From contig CAVTIJ010000008.1 in NCBI GenBank assembly GCA_963734885.1, positions 246,952 through 310,951 of the forward strand: 64,000 bases of DNA, in the 5' to 3' direction. A program made the position numbers and the translations under genes. The stretch comes from an uncultured Bacteroidales bacterium. GTDB taxonomy: Bacteria; Bacteroidota; Bacteroidia; Bacteroidales; VadinHA17. Every line of letters starts with the position of its first letter. The first letter of the stretch is position 1. The notes under the pieces are model-generated. The model had not been told where the DNA came from. It ran no database searches and saw only the letters and a program-made list of their open reading frames with translations. Below are positions 1 through 64,000 of this stretch, one piece after another.

Positions 1-78
1 CCGGTCAAAAGATTTTTGAAATTGTTCTTCTTCTTTCTGCCGGATGGAAATTGTTTCAGCAGATTTTCTGTTTCTCAT
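1..78 (-). CDS. partial ORF (5' end only, continues past left edge), unknown function
   Basis: ATG at complement 78-76 opens the frame MRNRKSAETISIRQKEEEQFQKSFDR, which runs off the window. No recognisable motif. Confidence 0.2.
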   Translation of the reverse strand, partial: MRNRKSAETISIRQKEEEQFQKSFDR

Positions 79-271
79 TTTCTGGGTTTGTTGTATTATA
101 ATTGAGAAAACGTGAGTTTTTAATGTTCAGTATATTAAAAAATTGATTTGATTTTATTGAGCAGTCAAGCCACCAAAATAAGTACAGTCCTTGTTATATG
201 GCTACTGCAGATGAATTCGAGCAAGCACCGCCAATTCGTCTAAATTCAGGACAATGAACCAGAAGCTATAC

Positions 272-607
272 CTATCCCCTTTCTTCCTCCACAAAAACAG
301 CCGTTCCATAGCACAACACTTCTGTGACCCCCTGAAGAATTTCAGTTGATTCGTACCTTACACCGATCACTGCATTTGCTCCGAGGGTCTCAGCGTGTTT
401 CATCATTATGTCAAATGCCTCTTCCCTGGTTTTTTCGCAGAGCTCTGATAATATGGTAATATTTCCACCTACAAGTGTCTGAAGACTTGCTCCAATGCTG
501 CCGAATATCGAACGGGATCGCACCAGGATACCTCGTACAACACCCAGGTTTCTTACAATTTTGTATCCTTTAATATCAAAGGATGTGCTTGTTTTACTGT
601 GATCCAT
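272..607 (-). CDS. YbjQ/UPF0145 family protein
   Basis: 111-aa ORF. GVVRGI..RSR, GG and [10 protein letters not shown] blocks are typical of the YbjQ_1 family. Confidence 0.8.
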
Positions 608-698
608 AATTCAGAATATTATATAATTTGATTCTTTTAAAAGATAGGTTACCTATGAAGTTTTTGGTGAAGACAAATAAATTTTCAGGACATTTCAA

Positions 699-1469
699 TT
701 ACCATCTCATAAAAAGCAGAAAAATTACACCCAGAATAATTCTGTAATACCCAAAGTATTTAAAGCCATAATTCTGAACCAGACTTATGAAGACCTTAAC
801 TGCTATCCAGGCTGTTATAAAGGCAATAATCAGTCCAAGGCATACCAGGAAAATCTCATGACCAGTAAATACTACAGGTGTTTTATATAAATCATAACCG
901 GTGGCGACAACCATTGTGGGAACGGCAAGAAGAAAAGAAAACTCAAGAGCCTGCTTTTTATTCAGGCCGTTAAAAATCCCTCCGATAATAGTAGCAGCTG
1001 CTCTTGACACTCCCGGGATCATTGAAATACTTTGAAAAAGACCAATGAAAAATGCGTTTTTAAAGGAAATATTTTCAAGCACATCCGTTCTGCTTTCCTG
1101 ATTAATCATCTTCTTATCGATTAGGATCAATACTATTCCTCCAAGAATGAGCGAAATGCTTACGACATACGGGTTGAATAAGTAAGTTTTTATATAATGA
1201 TATGCAAAAATCCCCAGAATTCCCGTTGGAATAAATGCAACAGCGAGCTTGAAATATATTGTCAATCCCTGGAGGAATCGTTTGGCATATAACCAGACAA
1301 TCGCCATAATCGCTCCAATCTGTATCGCAATCTCGAAAGTCTTGACAAAAGCATCTTCCGAAATATTCATTATGCTTGAAGCCAGGATCATATGTCCGGT
1401 AGATGAGATCGGCAGGAATTCAGTGATTCCTTCAATTATCGATAAAATTATAGTCTGGATAATATTCAT
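699..1469 (-). CDS. uppP: undecaprenyl-diphosphate phosphatase
   Basis: 256-aa polytopic membrane ORF. N-terminal EGITEFLPISSTGHMIL and the PGVSRAAATI motif are characteristic of BacA/UppP. Confidence 0.9.
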   Translation of the reverse strand: MNIIQTIILSIIEGITEFLPISSTGHMILASSIMNISEDAFVKTFEIAIQIGAIMAIVWLYAKRFLQGLTIYFKLAVAFIPTGILGIFAYHYIKTYLFNPYVVSISLILGGIVLILIDKKMINQESRTDVLENISFKNAFFIGLFQSISMIPGVSRAAATIIGGIFNGLNKKQALEFSFLLAVPTMVVATGYDLYKTPVVFTGHEIFLVCLGLIIAFITAWIAVKVFISLVQNYGFKYFGYYRIILGVIFLLFMRW

Positions 1470-1515
1470 AGCAATAAGTTAATATTTAATTTATTGGAGT
1501 TGCTGATAGTTGAAA

Positions 1516-1640
1516 TCCATTAACCACTAAGGGCACAAAGGTTTACACAAAGCACACAAAGTGTTTTAACTTTGTACTCTTTGTGCCTTTTTCAACCACC
1601 GAAGCTTCTGCGGAGGTGTTCTTTGTGTTCTTTGTGTTTA
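1516..1640. repeat. ORF-less palindromic element built from CACAAAG/CTTTGTG words with a CCATTAACC terminus
   Basis: The left arm carries CACAAAG-type words at 1534-1560. The right arm carries CTTTGTG words at 1571-1587 and 1620-1637. It lies between the stop of the 1663-3072 gene and the uppP start. Confidence 0.7.
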
Positions 1641-1662
1641 AAATAGTATCTTAACATTCCAG

Positions 1663-3072
1663 CTATTTTTTGTTTTCTTTTTCAAAAAGTGTCCATACCT
1701 GTCCCGGCATATCACGAAGAAATTCCTTCTGATAGCTGAATTCAGGATGAGCTGTCAGAAATTCTGCAGCATGGAATGTGTCACCACACGGATGACCCAT
1801 TATAGCCCAGAGTTTCATATCGCTTGCAAGATTCCCGTCGGTTGCCTTTCCCTGAACAGCGCCGGCAGCTGTAAACGCCGGCCAGCCCATATCACCTGTC
1901 CCGGTTGCATCAGAATCGATGTGCCCGCAGAGGGTCAGACCACTGGCTTCATCTTTCTTTCTCCATGTATCCCAATGATCTCCCATGAACTTCATTGCAC
2001 TTGTAACGTCCAGTTTGCCTTTATTTTCCTTCAGTATCTCTTCCCATCTGATTTTACGCGCATTTGGTGAGGAGCTGAGTATAGAAGGATCATATGTAGT
2101 TTCTTCTTTAATGAGCTTCTCGTTCGAAGGGAAATTGGATCCGATAAAATAACCATCCTTCGTTCTTTCAAGAGACTGATTTTTCAGACCCAGTTCCAGG
2201 CGTGCTATCTCTCCGGTTTTATTATCACCAATCAGCCAGTCATTTGCATAGCCGCCATTATTTTTCTCTTTCATTGTTGAAGCCCAATCATCAATGGACG
2301 ATGAATATTGAATTGCCTTCCTGGCGCGGACAAACTCAGCAACGCCGGTTGTGTCAAAACCCTTAAACTGAGTTATCGTTGTTTCGGTCACGATCAACCC
2401 GGCGCTGTTGATGTAAAAATCGTCTCCGCTGTGTATGAAACCGGGCAGGGCGTCCATTACAATCCTGTTCCCTTTTTCCGGAACAATGTCAAGGATTATG
2501 TTCCACCGCTCACCGATTACATATTCAACCCAGTTATTATGAGCCATTACGATTTTACCGTCTTTTGTCCAGGAACCTGTTGCGGCGATGGCGCTGCAAT
2601 GACCCGGCGGCGTTGGTTTCTCTGTAGAGTTAAGATATGGCACGTAATACCACGAAGTTTCAAGAATAGCATTCATTGCTATTATATCTTTCCGGTCAAT
2701 CTTGCCTGCACCAAGTTTTGCGTTGACACCAGTAACTATTCCATCAATTTCAAGTTGATATTCTGTCGGAATATTCTTCCAGAATAATCTTTCAGATGAT
2801 GTGCGATAGAATTCCCAGTTCCTTCCTGTCGTTTTTTCATTCAGCATGGACATTGCTCCACGCAAATCAATTATTTCATTTGCCAGCAGGTATCCATGCT
2901 GGTAGCCGATAACACCCGGAGCTCCCTCGAGATGAACGGATATCCATCCATTCTTCTCGCTGCGGGAAGCTTTTGCCATCATCTGTTCTTGCGATAGCGG
3001 TTTCTTTGAAGTTGTAGTGTTGCACCCTGTCAGAAAACCTAATGCCAAAACGATAACCAGGTATTTTTTCAT
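1663..3072 (-). CDS. lipoprotein, C45-family (acyl-CoA:6-APA acyltransferase-like) peptidase/hydrolase candidate
   Basis: Lipobox signal peptide (LALGFLTGC). The GHCSAIAATGSWTKDGKIVMAHNNW segment resembles the autoproteolytic Cys nucleophile region of C45/Ntn hydrolases. Confidence 0.55.
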   Translation of the reverse strand: MKKYLVIVLALGFLTGCNTTTSKKPLSQEQMMAKASRSEKNGWISVHLEGAPGVIGYQHGYLLANEIIDLRGAMSMLNEKTTGRNWEFYRTSSERLFWKNIPTEYQLEIDGIVTGVNAKLGAGKIDRKDIIAMNAILETSWYYVPYLNSTEKPTPPGHCSAIAATGSWTKDGKIVMAHNNWVEYVIGERWNIILDIVPEKGNRIVMDALPGFIHSGDDFYINSAGLIVTETTITQFKGFDTTGVAEFVRARKAIQYSSSIDDWASTMKEKNNGGYANDWLIGDNKTGEIARLELGLKNQSLERTKDGYFIGSNFPSNEKLIKEETTYDPSILSSSPNARKIRWEEILKENKGKLDVTSAMKFMGDHWDTWRKKDEASGLTLCGHIDSDATGTGDMGWPAFTAAGAVQGKATDGNLASDMKLWAIMGHPCGDTFHAAEFLTAHPEFSYQKEFLRDMPGQVWTLFEKENKK

Positions 3073-3179
3073 ATTGATAATACTATAATCAGTCCCCTAC
3101 TCATAAGTGGTCAAATGATGTCCATCCTGTTAAAACTTATAACAGAATGGACAGCTTCAAGGATGTAAAGTTCTCTGAC

Positions 3180-3920
3180 CTATTTTAATTCCTTGATTTT
3201 TATGTTTCTGAACCATACCGGGTAACCATGATCCTGAAGTCCGATAAATCCTTCTTTTGAGATTCCTTCTGTAAATCCCGGGAAATCTTTGAATTTACTG
3301 TTTGCGACCATTTTGTCCCATGCCGGTGTCCAAAGTTCATATTCCACAACCTTAACTCCATTCTGTACATGAGTGACTTTTCCGTTATTTACTGTAATAA
3401 TAATTGTATTCCATTGTCCGGCAGGATGAACAGTTTTTGGATCTGCTGCTATCATATCATAAAGCGAACCTGCAAGGTGACTGGGTATCTTATTGTCCTC
3501 GGCATCAACGTTGTCGAGAATCTGAACTTCAGGAGCTGCATAATATATTGGTTTTCCCGGGATTTCCCTTACATCGTAAAAGATACCTGAGTTTGCCATT
3601 TTACTTGCTTTCCAGTCAACTGACAATTCGAAATTTTTAAATTTCTTGTCACCGTAAAGAATATCCCCGTTTGAACCTTCACCCGGTTTCTTGCCTTCTG
3701 CGGTAAATACTTTCATTGTTCCATTTTCAATAACCCAGTTTTTAGGCATTGCCGTTCCGTTGCACTGACGCCAGCCATTAAAATCTTTGCCATCAAATAA
3801 TAATACCCATCCGTCTTTCTTTTCCTTTGCGGAAAGTTTATTCAGATCCTGACCGTAGGAAGGGACCATGATAAGCATTGTTGCTGCAAATGATAACGAT
3901 AAAATAATGTTTCTCTTCAT
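3180..3920 (-). CDS. DUF1080 (3-keto-disaccharide hydrolase-like) secreted protein
   Basis: Signal peptide, GW..LFDGKDFNGWR near the N-terminus and GLQDHGYPVWFRNIKIKEL at the C-terminus are typical DUF1080 blocks. Confidence 0.8.
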   Translation of the reverse strand: MKRNIILSLSFAATMLIMVPSYGQDLNKLSAKEKKDGWVLLFDGKDFNGWRQCNGTAMPKNWVIENGTMKVFTAEGKKPGEGSNGDILYGDKKFKNFELSVDWKASKMANSGIFYDVREIPGKPIYYAAPEVQILDNVDAEDNKIPSHLAGSLYDMIAADPKTVHPAGQWNTIIITVNNGKVTHVQNGVKVVEYELWTPAWDKMVANSKFKDFPGFTEGISKEGFIGLQDHGYPVWFRNIKIKELK

Positions 3921-4134
3921 AATATTGATTTTTAGAAATTTTCCGATGCAAATTAGTCAAAATAATCATTCGTAATATTTTGTGATTTACATTTTGTGCC
4001 CACAGGTAGATAAGGAACAGTCGCGACTGTTCCTTACACAACATTTGTTTGCTTTTCCGTTTTATACTACATGATAATAAATAAGGGATACTAGTTGATT
4101 AAATTTTTATAAAGAACTAATTTTAATTGTTTTT

Positions 4135-5403
4135 GTGCCGATCATTAATTTAAAAGAATTCAATATGAAACGAGAACAGTATATTCCATTTGATAAGGAA
4201 TTCTTATTGGAACAGCAAATTGCAGAATATGCTGCAGATAACAAGGAAGTAGAAGATTTCAAAAAGCTATTTGATATACTGGAACATTATTTTCACTACG
4301 AAGCCTTTAATCTTATCCGTAAATTAAAACAAAATTATGCCTCTTTCGATCCTGATTTAAGTCCTAAAGAAAGGGACGGATTCATAGGCAAAAGTGATTT
4401 TCCGATTTTTAAAGAGACCCTTCTTAAAGTTCTTGAGCGGGGCAATTTTTGTCGTGTTGATCAGGATACCCTGGATGAAGCCTTGAAAAATTCAGATCTT
4501 ATTGGATTAAAGCTTGCAATTGACTTTAATGATTTTAAAGATTATGGAATATATGTCCGGGGTCACCATAAAACCAGGGAAAAGGTCACCAGATTCTTTT
4601 TGTGGAAGAAAGAAATAGAGTTTGAGTACTATGACCGCGTAATGATTTACCTTAATTATAACGATGCAGACTACTTTAACGAAAAGAAGGTTCCTTTAAG
4701 TAAACTACCCTTTGATCCGGGGTGCATTGTATTAAAAATTTTCAAGCGGGTTCCAAAAAACGATCTCGAAACTATATTTCCAAATGCAGTTCCCAGGATG
4801 TCGGCAATAGATAAAATATTATTCTGGGTCCCTGGTGTCGGTGGCGGTATTTCATTATTGAGTACGAAAGTAGTTCCGGCATTGATTACAATGTATGCCG
4901 CATACAAATCAGGTGAGTCAATAAATCTTTTAAACAGTAAAACTGCACTTAACCAGGGCCTAATAGCGCTTGGAATATTGGGTGGTTATTTGTTCCGGCA
5001 ATACAACAGCTTTGTAAATAAGAAAATAAAATTTTCAAAGATGCTTTCCGACAGTCTTTACTTCAAAAATCTGGGTAATAACAGCGGGGCATTTTATTCA
5101 TTGTTAAACTCTTCGGAAGAAGAAGAGCTTAAAGAGACAATTTTGGCATATGCATTTTTAAATAGAAGCAAGAAGCCCCTGACAGCAGAAGAGCTCGATT
5201 CCCAAATTGAGGCATGGTTTAAGATAAGGCTGGATACTGACCTTGATTTTGATGTAGAAGACGCTTTATTTAAATTGAAAAACATTGGTCTTGGCATCGA
5301 GACTAATGGCAAATGGAAGGTTATTCCGTTAGAGAAGGCACTTGTTCTGGTAGATGAAGTATGGGATGGGATATTTGAGTATAATCAACCACATCCGGTT
5401 TGA
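4135..5403 (+). CDS. hypothetical membrane-associated protein (possibly DUF3754/TMEM143-like)
   Basis: 422-aa ORF with two central hydrophobic segments (WVPGVGGGISLLSTKVVPALI, GLIALGILGGYLF). The track start is GTG, and ATG at 4165 is an alternative start. Confidence 0.4.
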   Translation: MPIINLKEFNMKREQYIPFDKEFLLEQQIAEYAADNKEVEDFKKLFDILEHYFHYEAFNLIRKLKQNYASFDPDLSPKERDGFIGKSDFPIFKETLLKVLERGNFCRVDQDTLDEALKNSDLIGLKLAIDFNDFKDYGIYVRGHHKTREKVTRFFLWKKEIEFEYYDRVMIYLNYNDADYFNEKKVPLSKLPFDPGCIVLKIFKRVPKNDLETIFPNAVPRMSAIDKILFWVPGVGGGISLLSTKVVPALITMYAAYKSGESINLLNSKTALNQGLIALGILGGYLFRQYNSFVNKKIKFSKMLSDSLYFKNLGNNSGAFYSLLNSSEEEELKETILAYAFLNRSKKPLTAEELDSQIEAWFKIRLDTDLDFDVEDALFKLKNIGLGIETNGKWKVIPLEKALVLVDEVWDGIFEYNQPHPV

Positions 5404-5460
5404 GAGTTAAAAAGAAACTCACCCCCTTCCCAATAGCCGTCACAACTTTACTTGTATTAT

Positions 5461-5601
5461 ATGCCTCCGGAGTCTAGTCCTTTATTAAACGATGAAGCTA
5501 AAAGGGTTATCAGCAGCATGCCCGACTGGAAACCGGGGAAACAGGCCGGAAAAGCCGTTGCAGTTCAGTATAATGTGCCTGTGGAATTTAAATTGAAGTA
5601 A
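5461..5601 (+). pseudogene. remnant of a TonB C-terminal domain
   Basis: The 46-aa ORF MPPESSPLLNDEAKRVISSMPDWKPGKQAGKAVAVQYNVPVEFKLK matches only the last ~45 residues of Bacteroidota TonB-like proteins (MPxWKPGxQxGK..V..xY..P..F). No N-terminal part is present. Confidence 0.5.
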
Positions 5602-5602
5602 T

Positions 5603-5664
5603 CGGTGAGCGGTATGCGGTATGCGTTATCATCACCGCAAACCTCATACCGCAGACCGCAAGCC
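5603..5664. repeat. solo short hairpin of GCGGTATG / CATACCGC 8-mer words
   Basis: ggtgagcggtatgcggtatgcg ... ccgcaaacctcataccgcagaccgcaagcc. The word family matches the arms flanking the 43122-43479 four-helix-bundle pseudogene, but nothing lies in the loop. Confidence 0.6.
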
Positions 5665-5665
5665 G

Positions 5666-8125
5666 TTATTCTTCATTTTCACCTGCCATAAAAAACGCTG
5701 CATGTACCGGGGCCGGGCAGACTGAATCCAGTCCTTTTATGGCTTTCCAGAGTATCTCATTGAATTCGGTATCATTAGCCAGATCTTCTTTTGTAAAATC
5801 AAAGACCTCGCTTTTCTTCTGCCACAGGTTTTGAGCAGTATTCTTTGCATTCAAATCTACCAGACAAGGCCTCACGGAAAATGCAGGATGATCAGGAGTA
5901 TTATTCATGCATCTCCACAAAGGCGTTGCAGGAGCATCATACTGCGTCATTGGAGGAAGTGCGAGGATCAGCTCAATAGTACGCAATAGTGACGCAGTAG
6001 TATAGGCAGTATGATCGACAAATCCTTTTTTAACGAAACCGCCGGCAATATAGGCAGGACTTCTGTGGGCATCCACATGATCGGGACCGTTTTGCGCATC
6101 GTCTTCTACTATTATTATCAGGCTGTTTTTCCATATCCGGCTATGGCTCAGATAATCCACAAATAAACCGACAGCCAGGTCATTATCAGCAGCATGGGCA
6201 AATGGAGTTGGTCTGCCCAGACTCAGCCCTTCCGTATGATCGTTTGGAAAGCGGATTGAATTAAACGCCGGAACGGCATTTATTGACAGAAGTGAATCAA
6301 AATCATTTTTCCATTGCCGAAACCGGATGGTATCGCGGATGGAGAGATCCCAGCTGGCAAAACCGGGACAAAAGTGTCCTTTCAGTACTGAAACTGCTGG
6401 TTTTGTGCCATCCATAAACTCGGCGTACGAGCGGAAACTGACACCATTTCGCTGGCAATCATCCCAGAGAAATCCGTCTTTATTGTTTGCAATTGGAATG
6501 GCGCCTTCACCCGGATACTCACCGCCCCGTCCCCCGTAACTCGTGGGCCAATTCTTTTCAAGATAATCGGTTGCATAAGCGCCCATTGTCCAGTTATGGC
6601 CGTCAGCGCTTACCTCGCCGTTAACGTAAAAATTATCCAACAGCACAAATTCCCTTGCGATAGCATGCTGATTCGGAGTAATATTTTCACCAAAAAGAAC
6701 AAGTTTTTGATCACCATTTCCTTCAGGAATATCTCCAAGCACCTGATCATAAGTCCGGTTCTCTTTAATAATGTAAAAAATATGCTTAATCGGCGAACTA
6801 TCACCAACTTTCATAGGAATCGGATTGCCTTTCTTTCCTTCCGAGGTCAGTTCTGTCTTTTTGTTATACGGAGTATTGTTATAAACAGCTTTTGAATACA
6901 CTGCAAGTTGAGCTGCGTCAGGAGTGCTCAGAATTGACATCGTTCCCCTTAAAAGACCTCCGATATATTGTTCCTTTATTTTATGTTCTTTACCTCCGGC
7001 CTGGTACACTACTTCATCACCTTTGCGGGCAGGATTCGGTCCGTAAGGGTTTGCATGGGAAGACAGGCCTTTCCCGTTACTGACCAGTATTTTGTTATTT
7101 GCCACCCGCACACAGGTTGGATACCAGCCGGTTGGAATAAATCCTTTGTTTTTAGACGATCCTGGTGTGCTTACATCAAATACGGCAAGGCAGTTATTGT
7201 CCGCATTAGCAATGTACAATGTCTTTTCATCATTACTGAGCGACACACTGTTCGTTGTTGAACCTGACGGTGATCCGGCATAAAGAGCTGAATTGAGTGT
7301 TTCTGTCACCTTCATGAGCTTCGAATCAATCACCGAGACTGAATTATCATTTGCGTTGGCAACAAAAAGAAATTTCCCATTCGTCGTAATACACAGATCA
7401 TTGGGATTGTCACCTACAGCTATGGTACCAGTAATTTTGAGCAATTCGGTATTAAAAACTTCTACCTTGTCACAACCCCAGCAGGATATATACAGTAATC
7501 TATGATCCGGCGAAAGAAGACATGTATATCCTTGGCCGCCAAGAGGGGAAGAAGAAATTACTTTTTTGGTTTTAGTGTCAAGAATGTAAAGTGAGTTATT
7601 CTCCTGCGTCACTGCATATAACCTGTTCTTAGGGTCATCAAGAGCAATACCTGCAATTGAGATCTTTTCGGGCCAGGGTTTGCCAATAATAATAGAATCG
7701 TTGACCACCAAGCGATTATTACTGATAAGATACCTGATTATTTTATTGTCATTTCCACCTGAAGCGTACAAATATTTACCATCGTCAGAAAATGTAAGTC
7801 CAAGCCACGATTTTTTTATAATTATAGAATCAAGGACAACATCCTTTTCGAGGTCTATCAGCTGGATTGTCTGGTCGCTTTCACCATTATTAGTTACTGC
7901 AGCGAGTTTCTTTGAAGGTGATACTGCAATATTCAATGGCAGATCGCCAAGCGGCAATTGTTTTCCGACAGGGGTCAGTTTCCAGGCATTTGGAAGAGTA
8001 ACTGCATGCGATTCAAGTTCCTGCAATGTTTGGGCAGGGAGATTGACTATGAAAATCGATAGTATTATCTGAAGAAGGAGCAGTTTTTTTGCGAATTTCA
8101 TTTTCAGAGTATAATTAAATTTCAA
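5666..8125 (-). CDS. secreted beta-propeller (YncE/YVTN-like) fused to a phosphoesterase (PlcN/AcpA family) domain
   Basis: The N-terminal half has repeated propeller blades (LY.. .N.V.V.D). The C-terminal half has IFYIIKENRTYDQVLGD and DDAQNGPDHVDAHRS, typical of the phosphoesterase family. The start is more likely M9 (8101). Confidence 0.7.
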   Translation of the reverse strand: MKFNYTLKMKFAKKLLLLQIILSIFIVNLPAQTLQELESHAVTLPNAWKLTPVGKQLPLGDLPLNIAVSPSKKLAAVTNNGESDQTIQLIDLEKDVVLDSIIIKKSWLGLTFSDDGKYLYASGGNDNKIIRYLISNNRLVVNDSIIIGKPWPEKISIAGIALDDPKNRLYAVTQENNSLYILDTKTKKVISSSPLGGQGYTCLLSPDHRLLYISCWGCDKVEVFNTELLKITGTIAVGDNPNDLCITTNGKFLFVANANDNSVSVIDSKLMKVTETLNSALYAGSPSGSTTNSVSLSNDEKTLYIANADNNCLAVFDVSTPGSSKNKGFIPTGWYPTCVRVANNKILVSNGKGLSSHANPYGPNPARKGDEVVYQAGGKEHKIKEQYIGGLLRGTMSILSTPDAAQLAVYSKAVYNNTPYNKKTELTSEGKKGNPIPMKVGDSSPIKHIFYIIKENRTYDQVLGDIPEGNGDQKLVLFGENITPNQHAIAREFVLLDNFYVNGEVSADGHNWTMGAYATDYLEKNWPTSYGGRGGEYPGEGAIPIANNKDGFLWDDCQRNGVSFRSYAEFMDGTKPAVSVLKGHFCPGFASWDLSIRDTIRFRQWKNDFDSLLSINAVPAFNSIRFPNDHTEGLSLGRPTPFAHAADNDLAVGLFVDYLSHSRIWKNSLIIIVEDDAQNGPDHVDAHRSPAYIAGGFVKKGFVDHTAYTTASLLRTIELILALPPMTQYDAPATPLWRCMNNTPDHPAFSVRPCLVDLNAKNTAQNLWQKKSEVFDFTKEDLANDTEFNEILWKAIKGLDSVCPAPVHAAFFMAGENEE

Positions 8126-8192
8126 ACAAAATTTAAATATGTTGGTTCGGAATAGATTTTATATCTATTAACCGATCCGAATCTCAGAGATT

Positions 8193-8724
8193 TTTACCCC
8201 CTTTCTTATTTCCCCCAAGGGGGAAATGATAGTTTCTGTTACTGAGATAATTATGAGTTAGAATCTGAGTTATTCATGACCTCTTTAATCTTCTTAATGA
8301 CCAATTCAATTTTGTTTTCAACATCTGAATTCTTAAATCGAATAACTTTCAAACCAGAAGATTCCAGGAATTTAGTTCTTTCAACATCATAATTTTTTCG
8401 ACCTAAATGAATCATCCCATCAATTTCAATAGCCAAATTAGCCTCAAAACAGTAAAAATCCAATATGTAGACTCCATATGGATGCTGTCTACGGAAATGC
8501 ATTCCTTCTATTTTTCTAGCTCTGATATGGTCCCACAGAATTTTTTCCTGGGATGTCATATTTCTTCTTAGCTTCCGTGCTTGATCCTTTAACTTTAAAT
8601 TGGCACCGAAATTATGTTTAGACAAATTTATTAATCGCGAGCAAGCCATATTCTTCCTCCAATCTAATGTTCAGTAAGAAACCACCCCTTCCCCCGTGGG
8701 GGAAGGATGGGAAGGGGGTAAATA
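8193..8724. mobile_element. putative DUF559 mini-cassette bounded by imperfect terminal inverted repeats
   Basis: tttaccccctttc (8193-8205) pairs with ggaagggggtaaa (8712-8724) at 12/13 positions. Inner palindromes are ttcccccaagggggaa (8210-8225) and ccttcccccgtgggggaagg (8689-8708). A single DUF559 ORF lies inside. Confidence 0.4.
8251..8649 (-). CDS. DUF559 endonuclease-domain protein (Vsr/PD-(D/E)XK-like)
   Basis: LRRNMTSQEKILWDHIR, FRRQHPYGVYILDFYC and LAIEIDG..H..Y..R blocks are typical of DUF559. Confidence 0.8.
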   Translation of the reverse strand: MACSRLINLSKHNFGANLKLKDQARKLRRNMTSQEKILWDHIRARKIEGMHFRRQHPYGVYILDFYCFEANLAIEIDGMIHLGRKNYDVERTKFLESSGLKVIRFKNSDVENKIELVIKKIKEVMNNSDSNS

Positions 8725-8739
8725 TCGAGATAAGGGGTT

Positions 8740-10629
8740 TTAATTTCCTACAACCCTCTTCTTTAAATTTTCAGGTGTGAGTGTGATGAGATGACCAATT
8801 TGCTTTCCGTCGCGGAATGTTGCGACTCTTAAAGTGACCGGACCTTCAGGAAGATTAAATGTTTTGGAATATTTAGGCGAATAAATACCCGGCATAGCCC
8901 CGTCAACTGTATAATAGATATCCAAACCCGGAACTTCCGAAGCAAGGTCAACAACCATTTTCCCGTCGGTTTTCTTAACGTTAACGATTGCATCATAAAT
9001 TGCGGTAGAATAATTTACACCTTCCAGATCTGAACGGTCGAATTGTTTCTCAACACGCTGTATGAAATTATTCCAGTTCTTTGAAGCATCGGGCGACCAG
9101 AAATCTTCTGCAAGCGCCCAGGCACGTGGCCATGTCATATATTCTGCATGATGTAATGTTACCACCTGTTCTGTCCAGAGATTTCCCTGGCCGCCAAGGA
9201 TGTATTTGGCATCCACTCCTTCAGGAACCGGATTAAAACTATAGCATTTGGTCAACCTTAGCCCGGCGTAAATAGGTGGTTCAATTGTTTGTTCACCTTG
9301 CTGATAATCGAGGTAACCGAAAGTTGTGGGAGTCATCACAACATAATGGCCCATTTTAGCAGCTTCAATTCCGCCTTTGATACCGCGCCAGCTCATTACT
9401 GTTGCTTCAGGGGCAATACCACCTTCAAGTATTTCATCCCAGCCGATAAGTTTTTTGCCTTTTGATTTCAAAATGGTCTCAACACGTTTCATAAAGTATG
9501 CCTGCAACTCTTCAGGCTTCGTCATTTTCATTTTTTTCATCAAGGCCTGGCAGTTAGGATCTTTTGTCCAGAATCCTTTATAACATTCGTCTCCGCCTAC
9601 ATGTATATAAGGATTTGGGAAGATTGCTGCCATTTCCGTGAAGACTTTATCAAGAAATTCATACACTTTTTCGTCCGAGGGATTCAGTGTATTGTCGATA
9701 CGCATTTTGAATGTACCATCATTGAACCATTCTGAAAATGAAGAACCCGGATTGACTTTTGTTTTGGAATCTTTTGTACAGCTCAGTTCAGGATATGAGG
9801 CAATAGCTGCCATGCTATGTCCGGGTACATCAATTTCGGGCACGATAGTGACAAAACGAGTCGCTGCAAAATCAATTATATCTTTAATATCTGCCTGTGT
9901 GTAAAACCCACCAACAGTAGCTTTTTCACCTTCTTTAGGTTCAGCACGTTCGCCGAACTGGCCATAACGCGGCACTCTCCACGCACCAACTTCGGTTAGT
10001 TTCGGAAGAGACTTGATTTCTATTCTCCATCCGTTGTCGTCTGTTAAATGCCAGTGAAAAGTATTGTATTTATACTTCGCCATCTGGTCGATATATTTTT
10101 CAACCTCTTCTTTCGTGAAAAAATTCCGGCTGACGTCAAGCATCAATCCTCTCCATGCAAAACGTGGATAATCGGTGATTTTTACACCTGGAACTGTCAA
10201 GGTTGCGGTTGTCATTGTTTTGCTCTCGATTTCCTTTGGCAGCAGTTGGAGCAGAGTTTGCATACCATAAAACAGACCTGCCGGTTCGTTTGCCGTAATA
10301 ATAATTCCAGTTGGTGATGATACCAGGGTATAACCTTCTTTTCCGAGCTCTGCAACAGGTGTCTGGCTTAAATTAAACTGGATTGAACCTGAATTTCCCT
10401 GCATGGGCTTAATATCAAACCCCGACGAAAGGCTCAGTTTCTGAGAAAACATATTTGCTATTTTAAGAGCATCCGGTGTATCATAAGTGATACTTGAGGT
10501 TTTCGTAATTTCATAATTGCCTCCTGATTGCTGAATATCTGCAGGTTGAGGAATCACATTTATGGCCGGAGTCTGTGCGAACATCCTGCCCAGAGTTAAC
10601 AGAAGAACGAATAAGAGAATTTTTTTCAT
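8740..10629 (-). CDS. beta-N-acetylhexosaminidase, GH20
   Basis: Signal peptide, HWHLTDDNGWRIEIKS, the HVGGDEC catalytic region and GNLWTE. Confidence 0.9.
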   Translation of the reverse strand: MKKILLFVLLLTLGRMFAQTPAINVIPQPADIQQSGGNYEITKTSSITYDTPDALKIANMFSQKLSLSSGFDIKPMQGNSGSIQFNLSQTPVAELGKEGYTLVSSPTGIIITANEPAGLFYGMQTLLQLLPKEIESKTMTTATLTVPGVKITDYPRFAWRGLMLDVSRNFFTKEEVEKYIDQMAKYKYNTFHWHLTDDNGWRIEIKSLPKLTEVGAWRVPRYGQFGERAEPKEGEKATVGGFYTQADIKDIIDFAATRFVTIVPEIDVPGHSMAAIASYPELSCTKDSKTKVNPGSSFSEWFNDGTFKMRIDNTLNPSDEKVYEFLDKVFTEMAAIFPNPYIHVGGDECYKGFWTKDPNCQALMKKMKMTKPEELQAYFMKRVETILKSKGKKLIGWDEILEGGIAPEATVMSWRGIKGGIEAAKMGHYVVMTPTTFGYLDYQQGEQTIEPPIYAGLRLTKCYSFNPVPEGVDAKYILGGQGNLWTEQVVTLHHAEYMTWPRAWALAEDFWSPDASKNWNNFIQRVEKQFDRSDLEGVNYSTAIYDAIVNVKKTDGKMVVDLASEVPGLDIYYTVDGAMPGIYSPKYSKTFNLPEGPVTLRVATFRDGKQIGHLITLTPENLKKRVVGN

Positions 10630-10674
10630 AAGTGTGGAAAGATTAAAATATCTGTGACTAATTAAATATTTGTT

Positions 10675-11643
10675 TTATCTGATTTCCGGAGGATCTGATG
10701 AGCGGACAGAATTAATAAAACTGCAGTGTGAAGTTTTAAGAACCTTAAGGACTTCTTTTTTTATTCTTATTACCACTTTTCCATATAGATCGACCGGCTC
10801 ACCATCGATGTGGAACTTTGTCTCGTCAGTCTCGATAATAATTTCTTTATTGGTTGTAATATGCCTGACATACTTCGATTTGTTAATTCTCTTCGTGAAA
10901 AGCCGTATGATAAATAGTGTGCCTAAAATCTTTGGAAAAGGTTTGATAAGAACGATGTCAATCATTCCGTCGTTAGGTTTAGCTTCGGGAGCAATAAATG
11001 CATTATTCCCGAATTGTCTTGTATTTGCAATTGTAAGAACGAAAAGTTTTTCTGAAATAATTTCTTGTCCGTCAACCTTAATTTTCACATGGAAAGGACG
11101 AAGCCGTAAAAAAGTTTTAAAGGTGAGCCAGACATAGGGAACGAACCCGCGAAGTTTCAGATTATTGAATGAATGAGCCACGAAACTATCGAGCCCGATC
11201 CCCGCTACATTGAGGCACAATTTGTCATTTATCTCAATAACATCGATGTCCATGCTCTCTGCCTTTTTAATATCGGACAGAAGCGATCTTACATTCAATA
11301 TAAAACCAAATTCCTTTGCAAACCCATTACCGGAACCCAACGGCAGCACTCCAAGGATTTTATTGCTGCCTACGAGTTGTGATGCTACTGTATGAACAGT
11401 ACCATCGCCTCCTGCTGCTATAAAAACGTTGTAATTATCAAAATTATCTTTTATGAGTGTTCCGGTTGCTTCTTTGTTTATTGATTTGCAATAGGATAAA
11501 TCATTCTTTCTGCGTTCCAGTTCTTTTGATACAATGAAATTTACGGGAGGAACACCAGACGTCGGATTGAGGACAAACAGTGCTTTATTATTATTTTCAG
11601 GAGCCTTCCTTTTCATGTCCAAATTTACGGAAGATTTTATCAA
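10675..11643 (-). CDS. diacylglycerol/lipid kinase family protein (YegS/BmrU-like)
   Basis: AAGGDGTVHTV and LPLGSGNGFAKEF motifs. M10 (11616) is a likelier start. Confidence 0.8.
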   Translation of the reverse strand: MIKSSVNLDMKRKAPENNNKALFVLNPTSGVPPVNFIVSKELERRKNDLSYCKSINKEATGTLIKDNFDNYNVFIAAGGDGTVHTVASQLVGSNKILGVLPLGSGNGFAKEFGFILNVRSLLSDIKKAESMDIDVIEINDKLCLNVAGIGLDSFVAHSFNNLKLRGFVPYVWLTFKTFLRLRPFHVKIKVDGQEIISEKLFVLTIANTRQFGNNAFIAPEAKPNDGMIDIVLIKPFPKILGTLFIIRLFTKRINKSKYVRHITTNKEIIIETDETKFHIDGEPVDLYGKVVIRIKKEVLKVLKTSHCSFINSVRSSDPPEIR

Positions 11644-11661
11644 TCTGATGAAATTTTTTTT

Positions 11662-11767
11662 TTAACCACAAAGTACACAAAGTAGGCACAAAGTACACAA
11701 AGTAAATATCCTTATTTGGATCTTTGTGTCCTTTGTGTTACATCTTTGTGAACTCTGTGGTTAATGG
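11662..11767. repeat. ORF-less palindromic element, TTAACCACAAAG...CTGTGGTTAATGG
   Basis: The left arm ttaaccacaaagtacacaaagtaggcacaaagtacacaaagta and the right arm tctttgtgtcctttgtgttacatctttgtgaactctgtggttaa flank a 16-nt loop. It lies 31 nt downstream of the pruA stop. Confidence 0.75.
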
Positions 11768-11797
11768 ATTTCAGTATCTCACAAAGGAATAATGAAT

Positions 11798-13468
11798 TTA
11801 TTCCATGAACGGATACTTAAAATCTGTAGCCGGAATGAGAGTTTCTTTTATTGTTCGCGGACTAACCCAGCGGAGGAGGTTCAGATGGCTTCCTGCCTTA
11901 TCGTTTGTCCCGGAGGCCCTGGCTCCTCCGAAAGGCTGCTGACCGACCATAGCTCCCGTTGGTTTGTCATTTATATAAAAGTTTCCGGCAGCATAGCGCA
12001 GTGTTCTGCATGCTTTTATCATTGCATACTTATCATTGCTGAATATCGATCCCGTAAGAGCATACGGCGAAGTTTCATCGCATAAATTAAGGGTTTCATC
12101 GAATTTGTCGTCCTTATAGACGTAAATAGTCATTACCGGACCGAATATTTCCTCTTCCATAGTAAAAAAATGAGGATTCTCTGTTACGATAACTGTGGGT
12201 TCAATAAAGTATCCTTTAGATTTATCCCCATTGCCTCCGGCCAATATCTTAGCATCGGCAGATGATTTTACCTTATCGAGGTATGACATTATTTTTTCAT
12301 ACGAACCATTATCAATCACAGCATTGACATAATTCCTGAAGTCGCATACATCGCCTGTTTTTATCTCGGAGATCATTCTGAGGATATGATTTTTTGTTTC
12401 GTTCCAGATTGATTCAGGAATATATGCCCGGGAAGCTGCGGAGCATTTCTGTCCCTGGTATTCAAATGAGCCCCTTACAATAGCAGTAGCCAGTTCAAGC
12501 GGATTCGCAGAGCCATGAGCAAAAATAAAATCTTTACCGCCTGTTTCGCCGACTAGTTTCGGATAAGATTTGTAATGCTGTAGGTTCTCAGAAACCTGTT
12601 TCCATAGAGAATTGAATGTTGGATTTGAACCTGTAAAATGGATACCTGCAAGATCTCTGTGCTTTAATACAATACCACTGATGAGCGGACCTGAACCAGG
12701 AACGAAATTAATTACTCCGGAGGGCATACCGGCTTCTTCAAAAACCTTCATCAGATAATAGTTCGAGAGGAGAGAAGTAGTAGCCGGTTTCCATACTGTA
12801 GTATTTCCCATCAGGGCTACAGAAGTGCTCAGGTTAGACGCAATTGCAGTAAAATTGAAAGGGGTTACTGTATATACGAATCCTTCAAGAGGCCGATACT
12901 CCAGACGATTAATATTCTCACCATTTGATATTGGTTGTTCTTCGTAAATGAGCGAAGCAAAATAGATATTAAAACGCAGGTAATCTATTACTTCACATGC
13001 GGCATCAATCTCAGCCTGGAATACATTTTTCCCCTGGCCGAGCATGGTGGCTGCATTAATACGGTACCTGTATTTTTTTGAAAGCAGTTCAGCAGCCTTT
13101 GCCATTACAGCTGCTCTTTCCATCCACGATAGCGTCATCCATTCGCATTTGGCGTCAAGGGCTGCATTGATCGCAAGTGAAACTTCCTTTTCAGTGGCCA
13201 TATGATAAGTAGCCAGTACGTGCTGATGATCCGAAGGCATTACAATCTTGCCGGTTTTACCTGTCCTGATTTCTTTGCCTCCGATTATAAGAGGGATTTC
13301 AATAACCTGATTCAGCTGAACCTTTAATTCTTCTTCGAGAAGTTTTCGTTCTTCGCTTCCCGGCCTGTACATTAAGATCGGTTCATTTTTTGGTTCTCTG
13401 AAATTATATATCGCGTTATTCATTTTTAATTTTTTTGCAATAATGAGCTGTTTATTAAATTCATTCAA
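11798..13468 (-). CDS. pruA: L-glutamate gamma-semialdehyde (1-pyrroline-5-carboxylate) dehydrogenase
   Basis: Aldehyde dehydrogenase fold with GETGGKD, EYQGQKCSAASR and FTGS. The real start is probably M16 (13423). Confidence 0.85.
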   Translation of the reverse strand: MNEFNKQLIIAKKLKMNNAIYNFREPKNEPILMYRPGSEERKLLEEELKVQLNQVIEIPLIIGGKEIRTGKTGKIVMPSDHQHVLATYHMATEKEVSLAINAALDAKCEWMTLSWMERAAVMAKAAELLSKKYRYRINAATMLGQGKNVFQAEIDAACEVIDYLRFNIYFASLIYEEQPISNGENINRLEYRPLEGFVYTVTPFNFTAIASNLSTSVALMGNTTVWKPATTSLLSNYYLMKVFEEAGMPSGVINFVPGSGPLISGIVLKHRDLAGIHFTGSNPTFNSLWKQVSENLQHYKSYPKLVGETGGKDFIFAHGSANPLELATAIVRGSFEYQGQKCSAASRAYIPESIWNETKNHILRMISEIKTGDVCDFRNYVNAVIDNGSYEKIMSYLDKVKSSADAKILAGGNGDKSKGYFIEPTVIVTENPHFFTMEEEIFGPVMTIYVYKDDKFDETLNLCDETSPYALTGSIFSNDKYAMIKACRTLRYAAGNFYINDKPTGAMVGQQPFGGARASGTNDKAGSHLNLLRWVSPRTIKETLIPATDFKYPFME

Positions 13469-13617
13469 TGATAAATGTCGCGTCAGCGTATGACTTTTTT
13501 AAAGTTTATCCAACTCTCATTATTTTGTTCCCTTATAACACATGAATATTTTATATGTTCAGGAGTTACCAGAACGACTAAAGTGACAGGAGTGACAATT
13601 TTATTCTGTTATTAGTT

Positions 13618-15795
13618 TCATTTTAGCTGAAAGCCAGGAACTCCTGTTTGCCATAATGCAAAACTAAAGACATCCGCAAGTCTCTCAAAATCCTTTTTCT
13701 TTGAATTTCCGATTCCATGTCCGGCGTGATAATCTACCAGAAATAGAATAGGTTTGTCAGAAGCATTAGCAGCCTCCAGTCTTGCGGCAAATTTGGCTGG
13801 CTGCCATACAATGACCCTCGGATCGTTCATCCCGGCAGTTATTAAGGTTGCGGGGTATTTAGTGCCGTCCTTAATATGAAGGTAAGAATCCATTTCTATA
13901 AGAGCTTTACAATCAATGGAATCTTTTACAGTTCCGAATTCAGGTACATTTACTGGTCCATTGGGTGATTCCTCCGCACGTACAGGATCGAGGCAGCCAA
14001 CTTCGGGAATTGCAGCTGCAAAAAGATCGGGCCTTTCAGTCATTGCCCTGCCTATAAGAATTCCCCCCGCACTGGCAGAGTTTATAGCTATTTTTTTTGA
14101 TGATGTATAATTATTTGAAATCATAAATTCTGCACACGCTATAAGATCCTTCCATGTATTTGGTTTTGTTGTTTTATAGCCGTCTTTATACCACTTATCT
14201 CCCAATTCACCGCCGCCCCTGACATGAGCAACGGCGAGAATCGCGTTATAGTTGGCCAAAAGCAAACGATCGGGATCGAAACGAGGACTCATTGATATTC
14301 CATAAGCGCCGTAACCATAAATGAAAACCGGATTGTTTCCATCTTTCTTAATATTCTTGTTGTAGATAAGTGACAGAGGCACCAACTTTCCATCCCAGGT
14401 AGGTATCATTAATTCTTCCACAGTCAGATCTGCAAACTCGGGGAAACTGGGTAAGGATGAGAGATTTTCGGGAATGAATTCATTTTTAGACGGCAAATAC
14501 CGGAACCTTCTGAGATCACTTGTCCAGCCGGTTATACTGACCCATAGTTCATTGTACTTATATCCTTTGGAAGTGATTGAAATATCTCCTGCAGGAAAAG
14601 GGAGCTGTATTTCTTTAGCGGTTTTTGACCCATCAGGCAGGAAAAACAATTTCACTGAAACCCCATTTTCTGAAGTTGCGTAGCACAGCCCATCTGAAAA
14701 TAGTGCGAATGTTGTTATTGTTCTTTTAGGATCTTCAGGAACCACTACCTCTGCTTTTTCAAGGTCAGGATGTGTAAGTGAGGTTTTGATTATTTTGTAA
14801 TTTGGCGCTCCTTTTGGTGTGTATATATATAAATCCTTATCTGTTGTAGCATAACTATATACCTCATCCTCAGGTTTAAACAGATGTTTCCATTTGATAT
14901 CCCCTTTTTTCATATCCGAGAACGGGGCAAAATACAGATTCAATCGGTTGTCGACTGTTGCCAGAACGCCGAACAGATATTTTGAATCATTATCGTAATA
15001 CGCTATTGGAATATCTTCGGGACGAATTCCTAGTTCGGGTAGTTTCGCCCTTGAAAAAATCTCCTTATCTATAACAGGATCTGTACCTTCAAAATGCCAA
15101 TAAGTTTTACTGTCAAGTTCCCTGTCCTTCTGATGTACGTCCCCTGACTTGAGCCGGTTATAGAAGAAGCTCTTGCCGTCAGGCAACCAGGATATTGAAG
15201 GGATCCAGGTTCGGTCAATTTTCTCCTCATCCAAAATTTTTGTCTTGACATCCATTGTAAGAATTATACTACTTTCCGACCCGTTCGGAGCCACAACAAA
15301 TGCCACTTTTGAACCATCAAGGTTTGGCGAGATGGAACCTATCACATACTTTTCAGTCGTATCAGAAGCGTATCTCTGCGGGTCAAAAAGGAAAGTTTCT
15401 GTTCCTCCAAAACCATCGCGGTAGTATAACTTTCCTGTTTCATCCGCCGGGGTGGTTTTAAGGTAGAAATACTTGTCATTTTCAGTAATGTTTAACATGG
15501 TAACACGCGTAGCTCTTCTGCCATCAAATTCTATCATTTTATCAATCAGTGATTGTCTTCCGGGTATGTCATTTAAGACATTCCGGGCATAATCTGACTG
15601 AATCCGGAACCATTTTAATACGGAAGAATCATTAAGATTCTCTAAATTCCTGTATGGATCAGAAAAGGTTTGTCCGAAATAAGTGTCTTTAACAGGTTCC
15701 TCCTTTGCAAGAGGTGGTTTCTTTTTTGTTTCATTTGAAGTGCAGCTGACAAAAAGGATCAAAATCAGAAATCCAAAGAATGTCTTTGTTCTCAT
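13618..15795 (-). CDS. prolyl oligopeptidase family (S9A) serine peptidase, lipoprotein
   Basis: Lipobox, N-terminal propeller and C-terminal alpha/beta hydrolase with a nucleophile elbow (NSASAGG), and later D and H (AGHG). Confidence 0.85.
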   Translation of the reverse strand: MRTKTFFGFLILILFVSCTSNETKKKPPLAKEEPVKDTYFGQTFSDPYRNLENLNDSSVLKWFRIQSDYARNVLNDIPGRQSLIDKMIEFDGRRATRVTMLNITENDKYFYLKTTPADETGKLYYRDGFGGTETFLFDPQRYASDTTEKYVIGSISPNLDGSKVAFVVAPNGSESSIILTMDVKTKILDEEKIDRTWIPSISWLPDGKSFFYNRLKSGDVHQKDRELDSKTYWHFEGTDPVIDKEIFSRAKLPELGIRPEDIPIAYYDNDSKYLFGVLATVDNRLNLYFAPFSDMKKGDIKWKHLFKPEDEVYSYATTDKDLYIYTPKGAPNYKIIKTSLTHPDLEKAEVVVPEDPKRTITTFALFSDGLCYATSENGVSVKLFFLPDGSKTAKEIQLPFPAGDISITSKGYKYNELWVSITGWTSDLRRFRYLPSKNEFIPENLSSLPSFPEFADLTVEELMIPTWDGKLVPLSLIYNKNIKKDGNNPVFIYGYGAYGISMSPRFDPDRLLLANYNAILAVAHVRGGGELGDKWYKDGYKTTKPNTWKDLIACAEFMISNNYTSSKKIAINSASAGGILIGRAMTERPDLFAAAIPEVGCLDPVRAEESPNGPVNVPEFGTVKDSIDCKALIEMDSYLHIKDGTKYPATLITAGMNDPRVIVWQPAKFAARLEAANASDKPILFLVDYHAGHGIGNSKKKDFERLADVFSFALWQTGVPGFQLK

Positions 15796-15937
15796 AATTC
15801 AATGTTTTTGCTATAAATATTAACAAGTAACTGTTTTGTAACACTTTTGTATAACAAAAAGTTCATGAACTTTTAACTGTAGGCGCTTCAAACATTTTAT
15901 AGTAATTTTCGGGTTCAGTTTTAAGCGGAAACACAAT

Positions 15938-16948
15938 ATGTCAGAATCGAAATTTTATCATTTCCCGGCAACAGGATCATTTTATGGAATAAATGCATTG
16001 GATGAAGCTGTTGAAGCAACACGCGAAAGTGGATTTGTATGGTTCAATTTCTATAAACCTTCAAAAGAAGTACTTTCATCGCTGGTAGGGAAACTGGATA
16101 TTCATCCATTATCGGTTGAGGACTGCTTCGATGAAGAACAAGTTCCGAAGATCGAGTACTTTGCCGGCAATACATTTATTATTTTTAATTCCTTCAGTTA
16201 CGCCAGCCGCTCACTCTTTATCGATGAGGTAAATCTTTTCATAGGGAAGAATTTTCTGATCACGGTCAGCGGTCATCATTCAGATGAAAGAAAACCCTTG
16301 AATAATATTACAGATCTCATTGAAAAAGGCAACACAAATGCAAAAGCCGGTCCGGATTATCTGATGCACATTGTTTTGGATTGGCTGGTTGATGAAAAAT
16401 ATAAGGCATTTGACGACATGGAAGAGGAACTTGAAAATGCTGAAGAGTCTCTTCTTGCGGATGTGGAAAAATTTCAGCCTGTTCAACTCATCACAATGCG
16501 AAAAAATCTGATGAGGCTCCGGAAGACCTTATACCATGAACGGGAAATCCTTGTTAAGATATGCAGGTTTGATTGTCCGTTTATCAGTGAAAAGGCAATT
16601 GTGCATTATCGCGACATATATGATCATCTTGCCAAATTCTTTGAACTGACTGAAACTTACAGGGAGATTGAAACCAGCCTTATGGAGTTATATACTTCTC
16701 TTCTGAATAACCTCATGACTAAAATGTCGAATGATACCAATAACTCAGTAAGGCGATTGACTTTGATTGCGACTATATTCATGCCCTTAACTTTGCTTGC
16801 AAGTATCGGAGGTATGTCGGAATGGTCAATGATGACAGGGCCTGACAGGTGGAAGATCAGTTACCCATTATTCATTTTGGGGATGGTTGTGATTGGAGCT
16901 ATTAATTATCTGATCATCAGGAGGATGGAAAAGAGGAAGAAAACATAA
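15938..16948 (+). CDS. corA: CorA-family divalent cation transporter
   Basis: Cytoplasmic funnel domain plus two C-terminal TM helices. A GMSEW variant occupies the position of the GMN motif. Confidence 0.75.
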   Translation: MSESKFYHFPATGSFYGINALDEAVEATRESGFVWFNFYKPSKEVLSSLVGKLDIHPLSVEDCFDEEQVPKIEYFAGNTFIIFNSFSYASRSLFIDEVNLFIGKNFLITVSGHHSDERKPLNNITDLIEKGNTNAKAGPDYLMHIVLDWLVDEKYKAFDDMEEELENAEESLLADVEKFQPVQLITMRKNLMRLRKTLYHEREILVKICRFDCPFISEKAIVHYRDIYDHLAKFFELTETYREIETSLMELYTSLLNNLMTKMSNDTNNSVRRLTLIATIFMPLTLLASIGGMSEWSMMTGPDRWKISYPLFILGMVVIGAINYLIIRRMEKRKKT

Positions 16949-17077
16949 AACCATACTCATTCCCACTGGTGTTGCACTGTCAAGGTCCTTCTTCACTGTC
17001 AGGGCAGCCGATGTTTTGTAATGATTAAAAGTTAAATATTGACTGTCTGTCTTGCAAGTTTTTTACTGCTGCCAAGA

Positions 17078-17741
17078 TCAAACATTGCACAGATGCTTTT
17101 CCCCGAATTCCCTTATCGCATATGAAAAGAACAATCCTGAAAGAATGTCAATGCTATAATGTCCGCGTGCCAGGAAAAGAGCCAGGATAACAATGGCCAG
17201 GCAAATGAGAATAAGCGATTTATAACCTCTGTCTTTAACCAGAAGATACATTAAAAAGACATTCCCGGTGTGCCCGGAGGGGTAAACTCCGAGTTCAAAA
17301 TTTGAAAAACCATGGAACAGCGGATCTGACCCGTTGAACATTGGTGGATTTCCAAAAGGTGTGAGGACAATGAAAATAGCCCTTATTATGTAGAAGATTC
17401 CACTCATTACCATGAATAACGGAATTCTGTCATAATCTTTCTTCTGGACAAAATAAACTAAAACAAGGACAAGAGGGACAAGGCAAAAGATATCATAAAT
17501 AAGGGAAACATTGTAAAAAGGAAGATTATCTAGAATCAGGTCGGAGAGCATCGGCAAGGGTTTTACCTTCACTCATATAATTATGAAGATATGTCTCAGA
17601 TGCAAAATTCATTGCTGCTCCTGCAATAATTGAAAGAATACCAATATAAAGATATTTGCTTTTAATCACCGGAATGAGGCAATGACCCATTTCCGATAGA
17701 TAGGTAAACAGATTGTTTTTCTTTTTATTATTAGATTCCAT
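17078..17741 (-). CDS. PAP2-related membrane phosphatase/sphingomyelin-synthase-like protein (apparent frameshift near 17555)
   Basis: YPSGHTGNV and RGHYSIDILSG motifs (PAP2_C). The N-terminal TM segment sits in the overlapping ORF 17526-17741. Confidence 0.55.
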
Positions 17742-17852
17742 TGCGTATAAATATAAAGCATATACACATAATAATATCGGGTGAACGATATTATTATATG
17801 GGATAAAGATAAAAACTTAACTTGATTTTACAGGAAAAATAAGAATGAACGA

Positions 17853-18074
17853 TTATGATGCCGACATCTCGTTATAAGTCTTTATTATCTCTTCAGCATA
17901 TTCTGCAGGGGCTTCAATATGTCCCCAGCCTGTTTTGGTCTGCCATAAACCATCATATGCAGAATCGTGATATGATCTGATTATATGCGGGATTTGCTTT
18001 TCGGTAAGTATCTCATCAAGCAGTAAAGCTTCCACCTCGTTCTTAAACATCAGAATTTTTACTGGATTACTCAT
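17853..18074 (-). CDS. small DUF2007-like protein
   Basis: The 73-aa core begins MSNPVKILMFKNEVEALLLDEIL. The ferredoxin-like pattern resembles putative signal-transducing DUF2007 proteins. Confidence 0.4.
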   Translation of the reverse strand: MSNPVKILMFKNEVEALLLDEILTEKQIPHIIRSYHDSAYDGLWQTKTGWGHIEAPAEYAEEIIKTYNEMSAS

Positions 18075-18075
18075 T

Positions 18076-18502
18076 TCATTTCCTTTTTGGTACAACTGCA
18101 CAATTATTAAGCAAAACATCCATCAGAAAACCGGAGCACTCTCCACGGATCGTAATCTCATCACCGGTTTTAAACTTTGAAGGATTTGCAGATGCAAAGG
18201 TACAAATTACAGATGAAAGGTCATTGCCGCTTTTTAATGATATATTTAAATTGCTGCTGTCCGCTTGTGTAACAGAAGCAATTGACCCTGAAACTTCAAG
18301 GATTTTTTTAATATATTTTGCAGATGCAGCCGCTTCATTATCTTCAAATTCTTTTTGTAAGGTATACGGCAGTAACAATATAATCGGGTTTCACTTTTGA
18401 CAGATCGCTATGTTGCCTAAAGAAGATCATCAGACCGTATAAAATTCCAAAAAGGGCAATGAAGAAAACAACAAATAATGAAATTTTAATGTAAGGTTTC
18501 AT
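18076..18502 (-). CDS. membrane-anchored OB-fold (tRNA_anti-like) protein, apparent frameshift near 18370
   Basis: The N-terminal anchor MKPYIKISLFVVFFIALFGIL continues in another frame as ..LQKEFEDNEAAASAKYIKKILEVSG...TIRGECSG. Confidence 0.45.
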
Positions 18503-18534
18503 TGTGAGGATATATGAAAACAAATGAGGATTAA

Positions 18535-19090
18535 CTACTTGGCGGCCAGAGGGGCTATATTTCATTGCAACTGTTACCTCGAGTGTTTTATCAATTTTAT
18601 CTCTTACTACTCCCGGGATGGTTATCTTATAATCTTCCGGGACAACATTGAATTTTGAGTTTGCATTTATTCCTCCGCTCACTACCTCAATTGTACCTTT
18701 TACACTGACCTTGTTTGTAACATCGTGGATAGTAAGATCTCCGTCAACATGTAACATTATAGGTTCCGGGCTTTGTGAAATCTACTGCACTCAGATTAGT
18801 AATCTTTCCCTTGAATGATGATTTTGGAATTTTATCGGATTCCATATAGTTTTCGTTAAAATGTTCTTCCATCAGAGCCCTCTCGAAATGGAATGATTTG
18901 ATCAGCGCCTGGAAAACTATTTCACCGGACGATATATCAAGTGCACTTACAACCTGGTTGTTTTCTGCTTTAATTTCCTCAAGTGGTGTATGTGAGTAAA
19001 AACTTATAAAACCATTTTTGTAATATATTTTTGTGCATTTGCGGCAAAGATGATATTCAAAAACAAAACCAGTAAAAACAGACGTTTCAT
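18535..19090 (-). CDS. YceI-family periplasmic protein (at least two frame breaks)
   Basis: The signal peptide MKRLFLLVLFLNIIFAANAQ starts at complement 19090. The C-terminal part DGDLTIHDVTNKVSVKGTIEV...VTVAMKY is typical of YceI. The 3' end is approximate. Confidence 0.6.
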
Positions 19091-19221
19091 AATATGTATT
19101 TTTAAGTTAATGAATTAGGACTTTTTAAGCGCCAATGTTTAAAAGTAGTTATGAAAGGAACAATGAGAAATTATAAAATGTTTTAGCCCGGGTTACCAGT
19201 CTGTTATCATCACATATCTAC

Positions 19222-20125
19222 TTAACTGGCGATCTTCATATGATTCTTAAGAGTAAATACCCTTGAAATGTTAAACCCGAAGCGGATATCTCCTTTTGTC
19301 CAGGTTCCTGTAGTCTCGCCAATAAAAGCTTTTTCAATCATGCCAATCGAATTTGTGAAAAACAACTGGAACACATGTCCCCCGGTTTCAATATCAAAAC
19401 CTATCGACAATGGATTATATACTTTCTGACTCATATATGTTCTTGGATTGAATAAGTAATAGTATTCAGCATTCAGGCTGGTCCTTTTTGTAAGCTTCAA
19501 TCTTGCACCTCCGCCCAAGTGCAAAAAGATCATTGGGATCGAGCTCTGTGGCGACAAGGTTGCGGTGGACATAAGAAGGTGTTAACTGTATTGACAATCC
19601 TTCGCTTATTTTTCGGGCAACAAGAACCTGGGTAACATACGACATCCTTGATGTAAAATAGTTTGTCTGAACTGTACTGGGAAATTTCAATGTTTTGAGA
19701 GCTGCAGAAGTTACAACTGAGAACGATACCGGCATCTCTTTGTCTCCTGTTGATTGACGGAGTATACTGAATTTTGCGAAACCATCAAATGTCTTTTCGT
19801 ATTCGCCTCGTCCGATCACCAACCATCAACCCAGTTTGTTATCCCATATTCCAGACTGAGATGAATATTTGACTGGTCGAGACCAAAAAAATTATATGCG
19901 CCGGTGTTCACCTGTCCGAAACGATGTGAGATTCTGACATCAAGTTGTCCTGCCTGCATTCTTTCGATAGAATGGCCATTCATTATTCTGGTTGACTTAA
20001 AGGTAGCAGTCGTGTAGTTAATTTGTTTTGGGGAATTCTGATCAAGAAGGTTCATAAGATCGTCCTGTGCAAAGATCACTAACGTACACAAAAAGAAGAA
20101 GGGAAGCGAGTAGAAATCGTCTCAT
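19222..20125 (-). CDS. DUF5777-like outer-membrane beta-barrel protein (three frame segments)
   Basis: The signal peptide is at complement 20125. The segments 19816-20091, 19466-19822 and 19222-19572 join into one barrel-like protein that ends in alternating beta-strand residues. Confidence 0.5.
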
Positions 20126-20148
20126 ATAATATATGTTAAGATGAAAAA

Positions 20149-20521
20149 TCAATTATTTGGCATTCCATTTTTTACCCAGATATCAAACTGTGAAACCGAG
20201 CAGGCATCCAGTTTTCCGCCTGGAGGCATGGGAAAAGGCCCGGTTCTTTTAATAGCAGCGACAATTTTTGCTGAATTAGCTGATACGTCTGCAATAAGCC
20301 TGCAGATGAATTCCCGCGCCAAATGATGCATTTGCATTTGAATGGCATGAGTAACAGTTATTGCTGAGCATCGGAGTTATGGTACCACTGAATGTAACAT
20401 TCACGGTATCGCATGTAGTAGTCAATGTTGGATATAATGCTTCCTCATTGTCATAATAACAGGAGACAAAGAAAAATGAAAATATTGCTGCTATTGCTAT
20501 TGATGTAATTATTCGCTTCAT
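20149..20521 (-). CDS. small lipoprotein with a CxxCH motif (one frame break)
   Basis: Lipobox FFFVSC. NNCYSCH followed by ..FDIWVKNGMPNN parallels the C-terminal module of the upstream paralogue. Confidence 0.5.
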
Positions 20522-20534
20522 TTTAAATGAATTA

Positions 20535-21533
20535 CTAATTATTTAACGAACCGTTTTTGATCCAGATTTCAAATTGTTTTATTCTGCAAGCAGAGAAGGT
20601 GCTTCCTATCGGCATTTGCGGAACTCCAGTTCCTTTAAGGGCATTAATAAGTATTCCATTGTTAGCAATAGTTGCAATATCAGTGTAAGTAGCCAGTGAC
20701 ACATTCCCCGATGCGGCAGAGCTGCTGTGGCATCCCAGGCATGAAGTTTGAATTATGGGCCAGATAGTTCCGGAAAAAGTAACAGGATTTATTGTATCGC
20801 AAATTTCACCGCAGTTCTCATTGAGCGCTCCGTAACCAATCCATTTACCAATAGAATCAATTTCTGCTGTTGTCAGTGGAGGGCTTCCTGACGGAGGCAT
20901 TTTTGATTCCCCGCCGCTTGTTATCGCACGGTATAATCGGCTTGAGCCGGGATTCCCCGGAGTAACGGAACTCAATATATTTGTATAGGTTGTATAGTTA
21001 TAACCTTCTCTGTGGGTAATAGCATCATGGCATGAAGCAGTTGCACATCGGGATATAATGACAGGAAGAATATCGCGGGAAAAGCAAGCGCGTGCAACAT
21101 AATTCGAACTGGTTCCAGTGCCCGGAGGCGGAGTTGTTCCGGTCACATCCGGACAGGTTGTTAAGTTAGCGCCCTGTTCAATCCATACCCTTATCTTAGT
21201 CCGGTTTACCAGCGAAAGCGGCTGCTTTGGAGGCATCAGGTTTTCCCACTTTGAAATGATTGCCTGATAAGCACGGCTGTTGTTGGGATTTCCGGGTGTG
21301 ATCTCACGCATTATGTCAGCATAATTATTCAATGACATTCGCGATTCCCTTCCTCCTCCATCGTGACAACCGGCAATGGCACAATTATTTACAAATATTG
21401 GCAGCACTTCGCCTGTAAAACAAACTTCAGGCAGGTTAGCAATATTGGCGACATGTGTGCAGGAAGTTATCCAGGAAAATACCGTAAGTAATATTAATAA
21501 GCTGAGAAACAAGTAGATCTTATCAGGCTTCAT
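20535..21533 (-). CDS. lipoprotein with three cytochrome-c-like modules (two Cx4CH, one CxxCH)
   Basis: Each of NNCAIAGCH, SRCATASCH and TSCLGCH is followed about 50 residues later by MPP/MPI and a W(I)..GA/NG block. The organisation resembles PSCyt-type domains. Confidence 0.55.
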   Translation of the reverse strand: MKPDKIYLFLSLLILLTVFSWITSCTHVANIANLPEVCFTGEVLPIFVNNCAIAGCHDGGGRESRMSLNNYADIMREITPGNPNNSRAYQAIISKWENLMPPKQPLSLVNRTKIRVWIEQGANLTTCPDVTGTTPPPGTGTSSNYVARACFSRDILPVIISRCATASCHDAITHREGYNYTTYTNILSSVTPGNPGSSRLYRAITSGGESKMPPSGSPPLTTAEIDSIGKWIGYGALNENCGEICDTINPVTFSGTIWPIIQTSCLGCHSSSAASGNVSLATYTDIATIANNGILINALKGTGVPQMPIGSTFSACRIKQFEIWIKNGSLNN

Positions 21534-21654
21534 AAGTGGTTAAAGGATTAGTAAACGTATTAACAATTGATGTACGCAAATTGTTTCCAAATATTGTTTA
21601 ACATAATGTGATAAAGAACACTCAAAATATTCGAATTAGGGGTGTTAAAAAAAC

Positions 21655-21763
21655 ATTAACCGCAAAGAACGTAAAGGAGGCGCAAAGCGCAAAGCTAAAA
21701 CAATTATAACATTAAGTTCTTTGCGACCTTTGCGTAAATTCTTTGCGACCTTTGCGGTTAATG
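21655..21763. repeat. ORF-less palindromic element, CATTAACCGCAAAG...CTTTGCGGTTAATGG
   Basis: The arms are built from GCAAAG / CTTTGC words with a ~30-nt AT-rich centre. It lies 16 nt downstream of the NUDIX gene stop. Confidence 0.75.
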
Positions 21764-21778
21764 GATTTTAAAAATCCG

Positions 21779-22297
21779 CTAATACTGTTCTTTGATAAAT
21801 AGTAATTTAATTTCATGTTCAAAATTCGGAGTAAAAATATTCTTCCCTAAATTTAGTTTAATATCCTCAATAGACCAATAGCGTCCCTCTGCTATTTCGC
21901 TTTTGTTTATTTCAGGTATCTCGTCGGAAATTGTTGAATATGAGTTAATCAATTCTCTTTCCCTTGATGATTGCCAGATATACCTGGTCAGGAAGTGGGG
22001 CGTAAATCCGGTCAACCCAAGCTCTTCTTCTGCTTCACGAAGCAATGCTTTCTCTATCGATTCATCCAGCCCAACATGTCCACCCACCGAAGTGTCCCAT
22101 TTTCCCGGTTCAATATCCTTTGTACCGGCTCTTTTTTGAAGGAATAGTTCACCTCTTGTATTAAAAAGATGAAGATGAACAACAGGATGGAGCAGCATGC
22201 TCTTCCCGTTATGGCACACACGGCGCAACGCTTTGCCTGTCACATTCCCCTCTTCATCAACAACCGGGAACCATTCTTCGGGATCGTTGTAATTCAT
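21779..22297 (-). CDS. NUDIX hydrolase
   Basis: Nudix box GGHVGLDESIEKALLREAEEELGL. Starting at M16 avoids overlap with pbpC. Confidence 0.8.
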   Translation of the reverse strand: MNYNDPEEWFPVVDEEGNVTGKALRRVCHNGKSMLLHPVVHLHLFNTRGELFLQKRAGTKDIEPGKWDTSVGGHVGLDESIEKALLREAEEELGLTGFTPHFLTRYIWQSSRERELINSYSTISDEIPEINKSEIAEGRYWSIEDIKLNLGKNIFTPNFEHEIKLLFIKEQY

Positions 22298-22320
22298 GTG
22301 GCAAAGGTAGGGAAAATAGC

Positions 22321-24653
22321 TCATATTATCCCAAACCCGCACCCTATCATGTTACCATCTTCATCAACAGCCGTTAGAACATGATTACCCGACCCTGCTG
22401 ACATTTCAATCTGATGTATGTACCGGGTTGTTCCTATATATGTTTCATCCAGATGCCAGAATATCTTTTTTGAAGGGTTCCGGTGAACCACTTCAGCAAT
22501 AACTTTTGTCAGCTCGCCTGTATGATCACGCGGGATGAATATTTTTATGCCTGAAGTCGGATAAATGAATTCCATAACAGGTATGTTCTTGCCTGTCAGA
22601 CAACCTGCGGCAACAGGAGGAAGCGTTCTGTATTCCGTATGTTTCTTTTTATAGAAGTATTCCATGGCAGGCGGCAGAACAAACCACGATTCATTTTTAA
22701 TTTCACCGGGAGATTCACATTCCGATGTAACCTGCAGTGTCCGCGATTTATTCAGGTGAACGATCTGATGATATGGACAGGCTTCAGTTTTCAATCCGGC
22801 CAGACAAGCGGGTATTTCAGTTGTTTCAGGGCAATCCGGACCAGCCCTGAAGCCGCTTTTTGAACAAACCCTTATCATTGTCAGATCTTCATTGGGAACC
22901 TTAAACCACGTACCTGATCCCATAAGATTGACGAGGTCAAACATTAAAGGCGCTGCGGCAGTAATTCCGGTCAATCCCGGTCTGCCTTCGCCTGTTGCGT
23001 TTCCGACCCACACTCCCACAACATATCCCGGAGTTGTTCCGACAGCCCAGCCATCCCTGAATCCAAAACTGGTTCCCGTCTTCCAGGCAAGTCCACGGGA
23101 AGTTGAAAAATACTGCCATCCTGATTCGGTCTCGGGTCTGTTTACTTTCTGGAGAGCTTCATAAGTGAGCCATATCGATGAGGCAGAAAGGGGAGGATCG
23201 GCCTCCATTGTTTTCATTGTATCACCCTTTTCTATTAAAATCAGATTAGGAGAATGATAATCTTCCCTGACATACTTTTTTTCTTTCAGGAATCTGTTTA
23301 AAACCCTCGAAAGAGAAGCATAGACGCCCGTCAGTTCCCACAAAGAAGTCTCTCCTCCACCGAGTATAAGCGAGAGCCCATAATAATCAGCAGGTTTATT
23401 AAATGTCGTAAATCCTGTCCTGTGAAGAAGATCGAGGAATCTTTCAGGATTGTACTTCTGGAGCATCTTTACTGCAGGGATATTAAGAGACTGTGAAAGC
23501 GCAGTGCCGGCATTCACAGCGCCACTGAAACTCTGGTCAAAGTTTTTTGGCGAAAATCCAGGAAACCTTGTCGGAACATCTGCAATCAGAGTGTTTGGAA
23601 GTATCTCACCGGAATATTGCATTCCCGCGTAAAGAACAGGTTTAAGAATACTTCCCGTACTTCGCCGGGACTGGATGATATCAACTTCACTGCCGTGAGC
23701 GCCCGATTCTGCAATGGTGCTGTTGCCAACATAGACGAGGACATTTCCTGTTTCAACTTCAACTATCAGACAAGCAGAATTGAAAATGTAGTTTCCTGAA
23801 AGATCCTTCTGATGTGAATTTAAAATTTCAGTTGCCCTTTCCTGCAACCTGGCATCAATAGTGGTTCTTGTAACCTTACCTTTGCTTGTCATAAAGAAAT
23901 GATCAGTAAGATGAGGAGCTTTCGCCGGGAGTGGCTTAGGTTCCCCGGGAAGTGGCTCGTCAAGGGCAAGTACCAGGGTCAGTGAATCAATATACTTTCT
24001 TTCAAATAGTTTTTTAAGAAGGTCATCACGTCTGTTTTTAAGTATTTCCTGATTTCTTCCTGGGAAAACAAGTGACGGGGAATTGGGAAGGATTGCCAGC
24101 GCTGCCGATTCTGCCCAGGTTAAATCGGCTGAAGATTTTGCTGCATATCGCCACGCTGCAGCTTCAAGGCCTACAGTGTTTCCCCCGAATGGAGCATTGG
24201 CAGTGTATAACTTCAGGATGCTTTTTTTTGATCTGAATAACTCCAGTTTCAGTGCGGAAAGCATTTCAATGATCTTCTCCTTATAAGTCCTGGGCTTATT
24301 TCCCCTTGAGATCCTGGCAACCTGCATTGTAATTGTGCTTCCCCCGCTTACAATCTCACCTGCCTTAATATTATTTCTGAAAGCTCTGATTATTGAAACA
24401 GGGTTAACTCCGGGGTGATAATAAAACCATTTGTCCTCAAATGTGAGCAGTGACTTTTTCAAATTTCTCAGGCACTAATCCGGAGGTGGAAATCTCCATT
24501 GTCCGTCGTCAGCTATTCTTGCTCCAAGCAGACTGCCGTCTTTAGCTTCCACCACAGTTGCCAGAGGCTGGTTGAATTTTGGCAATGGAGAAAACAAAAC
24601 CGGAGTAATTACAACTCCGGCTGAAATAATAAATATTTTTAGTTTTCTGTTCA
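22321..24653 (-). CDS. pbpC: penicillin-binding protein 1C (frame break near 24470 separates the N-terminal anchor)
   Basis: Glycosyltransferase motifs EDKWFYYHPGVNP and GGSTITMQ, transpeptidase motifs STGSILKP and KTGTS. The N-terminal TM segment (LNRKLKIFIISAGVVIT) lies in another frame from 24653. Confidence 0.85.
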
Positions 24654-27600
24654 ATTTATTCTCCTGTCACTTTTACCTGGTTCCCCGGAATCCTGGAATA
24701 ACAATTTGGTAATATACATTGCTTCGCACCAGACAGACGGTTGATAAAACTCACCCTTATATGCGGCATTCAGGATCAGTACAAATGTTTTTGTTTGTCC
24801 CTGTGTCAGATTGAAATAAGTATAAACCCTGTCGTCTCTGAAGTCGCGATAATCCATCGGGCTTTCCTTCACGCCAAAGTCCGCCTCAAACAATCTGGTA
24901 TTTTGAATTTCCCACCCTGAAGGAACCATCTCGCTGAGTGCAATATTATCTATCTCAGCAAAGGTATTATTTGTGACTTTTACTACCATCATAAAATCTG
25001 ATCCCTGTTTAAGATTTTTCTGATCGACAGGTTTCAGATCCATACCTGCATAATCGATCTTCATACTTAATCCCTTTATCTTCACGAGCTATATCGGAGA
25101 TAAGCGGCACTCCCTTTCTTGTAAGAGTCACATAAAGAGGTTTCTCTGAATGTATTTTCAACAATCAGCGAATTATTTTCATTGTTCTGCCTGAGATCTT
25201 TTGACCATACCTTTTTGAAGGCTACAGTCTGATCCGATTTGGCTCCGTTAAATGTGAATTTTAGTATTTGAAGAACTGTTTTTGATCACCGGGAATGATC
25301 TCGGTCCATTTCATATATGAAACAGTCCCCATGCAATTGACTGGGTGCTGAGCCATGAATTATTATTAAAATTGTCGCAGATCAATTTCAAAAGAGGCAA
25401 GAGCCTGCTCTTCATTTTTAAGAAGTGTCAGGGTATATAAGAATGATTGCTTTATCGCGCATTTCACTGCCATAATAATAATTGTAATATTCCTGTTCAG
25501 TTGTTGTGTTTCTGACGTCGAGCAGGGCAGTGGCAACTTCCGGGCGACCGGTTGTTGCAAAAGCTGCTGCCAGCAGCCATTGTCGATAACTGAGGAATCC
25601 CTGAAGATTCCCTTAATCTGTTCATAGCGCCTTTTTCAGGCTGGCCTGCAAGAGCAAGTGTAAAAAGTCTGTATGCCTGATCGTTGGCTGACTGTTTGTA
25701 CCTGGCGTCAAATCGCCAGTCCTGTGCATTTTTCTTCTGATACCTGATCCATTTCTGTCTGAATCCTGCAGGGATACTGTATCCTTTTCTTTCAGCCTCA
25801 GTCATAAAATGTCCGGCATATGAAGTTACCCAGTTATCAGGCTGTGAAGAACCAGGCCATAAGAGCTATCCCTCCATTGATCATCTGTCTTGAGATCAGC
25901 ATATTGATTGCCTGTGATAATATTTGCCGAAGTAGTTTTGGCAACAGCAGCATCATTTGAGGTGAGTTCGTTGAGCCATAGTTGAGGAAATGCTGCTGAG
26001 GTGATCTGTTCTGAACAGCCATACGGATAATCAAGAAGATATTCCATCCTTTTTTCAAGATTGATCGAAGGAAGGGCTGAGACCTCCAGTTTAGCGGAGT
26101 TTGAACCTTCAATACCGAATGGTTTAAATGTGGATTCATATTTTTCACCCTTTCTTATAATTTTAACTTCGGCCCGCACTTCAGGAGGATTAGGACTCCT
26201 TATTTCCAATTCCATATTATATGAAGCGCTTTCGCCTCCACCGGTGGCGACACGGTTATTTTTGCAACACCCGTTTTCTCTCCTGCAGTGAACGAAAATT
26301 CAGATTCTTTTTCACCGGTACCAGAAACTGAAATTGTTTTTGTTTTCTCTGAAAAGCTTATAAGCTCATTTCCTTCTGCCTTGATTGTAATATCTTTTAT
26401 TCCGTCTTTCTGAATGAAAAGTGAAACTGGAAGAGATACTTTTTCCCCGGGACTTACGACACGTGGAGCAGTAACAAGTATCATCAGGGGATCCTTTACC
26501 AGACAGATTTCTCAGCGAATCCGAAAGCCCTGTCACTTCCGGCAATGACCATAGTTCTTACCGATCCGGTATATTGTGGCAGAGTTATTTTATGAATATT
26601 TGTTTTTCCGGCATTCAGCATAAACGGTCCGAGGAATTTTACCACAGGTACAAATCTCCTGGCTTTGTTGGCTGTTTTATCTACAACTGTTTCATCCCCA
26701 CCGATTGCAAAGACTCTTTCAAGAGTTCCTCCGAATGCTCCGAGAACAAAATCGTAAAGATCCCATGTCTGGACACCAAGTGCCTCACGGGCATAGAAAT
26801 ATTTCCATGGATCGGGGGTTTTGAATCCTGTAATATCAAGTAAGTCCTTCATCCACAACTGCCAGTGTATAGCTCATTGACTTCTTGTTGGATTCGCTGA
26901 CCTTGATCTCCACTTCTTTTTGCGACCGTATTTCATCGGGCATCTCAATTTTTGGAGCGAGTCTCGTTTCGGGATCCTCTACCATCACAGGAACAATGCC
27001 GTACAGCCTCATTGGCATATCGTTAATGGTTTGGGCATGAGGTTGAATCACAGTTACATAAGCATATACATTAGGCGCCATTTCCGGTTTTGCCATAAAG
27101 GAGACAACGGTGCTTCCTTTTCCGGTGTTTACTGATATTTCATCCAGAACACCGGTTGCATTTTCAAGAGTCACTATTGCCCTGGCATTTTCAGGTGCAG
27201 GGAAAGACAGTTTGACCTCGTCTCCGGGATTATACTTCTCTTTATCGGTGCTTACTGCAAGCAGCGTAGCGCCTTCAGAATTTCCCTTTGCTCCATATTC
27301 CCAGGGCCAGTCAATAAGTAGAATTTTCCCGGTGGAATGCCCGGTGGGTGTTGTTGCCCTGACAAGGTACCGGCCCCAGTCTTTCTTTTCAATACTAAAA
27401 GTAAAAGAGCCTTCTCCTCCTGATGTTGTGATGGTTTTTTTGAGTACAGGTTTATAGTTGTTGTTTGAGATGAAAGAAGCGAGATCTTCCTCGTCCGATT
27501 CCCACCACCACCGGTAAGATATTTTATAGATCGTAATTTCAACTTCAGACCTTACAGGTTTCCCTTTTTCATCAACAGTAATAAGTTTGACCATATTGTC

Positions 27601-30240
27601 AGCATCGGTAAAGAGCATCCTGCTTTTCCCTTTTAAACCCGGGAGGTTGATCCCAGCAAAAACAGGATATGGGGCATATTTATAGGTAGTTTGTGTAATG
27701 CTTTCATCACCTCCTGGTTCTGAAGCCTTTGCAGTAAAGACAGCATTCAGCATGCCGGGTGCATTAATATCTTTTCCCGGATCAAATTCAACTGTGGCAT
27801 TTCCGTTTGCATCAACCGCGTCCTTAAAAATATTTACAGTCTCGGAATGGAACTCACTGATAGGATCATCAAATTCGTACTGCCCGTATTTTTCAAATTC
27901 GGTTTTTGTACGTTTCAGGATATAGTCAACTGATGCTTGAAGATTCTTCGCAACTGATCCGTTAAGCCATTTAACATTAAGTGTGCCTTTTGAAACAGGA
28001 TTCGATCCGCCAAGGACGTCTCCCTGGAAATTCAGGTTTATTTTAAGCCTGTTCGGTTTTACAGTTTCAATCCTTACGCGTTTCGTGAATGTTGCACCTC
28101 CGATTTTGAACTGAGCGGTATAGTTTCCAGTGACAGCATCAGGTGTTGTCTTTGAAGTAAATACAAGAAGATTGCTTTTTTCAGGTTTCTGCACCTGGTT
28201 GTCAACTTTCTGTTCCAGTGGATTGATAAGCTCAAACTGGACAGGATGACCCTCAGGCAGATCGCTCTTCATATCTTTGATGAAAATTGAAAGGAAAATG
28301 GAATCACCTGGCCGCCATACATCGCGGTCGCCATAAATAAATGCCTTTATTCCGTTTTCGGGTTTATTTCCTGCAACATCAAATGAACTCAAAGAAAGGG
28401 ATGAGCCATCATTAATTTTAAGCTAGTTCCGGTCCTTATCTTTTTTTGCAACTATCAGAAATGGTTTCCTTTCGCAGAATATTGTTGCTGATCCATCCTG
28501 TTTTGTCGTCGTTGAGGAGATAAGCTGCATCTGTAAATCAAAAATATCTAAAGAAACTTCACTTAAAGGTTGTGCAGTCAAAAGATCGCTGGCCATGACA
28601 TGAACGATATTATCATCGCCTTTCTTTGCCATCAATCCGATATTTGAAGCAAGGATGTTTCTTGTAACTTTTTTATCGGGACTATAATAAGCATCATTGG
28701 AAGGATTATTCCGTTCATTCCAGTCGTATCCTGACTGGTAATAAAGCTCATCCTCATAGTCTTCATAGTAATTTTCAGGATCATCCCAGAATGCCCGGCT
28801 TTGTTCTTCTGAATGTGCAAGGGCCTGTTCATATTTACTTACTTCTCCGGTATTAGCTCCAGGATATAGAGAATATGATCTTCTCATACCCAGTTCAACT
28901 TTATAAAGCACACCGGGCTCAATATCAATATAATCTGGCAAGATCAATTGTGTACAAATTCCACGATCCTTCGTTCATGGCGGATCCTGTAACCAGATCG
29001 ACTCTTCCCTGAATAAACGGGACGTCCGAACTTGTTTTATATAACTGTTGCCATCAAGGTCATTTTCCTGAAGAAAATAGGGAAGGTTATTGTCAAATAT
29101 CTTTGATAATTTTAAGATCAACGGACTTTAAGATTAACAGCTCTGAATGGGAATATAAGGTTTTTAGAAGCAGGGAGAATAATTCCTTTTCCTTCTGCAA
29201 CAATTGACGGATACCACGACGTAAAATCGAGTTTTTTAGCGAATGATGAAGTCAGGTTTACGCCTTTATTATTCTTAACTGATGATTCAACACTCAGGTA
29301 TCACAATTCCCTGCAATCGTTTTGCCGGGAATATACTGATAACATTTGAAACGATGCTTACAGTATTTTCAGCAGAAGGAGCAAAGTGGATAAGACCTTC
29401 TGTCTCCTGTGAAGGATCAATGACATCAGAGAAAATGATATCAATCTTCTGGCTGTCATCTGAGCCTGAAGTAAGTACATCAAGAACACTAAACTCTCCC
29501 AATGGCGGAACATTGATTATAGATGAGCCATTTTGTTTTATTCCGTAAGAGGAACCATCCCATGAAATTTTAAGCTCCTGGGGTTTATCTGACCGGTTGA
29601 TATCCTTAATTAGAATTTATGTATCAGGTTAAAGAATGATCCCAGGTATAATCATCATTCCTTTTCTTCCAAGATTTGCTTAGAGATAGTTTTCAGCTTC
29701 AGATGGTTCGATGAAATCAGAGGCAATATCTGACCATGTCAACTGATAACTCGTTCCAGACTGCATCAGGACATTCCAGTGCGCTTATGGTAATCATGAA
29801 GTCCTTTTTCAGCGTCTGTATCCTCAGAGGGAAAACTTTTAAGTTTTTCTTTGACATCAGAGAGTTTACCAAGATTCAGACCGCCTGTATATGTTGTTTC
29901 TGGTATCAAGCGGTCGTGATGGAGTGAAGACAAGAGTTGTTTCGTCTTTCCATTCTGTTTTACCCTTTATTGACGGTTCAAATACAAATAGCCCTGAAGC
30001 AGATTTATTTGCTTTAGAGGCAAAATCGGGAGTAAACCGGATTTCAATGGTTGAATTGGCGGGAACGGTGCCGGAAGTATAGCCTGTGATAAAGTCACTG
30101 AATCCTTTATCAAGTGGCATATTCACCGGGATCTCTGCAACCTGACCTTTTGAGGTTTGATGCGATTTATTATCTTTTATGCCGCAGGAGGATATAATAA
30201 AAAGGGCGAAAAGAAATGAAAAAAGTTTGGAGGCGTTCAT
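24651..30240 (-). pseudogene. alpha-2-macroglobulin family lipoprotein, fragmented into 8 or more pieces
   Basis: Lipobox N-terminus at 30240 (FIISSCG). Thioester motif GCSEQ at about 26006-26017. ORF pieces are 29866-30240, 28423-28947, 26836-28392, 26496-26858, 26200-26484, 25826-26215, 25497-25805 and 24651-25085. There is an in-frame TAG at 28423-28425, and no long ORF across 28948-29865. Confidence 0.8.
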
Positions 30241-30384
30241 CTTCAGGGGAATTAGTTAAAGGTTAATCAGATTAGTGAAAACAATATACGAAAAAATGTC
30301 TAAGTATAATAGATGATAGGTGATGTGGAATAATACAAAGGACAAAACGTAAAGTACAGAGGTAATGAGTTATACATTTCCCGT

Positions 30385-30634
30385 CCTTCAAAAGGCTAAT
30401 CTTACATCATATTTTGGTAATCCCTGGGAGATCCTTCATCTTCCGCAAGATAAAAAAATTGTCATTTGAGCTCCATATACTTTATTGCGGAAATTGAAGG
30501 ATCCCCTTCTCTTAGTCAGCAATTCTCCTGCCTCGCTTTGGCGGGGGAAATTTTTTTATGCAGTATCTCCTTCGTCCCTAAAGTTAGGTTGGAGGCTATG
30601 CCCTTTTGGCAGTGTGCAGAAAGGGGAGTGGGGC
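30385..30634. repeat. diverged short-form copy of the 575-bp repeat unit
   Basis: ggctaatcttacatca...ccctgggagatccttcatcttccgcaagataaaaa...ttgcggaaattgaaggatccccttctct...tatgcagtatctcc...aagttaggttggaggctatgcc is collinear with the 45.3-47.4 kb unit. It lacks the ~177-nt segment holding hairpins H2 and H3. Confidence 0.7.
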
Positions 30635-31537
30635 TTACGGTTTCACCATCTCAGCCCTGAGTTTGGCGATATAATCTTTAATCTTATCGAGAGTTTCGAC
30701 TGATACTTTCATATTGCTTCCTGAAGACCGGAAAACCTGCTTTGCAGTATCAATCTCGAGGTCACCTTTTTTGAAGTAGATATCAAACGAGTCGAAATAG
30801 TTTTTCAGGTACTTTAATTTCTTCGAATAATAGACAACAACAGGATCATCATAATAGTTTTTCAGGAAGCTGAGCAGAGTTGTCAGAGTATATTTTTGCT
30901 GTGCTATTTTCTGAACAACCTCAGGATCTGGTTTTGCAGGATCATAAACCAGTTGCGTGGCGATATACATTGCCTCTATCCAGCCTCCCATTACCATTAA
31001 TCCTGCAGTGCTTTCTCTGCCTCCTTCACGAAGATGGGATTCCATTTTAGTATAGGCATCGTTCATCAGGAAAAGGATGGTATCCGGCTCAGACATGTCG
31101 CTCTGCACTTTTTTGATTGGTTCGGTAAGGTAACTGTCAGGAATTCCCAGCTTATTGCTCATTTCCCTGATTGTAACCATATAATCGATCATTTTCTGGC
31201 CTAACCCAAACAACTTGAGATACCCGAAATCGACTCCGTATATTCCTGTGTTAATAGAAGCCTTGGAACTGCTCAGGTAAAGGTCCTTATTTGTTATCGG
31301 GTTTAATATATCATTGTTGTATGGAGTACCGAGCCTATTGAAGATATTACAAACTTCCACAGGAGTCAGAATTCCATAATAGATCTCATTTTTTGTGGTC
31401 AGGTCTTTCTTCTTAAGTGAATCGTTATTGTAAGTTGAAAAAACCGGAACATAAGATTCTTTCTCTTTCCCTCCATTCTTACAGGAAAAGACGAGAGGCA
31501 GGAGAAGTACTAAAAGCAGGGGCAGAGGTTTTTTCAT
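30635..31537 (-). CDS. hypothetical lipoprotein
   Basis: 300-aa ORF with a lipobox (LPLVFSC). No recognisable catalytic motif. Confidence 0.5.
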   Translation of the reverse strand: MKKPLPLLLVLLLPLVFSCKNGGKEKESYVPVFSTYNNDSLKKKDLTTKNEIYYGILTPVEVCNIFNRLGTPYNNDILNPITNKDLYLSSSKASINTGIYGVDFGYLKLFGLGQKMIDYMVTIREMSNKLGIPDSYLTEPIKKVQSDMSEPDTILFLMNDAYTKMESHLREGGRESTAGLMVMGGWIEAMYIATQLVYDPAKPDPEVVQKIAQQKYTLTTLLSFLKNYYDDPVVVYYSKKLKYLKNYFDSFDIYFKKGDLEIDTAKQVFRSSGSNMKVSVETLDKIKDYIAKLRAEMVKP

Positions 31538-31675
31538 CCTGGTATAATTTATTCAAAAATAGTAATAAATATGATTTGGGGATAAATTTGAGAAACAAAC
31601 AAAGGAGGTATCGAAAATAGCAAGCTTTGTCTTTCACTGCGTCAGACCCCCAAGCGCACTAAAGGACCCCTCATT

Positions 31676-31800
31676 CAAAACTTCCTTCCCCGATAAACCC
31701 CAAATTGCATTGTCATCCTGAATTTCACTGGTACGTAGCTTGCGGAATACCAGTGAAATGAAGGATCCCCTTCTCTTTTTAAGCAATTTTGTAAAAAGAT
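31676..31800. repeat. partial copy of the 575-bp repeat unit (right half of H2, H3, 3' strand of P1)
   Basis: cttccttccccgataaaccccaaattgcattgtcatcctgaatttcactggtacgtagcttgcggaataccagtgaaatgaaggatccccttctcttt aligns with unit positions equivalent to 46086-46180. Confidence 0.7.
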
Positions 31801-31964
31801 GTGATGCAAGATTAGCTCCTTCAACAGGAGAGGGAATTATTATCCTTAATTTCAACTACTTGCCCTTTATTTTCTAAATTCAACTCGTTGAGTTTATGCC
31901 CATACCAGAATGATATTCTAGTAAATACGTTTGTTTTTAAGGCCGGCGTTATAACAATCCAGCA

Positions 31965-33911
31965 TTATAACAATATCCTGTTCCCCAGCTTTCTCGAGAT
32001 GATCCCCAAAACCACACTCAGATTCGCATATCTCTTCTGCAGCTGGATAACTTTTTCAATATCATTGGCTTTGACAGCTTCTTCCAGGAGAACCATAATC
32101 TCTTTTCTTTTGATCATGATTTTATCGCTCTTGAACTTAAGCACTGCATCCCCGACGACTTCCTTTAATTTCATTTCCTCTGTCTCCACATAAGTCTGCT
32201 TAGCTTTCCAGATTGCGCTAAGCTCATGGGAATCAGCCAGAAGATCAGCAGAAAGACGTGAGATCTCCGGATCTTCATGTTTTACAAATTGTTTATCTGC
32301 TGTCACCAGACCGTGTTCCGAATGAAACTGAAAATCGGAAAAGATCTTCGAACAGACAGTATCATCAAAAAGAAGTTCATCAGAAGTGATTTCCCTTACG
32401 ATATAGTCAGAAACTGTGAGCATTTCCTCTTTTCCGTCTTCCTTATTCACGGTCCGTTCAAACTCCATGCTTCCGAATTTCAGAAGCAGCCTGATTATTT
32501 CTTTTTCGGAATAATAAGTTACTGCTTCACGTTGGATCGGTTTTATTATTACAGGCGGAGGCACCGGAAGATCTTCGGGACCGGGGTATTTATTCCTGTC
32601 CTGGAAACTCTTATGCTGCCTGATTTTATTTACCTCATGATAGATTATGGGTTCGCTGACCTCCAGTACAATACTGCATTCCTTTATATATACGGTTCTG
32701 GTGATTGCCTCCGGTATGACAGCTATTGATTTCACAATGTCGCGTATCAGATCAGCTTTTTTTACAGGATCATTATTAGCTTCTGAAAGAAGAAGTTGCG
32801 TTTTGAACCTTATGAAATCTGTTTCGTTCTCTTTCAGGAATTTCAGGAATTCCTCATTACTAAGTTTTTTTGAATAGGAATCGGGATCCTCATTATCGGG
32901 AATAAGTACAATCTTGACATTCATTCCTTCTTCGAGAACCAGGTCAATTCCGCGAATTGACGCTTTTATGCCGGCAGCATCCCCGTCATAAAGAATCGTG
33001 ATGTTCTGAGTGAATCTTTTTATAAGCCTCACCTGTTCCTGTGTGAGAGATGTTCCTGAGGAAGCAACCACATTTTCCACATTTGCTTCATGGAGTGACA
33101 TTACATCAGTATATCCTTCTACAAGATAGCATCTGTCTTCCTGGGTTATTGTTTTTCGTGCCTGGTATATTCCGTAGAGGATCTTACTCTTATGATAAAT
33201 TTCAGATTCCGGTGAATTCAGATATTTGGCTGTCTTTGCATCTGTCTTAAGTACTCTTCCGCCAAATCCCAGCACCTGTCCTGAGAGTGAATGAATAGGG
33301 AACATTACCCTGCCTGCGAATCGGTCAAAGATGCGGTCCTCATGCTGGATGGAAAGTCCGGTTTTGACCAGAAAATCCTGTTTATGGCCATCTTCCAGAG
33401 CTTTTTTTGAAAAGGCATCTCTCTTTTCATAACTGTAACCTACCTCAAATTTTTTCAGGGTGTCCTGACGAAACCCACTTTCTTTAAAATAAGTGAGACC
33501 GATAGAAATTCCTTCATCGCTATGGAAAAGATTTTCAGAGAATTGACGTGAAGCATAGGATGATACAACAAGCAGGCTCTCCCTTTCATTCTGTTTTTCA
33601 AGCTCTTCCTGGGTAAGCTCCTTTTCTACAACCTCAATGTGATATTTTTTTGCAAGATATTTAAGAGCTTCAGGATATGTAAGATGCTCATGCTCCATTA
33701 CGAAATTGACCGAGTTACCAACCTTTCCGCAGCCGAAACACTTAAAGATCTCTTTTGAAGGGGAAACGGTAAATGACGGTGTCTTCTCATTATGGAATGG
33801 ACAAAATCCAAGGTAGTTTACGCCTCTCTTCTTCAGAGGAACGAACTCCTGAACCACATCAACTATCTGAGCAGCATCGAGTATGCGTTCTATTGTGGCG
33901 CGGTCTATCAT
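31965..33911 (-). CDS. dnaG: DNA primase
   Basis: Zinc ribbon CPFHNEKTPSFTV...CFGCG, TOPRIM motifs LVEGYTDV and YDGDAAG. Confidence 0.9.
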   Translation of the reverse strand: MIDRATIERILDAAQIVDVVQEFVPLKKRGVNYLGFCPFHNEKTPSFTVSPSKEIFKCFGCGKVGNSVNFVMEHEHLTYPEALKYLAKKYHIEVVEKELTQEELEKQNERESLLVVSSYASRQFSENLFHSDEGISIGLTYFKESGFRQDTLKKFEVGYSYEKRDAFSKKALEDGHKQDFLVKTGLSIQHEDRIFDRFAGRVMFPIHSLSGQVLGFGGRVLKTDAKTAKYLNSPESEIYHKSKILYGIYQARKTITQEDRCYLVEGYTDVMSLHEANVENVVASSGTSLTQEQVRLIKRFTQNITILYDGDAAGIKASIRGIDLVLEEGMNVKIVLIPDNEDPDSYSKKLSNEEFLKFLKENETDFIRFKTQLLLSEANNDPVKKADLIRDIVKSIAVIPEAITRTVYIKECSIVLEVSEPIIYHEVNKIRQHKSFQDRNKYPGPEDLPVPPPVIIKPIQREAVTYYSEKEIIRLLLKFGSMEFERTVNKEDGKEEMLTVSDYIVREITSDELLFDDTVCSKIFSDFQFHSEHGLVTADKQFVKHEDPEISRLSADLLADSHELSAIWKAKQTYVETEEMKLKEVVGDAVLKFKSDKIMIKRKEIMVLLEEAVKANDIEKVIQLQKRYANLSVVLGIISRKLGNRILL

Positions 33912-33961
33912 AATTCAAAGATAGGATATTTGGCATTACAGTAATGTCAATTACATTGATG

Positions 33962-34064
33962 GTCATTGCGAGGAGCCTGCGACGAAGCAATCCTTTGTAT
34001 GCAAAACGAACTTAATTGAAATACTGCTTAACCGGAAAGATTGCTTCGCTTCGCTCGTAATGAC
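33962..34064. repeat. inverted pair of GTCATTGCGAG...GAAGCAATC-type palindromic units
   Basis: gtcattgcgaggagcctgcgacgaagcaatcc (33962-33993) and gattgcttcgcttcgctcgtaatgac (34039-34064). Confidence 0.7.
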
Positions 34065-34116
34065 ACTGATGTGATAGAATTTCGACCGTCCGGTCCAGCT
34101 TGTTAAAGTTGGGGGT

Positions 34117-35052
34117 TTACTTTAAACTTTTTCTGAAATACTCTACCGTCTTCTCCAGCCCGGTTTCGGCATCAACCTTCGGAGCCCAGTTCAGGGTGCT
34201 TTTGGCAAGAGTGATATCCGGTTTTCGCTGTTTGGGATCATCCTGCGGAAGAGGGAGATAAACTATTTTTGATTTTGATCCTGTCATTTTGATAACCATC
34301 TCTGCAAGTGTCTTGATTGTTATCTCAACCGGATTTCCAAGATTAACCGGACCCGTAAAACTATCAGGTGTCCCCATTAACTTAATGAGTCCATCTATAA
34401 GGTCGTCTACATATTGAAAGCTGCGTGTATGAGAACCATCACCGTAAATGGTGATATTCTCTCCCCGCAGAGCCTGAACGATAAAGTTGGAAACCACCCG
34501 GCCGTCATGAGAATTCATTTTCGGTCCGTATGTATTGAAGATTCGGGCAATCTTAATACGTACGTTATTCTGGTTATGATAGTTCATGAAAAGTGTTTCG
34601 GCGCATCTCTTTCCTTCATCGTAACATGCGCGGGGACCCAGAGTGTTGACATTTCCCCAGTATGCTTCATGCTGCGGGTGAATTTCCGGATCTCCATAGA
34701 TCTCACTTGTTGAAGCCTGAAGGATCTTTGATTTAGTCCGCTTGGCCAGACCGAGTGTATTTATTGCTCCCATTACCGATGTCTTGATAGTTTTGATTCC
34801 GTTATACTGATAATGTATGGGAGAAGCCGGGCAGGCAAGGTTATAAATCTCATCAGTCTCAACAAAAATAGGCATTGTCACATCATGCCTTATCAGCTCA
34901 AAGTATGGATTATTGAGGAGATGGATTATATTCATTTTTGATCCCGTGAAATAATTATCGAGACAGATCACCTCATGTCCCATGTCGAGTAATTTTTCAC
35001 AAAGATGAGATCCGATAAAGCCGGCGCCGCCGGTTACAAGTATTCGTTTCAT
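34117..35052 (-). CDS. uxs: UDP-glucuronate decarboxylase (UDP-xylose synthase)
   Basis: SDR fold with [18 protein letters not shown] and the family-typical LDNYFTG. Confidence 0.85.
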
Positions 35053-35096
35053 AAGGGTTATATTATAAACAAATTTAAGAAAAGAGTTGATTCTTT

Positions 35097-35169
35097 ACGA
35101 GCGAAGCGAAGCAATCCCTTTGGGTGTTCATTCCGTCATTGCGAGCGAAGCGAAGCAATCCCCTTGGGT
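35097..35169. repeat. two direct copies of the GCGAGCGAAGCGAAGCAATCCC unit
   Basis: tacgagcgaagcgaagcaatccctttgggt followed by gtcattgcgagcgaagcgaagcaatccccttgggt, between the uxs start and the ileS stop. Confidence 0.7.
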
Positions 35170-35170
35170 T

Positions 35171-38100
35171 TCATGAATTCTTCTTTACCGCCACCTTCAC
35201 AACCCATTCATCAATATCAACCTCAGTAACCCCATTTCCTGAAATGGAATCAGTTAGCTCCACCGTTGTAGCAAGCGTTTGTGAAGCAATATATGACGAA
35301 TGACGCTTAACGGCTTCATGAACAAAATCATGATCTTCAATGAGTACAGTTATCTTGTCTGTAACATCATAACCATTCTCCTTTCGGATATTCTGAATAC
35401 GGTTCACAAACTCTCGAGCGATACCTTCATTGCGCAAATCATCTGAAACGGTTATATCGAGAGCTACGGTAAGCTTGCCTTCATTGGCAACCTGCCATCC
35501 CGGAATATCTTCCGAAATTATTTCAACATCATCCGTTGTCAGGATAACCGGCTGACCACCTATAATAAATGTATGCGTTCCGGTTGTCTCGAAATTGCTT
35601 ATTTCACCCGCATTCAGAGAAGAAACCAGGTTGCTTATGTCCTTCATAAGCTTGCCATAACGTGGTCCGAGGGTTTTGAAATTCGGCTTAATCTTCTTAA
35701 CAAGAATAGTAGCGGTATCATCGATATATTCAACCTCCTTTACATTAACCTCTGCAAGAATAAGATCTTTTACAGCTTCGAACTTCTTTTTGAAATCGTT
35801 ATCCGGAACCGGCACCATTATCCGTGCCAGAGGCTGACGTACCTTTAAGCTTACCTTTCTGCGCAGACCGAGTATCATTGAAGATATTTTCTGGGCTATA
35901 TCCATTCTCTCTTCAAGATCCTTATCAATCAACGACTCATCATATTCCGGGAACATGACAAGATGAACTGAATTCTCTTTTTGTCTTCCCGTTACATTAT
36001 TAAGATCGGTGAAAAGTCTGTCCATGTAGAATGGCGCTATTGGAGCTGCAAGCTGTGACACTGTTTCAAGACAAACATAAAGAGTCTGATATGCAGCAAG
36101 TTTATCCTTGTCATATTCCCCGCCCCAGTATCTTTTTCTGTTCAGGCGGACATACCAGTTACTAAGGTTCTCAGTGACAAAATCCTGAATTTCACGTCCT
36201 GCCCGTGTGAGATCATATCCATTATAACAACTTGTAACCTCTTTAATGAGAGAGTTAAGAAGCGAAATTATCCAGCGGTCAATTTCAGGTCTCTCATTTA
36301 CAGGGATCTCCTTCTCGGCATATTTAAAATTATCGACATTGGCATAAAGAGAAAAGAATGAATAGGTATTGTACAAAGTTCCGAAGAATTTGCGCTTTAC
36401 CTCATCCACACCCGAGATATCGAATTTCAGATTATCCCATGGCTGAGAGTTGGTTATCATATACCATCTGCAGAGGATCCGAACCGTATTCTTCTATTGC
36501 CGAGAATGCATCAACAGCATTGCCCAGGCGTTTTGACATTTTATTGCCGTTCTTGTCGAGGACAAGTCCATTTGAGATAATATTTTTAAATGCCACGGAA
36601 TCAGAGATCATAGTAGCTATGGCATGAAGTGTAAAGAACCAGCCTCTTGTCTGGTCCACACCTTCTGCCACATAATCAGCCGGGAACATCTCGCCAAAAT
36701 TTTCCTTATTCTCAAAAGGATAATGCGCCTGGGCATAAGGCATTGCTCCCGAATCGAACCAGCCATCTATCAGATCGGCTTCGCGGAACATTTTCTTTCC
36801 TGTATTGCTTACAAGGAAAATATCGTCAACAAACGGGCGGTGCAGGTCAAAATGCTCGTAGTTCTCAGGTGAATTGTCCCCTTCTATAAATTCTGCCAGC
36901 GGATTCTTCTTCATGAATCCGGCTTTTATTGATTTCTCTATTTCATTTTTTAATTCTGTGGCCGAGCCGATGCACTTTTCTTCTTTCTTGTCCTCTGAGA
37001 TCCAGATTGGAAGCGGAGTACCCCAGTATCGTGAGCGGGAAAGGTTCCAGTCTACCAGGTTTTCGAGCCATTTGCCAAACCGGCCTGTACCTGTTGACTG
37101 AGGATTCCAGTTGATTGTATTATTAAGCTCGATCATCCGGTCGCGGAATGCAGTCGTTTTTATGAACCAGGAATCAAGCGGATAATAGAGGACAGGTTTA
37201 TCTGTTCTCCAGCAGTGAGGATAACTATGTATCTGTTTTTCAATTCTGAAAACCTTGCCCTGCTGTTTGAGCATAACCGCTATCTCTACATCGATTGTTT
37301 CTGCATCTGCAGGAAGAGTTGAGTCATATTCATTTTTTACAGGATGGCCTTCAAATGCTGCATAGGTCTTTTTGTTTACGTTCTGCTTAACAAATGTTTC
37401 GTCCAGATCAGCTAAAGGAACCATGTAGCCTCTCTTATCAACCATAGGACCAAAAGTGCCGTCTTTTCTCTTAACCATCAACGGCGGGACGCCATTTTCC
37501 TTTCCTGCCCTGTAGTCGTCGGCGCCGAAAGTAGGCGCTATATGAACGATACCGGTACCATCTTCAGTTGTTACAAAATCGCCGGTTATTACTCTGAATG
37601 CGCCTTCCCCGGGATTCATCCAGTCTATCAGCTGCTCATAGTTAATTCCTTCAAGCTCAGATCCGGAAAATTCTCCTGAAACTTTAAAAGGTATCTTTTT
37701 TTCACCGGGTTTGTATTCAGAAAATTCAATTGAAGCATTTGCCTCAGGAAAGAGAGCATTTAAGAGTTCCTTTGCAATAATAACTGTTATCGGATCTCCT
37801 GAGTAGGGATTAAAGCTTCTGACTTTTATATATTTTATTTCTTTACCGACCGCCAGGGCTGTATTTGACGGGAGTGTCCACGGCGTGGTTGTCCAGGCCA
37901 TCATATGGACATCAGTGGTATCGATATTTTTGTATAAAAACTCCGACTTTTTATCTCTTTTAAGCTTGAACAGCGCTATACAGGTCGTATCCTTTACATC
38001 ACGGTAACAACCTGGAAGATTGAGTTCATGAGAGCTAAGTCCCGTACCTGCAGCCGGTGAATATGGCTGGATAGTATAACCTTTATAAAGGTTGCCGTTA

Positions 38101-38624
38101 TTATATAGCTTCTGAAGAAGCCACCAGAGTGTTTCAATATACCGGTTATCATAAGTAACATATGGATGATCCATATTCACCCAGTAGCCCATTTTACGGG
38201 TAAGATCTTCCCAGAGATCGGTATATTTCATCACAGCCTTGCGGCATTCCTTGTTATAATCTTCAACAGAGATATATTTGGGAGAAGCTTTATTACCGAT
38301 ATCTTCCTTTGTTATACCAAGAGCGGTCTCAACGCCAAGTTCAACGGGCAAGCCATGCGTATCCCATCCTGCCTTACGTTTAACCTCGTATCCGCATTGA
38401 GTTTTGAAACGGCATATTGCATCCTTGATTGTCCGCGCCATAACATGATGAATCCCGGGAATGCCATTTGCAGAAGGAGGACCTTCATAAAAAACAAATT
38501 CGCCTTTTCCGTTTACTTCACGTACGCTTTTGTTGAAAGTATCATTCTCATCCCAGATTCTAAGAATCTCCTTGTTTACTTTCGACAGATCAAGACCTTT
38601 ATATTCAGGAAACCGTTTCCCCAT
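35171..38624 (-). CDS. ileS: isoleucine--tRNA ligase, type 2 (single frame break near 36469)
   Basis: HIGH-region PSANGIPGIHH and KMSKS (KMSKRLGN). ORFs 36432-38624 and 35171-36460 overlap, and removing one base restores the conserved ..DPLRWYMITNSQPWDNL. Confidence 0.9.
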
Positions 38625-38774
38625 TGTATCAAATAGTTATTGTTTAAAAATTAGTAAAAAAAATTCCGACAAAGATAATCAAAATCCTGGCAATAAAAGA
38701 CGTAAGGGTCTAATGGCTTAGATTCTGATCTGGAACTCCCTGCCTCTCATGGTCCCATTAGTCGGGCCCCCCTG

Positions 38775-38799
38775 CCCCCCTAAAGGGGGAAGTTGATAT
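38775..38799. repeat. GGCCCCCCTGCCCCCCTAAAGGGGG motif, perfect inverted partner at 42434-42458
   Basis: Direct reading shows the reverse complement of 42433-42458 begins with the identical 25 nt. Confidence 0.8.
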
Positions 38800-38904
38800 G
38801 TTTATTAGGAATTTTGTAATATTTGTATAAATTGTCATTTAGAATTATATGAGCAATTTCCAGAGTATAATATGTTCTTATGGAGCAAATGCACCAGTGC
38901 TTTA

Positions 38905-39167
38905 AGAGGGCTGCAGCTTCATTTGGAAGATATGACTTTAGCCGAAAAGGTCCTTTGGAATAAACTGAATGGATGAAAAATCTTTAATGCTTAAATTTAC
39001 GAAAACAGCATCCTTCTGGATATTCATCGTTGATTTTATTGTCATGAATATAAACTTGTTTAGAAGTTGATGGAGATATTCACAACGAGATTGAAACAAA
39101 TGAAGACGACTTAGGAAGAACTGCTGAATTCTATGAGATAGATTTTCGTTTAAAAGTGATCAAGTAA
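38905..39167 (+). pseudogene. decayed DUF559 endonuclease gene
   Basis: Fragments in different frames: MTLAEKVLWNKLNG, ..FYCHEYKLV.. and DGDIHNEIETNEDDLGRTAEFYEIDFRLKVIK. They are collinear with the intact DUF559 at 8251-8649. Confidence 0.55.
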
Positions 39168-39301
39168 TACAACAAATAGATACTATTTAAAATTGATTCA
39201 AAGATTTAATTGATTGATTTAACGGACGATTACTGGATCTTAGCCCTTATCCTTAGCAGGGTGCAGTGACCAACAGGGCCTTATTATAAAACTATTGTAT
39301 T

Positions 39302-39996
39302 ATGAAAAAACTGGTCATTTTACCGGCGCCGGTATGAGTTCCGAGAGCGGAATAAAAACTTTCAGGGATTCAGGCGGATTATGGGAAGAATATGAAGTAT
39401 CGGAAGTAGCCACTCCAATGGCCTGGGCGAAAAACAGGGAACTGGTTCTCCGTTTCTATAATGAAAGGAGAAGACAGCTTGCAACGAGTAAACCCAATGA
39501 AGGGCATTTCGGTCTGGCCGCACTCGAGAAATATTTTGATGTTCACATAATTACACAGAATATTGATGATCTGCATGAAAGGGCTGGCAGCACAAAAATC
39601 GTCCATCTGCATGGTGAACTGACAAAAGCCCGAAGCTGCATTGATCCGTCTCTGATTTATGATATTGGATATAAGGATATCAAACCAGGAGATAATTGTG
39701 AAAAGGGGAGCCAGCTGCGTCCTCATATAGTCTGGTTTGGTGAAGAAGTGCCGATGATGGATGAGGCGGCGAATCTTACTGCAGATGCGGATGTATTTGT
39801 TGTGATAGGATCATCGTTGAATGTTTATCCGGCAGCAGGACTCATAGCATATGCACCTGCCAAAGCATCGCTGTGGCTCATTGATCCGAAGGAGGTTGTT
39901 ATTCCGATCAACAGGAAAGTTGAGGTGATAATGGAGAATGCATCGAAAGGGGTGGGGATACTGACAGAGCGACTATTATCTGACAAAATCAAATGA
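39302..39996 (+). CDS. cobB: NAD-dependent protein deacylase (Sir2 family), frame break within the first 10 codons
   Basis: GAGMSSESGIKTFR, QNIDDLHERAG and HG motifs. ATG at 39302 gives MKKLVIL, then the frame shifts at attttaccgg. Confidence 0.8.
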
Positions 39997-40322
39997 AAGG
40001 ATATACTTATATAATGGCCAATAAAAATAATTCTGTCCTTTACACAGGAGTTACTTCGGATTTAGAAAAACGTGTAATTCAACATAAAACAAAAAAGCAT
40101 CATAAAAGCTTCTCCGCTAAATACAATATCTGTAAACTTGTATATTATGAAGAACGTGAAACTATTGGGGAAGCTATAAAAAGAGAGAAACAGATAAAAG
40201 CGGGTTCCCGGAATAAAAAGATTGACCTTATTAATAGTATTAACCCGGAATGGAAGGATTTAAGCTTAATTCTGGACACGAACGGGGGATTGCTTCGCCC
40301 TCCTTCGTCGGGCTCGCAATGA
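39993..40322 (+). CDS. GIY-YIG nuclease family protein (COG2827-type)
   Basis: YTYIMANKNNSVLYTGVTSDLEKRVIQHK. The start overlaps the cobB stop (ATGA). The last ~12 codons are encoded by a palindromic repeat unit. Confidence 0.8.
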   Translation: MKGYTYIMANKNNSVLYTGVTSDLEKRVIQHKTKKHHKSFSAKYNICKLVYYEERETIGEAIKREKQIKAGSRNKKIDLINSINPEWKDLSLILDTNGGLLRPPSSGSQ

Positions 40323-40486
40323 CCGTTTTACTATTTGGAACTGTAACCTCCTTCGTCGGGCTCGCAATGACGGTTTTACTATTTGGCACTGTACCCTCCT
40401 AAGTCGGGCTCGCAATGACGCTGTACATTATTAGGTTAACTGTCATTCCGAGAATACCGCCAATTGGCGGAGACGAAGCAATCCCC
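40285..40486. repeat. repeat cluster: 48-bp tandem (about 2.5 copies) of CCTCCTTCGTCGGGCTCGCAATGAC units plus an inverted GTCATTCCGAG...GAAGCAATCCCC unit
   Basis: cctccttcg recurs at 40299 and 40347, and cctcctaag at 40395 (period 48). The inverted unit is at 40442-40486. Confidence 0.8.
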
Positions 40487-40545
40487 ATGAGCCAGTCTGA
40501 ACAATGGATAAGAATTCACTATCTTTGTTGTCTGTACTTTATCAG

Positions 40546-41125
40546 ATGAACATTCAAGAGACAGAAACGAAAGATAATCCTTGCCATAACCGGTGCCAGC
40601 GGTTCAATCTATGCATACAAATTACTTGAGAAACTGCACATAATAAATGCCCCGGTGGAGATTGCAGTAGTCTTTTCTGACACCGGCAAAGAGATCTGGC
40701 AATCTGAAATCGGATCGGAATTTCATGCTGAAGGGGCAGCGAAGGAATATGACAACCAGTCGTATAACGCTCCGTTCGCCTCTGGTTCATCACAATACGA
40801 TACAATGATCATATGCCCCGCATCAATGGGTACACTGGGAAGGATCGCTAATGGTACATCCGACGATCTGATCGCACGGGCTGCTGATGTGATGCTCAAG
40901 GAAAGAAGAAGACTTATACTTGTTCCCCGTGAGACTCCTTACAGCCTCATACATATTAATAATATGAAGACATTGACTCTGGCAGGAGCAATAATTTGTC
41001 CGGCAACACCATCATTTTACAGCAATCCAAAAACTATTGATGAACTGGTTATGACAGTAGTTGATCGTATAATCGACCTTGCAGGATTCAACAGCAGGGG
41101 CTTCAGATGGCTGACAAATGATTGA
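40546..41125 (+). CDS. ubiX: UbiX-family flavin prenyltransferase (frame break near 40570)
   Basis: KIILAITGASGSIYA, PASMGTLGRIA and LVPRETP. The ATG at 40546 is in a different frame from the conserved body. Confidence 0.8.
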
Positions 41126-41543
41126 CAGCAGAATAATCAGATTTTTCAGGCGGCATCATGTCCTCACAATTGCAACTACTGTTGACAATGAGCCCTGGTG
41201 TGCAAATTGTTTTTACGCTTATCTGGAAGAAGAAAATTCACTTGTCTTCACAACAGATGCTGATACCCGACACGGGAAAGAATTTCTGATAAATCCGGTT
41301 GTTGCGGGATCAGTGGTTCTCGAAACCCTGGTGATAGGAAAGATCCGCGGAATTCAGTTTCAGGGAACAGTGTCAGAACCGGAGGGTGAATTACTAAATA
41401 AAGCTAAATGGGCATATCTGAAGAAATTCCCTCCGGCCGCGCTGATGGATACGCATCTGTGGGTTGTAAAGCTGACGAAGATCAAAATGACGGATAACAG
41501 GCTGGGGTTTGGGAAAAAGTTAATTTGGACGATGGAGGATTGA
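41118..41543 (+). CDS. pyridoxamine 5'-phosphate oxidase family protein (YhbP/UPF0306-like)
   Basis: 141-aa ORF. The split-barrel pattern HHVLTIATTVDNEPWCANCFY...GIQFQG matches this family. Confidence 0.6.
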   Translation: MIDSRIIRFFRRHHVLTIATTVDNEPWCANCFYAYLEEENSLVFTTDADTRHGKEFLINPVVAGSVVLETLVIGKIRGIQFQGTVSEPEGELLNKAKWAYLKKFPPAALMDTHLWVVKLTKIKMTDNRLGFGKKLIWTMED

Positions 41544-41569
41544 GTTATTTTATATTTTCTGACACGAGT

Positions 41570-41666
41570 GGGGGATTGCTTCGCCTTCCTTCGTCAGGCT
41601 CGCAATGACAATATACTTCATTAAAGTTCACGATCCTTGCGAGGAGCGAAGCGACGAAGCAATCTC
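41570..41666. repeat. inverted pair of GATTGCTTCG...CGCAATGAC / GCGAGGAGCGAAGCGACGAAGCAATC units
   Basis: ggggattgcttcgccttccttcgtcaggctcgcaatgac (41570-41609) and ccttgcgaggagcgaagcgacgaagcaatctc (41635-41666). Confidence 0.7.
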
Positions 41667-41753
41667 TCTGCGAACCTCTGATCCCTGGTGAGTTGATTCG
41701 TCACTTTTCTAAATTTCCCTAATTTTACACCATAATTAATCCAATAAGATACT

Positions 41754-42380
41754 ATGTTTTCAGGAATAATCGAAGAAGCTGCTCAGGTTATAAAACTTGA
41801 AAAAGAAAAAGACAATCTTCATATTACGATGAAATGTTCATTCGTTAATGAACTGAAGATCGATCAGAGTATATCCCATAACGGAGTATGCCTCACAGTA
41901 GTAAAGAAAGATAAAGAGACTTATACCGTAACTGCAATAAAGGAAACTCTTGACAAGACAAATCTCGGATTACTTAAGCCGGGCGACAAAGTGAACCTTG
42001 AACGAAGTACTCGTCTCGATGGCCGTCTCGACGGGCATATGGTGCAGGGACATGTTGACCAGACGGCAGTATGTACCAGTGTCAGGGAAGCCGGAGGCAG
42101 CTGGTATTACACTTTTAAATATGAGCCTGCGCAGGATGATTATATTACTGTGGAAAAGGGATCAGTATCGGTAAACGGGGTCAGCCTTACGGTTGTAAAC
42201 TCAAAACAGGGATCTTTCGAAGTGGCGATAATCCCCTTTACGTGGGAGGTCACTAATTTCCATCAGATCAAAAAAGGAACTGTTGTGAATATTGAATTTG
42301 ATATTCTGGGGAAATATATTGCAAAGATTGTAAAACAGCAGCTTGGGGCCCCTCTCCCGCTAAAGCGGGATCTCCCCTAA
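41754..42380 (+). CDS. ribE: riboflavin synthase alpha chain
   Basis: MFSGIIEE...SHNGVCLTV and the duplicated lumazine-binding repeat GSVSVNGVSLTV. The C-terminal ..GAPLPLKRDLP is encoded by a palindromic repeat. Confidence 0.85.
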   Translation: MFSGIIEEAAQVIKLEKEKDNLHITMKCSFVNELKIDQSISHNGVCLTVVKKDKETYTVTAIKETLDKTNLGLLKPGDKVNLERSTRLDGRLDGHMVQGHVDQTAVCTSVREAGGSWYYTFKYEPAQDDYITVEKGSVSVNGVSLTVVNSKQGSFEVAIIPFTWEVTNFHQIKKGTVVNIEFDILGKYIAKIVKQQLGAPLPLKRDLP

Positions 42381-42458
42381 AGGGGAGAAAATACACGTAC
42401 TGTCCCGAATTTTAATTTGTACTGAGAATTTACCCCCCTTTAGGGGGGCAGGGGGGCC
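42346..42458. repeat. cluster of C-run/G-run hairpins (cctctcccgctaaagcggga, ctcccctaaaggggag, cccccctttagggggg)
   Basis: Read directly. The first two hairpins overlap the last codons and the stop of ribE. Confidence 0.75.
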
Positions 42459-42524
42459 AATTTTAAACAAAAAGCCGCCCATCTCCCGGACAGCCTTTAC
42501 GCCTTTATGCCGTTAAGCCATTTA

Positions 42525-42902
42525 TTACTTCTGTTTCATCTTAGCATCCATGCTCAATGTAGCATGAGGAACTGCTCTCAGTCTTTCTTTAGAGATAAGT
42601 TTCCCTGTTTCACGGCATATGCCATAAGTTTTATTTTCAATTCTGATCAGAGCAGCCTGAAGATGCTGTATGAATTTCTCCTGACGTTGAGCAAGTCGCC
42701 CCGCTTCTTCTTTGGATAAAGTGGTTGCACCTTCTTCAAGTACCTTGAAAGTGGGAGAGGTATCCATAGTATCATTACTCTCTTCGTGAGTAATACTGGA
42801 TTTTAATATTTCATAATCCTTTCTGGCTTTATCCAGCTTGCTGAGAATTATTTGACGGAATTCCTCAAGCTCATCATCAGAATATCTTGTCTTTTCAGCC
42901 AT
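42525..42902 (-). CDS. TraR/DksA family transcriptional regulator
   Basis: A coiled-coil N-terminus followed by YGICRETGKLISKERLRAVPHATL, the Bacteroidota DksA-like zinc-finger-region variant. Confidence 0.7.
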   Translation of the reverse strand: MAEKTRYSDDELEEFRQIILSKLDKARKDYEILKSSITHEESNDTMDTSPTFKVLEEGATTLSKEEAGRLAQRQEKFIQHLQAALIRIENKTYGICRETGKLISKERLRAVPHATLSMDAKMKQK

Positions 42903-42991
42903 TTGTTAAATTTTTTATTCCCCGCAAAGGTATTCAAAATTTATTAAATTAAAAATCAACTAAAAAATGAAGGTTGCACATTAATGATAAA

Positions 42992-43606
42992 CGGCATGCG
43001 GTGTGCGGTGTGCGGTCCGAGGCAAAAAACTAAACGGTGCGCAGGTTTCCGGTGTGAGGTACTTAACCGTACTCGCGGCGTGCGATACGCGGTAGAAGAA
43101 CTCAAAATTTATTTAGCTTATTTAAGAATTATTTAGTCTTGCTTTGATTAGGTTTGAAAGCATTGCCGATATCTTATCACATTCATCAACAAGTACATTT
43201 TTTGTATTTTCATCTATATAACCAATTTCATTTGCAATTATTAATTGAGTCATAAGCTCAGCTGTAGAACCTTTCGAAATGTAAAAGTGTCTTATAGCTA
43301 ATTTATCAGTTCCGAGCTCATCTCCTTCTGCAATATTACTTGCAATGCTTACAGAGGAACGTTAATTTGATCCTTTAGTCCAAAATCTTTTGAAAATTCA
43401 CTGGATCTGGTTAAACGATAGATTTTTACGGCAATTCTTTGGCGATTTGCCAAACGCGAAGTTTCTGAAAATTTCCCATAATGCAGCGGTTTTAGATTAG
43501 TAAATTTAGCACAAGGGTAAAGATAAGAATTTTGATATAATAAAAAACCGCGAACCGCACGCCGCAAACCGAACCCCGCTTACCGATACCGCACACCGCA
43601 CACCGC
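42992..43606. mobile_element. putative IVS-like cassette: inverted GCGGTGTG/CACACCGC 8-mer arms around a decayed four-helix-bundle gene
   Basis: There is a perfect 19-nt terminal inverted repeat: gcggtgtgcggtgtgcggt (42998-43016) and accgcacaccgcacaccgc (43588-43606). Confidence 0.45.
43122..43479 (-). pseudogene. four-helix-bundle protein (23S rRNA intervening-sequence protein family), two frame breaks
   Basis: The three pieces MGNFQKLRVWQIAKEL / AVKIYRLTRSSEFSKDFGLKDQI / SIASNIAEGDELGTDKLAIRHFYISKGSTAELMTQLIIA lie in three frames. Confidence 0.65.
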
Positions 43607-43608
43607 TT

Positions 43609-45158
43609 TTAATTACTCCTCGCCTTCCTAAACAATATATTCCAGCTCGATTTCCAGAAATACCGAAAATCAGTAGAGACCGGATGCTTATCGTATGAAT
43701 CGAGATATTTCATTTCAGATTCCTGAATCTCAACAAGATCAGAAGGCATATCTGCATAGAACGGAGGGATCAGTCCGGGTTTGTATTTAATTCGTCTCTC
43801 CCGGACATCCTTTCTGTATAGGTCAAAATATTGTTTGCTCAACGGACGTACACCCACAATTTTCATATCGCCCTGCAAAAATTCTTCACCATAGGCAGTT
43901 CATCGAGCCAGATCCTTCTGCAGATTGATCCCCATGAGGTAATACGGAAGTCATTTTTGAACTTTCCTCCCTCGCTGAAGATCATGCATTTTATAAACGT
44001 AACCCTGCAGATATTCGGAATATGGATGCATTGTCCTCAGTTTATAAACCTTTATCATATTTCCTTCCTGCCCGACCCTTGATAATGCAATCAGAGGTCC
44101 GTATACTGTGCCGTTAATATAAATAGGATCGTTATACTTTCTTGCCTCAATACACAGCAGGTTGCCGATGAACAATTCCTGTTTTATCCTGAATCCTGCC
44201 CTGCAGATTCTCCCGAGTGTTTCAGCACGCGACATTACAGTATTCTCTCCTCTTGTAAGAAACATATAAATACCGCGGGTGAACCTGATCTTCGGGAGTA
44301 TTCTTTTTACCAAAAAGTCTAAAGAATAATAAATATAATTAAACACCGGAGGATACTTGTTTAACAGACGCTTTTTCCTCTGATCTTTTGTTTCAACCAC
44401 ACAGAAAAAAAAGCCTTTCATTTCGAGCTTGCTGTTCACTGCATCGAGAAACTTGTCGAACTTCTGTATGTCGTTTATTTTGTGAAGATTGATTATATAA
44501 TCGTATCTCTCCTTAATCAGACTTTTAATATTAAAAATTGAAGTGGTTGATAACACTGCTGTCCTGTCGGTAAAGTTATTGCAGGTCATTCTGAGTATTG
44601 CCTTTGCCATTTCGGGTCCGCATTCTTTTTCGATTGAATTGGCAATTCCGGGGTTCACATCGCTATGATCGTCGTTTATTTACTTCGTTTCCGTTGGAAC
44701 CATTGACAAGGTCATATTCGCTGGGTTTTTTATATTTTCTGTACCTGTCGTCATCATCGTTATTCTGGACAGTTGCTTTTTTATAAGCCATATAGACTGA
44801 ACCGAACAGCGAGTTCAAGAATTGTTGCCAGAATGGTCGTTCCGAGAACGATGGTTCTTGAATATCCGAATGTCCTGAAGCTATACATCGCCAGAGCAGT
44901 AAGGGATATAGCAATAATATTACTTGTTATGATTCGTGCAAAAAGGGTGGAAAATCCGGTTATCCTGCTTCGGCTCATTTTCCCGTTGATGAAAGAAACA
45001 ACTATCCACATCACTGCAAGACCAAGAAAGAAAGGAGTATGAGAAGGCAAATATGATCTCAGGCTTGCAGGTTTTGTCCAAACCATTGCAAGAAAAGAAA
45101 CAGAAAGAATTATAACATCGGCCAGGAGGGTTATGGTCCTGAATCTACGCTTCTCCAT
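43609..45158 (-). pseudogene. polyprenyl-phosphate sugar phosphotransferase (bacterial sugar transferase family), about 3 frame breaks (or sequencing errors)
   Basis: N-terminal TM region (44781-45158). C-terminal LQGDMKIVGVRPL and KPGLIPP motifs (43609-43878). A WLDELP segment lies in a third frame near 43900. Confidence 0.65.
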
Positions 45159-45285
45159 CGGTTATCCAACGATCAGGTTAGGTTAACGAGAATGCTAAGT
45201 AAATAAAAAATTCAGCAATCTCTACAAACATGACATAATTATCATGGATTTGGTTGCATAGATTTCTATTCCTTCCCTGGTTTTC

Positions 45286-47369
45286 CATTTCCCCTTTTTT
45301 TGGAGGCTTGTCTTACATCGTATTTATTAAAATTCAGGTAGTCCCTGGGAGATCCTTCATCTTCCGCAAGATAAAAATTGTCATTTACTCCATATATGTA
45401 TTTTGCGGAAGATTCAGGATGACAGGTTGTTATGGGATAATAATGGGGAAGGAAGCGGCGCCTTTTGTGCTAATATTTCTTTATTCAGAAAATTTGATTC
45501 AAAAGGCGCCGCTTCCTTTTCCTACAAGCCCCAAATTACATTGTCATCCTGAATTTCGCTGGTACGCAGCTTGCGGAGTACCAGTGAAATGAAGGATCCC
45601 CTTCTCTTTCTCAGAAATCCTGTAGATGTAAAAGGAGGGAAACTTTGTTATGCAGTTTCTCATTCATCCCCAAAGCTTAGGTTGACGGCTATGAGGAAGG
45701 GGGTGAGTTATGTAAGGCCAAAAGGAAGAGGGCCGGCCAAGCCAAATTCCCGATAACAAAGATGTGTATAAAGGGTAGTGTGGAGCAGAGAGGGGAAGGG
45801 GGCATAGCCATCAACCTACGGAGTTGAATAAAGTTTAAAGTATTGAAATTAAATCAGATACATTTCCCCTTTTTTTGGAGGCTTGTCTTACATCGTATTT
45901 ATTAAAATTCAGGTAGTCCCTGGGAGATCCTTCATCTTCCGCAAGATAAAAATTGTCATTTACTCCATATATGTATTTTGCGGAAGATTCAGGATGACAG
46001 GTTGTTATGGGATAATAATAGGGAAGGAAGCGGCGCCTTTTGTGCTAATATTTCTTTATTCAGAAGAATTGATTCAAAAGGCGCCGCTTCCTTTTCCTAC
46101 AAGCCCCAAATTACATTGTCATCCTGAATTTCGCTGGTACGCAGCTTGCGGAGTACCAGTGAAATGAAGGATCCCCTTCTCTTTCTCAGAAATCCTGTAG
46201 ATGTAAAAGGAGGGAAACTTTGTTATGCAGTTTCTCATTCATCCCCAAAGCTTAGGTTGACGGCTATGAGGAAGGGGGTGAGTTATGTAAGGCCAAAAGG
46301 AAGAGGGCCGGCCAGGCCAAATTCCCGATAACAAAGATGTGTATAAAGGGTAGTGTGGAGCAGAGAGGGGAAGGGGGCATAGCCATCAACCTACGGAGTT
46401 GAATAAAGTTTAAAGTATTGAAATTAAATCAGATACATTTCCCCTTTTTTTGGAGGCTTGTCTTACATCGTATTTATTAAAATTCAGGTAGTCCCTGGGA
46501 GATCCTTCATCTTCCGCAAGATAAAAATTGTCATTTACTCCATATATGTATTTTGCGGAAGATTCAGGATGACAGGTTGTTATGGGATAATAATGGGGAA
46601 GGAAGCGGCGCCTTTTGTGCTAATATTTCTTTATTCAGAAGAATTGATTCAAAAGGCGCCGCTTCCTTTTCCTACAAGCCCCAAATTACATTGTCATCCT
46701 GAATTTCGCTGGTACGCAGCTTGCGGAGTACCAGTGAAATGAAGGATCCCCTTCTCTTTCTCAGAAATCCTGTAGATGTAAAAGGAGGGAAACTTTGTTA
46801 TGCAGTTTCTCATTCATCCCCAAAGCTTAGGTTGACGGCTATGAGGAAGGGGGTGAGTTATGTAAGGCCAAAAGGAAGAGGGCCGGCCAAGCCAAATTCC
46901 CGATAACAAAGATGTGTATAAAGGGTAGTGTGGAGCAGAGAGGGGAAGGGGGCATAGCCATCAACCTACGGAGTTGAATAAAGTTTAAAGTATTGAAATT
47001 AAATCAGATACATTTCCCCTTTTTTTGGAGGCTTGTCTTACATCGTATTTATTAAAATTCAGGTAGTCCCTGGGAGATCCTTCATCTTCCGCAAGATAAA
47101 AATTGTCATTTACTCCATATATGTATTTTGCGAAAGATTCAGGATGACAGGTTGTTATGGGATAGTAATAGGGAAGGAAGCGGCGCCTTTTGTGCTAATA
47201 TTTCTTTATTCAGAAAATTTGATTCAAAAGGCGCCGCTTCCTTTTCCTACAAGCCCCAAATTACATTGTCATCCTGAATTTCGCTGGTACGCAGCTTGCG
47301 GAGTACCAGTGAAATGAAGGATCCCCTTCTCTTTCTCAGAAATCCTGTAGATGTAAAAGGAGGGAAACT
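45286..47369. repeat. tandem array, 575-bp unit x 3.6 copies
   Basis: Identical landmarks recur at 45308, 45883, 46458 and 47033. Homology starts at catttcccc (45286) and ends at agggaaact (47369). The copies differ by only a handful of substitutions. Confidence 0.95.
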
Positions 47370-47601
47370 ACGAAGTGAGCTGGATTAACCGACAAAAGGA
47401 GTGGAAATGTATAAGCCTAGAACCCAAACGTCACCCCCACATTCACCGTATTGTTCTTCCCGAAAAAATACTCCGGACTCCACCATGCATCACCTCTCAT
47501 ATTTGTCTTTATTCTTAAATAAAATTCAGTTATTTTCATGGCCTTTGAAAAACATTTCATATCTTGCGTTACATAATATATGTAACATAAAACATGTAAC
47601 A

Positions 47602-47825
47602 CGCCCTTCCGCCTTTCCGCCTTTCCGCCTTTCCGCCCTTACGCCTTTCCGCCCTTCCGCCTTTCCGCCTTTCCGCCCTTCCGCCTTTCCGCCTTTCCGC
47701 CCTTCCGCCTTTCCGCCCTTCCGCCTTTCCGCCCTTCCGCCTTTCCGCCCTTCCGCCTTTCCGCCCTTCCGCCTTTCCGCCCTTCCGCCTTTCCGCCCTT
47801 CCGCCTTTCCGCCTTTCCGCCTTTC
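47602..47825. repeat. 28 tandem 8-mers, CGCCYTTC
   Basis: Counted directly: 28 consecutive units with one variant (cgccctta). The array ends 64 nt upstream of the UpxY ATG (47890). Confidence 0.95.
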
Positions 47826-47889
47826 TTACCCCCTTACGCCAAAATAATTAAATAATGATTTATCTTTGTCCCCGTTTAAAAGGTTAAAA

Positions 47890-48438
47890 ATGTCTGAACC
47901 TGAAACCACATCTGAACAAGAACAAAATCTCAGCAGGAAAATTACTGAGGACAAATGGTATGCCATTTATACCCGTCCCCGGGCCGAGAAGCTTGTCTTT
48001 GCACGTCTTGAAGAGGAGAGCATTGAGACATTCCTGCCGTTGCAGAAGACCTTCAGGGTTTGGAGTGACAGGAAAAAGCTCGTGGAAAAACCGCTTCTTC
48101 CTTCGTACATATTTGTAAAGACAAACAAGAAAAATTTCCCGAAGGTATATAAGATCATAGGAGTAGTTAAGTTCGTCTCTTTTGAAGGGAAAGCCGTTTC
48201 AATACCTCAAAAACAGATAGATAATCTCAGGTTGTTAATCAACAGCAATGCTGAAATCGAAGTAAGTTCCGAGAAGTTCTCTGCGGGTGATAATGTTGAA
48301 GTTACTAATGGCGCTCTTGCGGGACTAACGGGTGAGTTAATAAGGATCGGCAGCAAAAACCGTGTTGTGGTCCGCATTGACCGGCTCGATCAGAATCTCA
48401 TACTCAAAATCCCGAAAGCCTTTCTCAAAAAAGTGTAA
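47890..48438 (+). CDS. UpxY-family transcription antiterminator (NusG paralogue)
   Basis: NGN domain KWYAIYTRPRAEK...PLLPSYIFV and KOW motif GDNVEVTNGALAGLTGELI. ATG at 47890 is preferred over TTG at 47866. Confidence 0.85.
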   Translation: MSEPETTSEQEQNLSRKITEDKWYAIYTRPRAEKLVFARLEEESIETFLPLQKTFRVWSDRKKLVEKPLLPSYIFVKTNKKNFPKVYKIIGVVKFVSFEGKAVSIPQKQIDNLRLLINSNAEIEVSSEKFSAGDNVEVTNGALAGLTGELIRIGSKNRVVVRIDRLDQNLILKIPKAFLKKV

Positions 48439-48440
48439 AG

Positions 48441-49056
48441 ACTGTCTTACGAATTTATTGTCTTGCGGTCTTGCAGTCTTGCGGTCCTGCAGTCATTTAT
48501 TTACCAGATTTCAGATACTTGGAAACGTCTTGCGGTCATGCGGTCTTGCAGTCCTTTATTTACCAGATTTCAAATATTTCATAAGTATACTTATTCTGTT
48601 TATCAGCGATTGGATTCTTTCTCTTCGATCAATTGCTGTTTCCGGAAGAACGTATTCTTGATCTTCGGCTATATAATACATACTTTTTACCTCTCCTGCA
48701 GAACCCTTTGAAATGTTGAGGAATTGTTTAAACTCTGAATCACTGTTTCTGCAGAAACCTTCAGCGATATTATTCATTGAAGATATTCCGGCTCTTGAAA
48801 TCTGATCTTTGAATGAAAAGTCACGGCATTTTCTCAGGTCTGAATAAATCAGATTAACAAGCTCTCTGGAAATCTTCCAGATCTCGAGATCTTCGAAATT
48901 TTTAATTGTTCCCATCTTAGCACGATTTAGATTATGGGAACTAAATTATTAAATTTTTTTAAATGCAAGACCGCAAGACTGCAAGACTGCAAGACCGCAT
49001 GACCGCAAGACTGCAAGACCGTAATACCCACCGCAAGACCGCAAGACCGCAAGACT
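48441..49056. mobile_element. putative IVS-like cassette: inverted GTCTTGCR/YGCAAGAC 8-mer arms around an intact four-helix-bundle gene
   Basis: The left arms (48459-48490 and 48527-48552) are the reverse complement of the right array (48966-49056). The best pairing is 21 nt (48466-48486 with 49001-49021). The cassette starts 3 nt after the UpxY stop. Confidence 0.45.
48556..48915 (-). CDS. four-helix-bundle protein (23S rRNA intervening-sequence protein family, TIGR02436-like)
   Basis: FEDLEIWKISRELVNLIY...FSFKDQISRAGISSMNNIAEGF...KGSAGEV is the family signature. Confidence 0.8.
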   Translation of the reverse strand: MGTIKNFEDLEIWKISRELVNLIYSDLRKCRDFSFKDQISRAGISSMNNIAEGFCRNSDSEFKQFLNISKGSAGEVKSMYYIAEDQEYVLPETAIDRRERIQSLINRISILMKYLKSGK

Positions 49057-49115
49057 AATATCGCTATTCGGAAAAATATATTTAATTTTGCCGGTAACTC
49101 TTAAGTTAATTACTC

Positions 49116-49526
49116 TTGAAAAGTCTAATTAGTATATCAGATATTGCGTTGGCCATTGAGGAAAAATTTCCCGAAATACCGTTTGCCCATATTTTTGGTT
49201 CATCGGTCGATGGAGTCGTAAATGATGGATCTGATATTGACATTGCGATATGGTATAATGGAACAGATCCTTTTATAAAAGTAAAAGTGTTGGAAACCAT
49301 TGAGCCCATAGTCAAAAATATAGCGACAGACATTGTAAATATTTGCAACGCAGACCCGTTGCTGGCTCATGAAGCTCTTGCCGGCATTGTTTTGTTTGTA
49401 CGCGAAGGAAAGAAATCACATTATGCTTCTTTTTATTCAAAAATTGCAGCCGAATACGAGGATAGAATATATTGGATTCAGAAACAATTAGAATACCGGG
49501 GCTATGAGGTACAATGGAATCATTGA
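49116..49526 (+). CDS. mntA: MntA-type nucleotidyltransferase antitoxin
   Basis: FGSSVDGVVNDGSDIDIAIW (the GSx10-DxD minimal NTase motif). It overlaps the downstream DUF86 gene by 23 nt. Confidence 0.75.
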   Translation: MKSLISISDIALAIEEKFPEIPFAHIFGSSVDGVVNDGSDIDIAIWYNGTDPFIKVKVLETIEPIVKNIATDIVNICNADPLLAHEALAGIVLFVREGKKSHYASFYSKIAAEYEDRIYWIQKQLEYRGYEVQWNH

Positions 49527-49908
49527 GGCAAAACTCAGGACAATTGAGGAGAAGATACTTGAAATAGAAAGTTGGCAGATTCTCTCTTATCAACAATTAC
49601 AAACAAATTCGATGTTGCGAAACGCAACTGAACGTGCTCTTCAGGTAGCGATTGAAGCAATCGTTGACATTTGTGAACATATACTTGCAATTGAAGGCAT
49701 TTCAGCGCCCGACACATCGGCAAATGTGGTAAAAAAGATTATTGATATGGGTATTATCACAAATAATCCTGAATATCTTGAAATGATTCGTTTTCGAAAT
49801 TTCATTGTACACCGGTACGAAAAAATTGATTTGGAGATAATTTACTCCATTGTGTCAAAAAAACTACCTGTTTTCCGGAAGTTTATTCACGAAATAAGAA
49901 ATAGTTAA
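49504..49908 (+). CDS. hepT: HepT-type (DUF86) RNase toxin
   Basis: RNFIVHRY (Rx4HxY HEPN motif) near the C-terminus, with the size and pairing typical of HepT. Confidence 0.75.
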   Translation: MRYNGIIEAKLRTIEEKILEIESWQILSYQQLQTNSMLRNATERALQVAIEAIVDICEHILAIEGISAPDTSANVVKKIIDMGIITNNPEYLEMIRFRNFIVHRYEKIDLEIIYSIVSKKLPVFRKFIHEIRNS

Positions 49909-49928
49909 GCCTTATCCTTTTTTCCCGT

Positions 49929-49973
49929 AAGACCGCAAGACTGCAAGACCGCAAGACCGCACGACCGCAGGAC
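49929..49973. repeat. GCAAGACY 8-mer array, same orientation as 48966-49056
   Basis: aagaccgcaagactgcaagaccgcaagaccgcacgaccgcaggac. Confidence 0.8.
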
Positions 49974-49979
49974 TGATTT

Positions 49980-50519
49980 CTACTTGAACTTATATATCAC
50001 CCCAAGCTTTAAATCAACAAATGATTCCCTGTTTATTCCATTGGCATGGACAATGAAGCCTGCACTTATATCTACAGCAAGGTTTCTTTCAAGGGCATAC
50101 CTGGCGCCTATGCCCGGATTTATGAATAACTTTGTTTCATTAAAATTGGAAAGTTTCAGCCGGAGACCGCCATCAGCGTAGAGGTAAGGAGAAAGTTGAC
50201 CTGTAAAAAATGCATATCGGAAATCAAGGAAAAGCGGCACCAGTATCCCCGCATCGTAATTAGAAATGCCTAAACCCAGTCCTACAAAGAAATCATTGTT
50301 TACCTGGTAACCGTTAACAGAGGCGAATCCATAAAAATATTTTGAGTATGGCTGTGTTTTACCAGCCAGGCCAAGACCGCCTGTCAATTCGTTGATTGTA
50401 ACAAATCCCGGAGTCGTACGAAGAGTAGAGAAAGGTTTATTTGGTACAACCCTTTGCTGTGCTGATACCACCGGTATAACACTTAGAAGCATTGCGACAA
50501 TAAAAAACACTCGTTTCAT
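49980..50519 (-). CDS. small outer-membrane beta-barrel (porin-family) protein
   Basis: Signal peptide, alternating hydrophobic strands and a C-terminal ...LKLGVIYKFK. Confidence 0.6.
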   Translation of the reverse strand: MKRVFFIVAMLLSVIPVVSAQQRVVPNKPFSTLRTTPGFVTINELTGGLGLAGKTQPYSKYFYGFASVNGYQVNNDFFVGLGLGISNYDAGILVPLFLDFRYAFFTGQLSPYLYADGGLRLKLSNFNETKLFINPGIGARYALERNLAVDISAGFIVHANGINRESFVDLKLGVIYKFK

Positions 50520-50692
50520 CGATCCGGGAGGTTAATTTTACATGACTAAGATAAATAAAAAAGCTTATCCCCCGGCTTTTATTCTGCTAAATCTCTTTCA
50601 ATTAGAATGGAAATCTCTTCAAAAGTCATATCTTCCCATTAGAGTAAGATGATAACCAGGAAACGATAAACGATAAACGCGAAAATTTTAGT

Positions 50693-50870
50693 GTTCCGAG
50701 CTCTTAAGATTACTTTTGAAAGATGGATGGATGGTAGTTTCAACTAAGGGGTCCCATGTTAGTTGAAACATCCTGAAAAACCAGGGATAATAATTTTCCC
50801 TGATCATGGAGCACATGAGATGGGCAAAAGAATGGAAAAGAAGATCAGGAAAGATGCCGGACTTAAATAG
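50693..50870 (+). pseudogene. hicA-like toxin remnant (no start codon, one frame break)
   Basis: SELLRLLLKDGWMVVSTKGSHVS, then +1 KHPEKPGIIIFPDHGAHEMGKRMEKKIRKDAGLK. Joined, the two pieces match the HicA pattern. Confidence 0.55.
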
Positions 50871-50881
50871 AGTTAAGAATT

Positions 50882-50986
50882 ATGTCAAAAAAGAAAATAT
50901 TGGTTACAATTGAAAAGACAAAAACAGGTTTTTCTGCCTATTCAAACGATTATCCGGTTTACAATACATTCGGTCACAAAATGTGA
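50882..50986 (+). pseudogene. truncated hicB-like antitoxin
   Basis: MSKKKILVTIEKTKTGFSAYSNDYPVYNTFGHKM resembles only the first ~30 residues of HicB (..iEk...GfsAy.pd.p....G.t). Confidence 0.45.
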
Positions 50987-51078
50987 CCACGCACCACGCC
51001 CTCCGCACCATTTAAACCAACCACATCAGTTTCCCCAACCTGAAAGGATAATGCAATATAGCCATCATACCATTGCAC

Positions 51079-51986
51079 TTATACCGGTTTTTCATCCATT
51101 GAAGCGAAGGAAATAATATCACCGCTAAGGAACCTCAACCTCTTTTCCCGGGGGGATTGATTTGAAGTTAATTTTAAATGCATTTTTAACAGATTTTTAT
51201 TTTGTCCCTGTTGTGGTTTTAAAAAAACTATCGGGCATTTGCAGTCTGATGATTTATCCAGCATAATGATATCGGCATACAACCGCAACTGGCAATTCCT
51301 TCTCCAAATGTCTTTTAAAATGATGAGAAGATGCATTAATTGTAATTCGGAGGAAGGATCCATGCATTCGTTCCTATTATGAAATTTCAGCTGCATCATC
51401 AACAGGATTTCCATTGGGATGTCAGACTGGTTTCAGCAAACAATTTATGATGCATTTCAACTGAATAATCATCCTTTATATAAACCGGGAAGATGTTTTC
51501 CGATATCAAGTTGTATAGCGGTATGCAGAGGTGATTTTATTAATCCTTGTGAAAATCCATTTTGCTTCAGCAATTCCAGGCTTTAAGTGGCATCTTCTCG
51601 TTTTACAAGGATATCATTATCGGTCATCTGGCGCAACCCTTTAGAATCATAAAGTGTATGTTCCAGTGCCATGCCTTTCAGAAGCACATGTTTTATCCCT
51701 GCATTTGTAAGTATGGTATTTACTTCTTTCCATCGCTCTGTGAGCCATAGGTTACGCACCACACTCTTAATATATCCATTTTCAAGGATTGCCATTGCTT
51801 CCTGAGGAACTTCTTTAGCAGACCGGCTTCTTTAATATTATATGCAGCAAGGGCGATTATCCCATGAGCGTTGATCAGGTTGACAAGTCCAAGCCAATCC
51901 GAAATCTCCATGATAATTTTGAATAGTTGTTCCCGGTTCTTATCCTCATAGGGATAACGACAAAGTAGTAATAGAAGCTCTCGCAT
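51079..51986 (-). pseudogene. nucleotidyltransferase-family (NTP_transf_5-like) gene broken into several frames
   Basis: Collinear pieces are 51720-51986, 51583-51795 (..HVLLKGMALEHTLYDSKGLRQMTDNDILV) and 51079-51414. Confidence 0.45.
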
Positions 51987-52016
51987 AAGGCCAAAGTTAA
52001 TTTATTTTCCACTAAT

Positions 52017-52644
52017 GGTGCAGGGTGCAAGGTGCATGGTGCAGGGTGATTTTCTCAAAGGTGCAAGATGCATGGTGCAGGGTAAATTTTCAAAAAGGTG
52101 CAAGGTGCAGGATGCATGGTGTAGGGTATTTTCATAAAAGGTGCAAGGTGCAGGATGCATGGGTGCAGGGGTGAATTTTTACGTCCTCCAATTATTTTCT
52201 ACATAATCAATATAGGAGTTTATTTTTCTTCCAAGCGTTTCATACTCAGTTGAAAGAGAACTAAAGTCTAATATTTCAGGGTATAAGACAATTAACATTT
52301 CCAATTGACTGAGTGCTTCATCACAGGAAGAGTGGGAATAAACCAGGAATTTTATGTAATCTGCTTTATATCGGCGACGACCATAACCCTCTGTGATTTG
52401 ATCTTTAACACTCTTAGAGGATCTTCTTACCTGACTTCCTTGTTCAAAAAGTTCAAATTTGGGCAATTTAAGAGATGCCTTATGTACCCGGACAGCAAGA
52501 TCAAAAGAAAGCTTGTAGATTTCCAAATCTCTATAACTACTCATAATAAGCACGATGCGAGTCGAGTACCGAAGATAAGAATAATAAAAGTAATATCCAA
52601 TATGCACCTTGCACCTCGCACCCTGCACCCCGCACCCTGCACCA
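52017..52644. mobile_element. putative IVS-like cassette: inverted GGTGCARG/CYTGCACC 8-mer arms around an intact four-helix-bundle gene
   Basis: The left arm (52017-52172, four blocks of 8-mer run plus an AT-rich tail) is inverted relative to the right arm (52604-52644). Confidence 0.45.
52179..52544 (-). CDS. four-helix-bundle protein (23S rRNA intervening-sequence protein family)
   Basis: MSSYRDLEIYKLSFDLAVRVHK...FELFEQGSQVRRSSKSVKDQITEGY...YSHSSCDEA. The track's longer start (52628) merely translates the repeat arm. Confidence 0.75.
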   Translation of the reverse strand: MSSYRDLEIYKLSFDLAVRVHKASLKLPKFELFEQGSQVRRSSKSVKDQITEGYGRRRYKADYIKFLVYSHSSCDEALSQLEMLIVLYPEILDFSSLSTEYETLGRKINSYIDYVENNWRT

Positions 52645-52693
52645 AAAAAGAGCCCTCATACAGACTCTTTTTCTTTTCACCAAAATATCGTTA

Positions 52694-52861
52694 TTACGAG
52701 AAGGGCTTCTCCCCAAACGGACTCTGAAACGGCGTATCATTACTCTTCTGACTGCCTCCACCCCTTGGCGGTGGCGGATTCGGAGTCATCATAACCAGCG
52801 ATATGTTATTGTCAATATCAATTTTAATGACAACAGGGGTTATATATTTTTTCTTCTGCAT
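52694..52861 (-). CDS. small hypothetical protein (55 aa) with a Pro/Gly-rich tail
   Basis: MQKKKYITPVVIKIDIDNNISLVMMTPNPPPPRGGGSQKSNDTPFQSPFGEKPFS. It lies 45 nt downstream of the T9SS protein stop, on the same strand. Confidence 0.3.
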   Translation of the reverse strand: MQKKKYITPVVIKIDIDNNISLVMMTPNPPPPRGGGSQKSNDTPFQSPFGEKPFS

Positions 52862-52905
52862 TAGCAAAATCAGTCCGTGCAATCTTTAGAAGTTAAAAAG
52901 GCAAA

Positions 52906-55722
52906 TTATTTAATGACATTAATTTTAGTAACAAATCTTTGGATTTCTGTCTTGATCTCAACAAGGTATATTCCCTGCGGAACACCAAGCTGAATTTTCT
53001 TCAGATCACCATAGGTCCACTCAATATTATTTTGCGACAATACCTTTCGCCCCATCAAATCATATATGTTTATTGTTCCCTGTTTGCCATCAAGCGTACT
53101 GTTTAAAAGCTGGACGTTTAATTCCTTATCGAAAACATAAACATTAAATGATTTATCAGGAATAATAACATCCGATACTGCACTCTTTGCTGTGCTTATT
53201 GTCAGCAGGAATCTGTCAGCGAACGTGCCGGCAGCTGAGGAAAAGGAGTACCCTGATGTATTGTTCAATTTGATCGTAAAATCTGAATTCATTTTATCGG
53301 TAAGAGTAACTACATAACCTTCAAGTCCCTGCATCTGGGAAGCAATTATTTTATAATCTGAACCTGACTTAAGAATTTCAACAGCTATCGGAATTGTAAC
53401 TGATTCAGCGGGTAATGCGATACCGTTGATCCCAAATTTTTCAGTTCCCACCTGCGAATAAACCTGGTCATAATCTCCGCTTGACGGAAGCAATTTTGGT
53501 GCATCATAATCTTCATCAAATCCATTGGTTGCATTTTCATTGAACCAGATAACTGTTTCATCCTGGTTGCCAGAGTTGTTCAGTTCAAGCTTGATCATTG
53601 GCGCGTCGGAACTGGTTCCTTTGGAATCGCCATCTGATGGATCAAGTCCTCTCTTATATCTGTTCTGACCAGAATGTTGCTTTGCTGCTGAAAAATCGAG
53701 AGACGTTCCTGTTTTACTCGTTTTTACGAGGAAACCCTGCAAAGGAGGGATATTTTTGGTTGCACCGTTTATTCCTGTTGGGGCATTACGGACATACGAA
53801 CCGATCTTATAATTTATAGTATAGTAAACTGAATTCCTTATTCCGGGATCCGATGGTATCACAAGGTTCCAGTCCAGACTGCAGGTAAGGGAATTTCCGA
53901 ACAAATTCCAACCATAAATAGTTGGATCTAACTTGCCTGTTCCGCTATATTGAAGTGGCAGTGATCCGATTGAAGTCTCAAGTGAAGACAGATTTGTGAA
54001 ATTAACGATAGCAAAAGGGTTAGCATGATAAAAACTATATCCCCTGTTTAAGACAAGATCAGAAAAACCAGTGAGTACCTGGCCATAACCATCATGCCAT
54101 ACCCAGCCATCATTATCTGTAGCTCCTGCTACATTTGGAATTTTTGAATCATCATATCGTTGCAGATCAAAAGGATTAATATTGGTGAACATTGTTTTAT
54201 CACCAATATAATTTTTTGGTACAGCAACATAATGCCATTTCCAGGTGTTTGTTCCACCACCACCGGTAAGGTACATTCCGATATTTGCAACTCCGCTCCC
54301 GTTATAATTGCTCATGTTAAGAGAGAATATACCAGTAGCGTTGGATTGCAGATTAATAGTTCCGTTATTTGTGAGCGTGCCAAATGTCGCTTTTGCTCCT
54401 GCTTCGATAATCAAAAATTTTCCGGCACCAACTGTATAATCTAGTGAGGAGGATCCTGTTGGATAATTTGTTGCCCCTGTGGGAATAATAACATCACTTA
54501 AAGAAACAATCGGCGATATATTGCCTTGCCAGTTAGCGGCATCGCTCCAGTCTGTGCTTACTGTTCCCTGCCACCTGCTCAAAATAACCTCATAAGCCCC
54601 GATATCAGTAGGTCCGATACGACTATTTCCGATATAATCAGTAGGTGGAATGGTAATACCAGTATATGTATTTACCCCTGCATCACGACACGGGGAACTA
54701 AATTTAAGTGACCAGTCGTCCATGCAGCTGCATCAGTAAAATGGATCACTCGCAACGTGAGCTTATAATTATTGAATTTGTGGCCTGACCGGTTTTATAG
54801 TTTCAAATCCGCAGGTAACAAAGTTGTTAAATTTGATGAAGCATCCAGCGAATTTGATTCATTGAGATCCCCAGAAAATTGAATTAATGATCCTCAATTT
54901 GCAGAACCGTATGAGTATAACCTGCATCTCCAGGCCGATCTGAATTATTATTCGACAAATGTGCAGTTAACAACTTTTGAAGACATTCATTGTAACTCCA
55001 GATTGCTCCACCTGAATAGCTTGCACTGCTCTTTCCTTTGCTGTAATTGTTATAGAAAATACAGTTTTCAACTATTGCAGTTGAATTAGTATATATAATT
55101 ATAGCCTCCACCACATTCATCGACTCTGTTAGCTATCAAAATACCAATTTCTGACGATTGTATTCCTGTTACTGTACAATAATTACAGCTCCTGCATAAG
55201 ATGCAAAGTTATTACGGAATGTGCATTTTGAAATTACTACATTATTGAAATCAATTTGTATAGCTCCTCCTGCTATAGTGGTTGGGCGCTGGTTCCTGTT
55301 GAATAGCCATATTCAAAAATACAATTATCAAATGTAGATGAAGCAGGTGTTCCGGTCATGTTTTGAAATGAAATATGACCCCAGTGACTTTTTCCCGGAT
55401 CTTTTGTAAATGTGACAGGGGTGCCAGATCCTCCAGTGCATTAACTGCCCGGTCCCTGTTAATAAACAAATCAGATGTCAGTTGTGTAAAAATTACTGTT
55501 ATCCCCGGATTAATTGTTAAATGTCCCCCGGTATTTATTGTAAGATCCGGATTTGCAGGGGTTCCGACATACACAGTAGATCCGATATATTGGACTACCC
55601 GGTGACCATGTGACATTAGTTGAGATTGTTCCATAGAAAGGATTCCCGGATGATCCATCTCCCTGTGCAGTTAGCCTGTAAAGTAATAACAATAAATGAG
55701 ACAATAATAAGAATCTTTTTCA
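52906..55722 (-). pseudogene. secreted right-handed beta-helix protein with a T9SS C-terminal sorting domain. The N-terminal third is broken into several frames.
   Basis: Signal peptide MKKILIIVSFIVITLQA at complement 55722. Beta-helix repeat fragments at 54884-55120 and 55356-55658. An intact 605-aa C-terminal part ends GIYLVEIKTEIQRFVTKINVIK. Confidence 0.65.
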
Positions 55723-56007
55723 TATCAAGGTATATTTCATAATCAGACTGTCTAAATCTTCAATTAGTTGCATCATGAACTTTGAGAATCAGTTTAGTCT
55801 GCAAATATAATATTTAATATGCAAATGAATACAGAGATTATGTTAAAAATCAGTGAATTGTGCATAGGCAGTTAGGAGAAGTTTGCAAATATGATAAACC
55901 GTGAGTATCATGAATCCAACCGCTATCATCGCTTATCTGCTCACTATTCCTTAACTAAAATTCATAGCCATAAAAAATCATTGTATCGATTTGGAAAATA
56001 GAAAACA

Positions 56008-56595
56008 ATGAGTAAGTTTGCTACTCATAAACCTGACCTGATGTTAAACAGCCTGATTACCTCACAAACCAGGATAAAACTGCTTAAGAAATTCTTTCTT
56101 AACCGCAGTACTAAAGCCCACCTGAGGGGCCTGGAATCGGAATTTGGAGAATCCTCCAATGCAATCCGTCTTGAACTGAACCGGTTTGAAGAAGCCGGTC
56201 TTTTAAATTCTCTCAAGGAAGGCAATAAAAAAGTTTACCAGTCAAATCCTGATCATCCTTTGTATAAGGATATTCATAATTTAATTCTAAAAGAAACCGG
56301 GATTGACAGGGTTATTGAAAAAGTAATACACCGTATAGGAACCTTGATGTTTGTGTATCTCACCGGTGATTTTGCCAGGGGGAAAGATAGTCCGGTAATT
56401 GAACTGATACTGGTTGGAGCAGACATTGACCGTGAATACCTGGCACGAAAAGTCGGGCAGGCTGAAGAGCTTGTCGGAAGAAAAGTCAGTTATATTGTAC
56501 TGGAACCGGGTGAAGCAGAAGATTATCTAGGAAAGTTTAAACCAAGCGATCTTCTTCCTCTCTGGAAAACAAATAAGACCGAATTAGTTAAATAA
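56008..56595 (+). CDS. winged-helix (ArsR-like) transcriptional regulator with a C-terminal nucleotidyltransferase-like domain
   Basis: SQTRIKLLKKFFLN...HLRGLESEFGESSNAIRLELNRFEEAGLL is a wHTH. The C-terminal YLTGDFARGKDSPVIELILVG resembles an inactive NTase fold. Confidence 0.5.
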   Translation: MSKFATHKPDLMLNSLITSQTRIKLLKKFFLNRSTKAHLRGLESEFGESSNAIRLELNRFEEAGLLNSLKEGNKKVYQSNPDHPLYKDIHNLILKETGIDRVIEKVIHRIGTLMFVYLTGDFARGKDSPVIELILVGADIDREYLARKVGQAEELVGRKVSYIVLEPGEAEDYLGKFKPSDLLPLWKTNKTELVK

Positions 56596-56721
56596 TAAAT
56601 ATAGTGTTTTATCACGTACACATAAATAAACGTGATGATAATTAGCACTATAACACCTTGTTAGCCATATAAAACTATGTGACTGACGGGGCGAAAGCTG
56701 CCGGACCAATCTGGTTCTATA

Positions 56722-57455
56722 ATGAAAATTGTTAATGCATACTGGGATGAAAAGATTTCCGGATATAAGACATGTGAAATATTATTTGAAAAGCACGATA
56801 CTTATCAAGACTATCTAAATGCAGAAATAGAAAGAAATTTTAAATTCTCCGTTGTTAAAATACCGATCGGGAATCTGAAATTAGTTCATCAGTTGGAAGA
56901 TTTCGGATATAGATATCTGGAAAACCAATTGTTCCTGTCTTTTAATGTTGAGCAGTTGGAATATTTGAATTTAAAGTGGAACAGGCTATTTATCTGGATT
57001 TACTTATAAACAATGGCCTCTGAAGAAGAATTTAAATCCCTCACTGATCATGTCAGCGATAAAATGTTTGAAGCAGACAGGTATTCGCAGGACCCGATCT
57101 GGACAAGAGAGTTATCTTCAAAAAGATATGTAAACTGGATAAATGAACAATTTGAATCTGGCATTCAAAGTTTTATATTATGATAAGAAGCGGGAAAGAG
57201 GTCGGGTTTTTCGCGATAAAAAAAGAATCAGAAAAACAAACAGTTGTCCGATTGCAGGAATTTATAACCAACATAAAAATTCCGGGATATATTTTTGTAC
57301 TGGTTCATAATATACTGACAATAAGTAAAGTGAAGGTGCTAACAAATTTATAACATCAATATCCTCAAATAACCGTAATCTTTTAAGTTCATTTTCAAAG
57401 ATCTTCAATTTTAAAGTCAATGATACTTTCATTGTTTTAAGAAAGACTATTCAAT
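56722..57455 (+). pseudogene. WecD-like GNAT acetyltransferase candidate, several frame breaks
   Basis: N-terminal MKIVNAYWDEKISGYKTCEI...; later pieces (..FEADRYSQDPIW.., ..EVGFFAIKKE..) lie in other frames. It sits next to a WecE-like aminotransferase. Confidence 0.4.
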
Positions 57456-57469
57456 AGATCATAATAGTC

Positions 57470-58367
57470 ATGAGATTGTCATTAATAATACCGGTTTACA
57501 GAGGGAAAGAAATCTTATTTGAACTTTTCAGGAGGATCGATGAAACTCTGGATGCAAAATATGAATTTGAAGTATTATTTATTTGTGACGTTGTGATAAT
57601 GAATCTTTACATGTAACAGACGAATTGATTAGAGATTATCCTTCCCAATTAAAAGTGTACAAATTGGCAAAGAACTATGGTCAGCACAGGGCAATACAAT
57701 TTGGTTTCACAAAAGCAACAGGAGATTTTATTATCACAATTGATGAAGATCTTCAGCAAAACCCTTCCGACATTCTGACTCTGATTGAGAAGCAGAAGGA
57801 GGCTGATTATGATATTGTCTATGGAAGATTCGCAAATCCTAAACACAACAGAAGGAGAAACATTATCTCAGCTTTTACAAGGAAAGTGCTTAAACATTTC
57901 ATACCCTCAATTTGCAAGGAGTATTCTCCATATCGGACTTATCAGGAGGGAGATAGCAACCAGAACGTCAACAATGGGGTGCCCTATGTTTTCATAGATG
58001 AGCTTCTGAGCAGGATTACAAAAAATATTGCATTTGTTGATGTTAACCATTTTAAAAGACCATCAGGGTAAAAGTTCATACACCTTTAGTAAGATTGTTA
58101 GAAATGGTTTATACATTTTGCTGGCATATTCAAGCTTAACTTATTGGTTACTGGTTCTGGCAGGACTATTTCTGATACCAGGAATATCTTTATTTATTGT
58201 GAGCCATATTTCAACTTATTACATTAGGACCAGGATATTAATCAGATACAACAACAATTCCAATTCTCGGAGTTGGGTTACTGTTTCTTATATTTAGTTT
58301 AATAGGGACATTCATAAATTTCAGAAATATCAGATCAAATTCTAAAAAGTGTAAGATTTGCCGATGA
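57470..58367 (+). pseudogene. family-2 glycosyltransferase with C-terminal TM helices, several frame breaks
   Basis: MRLSLIIPVYRGKE, KNYGQHRAIQFG and ITIDEDLQQ (the DxD region). The C-terminal TM part lies in other frames. Confidence 0.65.
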
Positions 58368-59504
58368 AAATTCCATTTAATATCCCTTACCTCCCGGGTA
58401 ATGAAGATGAATATTTAAGAGATGTTCTGAATCAGCCGTGCGATGTTAACAGGAATAGCTATACCAATAAATGCATAACATTAATTAAAGAGAAATTCAA
58501 TTACAGAAATCTTTATCTTACCTCTTCATGTACGTCGGCGCTTGAGACATGTGCGCTTGTTCTTGATATAAAAAAGGACGATGAAATAATTATTCCTTCA
58601 TATACATTCCCATCAACTGCAAATGCTTTTATCAGACAAGGCGCTGATTTGGTTTTTGCCGACAGCAGGGTCGACCATCCCGGAATCGATGAGGATAAAA
58701 TTGAATCATTAATTACAGACAAAACAAAAGCCATTGTTCCCGTACACTATGCCGGCGTTGCCTGTAATATGGATAAGATAATGAGTATTGCTTCAAGGTA
58801 TGGGCTTTATGTCATCGAAGATGCAGCCCATGCTTTCGATAGTTCATATCTTTCTAAACCTCTTGGAAGTTTCGGTCACATGGGTTGTCTTTCATTTCAT
58901 CAAAGCAAGAATCTGCAATGCGAAGCCGGGGGTGCGATTATTATAAATGATGAAAGGTTAAGAGATCGTGTTGTGTCTGTTCTCGAGAAAGGAACCAACA
59001 GGAAAGAATTTGATTCGGGTAAAATCGAACGATATGAATGGGTAGACATAGGTTCTGCATATCGAATGTCAGAGATTACATGCTGCTTTCCTCTATGCGC
59101 AGTTAGAAAAGTCAGACTGGATCAAAAGCAGGAGACTCATGCTATGGAATTTTTATTTTAATGATTTGAAAACCCTGGAGGACAAAGGATTAGTGAAATT
59201 GCCTTCCATCCCGGAATACGCAGATCATAATGCACATACTTTTTATCTGGTATTGAATAATCAAAAAATGTTGAATGATCTGAAAGATTTTCTTATTGCC
59301 AAAGAAATTCAGGCAGTAGTACATTACACATCACTCGATAAAAGTATTTTCTGGGCAAAGAACCATAAACCTGATGGCAAAAACGTTAACAGTCTTCACT
59401 ATAACGATTGCCTCCTGCGGTTGCCATTATATAATTCAATGACGGAAGATGAGATTCACTTTGTAATTGGAAATATTTTAGATTTTTTTCATGTCCGGAA
59501 TTAA
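58364..59504 (+). CDS. DegT/DnrJ/EryC1-family aminotransferase, WecE-like (frame break near 59130)
   Basis: IPFNIPYLPGNEDEYL, VPVHYAGVACNM and SFHQSKNL (PLP lysine). The ATG overlaps the GT2 stop (ATGA). Confidence 0.75.
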
Positions 59505-60975
59505 ACTGATAAGATTAAATTCGATTATAGTGAAAAATTGGCGTATGGCTTTATTTTGCCTGCTTCTCCTGAACTTTGCCCTGAGGCTCTTTATCTACGG
59601 CCATACGACTCTTTTTAGTTTTTCTGATTACAAGCTATATTTAGCCGGAGTGGAAAAAATTCATGATGGAGAAAGCATAAAGATACTTAGCGGCAATTTT
59701 CTTTTTACAATATCATATATTGGATATTTTGCCAAGTATGTTTTGGGGAGCTTAAATTTCTTTTTTGTCTTCAATTGTTTGCTGGGACCTTAACAACTTA
59801 TTTTGTATCCTCATTTATAATAAGTTTGTCCGGAAATCCATTAGCAGGTATAGTTACAGCTGTGATTCTTACTTTTTACACTGAGTTTATGGTTTTTTCT
59901 TCAGTATTCTATACCCCTGTAATCTCTCTCTTTCTTCTTATAATAATAGTCTGGCTTTTGTTCAGTTACTTTAAATCATTAATAAATCTGTCCTTTTTCC
60001 TTATCCTGACCGGAATTCTTATAGTTTTTTTAATAACATTTCTATTTAAACCGGAGCTTGTTTTTTTTCCTGTTTTTTTACTGCTGCTGACTTTATTGTT
60101 GTACAGGAAACAAAGAACCATTTTCATACGGAATATTGTTCTGGTCTTTATATTTATTGCTGGGAATCCTGATTAATAAAGGCGACTGGAATATATAAGA
60201 GATCAGATGATTCAGTTATTTCAAATGATTTTGTATTTTTTGGTCATACCGATTACGGAGGTGCAGGAGGCGAGGGTAGTTTTGTAAATCCTGAAAATAA
60301 AATCAGGTACGATGAAGCATTGGCGGTTTATTGCAAAGAACATGGATTAACAAACCCAACAGTAGAGGACCGTAATCGATTTCAAATCCAGGAAATAAAA
60401 AAATTTATTACCCATCATCCCCTGAAATGGATAAAACTTCAGTTCACAAAATTCTTCAGAACATTTGGTGTTGTTCCCGAAACTACAAGCTTCAAAGTAC
60501 TCTATACTGGATTTTTTAAAGGTCATCTCTGGCTAACATCATTCATTGTAGTTGCACCGGTTGCTATAATAATAATCCTATTTATTTTATTCTTTAACTT
60601 ACAAGCAATAAGAGATTTGATCACCCACCTCGCACCGCGCACCTCGCACCCCGCACCGCGTACCGTGCACCCCTTTCTTTGCAGTCTACTTGCTGCTGTT
60701 CGTCTACTACCTGATCGCCTCGCATCTTCTTCGGCCAGTACCAGGAACGCTATCGCCTGCCACTCATGGTTGTCTTTATTATTCCTGCTTTAGGCTTTTT
60801 TATAGCATCATTTAACAAAGCTCAATTTTTAAAAAGGAGTTCCCTGGTAATAAAAGGTGCAGTTATAATATTATTTCTGGCAATCTGGACTTTCCAGGCT
60901 GAGAACGCAATATCCAACAAAGAACGACTAAATAATGCCCTGGAATCAGTCAAACAAATAAAACCTAACCCTTGA
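59491..60975 (+). pseudogene. polytopic GT-C (ArnT/PMT-like) membrane glycosyltransferase candidate, with frame breaks and an internal 8-mer array
   Basis: Multiple TM segments across ORFs 59491-59793, 59775-60176, 60320-60793 and 60766-60975. The conserved-looking ..FGQYQERYRLPLMVV.. is in a different frame from the upstream part. Confidence 0.4.
60625..60673. repeat. CGCACC-type 8-mer array inside the GT-C reading frame
   Basis: ccacctcgcaccgcgcacctcgcaccccgcaccgcgtaccgtgcaccc. It translates as APRTSHPAPRTVHP within ORF 60320-60793. Confidence 0.75.
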
Positions 60976-60987
60976 CTACCATCAGCC

Positions 60988-61052
60988 CTCACCTCGCACC
61001 GCACCTCTGCACCCTGCACCCTGCACCTTGCACCCTGCACCCTGCACCTCAC
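60988..61052. repeat. CTGCACC-type 8-mer array, same orientation as 60625-60673 and 52604-52644
   Basis: ctcacctcgcaccgcacctctgcaccctgcaccctgcaccttgcaccctgcaccctgcacctcac. It begins 13 nt after the GT-C stop. Confidence 0.8.
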
Positions 61053-61091
61053 AAAAAAATTTATCTTTAACCAGTCTTAAAGCCTGATATA

Positions 61092-61862
61092 ATGAAAAAA
61101 ATAAATCTCATCATATTCCTTTATTCTTTTGCCGGGTCCTGTACCAGTCAGAAAAAACTCGCCTACCTCAATAATCTTCCTGCCTAAATGGCGAAGAGAA
61201 TTTCAAATGGATATTCCGGATTATAAAATTCAGCCTCGAGATATATTGTATATAACTGTCAGGGCAATGAACTCCGGATGGAATAATAACAGATTTTTTA
61301 TCAGGAGGAAGGACTATAACAGGCAGCAATAATATGCAATATGAATCAAGTCAGTTTATTCAGGATATGATGTTGATTCCAAAGGGAATATTATTCATTC
61401 CTGTAGTTGGTGAAATTAAAGCTGAGGGTTTCACACTTGGAAAACTTAAGAGATTCCTTGCAGGTAAAATTCGTGAAAAATTATCCGAATTCAACTGTTG
61501 AATGCAAATTGCTAAGTTTTAAATTTACAGTAATAGGTGAGATCAGAGCTCCCGGAACTTATATAAATTACAATAATTATCTTACAGTTCTTGAAGCAAT
61601 TGGTAGTGCAGGAGGAATAGGTGATTATGGAAGAAGAGACAGAATTCTTGTTATAAGGCCTACGAAGGAGGTACAAAAACTTTCAGACTTAATCTGCAGG
61701 ACAAAAAAATCCTTTCAAGCGAAGCTTATTTTCTTCTTCCAAATGATGTAGTAATTGTTGAACCGGAATCAAAAAAAATATTTAATCTGAATGTTCCTAC
61801 TTTATCATTTGTTCTTACAACTGTAACTTCTGCTATAACAACAACTCTTATTATTAATTAAT
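61092..61862 (+). pseudogene. Wza/BexD-like polysaccharide export outer-membrane protein, many frame breaks
   Basis: Lipoprotein-like start MKKINLIIFLYSFAGSC. The fragments YKIQPRDILYITV, VVGEIKAEGFTLGKLK, GEIRAPGTY and LLPNDVVIVEP lie in different frames. Confidence 0.6.
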
Positions 61863-61905
61863 TTTTTAGGTAAATAAATTGGTACTTGATTTTCATTAAT
61901 TCTGC

Positions 61906-64000
61906 ATGTCAGATTATTACTCAAATACTAAACAAACCTATTCTCAAACTGAACTTAAAAATTCCAACATGGACAATTCAAATCAACAATCATCTCCGGT
62001 TATAATCACCTCTTATCCCAGAAGACGATAATATTGATTTTAAAAGATATATGTCATTATTTATAAGTAACTGGTACTGGTTTGCAATTGCATTATTTAT
62101 TTCACTGACTTTTGCCTATGGAATAAACAGGTATTCTGAAGAAGTATATACTGTTTCCTCAACACTTCTTATTCAGGATGACCAGTATAGTAATAATAAA
62201 TCAGGTTTAGGGAGTATAATTCCGGGAGGAGATATATTTAAGAACGGACCAGAATTTAAACAATGAAATAGGGATACTTAAAGTCATACAGTCTGAATTA
62301 CAGGGTTATTAAGAATTACCTGAATTTCAGATTGTTTATGTAAGTATTGGCAGAAGAGGAATTGCTGAGACAAAACTATATAAGGATTGTCCATTTATAG
62401 TAATTGCCGATTCGATTGAAATTCAACCCAAAACCAAGGTTAATATATATATTATATCAAAAGAATAATTACAGTCTTGAAATTGATGATAATCCTGAAA
62501 CTGCAAGGAACTTAAATTTGGAGACGGTTTAATGAAAAAGGATTTGATTTCATTATCAGGCTAAGAGACTCAGTAAATTATATTCCAGGAAAGAATGATC
62601 TTCTCAAAGCGATATTATTTTTATTTTGAAACCCAAAGATCTTGCAAATTCTTACAGGAACAAACTAAAAATTAGCCCTATATCAGAAGGAGCAACCCTG
62701 GTTACTTTATCTGTTTCAGGTTTTGTTGCTGCACAGGAAGCAGATTTTCTGAATAAATTAATGGATTTGTATATAAAATATGGTTTGGAATTTAAAAATG
62801 CACAGCTGATTCAACAATAGCTTTTATTAATAAACAATTCAGGATTATTTCCGATTCTCTTTCAATTGCTGAAAACAATCTTGAGAAATTCAAACTTGTC
62901 GAACAAGATTATCGATCTTAGCAGCGAAGGAACACTAATTAAAAACCGATTGGAAAGATTTGAAAATGAAAAAGCTACAATTGAACTTCAGCAAAAATAT
63001 TACAATTATCTGACAGATTATGTTAATATCCAAGAATGAATCAGGTGACATTATTTCTCCTTCAGTATTAGGGATTAACTGATCAGGTGCTTATCAGTCT
63101 CTGGTTGACGAATCTGGCTCGGCGCTACAAAAAAGAAGAAGATGCTTACTTTTAATATTACAGGGTAAATATCCCTGCAATCGAATATACCGATAAGAGA
63201 TTGAATTAGCACGTGCATCTTTAAATGAAAACCTGAAAAACAGTATGATAATCACTAAATATTATCCTTGAAAAATGTTAAGAACAATTTCCGAGACTGA
63301 TCTGAATTAATGAAATTGCCTGGAACAGAAAGACAGATGATAAGTATTCAGAGAAAATTTGATCTGAACAATTCTGTTTATACTTATCTTCTTGAAAAAA
63401 GAGCGGAGGCGGAATTGCAATGGCATCAACTGTTTCGGAAAACAGGATTATTGACAGGGCTTCAACATTTAATTCAGCCACTTATAAAACCAAAGACAAA
63501 ACAGAATTATTCTCTTGCATTTATATTAGGATTCTTGTTACCAGTGATTAGTATTTTTCTGATTGATTATCTTAACAATAAAATTATTGATAAAAAGGAT
63601 GTTGAAAAAGGACAAAAGCGCCTATTCTTGGATTCATAAGTCATAATGATTACAAAAATGAAATCCCGGTTGTTTCAAAACCCGGTTCAACTCTGGCCGA
63701 ATCTTTCCGTTCGGTAAGGACAGCACTTGAAATATTATATCAAAAGATTCTGAACCACTTATAATTTCAATTACCTCCACGATAAGCTCTGAAGGGAAGA
63801 CATTTATCTCGGTAAATCTTGCTGCAATAATAGCAATGCTTGGGAAAAGAGTGCTACTGGTAGGACTGGATCTGAGGAAACCACGGATTCATAAAGTTTT
63901 TGATATTGAAAATGAAGAAGGAATGAGTACTTATCCTGAGTGGAAATTGCAACTATGAGGATGTAATTAAGGAAACATCAGTTAAAAATCTATTTTATGC
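61906..64000 (+). pseudogene. Wzc-like chain-length determinant/tyrosine kinase, many frame breaks, continues past the right edge
   Basis: The N-terminal TM piece DFKRYMSLFISNWYWFAIALFISL, the coiled-coil middle, the second TM piece (FILGFLLPVISIFLIDYL) and the P-loop region SSEGKTFISVNLAAIIAMLGKRVLLVGLDLRKP lie in several frames. Confidence 0.6.

Follow-up and report, generated by a model that had tools for sequence, protein, structure and literature searches.

A 64,000-nt stretch of a soil Bacteroidota genome (the window) contains three unrelated kinds of tiny gene, each accompanied by its own type of folding DNA repeat: four-helix-bundle (PF05635) genes, DUF559 genes and a GIY-YIG gene. 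The repeats lie almost entirely between genes and amount to approximately 4.1 kb, or about 24% of the ~17.4 kb of non-coding DNA, which is no majority and falls short of the domination of intergenic space asserted in the earlier note. The four-helix-bundle cassettes and the features associated with their arrays are as follows.

48441..49062, minus strand: four-helix-bundle cassette (Pfam E 3e-26, TIGR02436); gene 48556-48915 (minus, 119 aa); 3′ arm 48441-48553, 5′ arm 48960-49062, 8-nt unit GTCTTGCG
52014..52647, minus strand: four-helix-bundle cassette (Pfam E 1.1e-21); gene 52179-~52549 (minus); 3′ arm 52014-52179, 5′ arm 52603-52647, 7-nt unit GGTGCAG
42990..43606, minus strand: broken four-helix-bundle cassette (PF05635 E 7.5e-19); gene ~43122-43479 (minus) with in-frame stops, one TAA lying inside; 3′ arm ~42990-43100, 5′ arm 43547-43606, 7-nt unit GCGGTGT/ACCGCAC
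43609-43878: Bac_transf sugar-transferase fragment, with an array end 2 nt from its stop
47602..47825, no strand: orphan array with unit CGCCTTTC (8 nt, 28 copies), located upstream of a NusG-like gene (47866-48438)
49116..49975, plus strand: MNT-HepT toxin-antitoxin pair (49116-49908) flanked by direct array copies

Inverted 8-mer arrays had been described around four-helix-bundle genes three times; the three loci stand, but the period is 8 at one of them and 7 at the other two. Folding paired arm with arm in each cassette (48441..49062, z -7.2 and 65 pairs; 52014..52647, z -4.6 and 45 pairs; 42990..43606, z -5.6 and 54 pairs). The 3′ arm at 48441-48553 is doubled by a 59-nt tandem duplication that takes in the gene tail and the arm, and that at 52014-52179 is built of ~3.9 repeats with a 43-nt period. 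The MNT-HepT pair lies between direct copies of the 8-nt GTCTTGCG array (48965-49055 and 49925-49973). Across the genome, all 11 PF05635 loci (10 plus one frameshifted locus) sit between inverted 7-9-nt tandem arrays whose unit varies from locus to locus, and the 5′ arm pairs with the 3′ arm in 11/11 (27-79 pairs, z -0.8 to -7.2). Most 7-8-nt arrays of this genome are far from any such gene. An inverted partner within 1 kb was found for 51/979 arrays versus 7/979 random places, and inverted array pairs 200-600 nt apart contain a four-helix-bundle gene at 10 of 12 loci. The array unit follows the gene: a 62%-identical PF05635 pair has GGTGCAG and GGTGCTG, and relatives that are 72% identical in nucleotide sequence carry GTCGTGCA (period 9) in place of GTCTTGCG (period 8). 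Paralogues within this genome are 24-62% identical and differ in their units, and so are not products of recent transposition within it; these copies are old paralogues.

The cassettes resemble 23S rRNA intervening sequences (IVS), yet sit outside rRNA. As in the IVS of Coxiella burnetii (S23p, PMC4990558; Leptospira is cited there), a ~120-aa PF05635 ORF lies in a stem loop of terminal inverted repeats, and the element is ~430-620 nt long. Unlike the IVS, the cassettes are flanked by protein-coding genes (Rfam gave no match anywhere in the window), and their arms consist of 7-9-nt units in tandem array rather than the simple inverted repeats reported for IVS (PMC4990558). For this class a reading confined to RNA is possible, though we hold it doubtful: the arms would pair as a stem, cleaved by RNase III, whose role is to release or silence the small mRNA and to insulate adjacent genes, and the cassette, with no mobility of its own, would spread only by general recombination and horizontal transfer. 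The arm-to-arm fold in every cassette, the age of the paralogues and the reported cutting of IVS stems by RNase III (PMC4990558) are in keeping with such a role, as is the covariation of the arms around a freely varying unit sequence, which a pairing constraint predicts. What it leaves unexplained is the use of tandem arrays as arms instead of simple inverted repeats, the tandem duplication of 3′ arm and gene tail at three loci, and a cassette flip between two species at one site: genomes G000 and G005 have a cassette behind the NusG-like gene, in opposite orientations. No cassette was present within 1.5 kb of the NusG-like gene in G018, G016 or G012.

The DUF559 family is represented by three features.

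8189..8726, minus strand: DUF559 element (Pfam PF04480 E 1.2e-37); intact gene 8251-8649 (minus, 132 aa); R-type, triplex-type hairpin 8189-8226 and L-type hairpin 8689-8726
38755..39190, plus strand: degraded second DUF559 module (weak tblastn match and profile matches); family-B C-run/C-run/G-run hairpin (C6/C6/G5) at 38755-38790, ahead of a frameshifted DUF559 remnant
42339..42483, no strand: gene-less family-B triplex-type element, ~145 nt

The claim that DUF559 genes occur twice in the window with C-run/G-run hairpins held, as one intact gene and one frameshifted remnant. The remnant (~38925-39190, plus strand) consists of three co-linear fragments in three frames that match positions 31-44, 49-74 and 76-105 of a DUF559 profile made from 12 proteins (E 0.0017, 0.0015 and 1.4e-6, respectively). 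The intact genes are flanked by L and R hairpins of the C-run/G-run/G-run (triplex) type. Strict L+R pairs number 18 in the genome: 16 have 12-16 nt between the hairpins and form gene-less doublets of ~80 nt each, and the other two, with spacings of 436 and 461 nt (the latter at 8189..8726), hold one intact DUF559 gene each, the genome's only two, which are both read from L to R.

These flanks are the published BoxC/PIT/TM triplex repeats. In common with BoxC/PIT/TMECO (Holder et al. 2015, PMC4666352), they comprise a pyrimidine stem, a short loop, a purine stem, ~3 nt and a mirror purine stem (here CCTTCCCCC-NN-GGGGGAAGG-NNN-GGAAGGGGG), and both are intergenic, multi-copy and variable in their loci. 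They differ from the TMECO pattern CCCTCNCCC (PMC4666352) in stem sequence, and in that two inverted motifs here make one unit, either enclosing a DUF559 gene or collapsed to ~80 nt. In E. coli K-12 a hairpin of the same type lies at the stop of the DUF559 gene ycjD, and ~165-220 nt downstream there is a full TM motif. The available text of Holder et al. 2015 contains no mention of DUF559 or ycjD and states that mobility functions were not found beside TMECO (PMC4666352), and in the literature we found no paper connecting BoxC/PIT/TM triplex repeats to DUF559.

The GIY-YIG gene and its SRM-like units are listed below.

39993..40322, plus strand: single-domain GIY-YIG gene, Ssn-like, 109 aa (Pfam PF01541 E 4.6e-16, residues 2-76)
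40275..40490, no strand: cluster of SRM-like units (GTCATTGCGAG..GAAGCAATC) behind the GIY-YIG gene; full units 40288-40323 (minus) and 40442-40483 (plus), and two partial units in a 48-nt tandem repeat at 40298-40420
41561..41680, no strand: gene-less inverted pair of units between a PNPOx-like gene and ribE; 41574-41609 (minus) and a degenerate unit at 41634-41665 (plus)
33962..33992, plus strand: solo SRM-like unit
45286..47350, no strand: 575-bp unit, four copies in tandem
30372-30526 and 31681-31793: pieces related to the 575-bp unit

At its start the GIY-YIG gene overlaps the SIR2 stop. Homologues were found in 95 of the 200 other Bacteroidota genomes sampled and align from residue ~4 to ~90-92. 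The units are oriented and are laid out as GTC, a 5-bp stem, GAR, a variable hairpin, GAR, the stem complement and C, with covarying basal stems (ATTGC/GCAAT, ATCCT/AGGAT, ATCCC/GGGAT). The earlier note had paired this gene with GTCATTGCGAG...GAAGCAATC hairpins and four orphan sites; the pairing and the orphans are real, but the orphans were under-counted, as nine more that belong to a sister type (GTCATCCTGAA..GAAGGATC) occur at 31712-31767 and within the 45286-47350 tandem, each 575-bp copy of which holds an inverted pair. Units of the first type number 28 genome-wide, and a second GIY-YIG paralogue (C3:16574) lies behind a tandem series of seven spaced units, which are of a sister type particular to it. 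The gene-less pair at 41561..41680 has very deep coverage in soil metagenome contigs.

This part of the locus is the published Ssn/SRM system (Chenal 2025, PMC11893778), in a variant missed by the published search motif, which did not detect the units (4 matches in this genome versus 4-10 in five simulated genomes). Both systems have a single-domain GIY-YIG protein of ~100 aa, as in SsnA of Neisseria meningitidis, and many-copy oriented hairpin repeats that flank the gene, begin with GTCAT and end with AATC (the N. meningitidis NTS is CGTCATTCCCGCGMAVGCGGGAATCYRG; PMC11893778). Gene-less copies are likewise scattered between genes, and unit variants are specific to paralogues. The units here differ in their GAR/GAR internal loop and variable distal hairpin, and activity here is predicted. 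In Supplementary Data 4, the rows covered for Flavobacterium and Ignavibacterium give a cd10448 homologue but an SRM enrichment of ~1 (PMC11893778).

The association of each family with its own repeat class, claimed in the earlier note, was borne out in a phylum sample of genomes other than this one (29 loci per family, chosen as the top-scoring matches rather than drawn at random, with related genomes non-independent). With strict detectors, inverted tandem arrays were found at 9/29 four-helix-bundle loci, the pyrimidine/purine hairpin at 17/29 DUF559 loci and an SRM-like unit at 21/29 GIY-YIG loci, the remaining loci having been judged by looser scores or by eye; all six off-diagonal cells were 0/29, and shifted-position controls gave 0-2/26. 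Inverted flanks scoring at least 16 occurred at 18/29 four-helix-bundle and 14/29 DUF559 loci, and at 0/26 controls. The pairing of gene family and repeat class is thus real and specific. That dispensable small genes and repeats simply gather in permissive intergenic DNA, with no specific link, is contradicted by this cross-pairing and highly improbable. The genome is indeed rich in repeats (979 short-period arrays, ~150 C/G hairpins and ~118 SRM-like units), many of which flank ordinary genes, but chance would not account for the shared orientation of both intact DUF559 copies relative to their L and R ends, or for arrays that share unit and inverted orientation around each four-helix-bundle gene.

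Gene-less copies, also noted earlier, are numerous in all three classes, and repeats have altered host coding ends in two of the three cases that had been proposed. The element at 42339..42483 supplies the final 10 codons and stop of ribE (41754-42380), whose product ends in ..KQQLGAPLPLKRDLP; in two sister species it ends in ..KQQLGR and ..KQQLGK, and the RibE profile stops at residue ~192-197 of 208. In G007 just 44 nt separate ribE from a dksA-like gene. The final ~15 codons and stop of the GIY-YIG gene lie within the unit at 40288-40323. The third case, a GT-C gene, fell away: no GT-C-fold gene was found in the window, and the array that stops 2 nt from the stop of the Bac_transf fragment leaves that fragment unaltered.

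For each of the three modules the sister genomes include sites that are occupied and sites that are empty, and orthologous sites may be occupied, empty or hold a different repeat class. G000 and G007 (74% identity) have the DUF559 element in a shared position; in G010 and G232 nothing occupies that site, and in G018 and G235 other repeats do. GIY-YIG adjoins SIR2 in 7 genomes of the genus, and was absent from the junctions read in G232, G007 and G010. No target-site duplication, excision junction or mechanism of movement was seen. Metagenome 'joints' link repeat copies to each other and probably derive from other loci or organisms.

Could these be domesticated host systems, with repeats kept for use by the cell (control of recombination or transformation, transcript-end marking, mRNA stabilisation), the small genes encoding host reader or processing enzymes and patchy presence reflecting ordinary gene turnover rather than selfish spread? 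We think this unlikely. The conserved GIY-YIG position beside SIR2, the DUF559 site common to two species and the almost entirely intergenic placement of the repeats would suit it. Moreover, SsnA/NTS modulates natural transformation in N. meningitidis, a host-level role, and its authors discuss domestication and raise a mobile-element origin merely as a hypothesis (PMC11893778). Against it, a single intergenic site carries different repeat classes or nothing across sister species, repeats have invaded coding ends, and gene-less copies far outnumber genes (16 L+R doublets versus 2; ~118 SRM-like units versus 2). Broken gene copies are also common, although many genes are split in the assembly, so some 'broken' copies may be sequencing errors. 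Holder et al. noted that no promoter or terminator role had been reported for PIT elements, and tied TM sites to instability (PMC4666352).

Collectively, the pairing, the gene-less copies, the gain and loss at matching sites and the two rewritten gene ends fit insertion and loss of discrete modules. The observation in the earlier note is partly confirmed, and its interpretation as parallel selfish systems is partly supported. As with REP/REPIN sequences and their RAYT transposases and with bacterial MITEs, a single- or few-copy gene is flanked by a palindromic repeat that is also abundant without the gene, often as inverted doublets. Unlike those systems, the modules carry no HUH (RAYT) or DDE transposase, the proteins being a GIY-YIG nuclease, a PD-(D/E)XK Vsr-fold nuclease and a four-helix bundle, and no target-site duplication was seen.

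Our favoured explanation, which we consider probable, is that these are three independent modules of one general design, in which a tiny gene for a nucleic-acid-acting protein travels with its own repeats. Each very small gene is enclosed by, or abuts, a repeat class able to adopt a non-B structure; the action of each protein on its own repeat, and the movement of the modules and its route, are what we infer. By analogy with SsnA/NTS, the likeliest activity of the Ssn-type GIY-YIG nuclease is to bind its unit, folded in single-stranded DNA, and to cut next to it. The Vsr-fold nuclease DUF559, whose gene has on either side one of two inverted BoxC/PIT/TM-like motifs (pyrimidine stem, purine stem, mirror purine), may be the partner enzyme that makes or maintains the L and R repeats, and the gene-less L+R doublets would be miniature derivatives of its element. 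The four-helix-bundle gene occupies the loop of a long foldback, built of inverted short tandem arrays and set between ordinary genes. Once transcribed, the arms of this foldback most likely anneal to each other and are cleaved by RNase III; as DNA they may let the cassette flip or be lost.

The earlier note had held that each of three small-gene families in the window has its own class of repeat: four-helix-bundle genes (PF05635) inverted 8-mer arrays, DUF559 genes C-run/G-run hairpins and a GIY-YIG gene hairpins of its own, here called SRM-like units. To assess this specificity, the 29 top-scoring loci of each family in other Bacteroidota genomes were all screened with three fixed detectors, the DUF559 and GIY-YIG loci coming from the same 200-genome sample and the four-helix-bundle loci from a 60-genome sample. 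Inverted tandem arrays were detected at 9/29 four-helix-bundle loci, a pyrimidine-arm/purine-arm hairpin within 150 nt at 17/29 DUF559 loci (7 on both sides) and an SRM-like unit within 250 nt at 21/29 GIY-YIG loci (12 on both sides), with all six cross-pairings at 0/29; the loci are best matches rather than a random draw, and related genomes among them are not independent. Control positions, shifted within these loci, scored 0-2/26. A looser test, in which one flank was locally aligned to the other in reverse complement, was positive at 18/29 four-helix-bundle loci (8 clearly periodic), 14/29 DUF559 loci and 2/29 GIY-YIG loci, with every control at 0/26. By eye, a hairpin of the pyrimidine/purine type adjoins the DUF559 domain in 29/29 loci, and unit variants are present at nearly all of the 29 GIY-YIG loci. 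The one-family, one-repeat claim is borne out by these counts, and the gene-repeat association is real and far beyond chance. Three parallel, family-specific modules of gene plus structured repeat that come and go are well supported; action of each protein on the repeat of its own family is inferred, as is the way in which the modules move.

Scanning the source genome (G000; C1, C2 and so on denote its contigs) for DUF559 returned two intact genes, at 8251-8649 in the window and at C1:289169, and one fragment. The flanks are identical in type for both intact genes, with an L hairpin upstream and an R hairpin downstream, each composed of a pyrimidine stem, a loop, a purine stem and, some 3 nt further on, a mirror-image purine run.

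Hairpins of the DUF559 elements and of family B
L hairpin, upstream of DUF559: ACCCCCTTCCCAxCCTTCCCCC-NN-GGGGGAAGG
R hairpin, downstream of DUF559: TTTCCCCC-NN-GGGGGAAATAAGAAAGGGGGT
42339-42483, C2:407405 and C8:112239: family B, CCCCCC-TTTA-GGGGGG-CA-GGGGGG plus inner hairpins, about 145 nt
38755-38790: family B, half copy

The half copy at 38755-38790 is followed by a frameshifted DUF559 remnant: three pieces, each in a different frame, align to successive stretches of a DUF559 profile derived from 12 proteins. By this match the window does hold the two DUF559 genes that had been claimed for it, one intact and one a frameshifted remnant.

In a strict census of L and R ends (anchored pattern search, outward third runs required), the source genome contained 18 L+R pairs. 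Sixteen have 12-16 nt between the hairpins and no gene, and the remaining two, with 436 and 461 nt between them, are the two intact DUF559 genes; about 25 more L or R hairpins stand alone or belong to decayed doublets. As with MITEs and their autonomous parents, the 16 gene-less pairs have the same ends as the two gene-bearing ones, and the sole gene in an L+R element encodes a Vsr-fold nuclease. The flanks of the doublets prolong the inverted repeat (TTTACCCCC / GGGGGTAAA), and a target-site duplication is indistinguishable from that extension. PADLOC gave only weak, restriction-enzyme-like matches for DUF559.

The order pyrimidine stem, loop, purine stem, about 3 nt, mirror purine stem is the layout that a part of Holder et al. 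(PMC4666352) describes for BoxC/PIT/TMECO repeats, and it is shared by both ends of the DUF559 elements and by the 16 gene-less doublets. The TMECO pattern itself, CCCTCNCCC N3-6 GGGNGAGGG N3 GGGNGAGGG, is not that of the source genome, where the stems are CCTTCCCCC or TTTCCCCC. Near-TMECO stems (CCCTCTCC..GGAGAGGG TTA GGGTGAGG) do stand beside DUF559 in other Bacteroidota loci, for example L026 and L028. In E. coli K-12, a C-stem/G-stem hairpin lies at the stop of the DUF559 gene ycjD, and the complete motif CCCTCGCCCC-TCT-GGGGAGAGGG-TTA-GGGTGAGGG lies ~165-220 nt downstream. This adjacency is unlikely to be due to chance, because a part of the same paper counts only 23 TMECO copies in 4.6 Mb (PMC4666352). 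A full-text search of Holder et al. found no mention of DUF559 or ycjD, and the paper states that mobility functions were never found beside TMECO (PMC4666352). Judged from titles and the openings of abstracts, no paper among the listed matches for DUF559 is about repeats.

At about 14 of the 29 DUF559 loci (L010-L012, L015, L016, L018, L020, L022, L024, L025, L027, L029, L035 and L036), the domain and pyrimidine/purine hairpins lie in frame within open frames of ~800-1100 aa. By their motifs alone, the hosts look like genes for methionine synthase, leucyl-tRNA synthetase, acetyl-CoA synthetase and type I restriction. Such an arrangement would amount to an in-frame, intein-like insertion of the entire module.

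The genome contains two small GIY-YIG genes (39993-40322 in the window and C3:16574), together with UvrC and one other long protein with this domain. The window protein has 109 aa, and PF01541, at residues 2-76, is its only Pfam or NCBIfam family above threshold; the protein thereby resembles the single-domain GIY-YIG proteins of the Ssn/SRM system (Ssn ~94-100 aa). A further shared trait is that the gene is flanked by oriented hairpin repeats with many gene-less copies. The units after the window gene consist of GTCATTGCGAG, a variable hairpin and then CGAAGCAATC; in short form, the ends are GTCATTGCGAG..GAAGCAATC, and with one mismatch per end allowed there are 28 such units genome-wide, 4 of them in the window. 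The final ~15 codons of the GIY-YIG gene and its stop fall within the first unit, so the claim that a repeat had reshaped this gene's tail is upheld. The paralogue at C3:16574 (55% identity) lies directly behind seven spaced sister units, GTCATTCCGAATGGAGCG.AGCGAAATGAGGAACC, a type with 90 units in the genome, including inverted pairs within the window's 575-bp x4 tandem repeat. Across the unit types the basal 5-bp stem covaries, with GTC and two GAR triplets constant.

The window units share the GTCAT...AATC frame that a part of Chenal et al. 2025 (PMC11893778) gives for the NTS of the Ssn system (CGTCATTCCCGCGMAVGCGGGAATCYRG). The passages concerned also report a flanking SRM beside 71% of the ssnA homologues surveyed and cleavage by SsnA of single-stranded DNA beside its repeat (PMC11893778). 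The published degenerate SRM motif, in contrast, misses the units of the source genome and is not enriched there, with 4 matches, whereas five simulated genomes (first-order Markov) had 10, 4, 6, 6 and 10. Flavobacterium and Ignavibacterium rows of Supplementary Data 4 of that paper list a cd10448 (GIY-YIG_unchar_3) homologue with SRM enrichment of ~1 (PMC11893778). Given the shared frame and the miss by the published motif, we read the GIY-YIG module as the known system, with a variant of the repeat that escaped the search in that paper. PADLOC had no match for GIY-YIG.

In total, the genome holds ~118 SRM-like units versus two GIY-YIG genes. About 20 loci contain an inverted pair of 56-nt and 72-nt GTCATCCTGAA..GAAGGATC units, and long tandem repeats with a period of ~250-575 nt each include one or two SRM-like units.

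Long tandem repeats with SRM-like units
45286-47350; 30372-30526; 31681-31793: in the window, with related pieces
C1:504932-507453; C4:682970-683755; C4:701205-702357; C4:847893-849820; C3:14471-16411; C3:29969-31735: elsewhere in the genome

The PF05635 scan of the whole genome found 10 loci, 3 of them in the window; the Bacteroides thetaiotaomicron control genome gave matches as well. At each of the 10, a tandem array of short period precedes the gene and recurs, reverse-complemented, after it, forming a cassette of gene and two arms, and the array unit is different at all 10: GTCTTGCG, GGTGCAG, GCGGTGT, GTTTATC, GGTGCTG, TAAAGGCT, GACGAAGA, GCGTAGA, AAGTCAAA and one A/T-rich. A TRF census of the genome counted 979 arrays with a period of 6-10; for 51 of them an inverted partner is no more than 1 kb away, compared to 7/979 at random places. 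Partners 200-600 nt apart were present at 12 loci, 9 of which contain a four-helix-bundle gene called by Pfam; a tenth (C2:697353-697871) contains a frameshifted one, whose fragments match PF05635 positions 6-43 (E 6e-4) and 50-97 (E 1.4e-3), each alone below the gathering score. In minimum-energy RNA folds the 5′ arm pairs with the 3′ arm in 11/11 cassettes (27-79 pairs), with z-scores of -0.8 to -7.2 that are at or below -2.6 in nine of the 11.

The six intact four-helix-bundle paralogues are 24-62% identical, and the closest pair has the related units GGTGCAG and GGTGCTG. Homologues in two sister species (72% nucleotide identity) have GTCGTGCA-type units of period 9, the counterpart in the source genome being GTCTTGCG, of period 8. 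The unit is thus inherited with the gene, both arms changing together. At three cassettes (48468-48579, 52014-52179 and C2:411225-411352) the 3′ arm and the last codons of the gene are tandemly duplicated, in 2 to 3.9 copies. A CGTGCTAA motif upstream of the four-helix-bundle starts was dropped as a candidate, being present at 4/8 loci of the source genome but 0/29 loci of the phylum.

The closest known counterpart is the 23S rRNA intervening sequence with an S23p ORF: the cassette ORF belongs to the same family (PF05635 / TIGR02436), and terminal inverted repeats pair around it in 11/11 minimum-energy folds. Part of a paper on the Coxiella intervening sequence describes a 28-bp terminal stem, excision by RNase III and old hypotheses of mobility (PMC4990558). 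Unlike these, the window cassettes do not lie within a 23S rRNA helix, as they have no Rfam rRNA match and protein genes on their flanks; at the gathering threshold, Rfam found no family in the 64-kb window. For four-helix-bundle cassettes outside rRNA, the literature within reach yielded only the Coxiella paper (PMC4990558), and a search on HEPN, Avd and S23 produced nothing relevant. The four-helix-bundle proteins had no PADLOC match.

The window has several other arrays. An MNT-HepT toxin-antitoxin pair (49116-49975) sits between direct copies of an 8-nt array that doubles as the 5′ arm of the four-helix-bundle cassette next to it. Its orthologues in two other genomes (G007 and G010, loci L002 and L003; 76-87% aa identity) are bracketed by short-period arrays of other units; PADLOC had no match for MNT/HepT. 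At 47602-47825, immediately before a NusG-like gene, CGCCTTTC is repeated 28 times in tandem with a 16-nt super-period, and no inverted partner was seen for this array. Heptamer arrays of CACC(G/C)CG / GCACCCT at 60617-60689 and 60990-61066, just outside the range of the earlier note, have the same orientation with ~300 nt between them and are reverse complements of the cassette arms at 52014-52048. A fourth abundant class comprises 9-10-nt arrays of CACAAAGGN / CCTTTGTG, with ~240 arrays genome-wide and those at 1502-1545, 1616-1638, 11667-11773 and 21640-21779 in the window; they often form a hairpin pair (loop 6-26 nt) beside a conserved AAATCCATTAACC motif, have ordinary genes as neighbours and are linked to none of the three gene families. 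Because single-linkage clustering joined unrelated array units into chains, it was used for counts only.

Comparison with relatives revealed occupied, empty and differently filled sites, as at the junction between a lactonase/phosphoesterase gene and GH20.

Lactonase/phosphoesterase - GH20 site
G000 and G007: DUF559 element, 74% identity, left hairpin decayed in G007
G010 and G232: plain spacer of ~10-36 nt
G018: heptamer array
G235: CACAAAG-type array and SRM fragment

Presence and absence in sister genomes, proposed as a check in the earlier note, came out as gain and loss for the families, with target-site duplications unreadable since the empty DUF559 sites of relatives have no nucleotide-level alignment. 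GIY-YIG adjoins SIR2 in 7/36 genus genomes with a match; it is absent at the three junctions read (G232, G007 and G010), two of which carry family-B-like triplex-type hairpins instead. The cassette of the NusG-like gene is convergent in the source genome (47866-49062), co-directional in G005 (L006) and missing within 1.5 kb of the NusG-like orthologue in G018, G016 and G012. Opposite cassette orientation in two species would be expected if the inverted arms recombine.

Repeats also rewrite gene ends. Homology of ribE to its relatives, which end in ..KQQLGR* or ..KQQLGK*, stops at ~42347, where the family-B element supplants the last codon and stop and appends APLPLKRDLP*; the claim that a repeat had reshaped ribE is thereby confirmed. 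The same claim for a GT-C gene was not confirmed, as the search found only Bac_transf sugar-transferase fragments.

The genome comprises 4.32 Mb in 9 contigs with 39% G+C, the window being C8:246952-310951; its Por-secretion tails, along with the genomes that group with it, assign it to Bacteroidota. In the window, several housekeeping or large genes are split into adjacent ORFs.

Split genes
35171-38624: IleRS
24651-28947: alpha-2-macroglobulin
58358-59504: DegT aminotransferase
19222-20091: DUF5777

This suggests assembly frameshift errors or widespread pseudogenes, and since long genes are split, the frameshifts in small genes may be partly assembly errors. Among the sequencing runs listed as matches none is of RNA; the best DNA matches are four soil metagenome runs of one study (shares 0.06-0.28), and soil metagenome contigs cover 38600-45200 only in fragments. 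Summed depth in these contigs reaches 1680 over the SRM-like core at 41637-41664 and 210 over the family-B hairpin at 42421-42457, compared to 0-10 over neighbouring genes; these units are therefore very common in the soil community. Contig 'joints', which connect repeat copies, were dropped as evidence of excision or expression, and so were cover and depth.

A wider reading, which we put forward tentatively and consider rather unlikely, is that minimal selfish modules form a general, largely undescribed bacterial class, each pairing a shape-reading protein of ~100-130 aa with a flank able to fold into the shape in question. Protein and flank may be the entire element; what the protein recognises in DNA or RNA would be the shape and not the sequence, namely a hairpin in the case of GIY-YIG, an intrastrand triplex in that of DUF559 and a slippable foldback in that of the four-helix bundle. 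On this wider reading, tandem arrays would keep the arms of the four-helix-bundle cassette paired despite sequence drift, and DUF559 (E. coli YcjD) would supply the partner enzyme that the BoxC/PIT/TM triplex repeats have long lacked. Of the three parts of the finding as a whole, one is already in print, another newly links a gene family to a published repeat, and the last carries a known rRNA element over to ordinary intergenic DNA.

For annotation, such repeats yield false gene extensions, for example the ribE and GIY-YIG tails, and spurious ORFs in arrays. The Ssn family is of biotechnological interest as a source of site-specific single-strand DNA nucleases, and a Bacteroidota-type repeat missed by the published motif widens the set of enzyme-site pairs. 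Four-helix-bundle cassettes outside rRNA would make 23S intervening sequences one landing place of a broader element. For BoxC/PIT/TM repeats, to which the accessible literature assigns neither function nor partner protein, the consistent link to DUF559 offers a candidate enzyme that is directly testable in E. coli K-12 (ycjD).

Follow-up and report, generated by a model that had tools for sequence, protein, structure and literature searches.

Genes for four-helix-bundle (4HB) proteins of the PF05635 family normally travel together with co-evolving, periodic and mutually complementary arms, in Bacteroidota, Cyanobacteriota, Verrucomicrobiota, Planctomycetota and other phyla. Among 73 homologues sampled (Bacteroidota, Verrucomicrobiota, Planctomycetota and other phyla), complementary arrays of period 7, 8 or 9 flank about 70% of the genes, compared with 4-6% of neighbouring ORFs, and an independent metagenome sample gave complementary arms for 79% versus 11%. 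A survey of whether inverted arrays are the rule around such genes, as called for in an earlier note on this DNA, thus comes out in favour of that note's reading. The gene and its two arms behave as a single piece of DNA that is inherited, inverted, replaced or lost together. The explanation placed first, which stands about evenly balanced between right and wrong, is that of a selfish cassette of the rRNA intervening sequence (IVS) type, whose arms, as judged from their sequence, would pair in read-through RNA to give a duplex of the kind cut by RNase III.

The window, that is, the whole stretch of 64,000 nucleotides analysed, contains three such cassettes. Cassette 1 carries the gene W1 (48556..48915), which encodes 119 amino acids with matches to PF05635 and TIGR02436 and, like the arms and spacer around it, is assigned to the minus strand. 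Its upstream arm (48965..49055), detected both by Tandem Repeats Finder (TRF) and as inverted-repeat pairs I1-I17, consists on the gene strand of 11.9 units of (GGTCTTGC)n and is separated from the ATG by a spacer of 49 nt (48916..48964). On the other side, the inner downstream arm (48527..48553, 3.4 units) lies two bases from the stop codon, followed by a remnant of the gene end with a short linker (48495..48526) and by the outer downstream arm (48460..48494), which reads (GTCTTGCR) x4.4 on the plus strand and begins 22 nt past the stop codon of a UpxY-family gene. TRF assigns period 8 to all three arrays. The perfect pairing of 21 nt reported earlier between 48466-48486 and 49001-49021 is exact on recheck, and a longer perfect complement of 27 nt joins 48527-48553 to 48985-49011, with further pairs of 32 nt (94% complementary) and 63 nt (75% complementary). 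The words are largely confined to this locus, as 5 of the 7 GTCTTGCR and 12 of the 13 YGCAAGAC occurrences in the window fall within 48460-49950. The RNA of 48441-49060 (minus strand) is predicted to fold at -211 kcal/mol, compared with -141 +/- 5 in shuffled sequences (z = -13), and the minimum-free-energy fold displays a two-tier terminal stem built from both arms. In the spacer, a -7-like box of the Bacteroidetes type, TAATTTAG (48941-48948), is kept in W1-like cassettes and is the putative promoter of W1, and a conserved leader, ...AATCGTGCTAAG, lies immediately 5′ of the ATG in these cassettes. The segment 48495-48520 repeats 48554-48579 and is thus a duplicated copy of the last ~26 nt of the W1 gene, forming part of the direct repeat D2 (48468-48520 and 48527-48579, 89%); the earlier note mentions neither this remnant nor the third GCAAGAC array described below. 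Similar 3′ remnants occur at loci L010 and L032; when 5′ remnants were sought for comparison, only the 3′ ones of W1, L010 and L032 proved convincing, too few for a test.

To our knowledge, no function has been assigned to PF05635, a large family whose sole characterised relative is Avd; at least 815 clusters were recovered in a first search and at least 599 stretches, 586 of them confirmed, in a genome scan. W1 matches PF05635 (23S_rRNA_IVP) with E=3e-26 and 92.1 bits (cut-off 33.8 bits) and TIGR02436 ("four helix bundle protein") with E=2e-25 and 89 bits (cut-off 24 bits), and no rRNA, tRNA or Rfam family is found within the 64-kb window, so that the earlier description of an IVS-family gene within a long stem outside rRNA stands. 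The product matches PF05635 only and has no HUH/Y1 transposase motif. By sequence, W1 also matches PDB 2GSC (E=3e-10), and its AlphaFold2 model (pLDDT 89) consists of four helices with Foldseek TM values of 0.87 to 2GSC, 0.80 to 2RLD and 0.77 to Avd (4DWL). As modelled, the fold of W1 is therefore like that of XCC0516, BT_0352 and Avd, and homology to the pentameric 2GSC and 4DWL suggests assembly as a homopentamer. The family motif GxxRxxxSxxxNxxE (quoted in PMC3936711) is represented in W1 by R41-S45-N49-E52, with G53, and its first glycine is replaced by Q38 in the W1 clade. A protein 99% identical to W1 (P0001) is found on contig L081, the exact W1 protein is not on record, and no W1-like gene was found in viral contigs.

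Cassette 2 contains the second 4HB gene, W2 (52179..52562, minus strand; 127 amino acids from the ATG at 52562), whose product is 25% identical to W1 and scores 77.5 bits with PF05635 and 84 bits with TIGR02436. Its upstream arm (52603..52643, minus strand) reads TGCACCC x5.9 on the plus strand, and its downstream arm region (52017..52178, minus strand; TRF periods 7 and 43) is a higher-order repeat of four copies, each made of about four GGTGCAG-type units and a 12-15-nt spacer. The third 4HB gene (43122..43479, minus strand) lies between a downstream arm of TGCGGTG x2.9 (42997..43016, minus strand) and an upstream arm (43547..43606, minus strand) of ACCGCAC-type units, x7.7 on the plus strand. 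Two 1-nt deletions frameshift this gene in the window; it is intact in L081, where the W2 ortholog in turn has a deletion of 10 nt. Three cassettes in 10 kb was thus the right count (at 43, 48 and 52 kb), although one of the three genes is broken, and the words do differ among them as claimed, except that those of cassettes 2 and 3 are not 8-mers but have period 7.

Repeats of this kind also occur without a 4HB gene. The window holds a gene-less inverted pair, or "empty stem", at 5609..5665 (GCGGTAT / ACCGCAA), the word of which resembles that of cassette 3, and another at 21680..21756 (GCGCAAAG / CTTTGCGAC), neither assigned to a strand. Gene-less arrays with cassette-like words are present at 5609-5665, 49925-49973 and 60626-61050, and short-period arrays away from 4HB genes at 11667-11704, 47602-47825 and 60626-61050. 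The latter would suit the idea that the arrays are chance neighbours, namely ordinary simple repeats, terminators or assembly artefacts. That idea is refuted by array enrichment in both independent samples (12- to 17-fold at about 70% versus 4-6%) and by the comparison of own with swapped arms given below, since the complementarity is cassette-specific; moreover, assemblies from numerous studies, built from long or short reads, show this layout, as do the complete Riemerella and Nostoc plasmid records, and a chance origin is scarcely conceivable. Some arrays seed spurious ORFs, e.g., 47401-47847 and 52002-52160. A coding-repeat interpretation was rejected, as the ORFs through the arrays lack homologues and vary with unit number, and a CRISPR-like one was rejected because the period is 7-9 and there are no spacers.

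Across the survey, the commonest distance between the two arrays of an inverted pair is 400-500 nt, and a 4HB ORF lies within 59 of 93 such pairs. The downstream array usually starts 0-10 nt past the stop codon, the period is equal on both sides, and array length has its mode at 4-5 units (median 4.6-4.9 units, 37-40 nt). When each arm was scored against its own partner, the median was 17.5, whereas exchanging arms among cassettes lowered it to 8 (p=6e-29); complementarity is confined to the partners of one cassette. Arm compatibility falls with protein identity, from 79% at identities of at least 85% to 0-1% below 55%, which supports the suspected co-diversification of arms and protein. Each subfamily has its word, GTCNTGCR for W1-like and GGTGCWGG for W2-like cassettes. 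The genes flanking the cassettes are protein-coding, and a conserved 23S motif was absent from all of the 81 loci examined first (L081 and the 80 from the genome survey).

These features would be accommodated by a unit consisting of a dispensable PF05635 4HB gene between two arms, each a tandem array of about five units of 7-9 nt, or some 40 nt, where the arms of one cassette stay mutually complementary and the word is free to drift between cassettes. The cassettes reside in intergenic DNA, mostly in co-directional strings of genes whose orientation they share, and would be read through by transcription; the G-rich 5′ arm and C-rich 3′ arm of the read-through RNA would then form a duplex of 25-50 bp, a substrate of the RNase III type, by which the cassette would be looped out or excised. 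The host transcript would stay functional, whether it is an operon mRNA or, if the landing site is a 23S helix, an rRNA. The genomic setting is consistent with read-through, as the genes on either side are co-directional for 48 of 70 cassettes, 38 of which share the orientation of these neighbours, suggesting that host transcription passes through them. Among cultured bacteria, a Riemerella anatipestifer record (the layout is also seen in a Nostoc record, pNsp_c of Nostoc sp. ATCC 53789) has its cassette between a SufA-family gene and sufB, and these three genes (SufA-family, 4HB and SufB), which have consecutive locus tags, all appear as iron-induced in the table of a published RNA-seq study (PMC5609570).

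Excision or looping out is modelled on the behaviour of rRNA IVSs, such as those of Leptospira and Coxiella burnetii, which the cassettes resemble in having an S23p/PF05635 protein in the loop, in size (~430-760 nt for IVSs, ~520-620 nt for cassettes), in terminal inverted repeats with a stem of at least 25 bp (28 bp in Coxiella; PMC4990558), in an ORF that is dispensable and decaying, and in the sporadic distribution expected of a horizontally moving element. The Coxiella IVS is 428 nt long, with a 28-bp terminal stem around the S23p ORF, and RNase III cuts within that stem (PMC4990558). In contrast to IVSs, the cassettes lie in intergenic DNA of protein-coding operons rather than in rRNA, tandem 7-9-nt arms are known here for the cassettes only, and those of Bacteroidales have an apparent promoter of their own; pairing of the arms in vivo and their cleavage by RNase III are presumed by extension. 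Several observations count against the RNA duplex. About 30% of the homologues have no arms, and the units have fixed cores (GTC, TGC) with variable positions 4 and 8/9, which a plain helix does not require. Arm mismatches on the coding strand number 87 G:U versus 103 A:C (and 191 others); the G:U preference that would mark selection for a helix in the sense-strand RNA is thus missing, although the ungapped alignment of multi-register arrays makes for a weak test. Finally, the -7-like box of Bacteroidales cassettes lies between the upstream arm and the ATG, so that the cassette's own transcript would lack the 5′ arm.

The fixed cores count in favour of an alternative in which each cassette's 4HB pentamer binds periodically along the arrays, and word and protein co-evolve by recognition. 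By analogy with the TRAP and HutP rings that read spaced triplets, about five units would serve one pentamer, with one core (GUC/GAC) per subunit, and binding would regulate or package the RNA or DNA of the cassette. In agreement with this, the predicted fold is that of the pentameric XCC0516, BT_0352 and Avd, the last of which, a pentamer with positive charge, holds structured RNA within the diversity-generating retroelement (DGR) ribonucleoprotein (bioRxiv 10.1101/2023.10.23.563531), and the modal array length is 4-5 units. Distant clades have a GTC core in the 5′ arm in common, conservation extends to a degenerate unit, AATCGTGC, immediately 5′ of the ATG, and the word follows the protein subfamily. 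However, tracking of word and protein is predicted equally well by co-descent, and proteins of 65-75% identity often have incompatible words, so that any specificity would have to change very fast. Array pairs, moreover, are not exclusive to 4HB genes: the unrelated GxxExxY nuclease genes are flanked by arms of similar kind and gene-less pairs are common (also in PMC2700814), indicating that the arrays need no 4HB gene in cis. Recognition by the pentamer is considered unlikely.

Evidence from relatives also bears on a role of the arms at the level of DNA, which is doubtful but has to be taken seriously. The arms would then serve an element that moves or inverts, as its terminal inverted repeats or as substrates for recombination, with complementarity as a by-product of conversion; recombination between inverted arms would flip the cassette, and recombination between direct copies would capture or excise neighbouring modules. 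L082 has cassette 1 in the opposite orientation, whereas the UpxY and OMP genes on its two sides are colinear with those of the window; the two breakpoints fall within the arms. Next to it in the window, an MntA-HepT toxin-antitoxin module (49057..49924, plus strand; genes 49116-49526 and 49504-49908) lies inside the array, and beyond the module is a third GCAAGAC array (49925..49973, minus strand), in direct orientation to 48965-49055; this array is the counterpart of the right cassette arm in L082, from which the module is missing. Different cassettes can occupy one site, as L086 and L093 have a W2-like 4HB gene with GGTGCTRG arms at the UpxY-downstream position of cassette 1. A rare unit variant, GTCATGCG, is identical in both arms of cassette 1 (pair I5, 48527-48553/48985-49011), the G:U bias is absent, and in L011, L028 and L063 gene-less pairs with the cassette word are found at a distance of 1-2 kb from cassettes. 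In Geobacter metallireducens, IS110-family elements insert beside such array pairs (PMC2700814). Against this role, no recombinase or transposase was found in or beside the cassettes in gene tables and profile matches, and a single inversion over ~10-20% divergence is what ordinary homologous recombination between inverted repeats of 30-90 bp is expected to yield, so that no dedicated machinery is needed. The strand asymmetry of the arms and the co-orientation with neighbouring genes are also left unexplained by it.

Other comparisons among relatives show the arms as variable boundaries. In contig L081, which is 94-98% identical to the window, the upstream array of cassette 1 is made of fewer units, i.e., arm copy number varies among near-identical strains, and homology of the window to L001-L003 stops inside arrays. 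Contigs of several relatives stop just beyond the adjacent gene. The earlier note suggested looking for empty sites; no clean one was found among the relatives compared, where the UpxY-downstream site holds the inverted cassette, another cassette, a remnant, a contig end or nothing visible. At the tRNA-synthetase/SIR2 site, L081 has an extra 4HB cassette and the window a DUF559 pseudogene, which is a replacement and not an empty site.

The strand asymmetry is itself the basis of a further proposal, in which the arms act as transcriptional insulators. Transcripts leaving the cassette on either side would read a C-rich, G-poor, rut-like array on which Rho could load, and incoming transcripts would carry both arms and hide this tract in a duplex, such that cassette transcription is ended and host read-through spared. 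On the coding strand, G exceeds C in 46 of the 52 upstream arrays with non-zero skew and C exceeds G in 44 of 57 downstream arrays, with 32% C and 14% G in the 3′ arm outside the W1 clade; the promoter-like box between the arms and the tolerance of cassettes within operons would also fit. Nevertheless, the case is purely compositional, units of the W1 type (GACCGCAA) are not G-poor, and the purine-rich 5′ arms of non-Bacteroidota may merely provide ribosome-binding sequence, and insulation by Rho is regarded as improbable.

Several known systems share part of this architecture. Geobacter metallireducens has pairs of 3-5 tandem units of 7-9 nt whose two members lie on opposite strands and a variable distance apart (Aklujkar et al. 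2009, PMC2700814). They likewise occupy intergenic sites inside operons (nifD-nifK, proB-proA; PMC2700814), and one consensus among them, GTTGCTYN, equals the arm word used by 4HB cassettes of L090 and L108. Unlike the cassettes, these pairs were described as gene-less and read as IHF/HU "global regulator" sites, and a PF05635/IVS link is absent from that report (PMC2700814). REP/REPIN-RAYT systems are similar in having a gene between inverted copies of a short structured repeat and repeat families each tied to one gene lineage, and their gene-less copies dispersed in intergenic regions of operons may have a counterpart in the gene-less arrays noted above. However, the 4HB protein is a helical bundle lacking the HUH/Y1 motif, the cassette repeats are tandem arrays and not single imperfect palindromes, and one genome holds many paralogous cassettes that differ in their words; L078 has, separately, a true RAYT-like gene flanked by REP-like sequences of its own. 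Integron cassettes (attC) are comparable in their small, often promoter-less or self-contained ORFs within structured imperfect inverted repeats and in modules parted by direct copies of a boundary element, as with MntA-HepT, and differ in that the present cassettes have no integrase or attI, an arm on both sides of each gene, and periodic arms. With DGRs, the cassettes share the homologous fold of Avd (Foldseek TM 0.77 to 4DWL), a protein that binds RNA stem-loops, and the motif of a long-range RNA duplex, which in DGRs brackets a functional RNA from upstream and downstream of the template. In the cassettes the arms bracket the 4HB gene itself; no reverse-transcriptase family was found within ~10 kb on either side in the near-identical contig L081, and no template/variable repeat was seen.

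A more far-reaching possibility, quite unlikely on present sequence evidence, is that the 4HB pentamer reads its own periodic arrays in a sequence-specific manner and that protein and arrays together make up a self-propagating element of a new kind. The cassettes with a gene would then be autonomous, and the gene-less pairs in operons and the ORF-less rRNA IVSs would be their non-autonomous derivatives. As the 4HB protein is homologous to Avd, a cofactor of DGR reverse transcriptase, spread might proceed via an RNA intermediate with reverse transcriptase supplied in trans, which would explain the tandem-repeat tails and the 5′-truncated copies consisting of a 3′ remnant plus array (W1, W2, L010, L032).

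No link between PF05635 genes and flanking arrays was found in open-access full text, and an earlier description is possible. The presence of the cassette outside rRNA in several phyla suggests that rRNA may be one landing place of a wider element, and the rRNA IVSs would become a special case of a general intergenic cassette. The paired octamer sites of Geobacter thereby gain a likely identity, and the questions raised here become testable in cultured species, for example at the sufA-4HB-sufB locus of Riemerella anatipestifer. The rRNA IVSs have been called "selfish elements" since about 1990, and we know of no origin or means of movement for them; if protein and arrays do form a self-propagating element, these sequences, unexplained for some 30 years, would acquire both an origin and a mechanism of mobility.

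The 119-aa product of the ORF at 48556-48915 (-) matches PF05635 (23S_rRNA_IVP; E=3e-26) and TIGR02436 ('four helix bundle protein', 4HB; E=2e-25) and resembles by sequence the pentameric XCC0516 (PDB 2GSC; E=3e-10). Its AlphaFold2 model has four helices (pLDDT 89) and superposes on 2GSC with a TM of 0.87, on BT_0352 (2RLD) with 0.80 and on Avd (4DWL), a protein of diversity-generating retroelements, with 0.77. Tandem Repeats Finder places period-8 arrays at 48460-48494, 48527-48553 and 48965-49055; the 21-nt perfect pairing described in the earlier note is exact, the longest perfect pair is 27 nt (48527-48553 with 48985-49011), and another spans 32 nt at 94% complementarity. On the gene strand, an upstream arm, (GGTCTTGC)n, is followed by a 49-nt spacer and the 4HB gene, a downstream arm starting two bases past the stop codon, a 26-nt copy of the gene's 3' end with a linker, and a second downstream arm. 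The arm words are essentially limited to this locus within the window, and the 620-nt unit is predicted to fold, as RNA, with its arms paired in a terminal stem of two tiers (-211 kcal/mol, z=-13 against shuffles). The window is free of rRNA, tRNA and Rfam families, in agreement with the claim that no rRNA lies nearby. A third GCAAGAC array (49925-49973) lies on the far side of an MntA-HepT toxin-antitoxin pair, this type VII module (49057-49924) being located between two direct copies of the cassette 1 array.

The gene-in-stem layout that had been claimed for two more sites is present at both, cassette 2 (52179-52562, -) having GGTGCAG-type arms and a higher-order repeat, in which array plus spacer occurs four times, comparable to that of cassette 1, and cassette 3 (43122-43479, -) having TGCGGTG/ACCGCAC arms. 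The near-identical contig L081 (94-98% identical) carries all three. The cassette 3 gene is frameshifted in the window by two 1-nt deletions (43364 and 43435), one of which falls in a T run and is possibly a sequencing error, and is intact in L081 at 98% identity; the cassette 2 gene is broken in L081 by a 10-nt deletion (equivalent to window 52211-52220). Cassette genes decay, and the breaks differ between these two near-identical strains. Where the locus encodes polysaccharide export, the C-rich arrays CACCKCG and GCACCCT (60626-60671 and 60990-61050) resemble the cassette 2 arms in their words and lie in direct orientation about 320 nt apart, with no 4HB gene between them.

A profile scan with the 4HB protein over one genome per species yielded at least 586 confirmed places, 80 of which were kept, spanning Bacteroidales, Flavobacteriia, Verrucomicrobiota, Planctomycetota, Desulfobacterota and other groups. 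Inverted arrays prove to be the rule around these genes, as the earlier note had proposed to check: an arm score of at least 14 (best ungapped complementarity between 250-nt flanks, although arrays can pair in several registers) is reached by 70% of 73 4HB genes versus 5.7% of 229 other ORFs at the same loci, or 4.1% when 4HB paralogues hidden among these are left out. A second sample, chosen via a neighboring UpxY gene rather than via the 4HB gene, gives arms at 11/14 4HB genes versus 11% of 154 controls. Conversely searched, 645 kb of sequence contains 93 inverted array pairs with a spacing peak at 400-500 nt, 59 of which enclose a 4HB ORF. The layout is also found in two PLSDB plasmid records, of Riemerella anatipestifer, where it sits inside the suf operon between a SufA-family gene and sufB, and of Nostoc sp. 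ATCC 53789 (pNsp_c; arms GGGAAAA/TTTTCCC, 31 nt at 94%). Array periods are 7 (27 arrays), 8 (63) or 9 (29), with a single period-10 exception, and the two arrays of a cassette nearly always share one period; median size is 4.6-4.9 units (37-40 nt). The stop codon and the downstream array are usually 0-10 nt apart; the gap from the upstream array to the ATG is about 30-70 nt in Bacteroidales and, in most others, about 0-40 nt. The 4HB protein, a putative pentamer, might bind such periodic arrays, by analogy with TRAP or HutP reading spaced triplets, a reading that we regard as unlikely.

Gene and arms form one unit. Arm complementarity is confined to the own partner (median 17.5, versus 8 when arms are swapped between loci; p=6e-29), and the proposed co-diversification of arms and protein is borne out, with arms compatible between cassettes in 79% of cases at protein identities of at least 85%, 57% at 75-85%, 26% at 65-75% and 0-1% below 55%. 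Among relatives of the cassette 1 protein the unit is G-T-C-N-T-G-C-R(-R), in which cores are fixed and other positions free. Chance or artefact as the source of the arrays is excluded by the flank surveys and the own-versus-swapped scores. Between the window and L001-L003, homology is restricted to the gene and arms and stops within the arrays. L081 has fewer units than the window in the upstream arm of cassette 1, so the arrays are hypervariable. In L082, a relative with a 90% identical UpxY gene, the cassette 1 counterpart (106/119 residues identical) lies in inverted orientation between UpxY and outer-membrane-protein genes that are themselves colinear, and both breakpoints fall within the arms; the MntA-HepT module is missing there, as if it had inserted into the array. 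Directly past the UpxY stop codon, the same site holds a relative of the cassette 2 protein with GGTGCTRG arms in L086 and L093, and retains only an array and a 3' remnant in L084 and L085. Arms acting at the DNA level, through inversion, capture of modules and conversion, would accommodate these rearrangements; this is a tentative reading to which we give roughly one chance in four.

A 575-bp unit, with no Rfam or Pfam match, occurs in four tandem copies (45254-47400) upstream of the UpxY leader and in three copies in L081, with related pieces at 30369-30600 and 31681-31793; the ORFs within it are probably spurious. Upstream of the gene for a UpxY-family antiterminator (47866-48438), its leader contains 28 CGCCTTTC units in tandem, all oriented alike (47602-47825) and with no inverted partner nearby, which produce a spurious ORF (47401-47847); alignment to L081 fragments across this array, suggesting that unit number differs. 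At 41548-41658 lies a palindrome about 110 nt long (GGGGGATTGCTTCGCC...GGCTCGCAATGAC / ...GAGCGAAGCGACGAAGCAATC) that is absent from L081, and its family recurs as a 48-nt tandem repeat (40298-40420) just past a GIY-YIG gene (39993-40322) and after the UpxY gene in other relatives (L083-L085); it may be a MITE tied to the GIY-YIG gene. A degenerate DUF559/Vsr-like endonuclease pseudogene (~38830-39170) adjoins the G/C-rich hairpin word GCCCCCCTGCCCCCCTAAAGGGGG (38764-38790), whose G-rich word has an inverted copy at 42433-42458; in L081 the intergenic site of the pseudogene is occupied by a fourth 4HB cassette, whose arms are GGGACTAA. In metagenome contigs L104, L106, L107 and L118, UpxY-family genes (~4001-4552) have inverted repeats on either side, with 58-68 matched nt, not tandem arrays and visibly reaching further, and the whole gene may be invertible.

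Arms of this kind are also found with other cargo. Genes of about 125 aa for GxxExxY nucleases (TIGR04256, PD-(D/E)XK-like; L033:1515-1898, L042:2475-2855, L046:6088-6462, L059:2340-2714) are flanked by inverted 8-9-nt words, including CACAGATT and CACGAATT, and are a second small-gene family with arms like those of 4HB cassettes. Gene-less array pairs of matching word are found near cassettes. In an operon with ABC transporter and HlyD-like genes (L011:1834-6373), every intergenic space is occupied by a GTCGTGCAA-word element, namely two 4HB cassettes that are close relatives and a hairpin without a gene, which suggests local spread. The nearest precedent for the arrays is Geobacter metallireducens, with 24+21+8 pairs of tandem octa-/heptanucleotide units on opposite strands inside operons, interpreted as IHF/HU 'global regulator' sites, with IS110-family insertions beside them (PMC2700814); these pairs are gene-less. 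GTTGCTYN, one of their consensus words, is the arm word of 4HB cassettes in L090 and L108. PF05635-type genes have been reported scattered within cas loci and in CPR-bacteria rRNA insertions, and searches of open-access full text found no paper tying them to flanking arrays. While the 4HB family and the IVS concept are already known, a general cassette of gene plus periodic arms outside rRNA appears, judged on this literature, to be undescribed.

The IVS-like architecture claimed earlier is supported. In the 428-nt Coxiella IVS a terminal stem of 28 bp encloses a decaying S23p ORF, and RNase III cleaves inside that stem (PMC4990558). Protein family, size, terminal stem and dispensable ORF are shared with the window cassettes, whereas these lie in operon intergenic DNA rather than in rRNA and have periodic arms. 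Co-directional genes bracket 48 of 70 cassettes, and in 38 of the 48 the cassette points the same way as its neighbors. A Riemerella RNA-seq table gives three consecutive locus tags, for a SufA-family gene, the 4HB gene and SufB, as iron-induced (PMC5609570). This context, the suf operon site and the shared induction indicate that host transcription very probably reads through cassettes, which would place both arms on one RNA. In most Bacteroidales cassettes a TAnnTTTA/G box, a putative promoter, precedes the ATG by 29-36 nt, and in a few it is at -48/-49; it always falls between the arms, so RNA initiated by the cassette would have the 3' arm only. Composition on the coding strand is skewed: in the 5' arm G exceeds C in 46 arrays and C exceeds G in 6, and in the 3' arm C exceeds G in 44 arrays and G exceeds C in 13; C-rich, outward-reading arrays could provide Rho-type insulation, which fits this skew and which we consider very unlikely. 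G:U is not favored among the mismatches of the arms (87 G:U, 103 A:C, 191 other) in ungapped alignments of these multi-register arrays. The DNA-level, protein-binding and Rho readings may coexist with the best-supported one, that of an IVS-type selfish cassette, whose chances we put at about even. In read-through RNA its two arms would pair into an RNase III-type duplex that would loop out or excise the cassette, making the insertion harmless.
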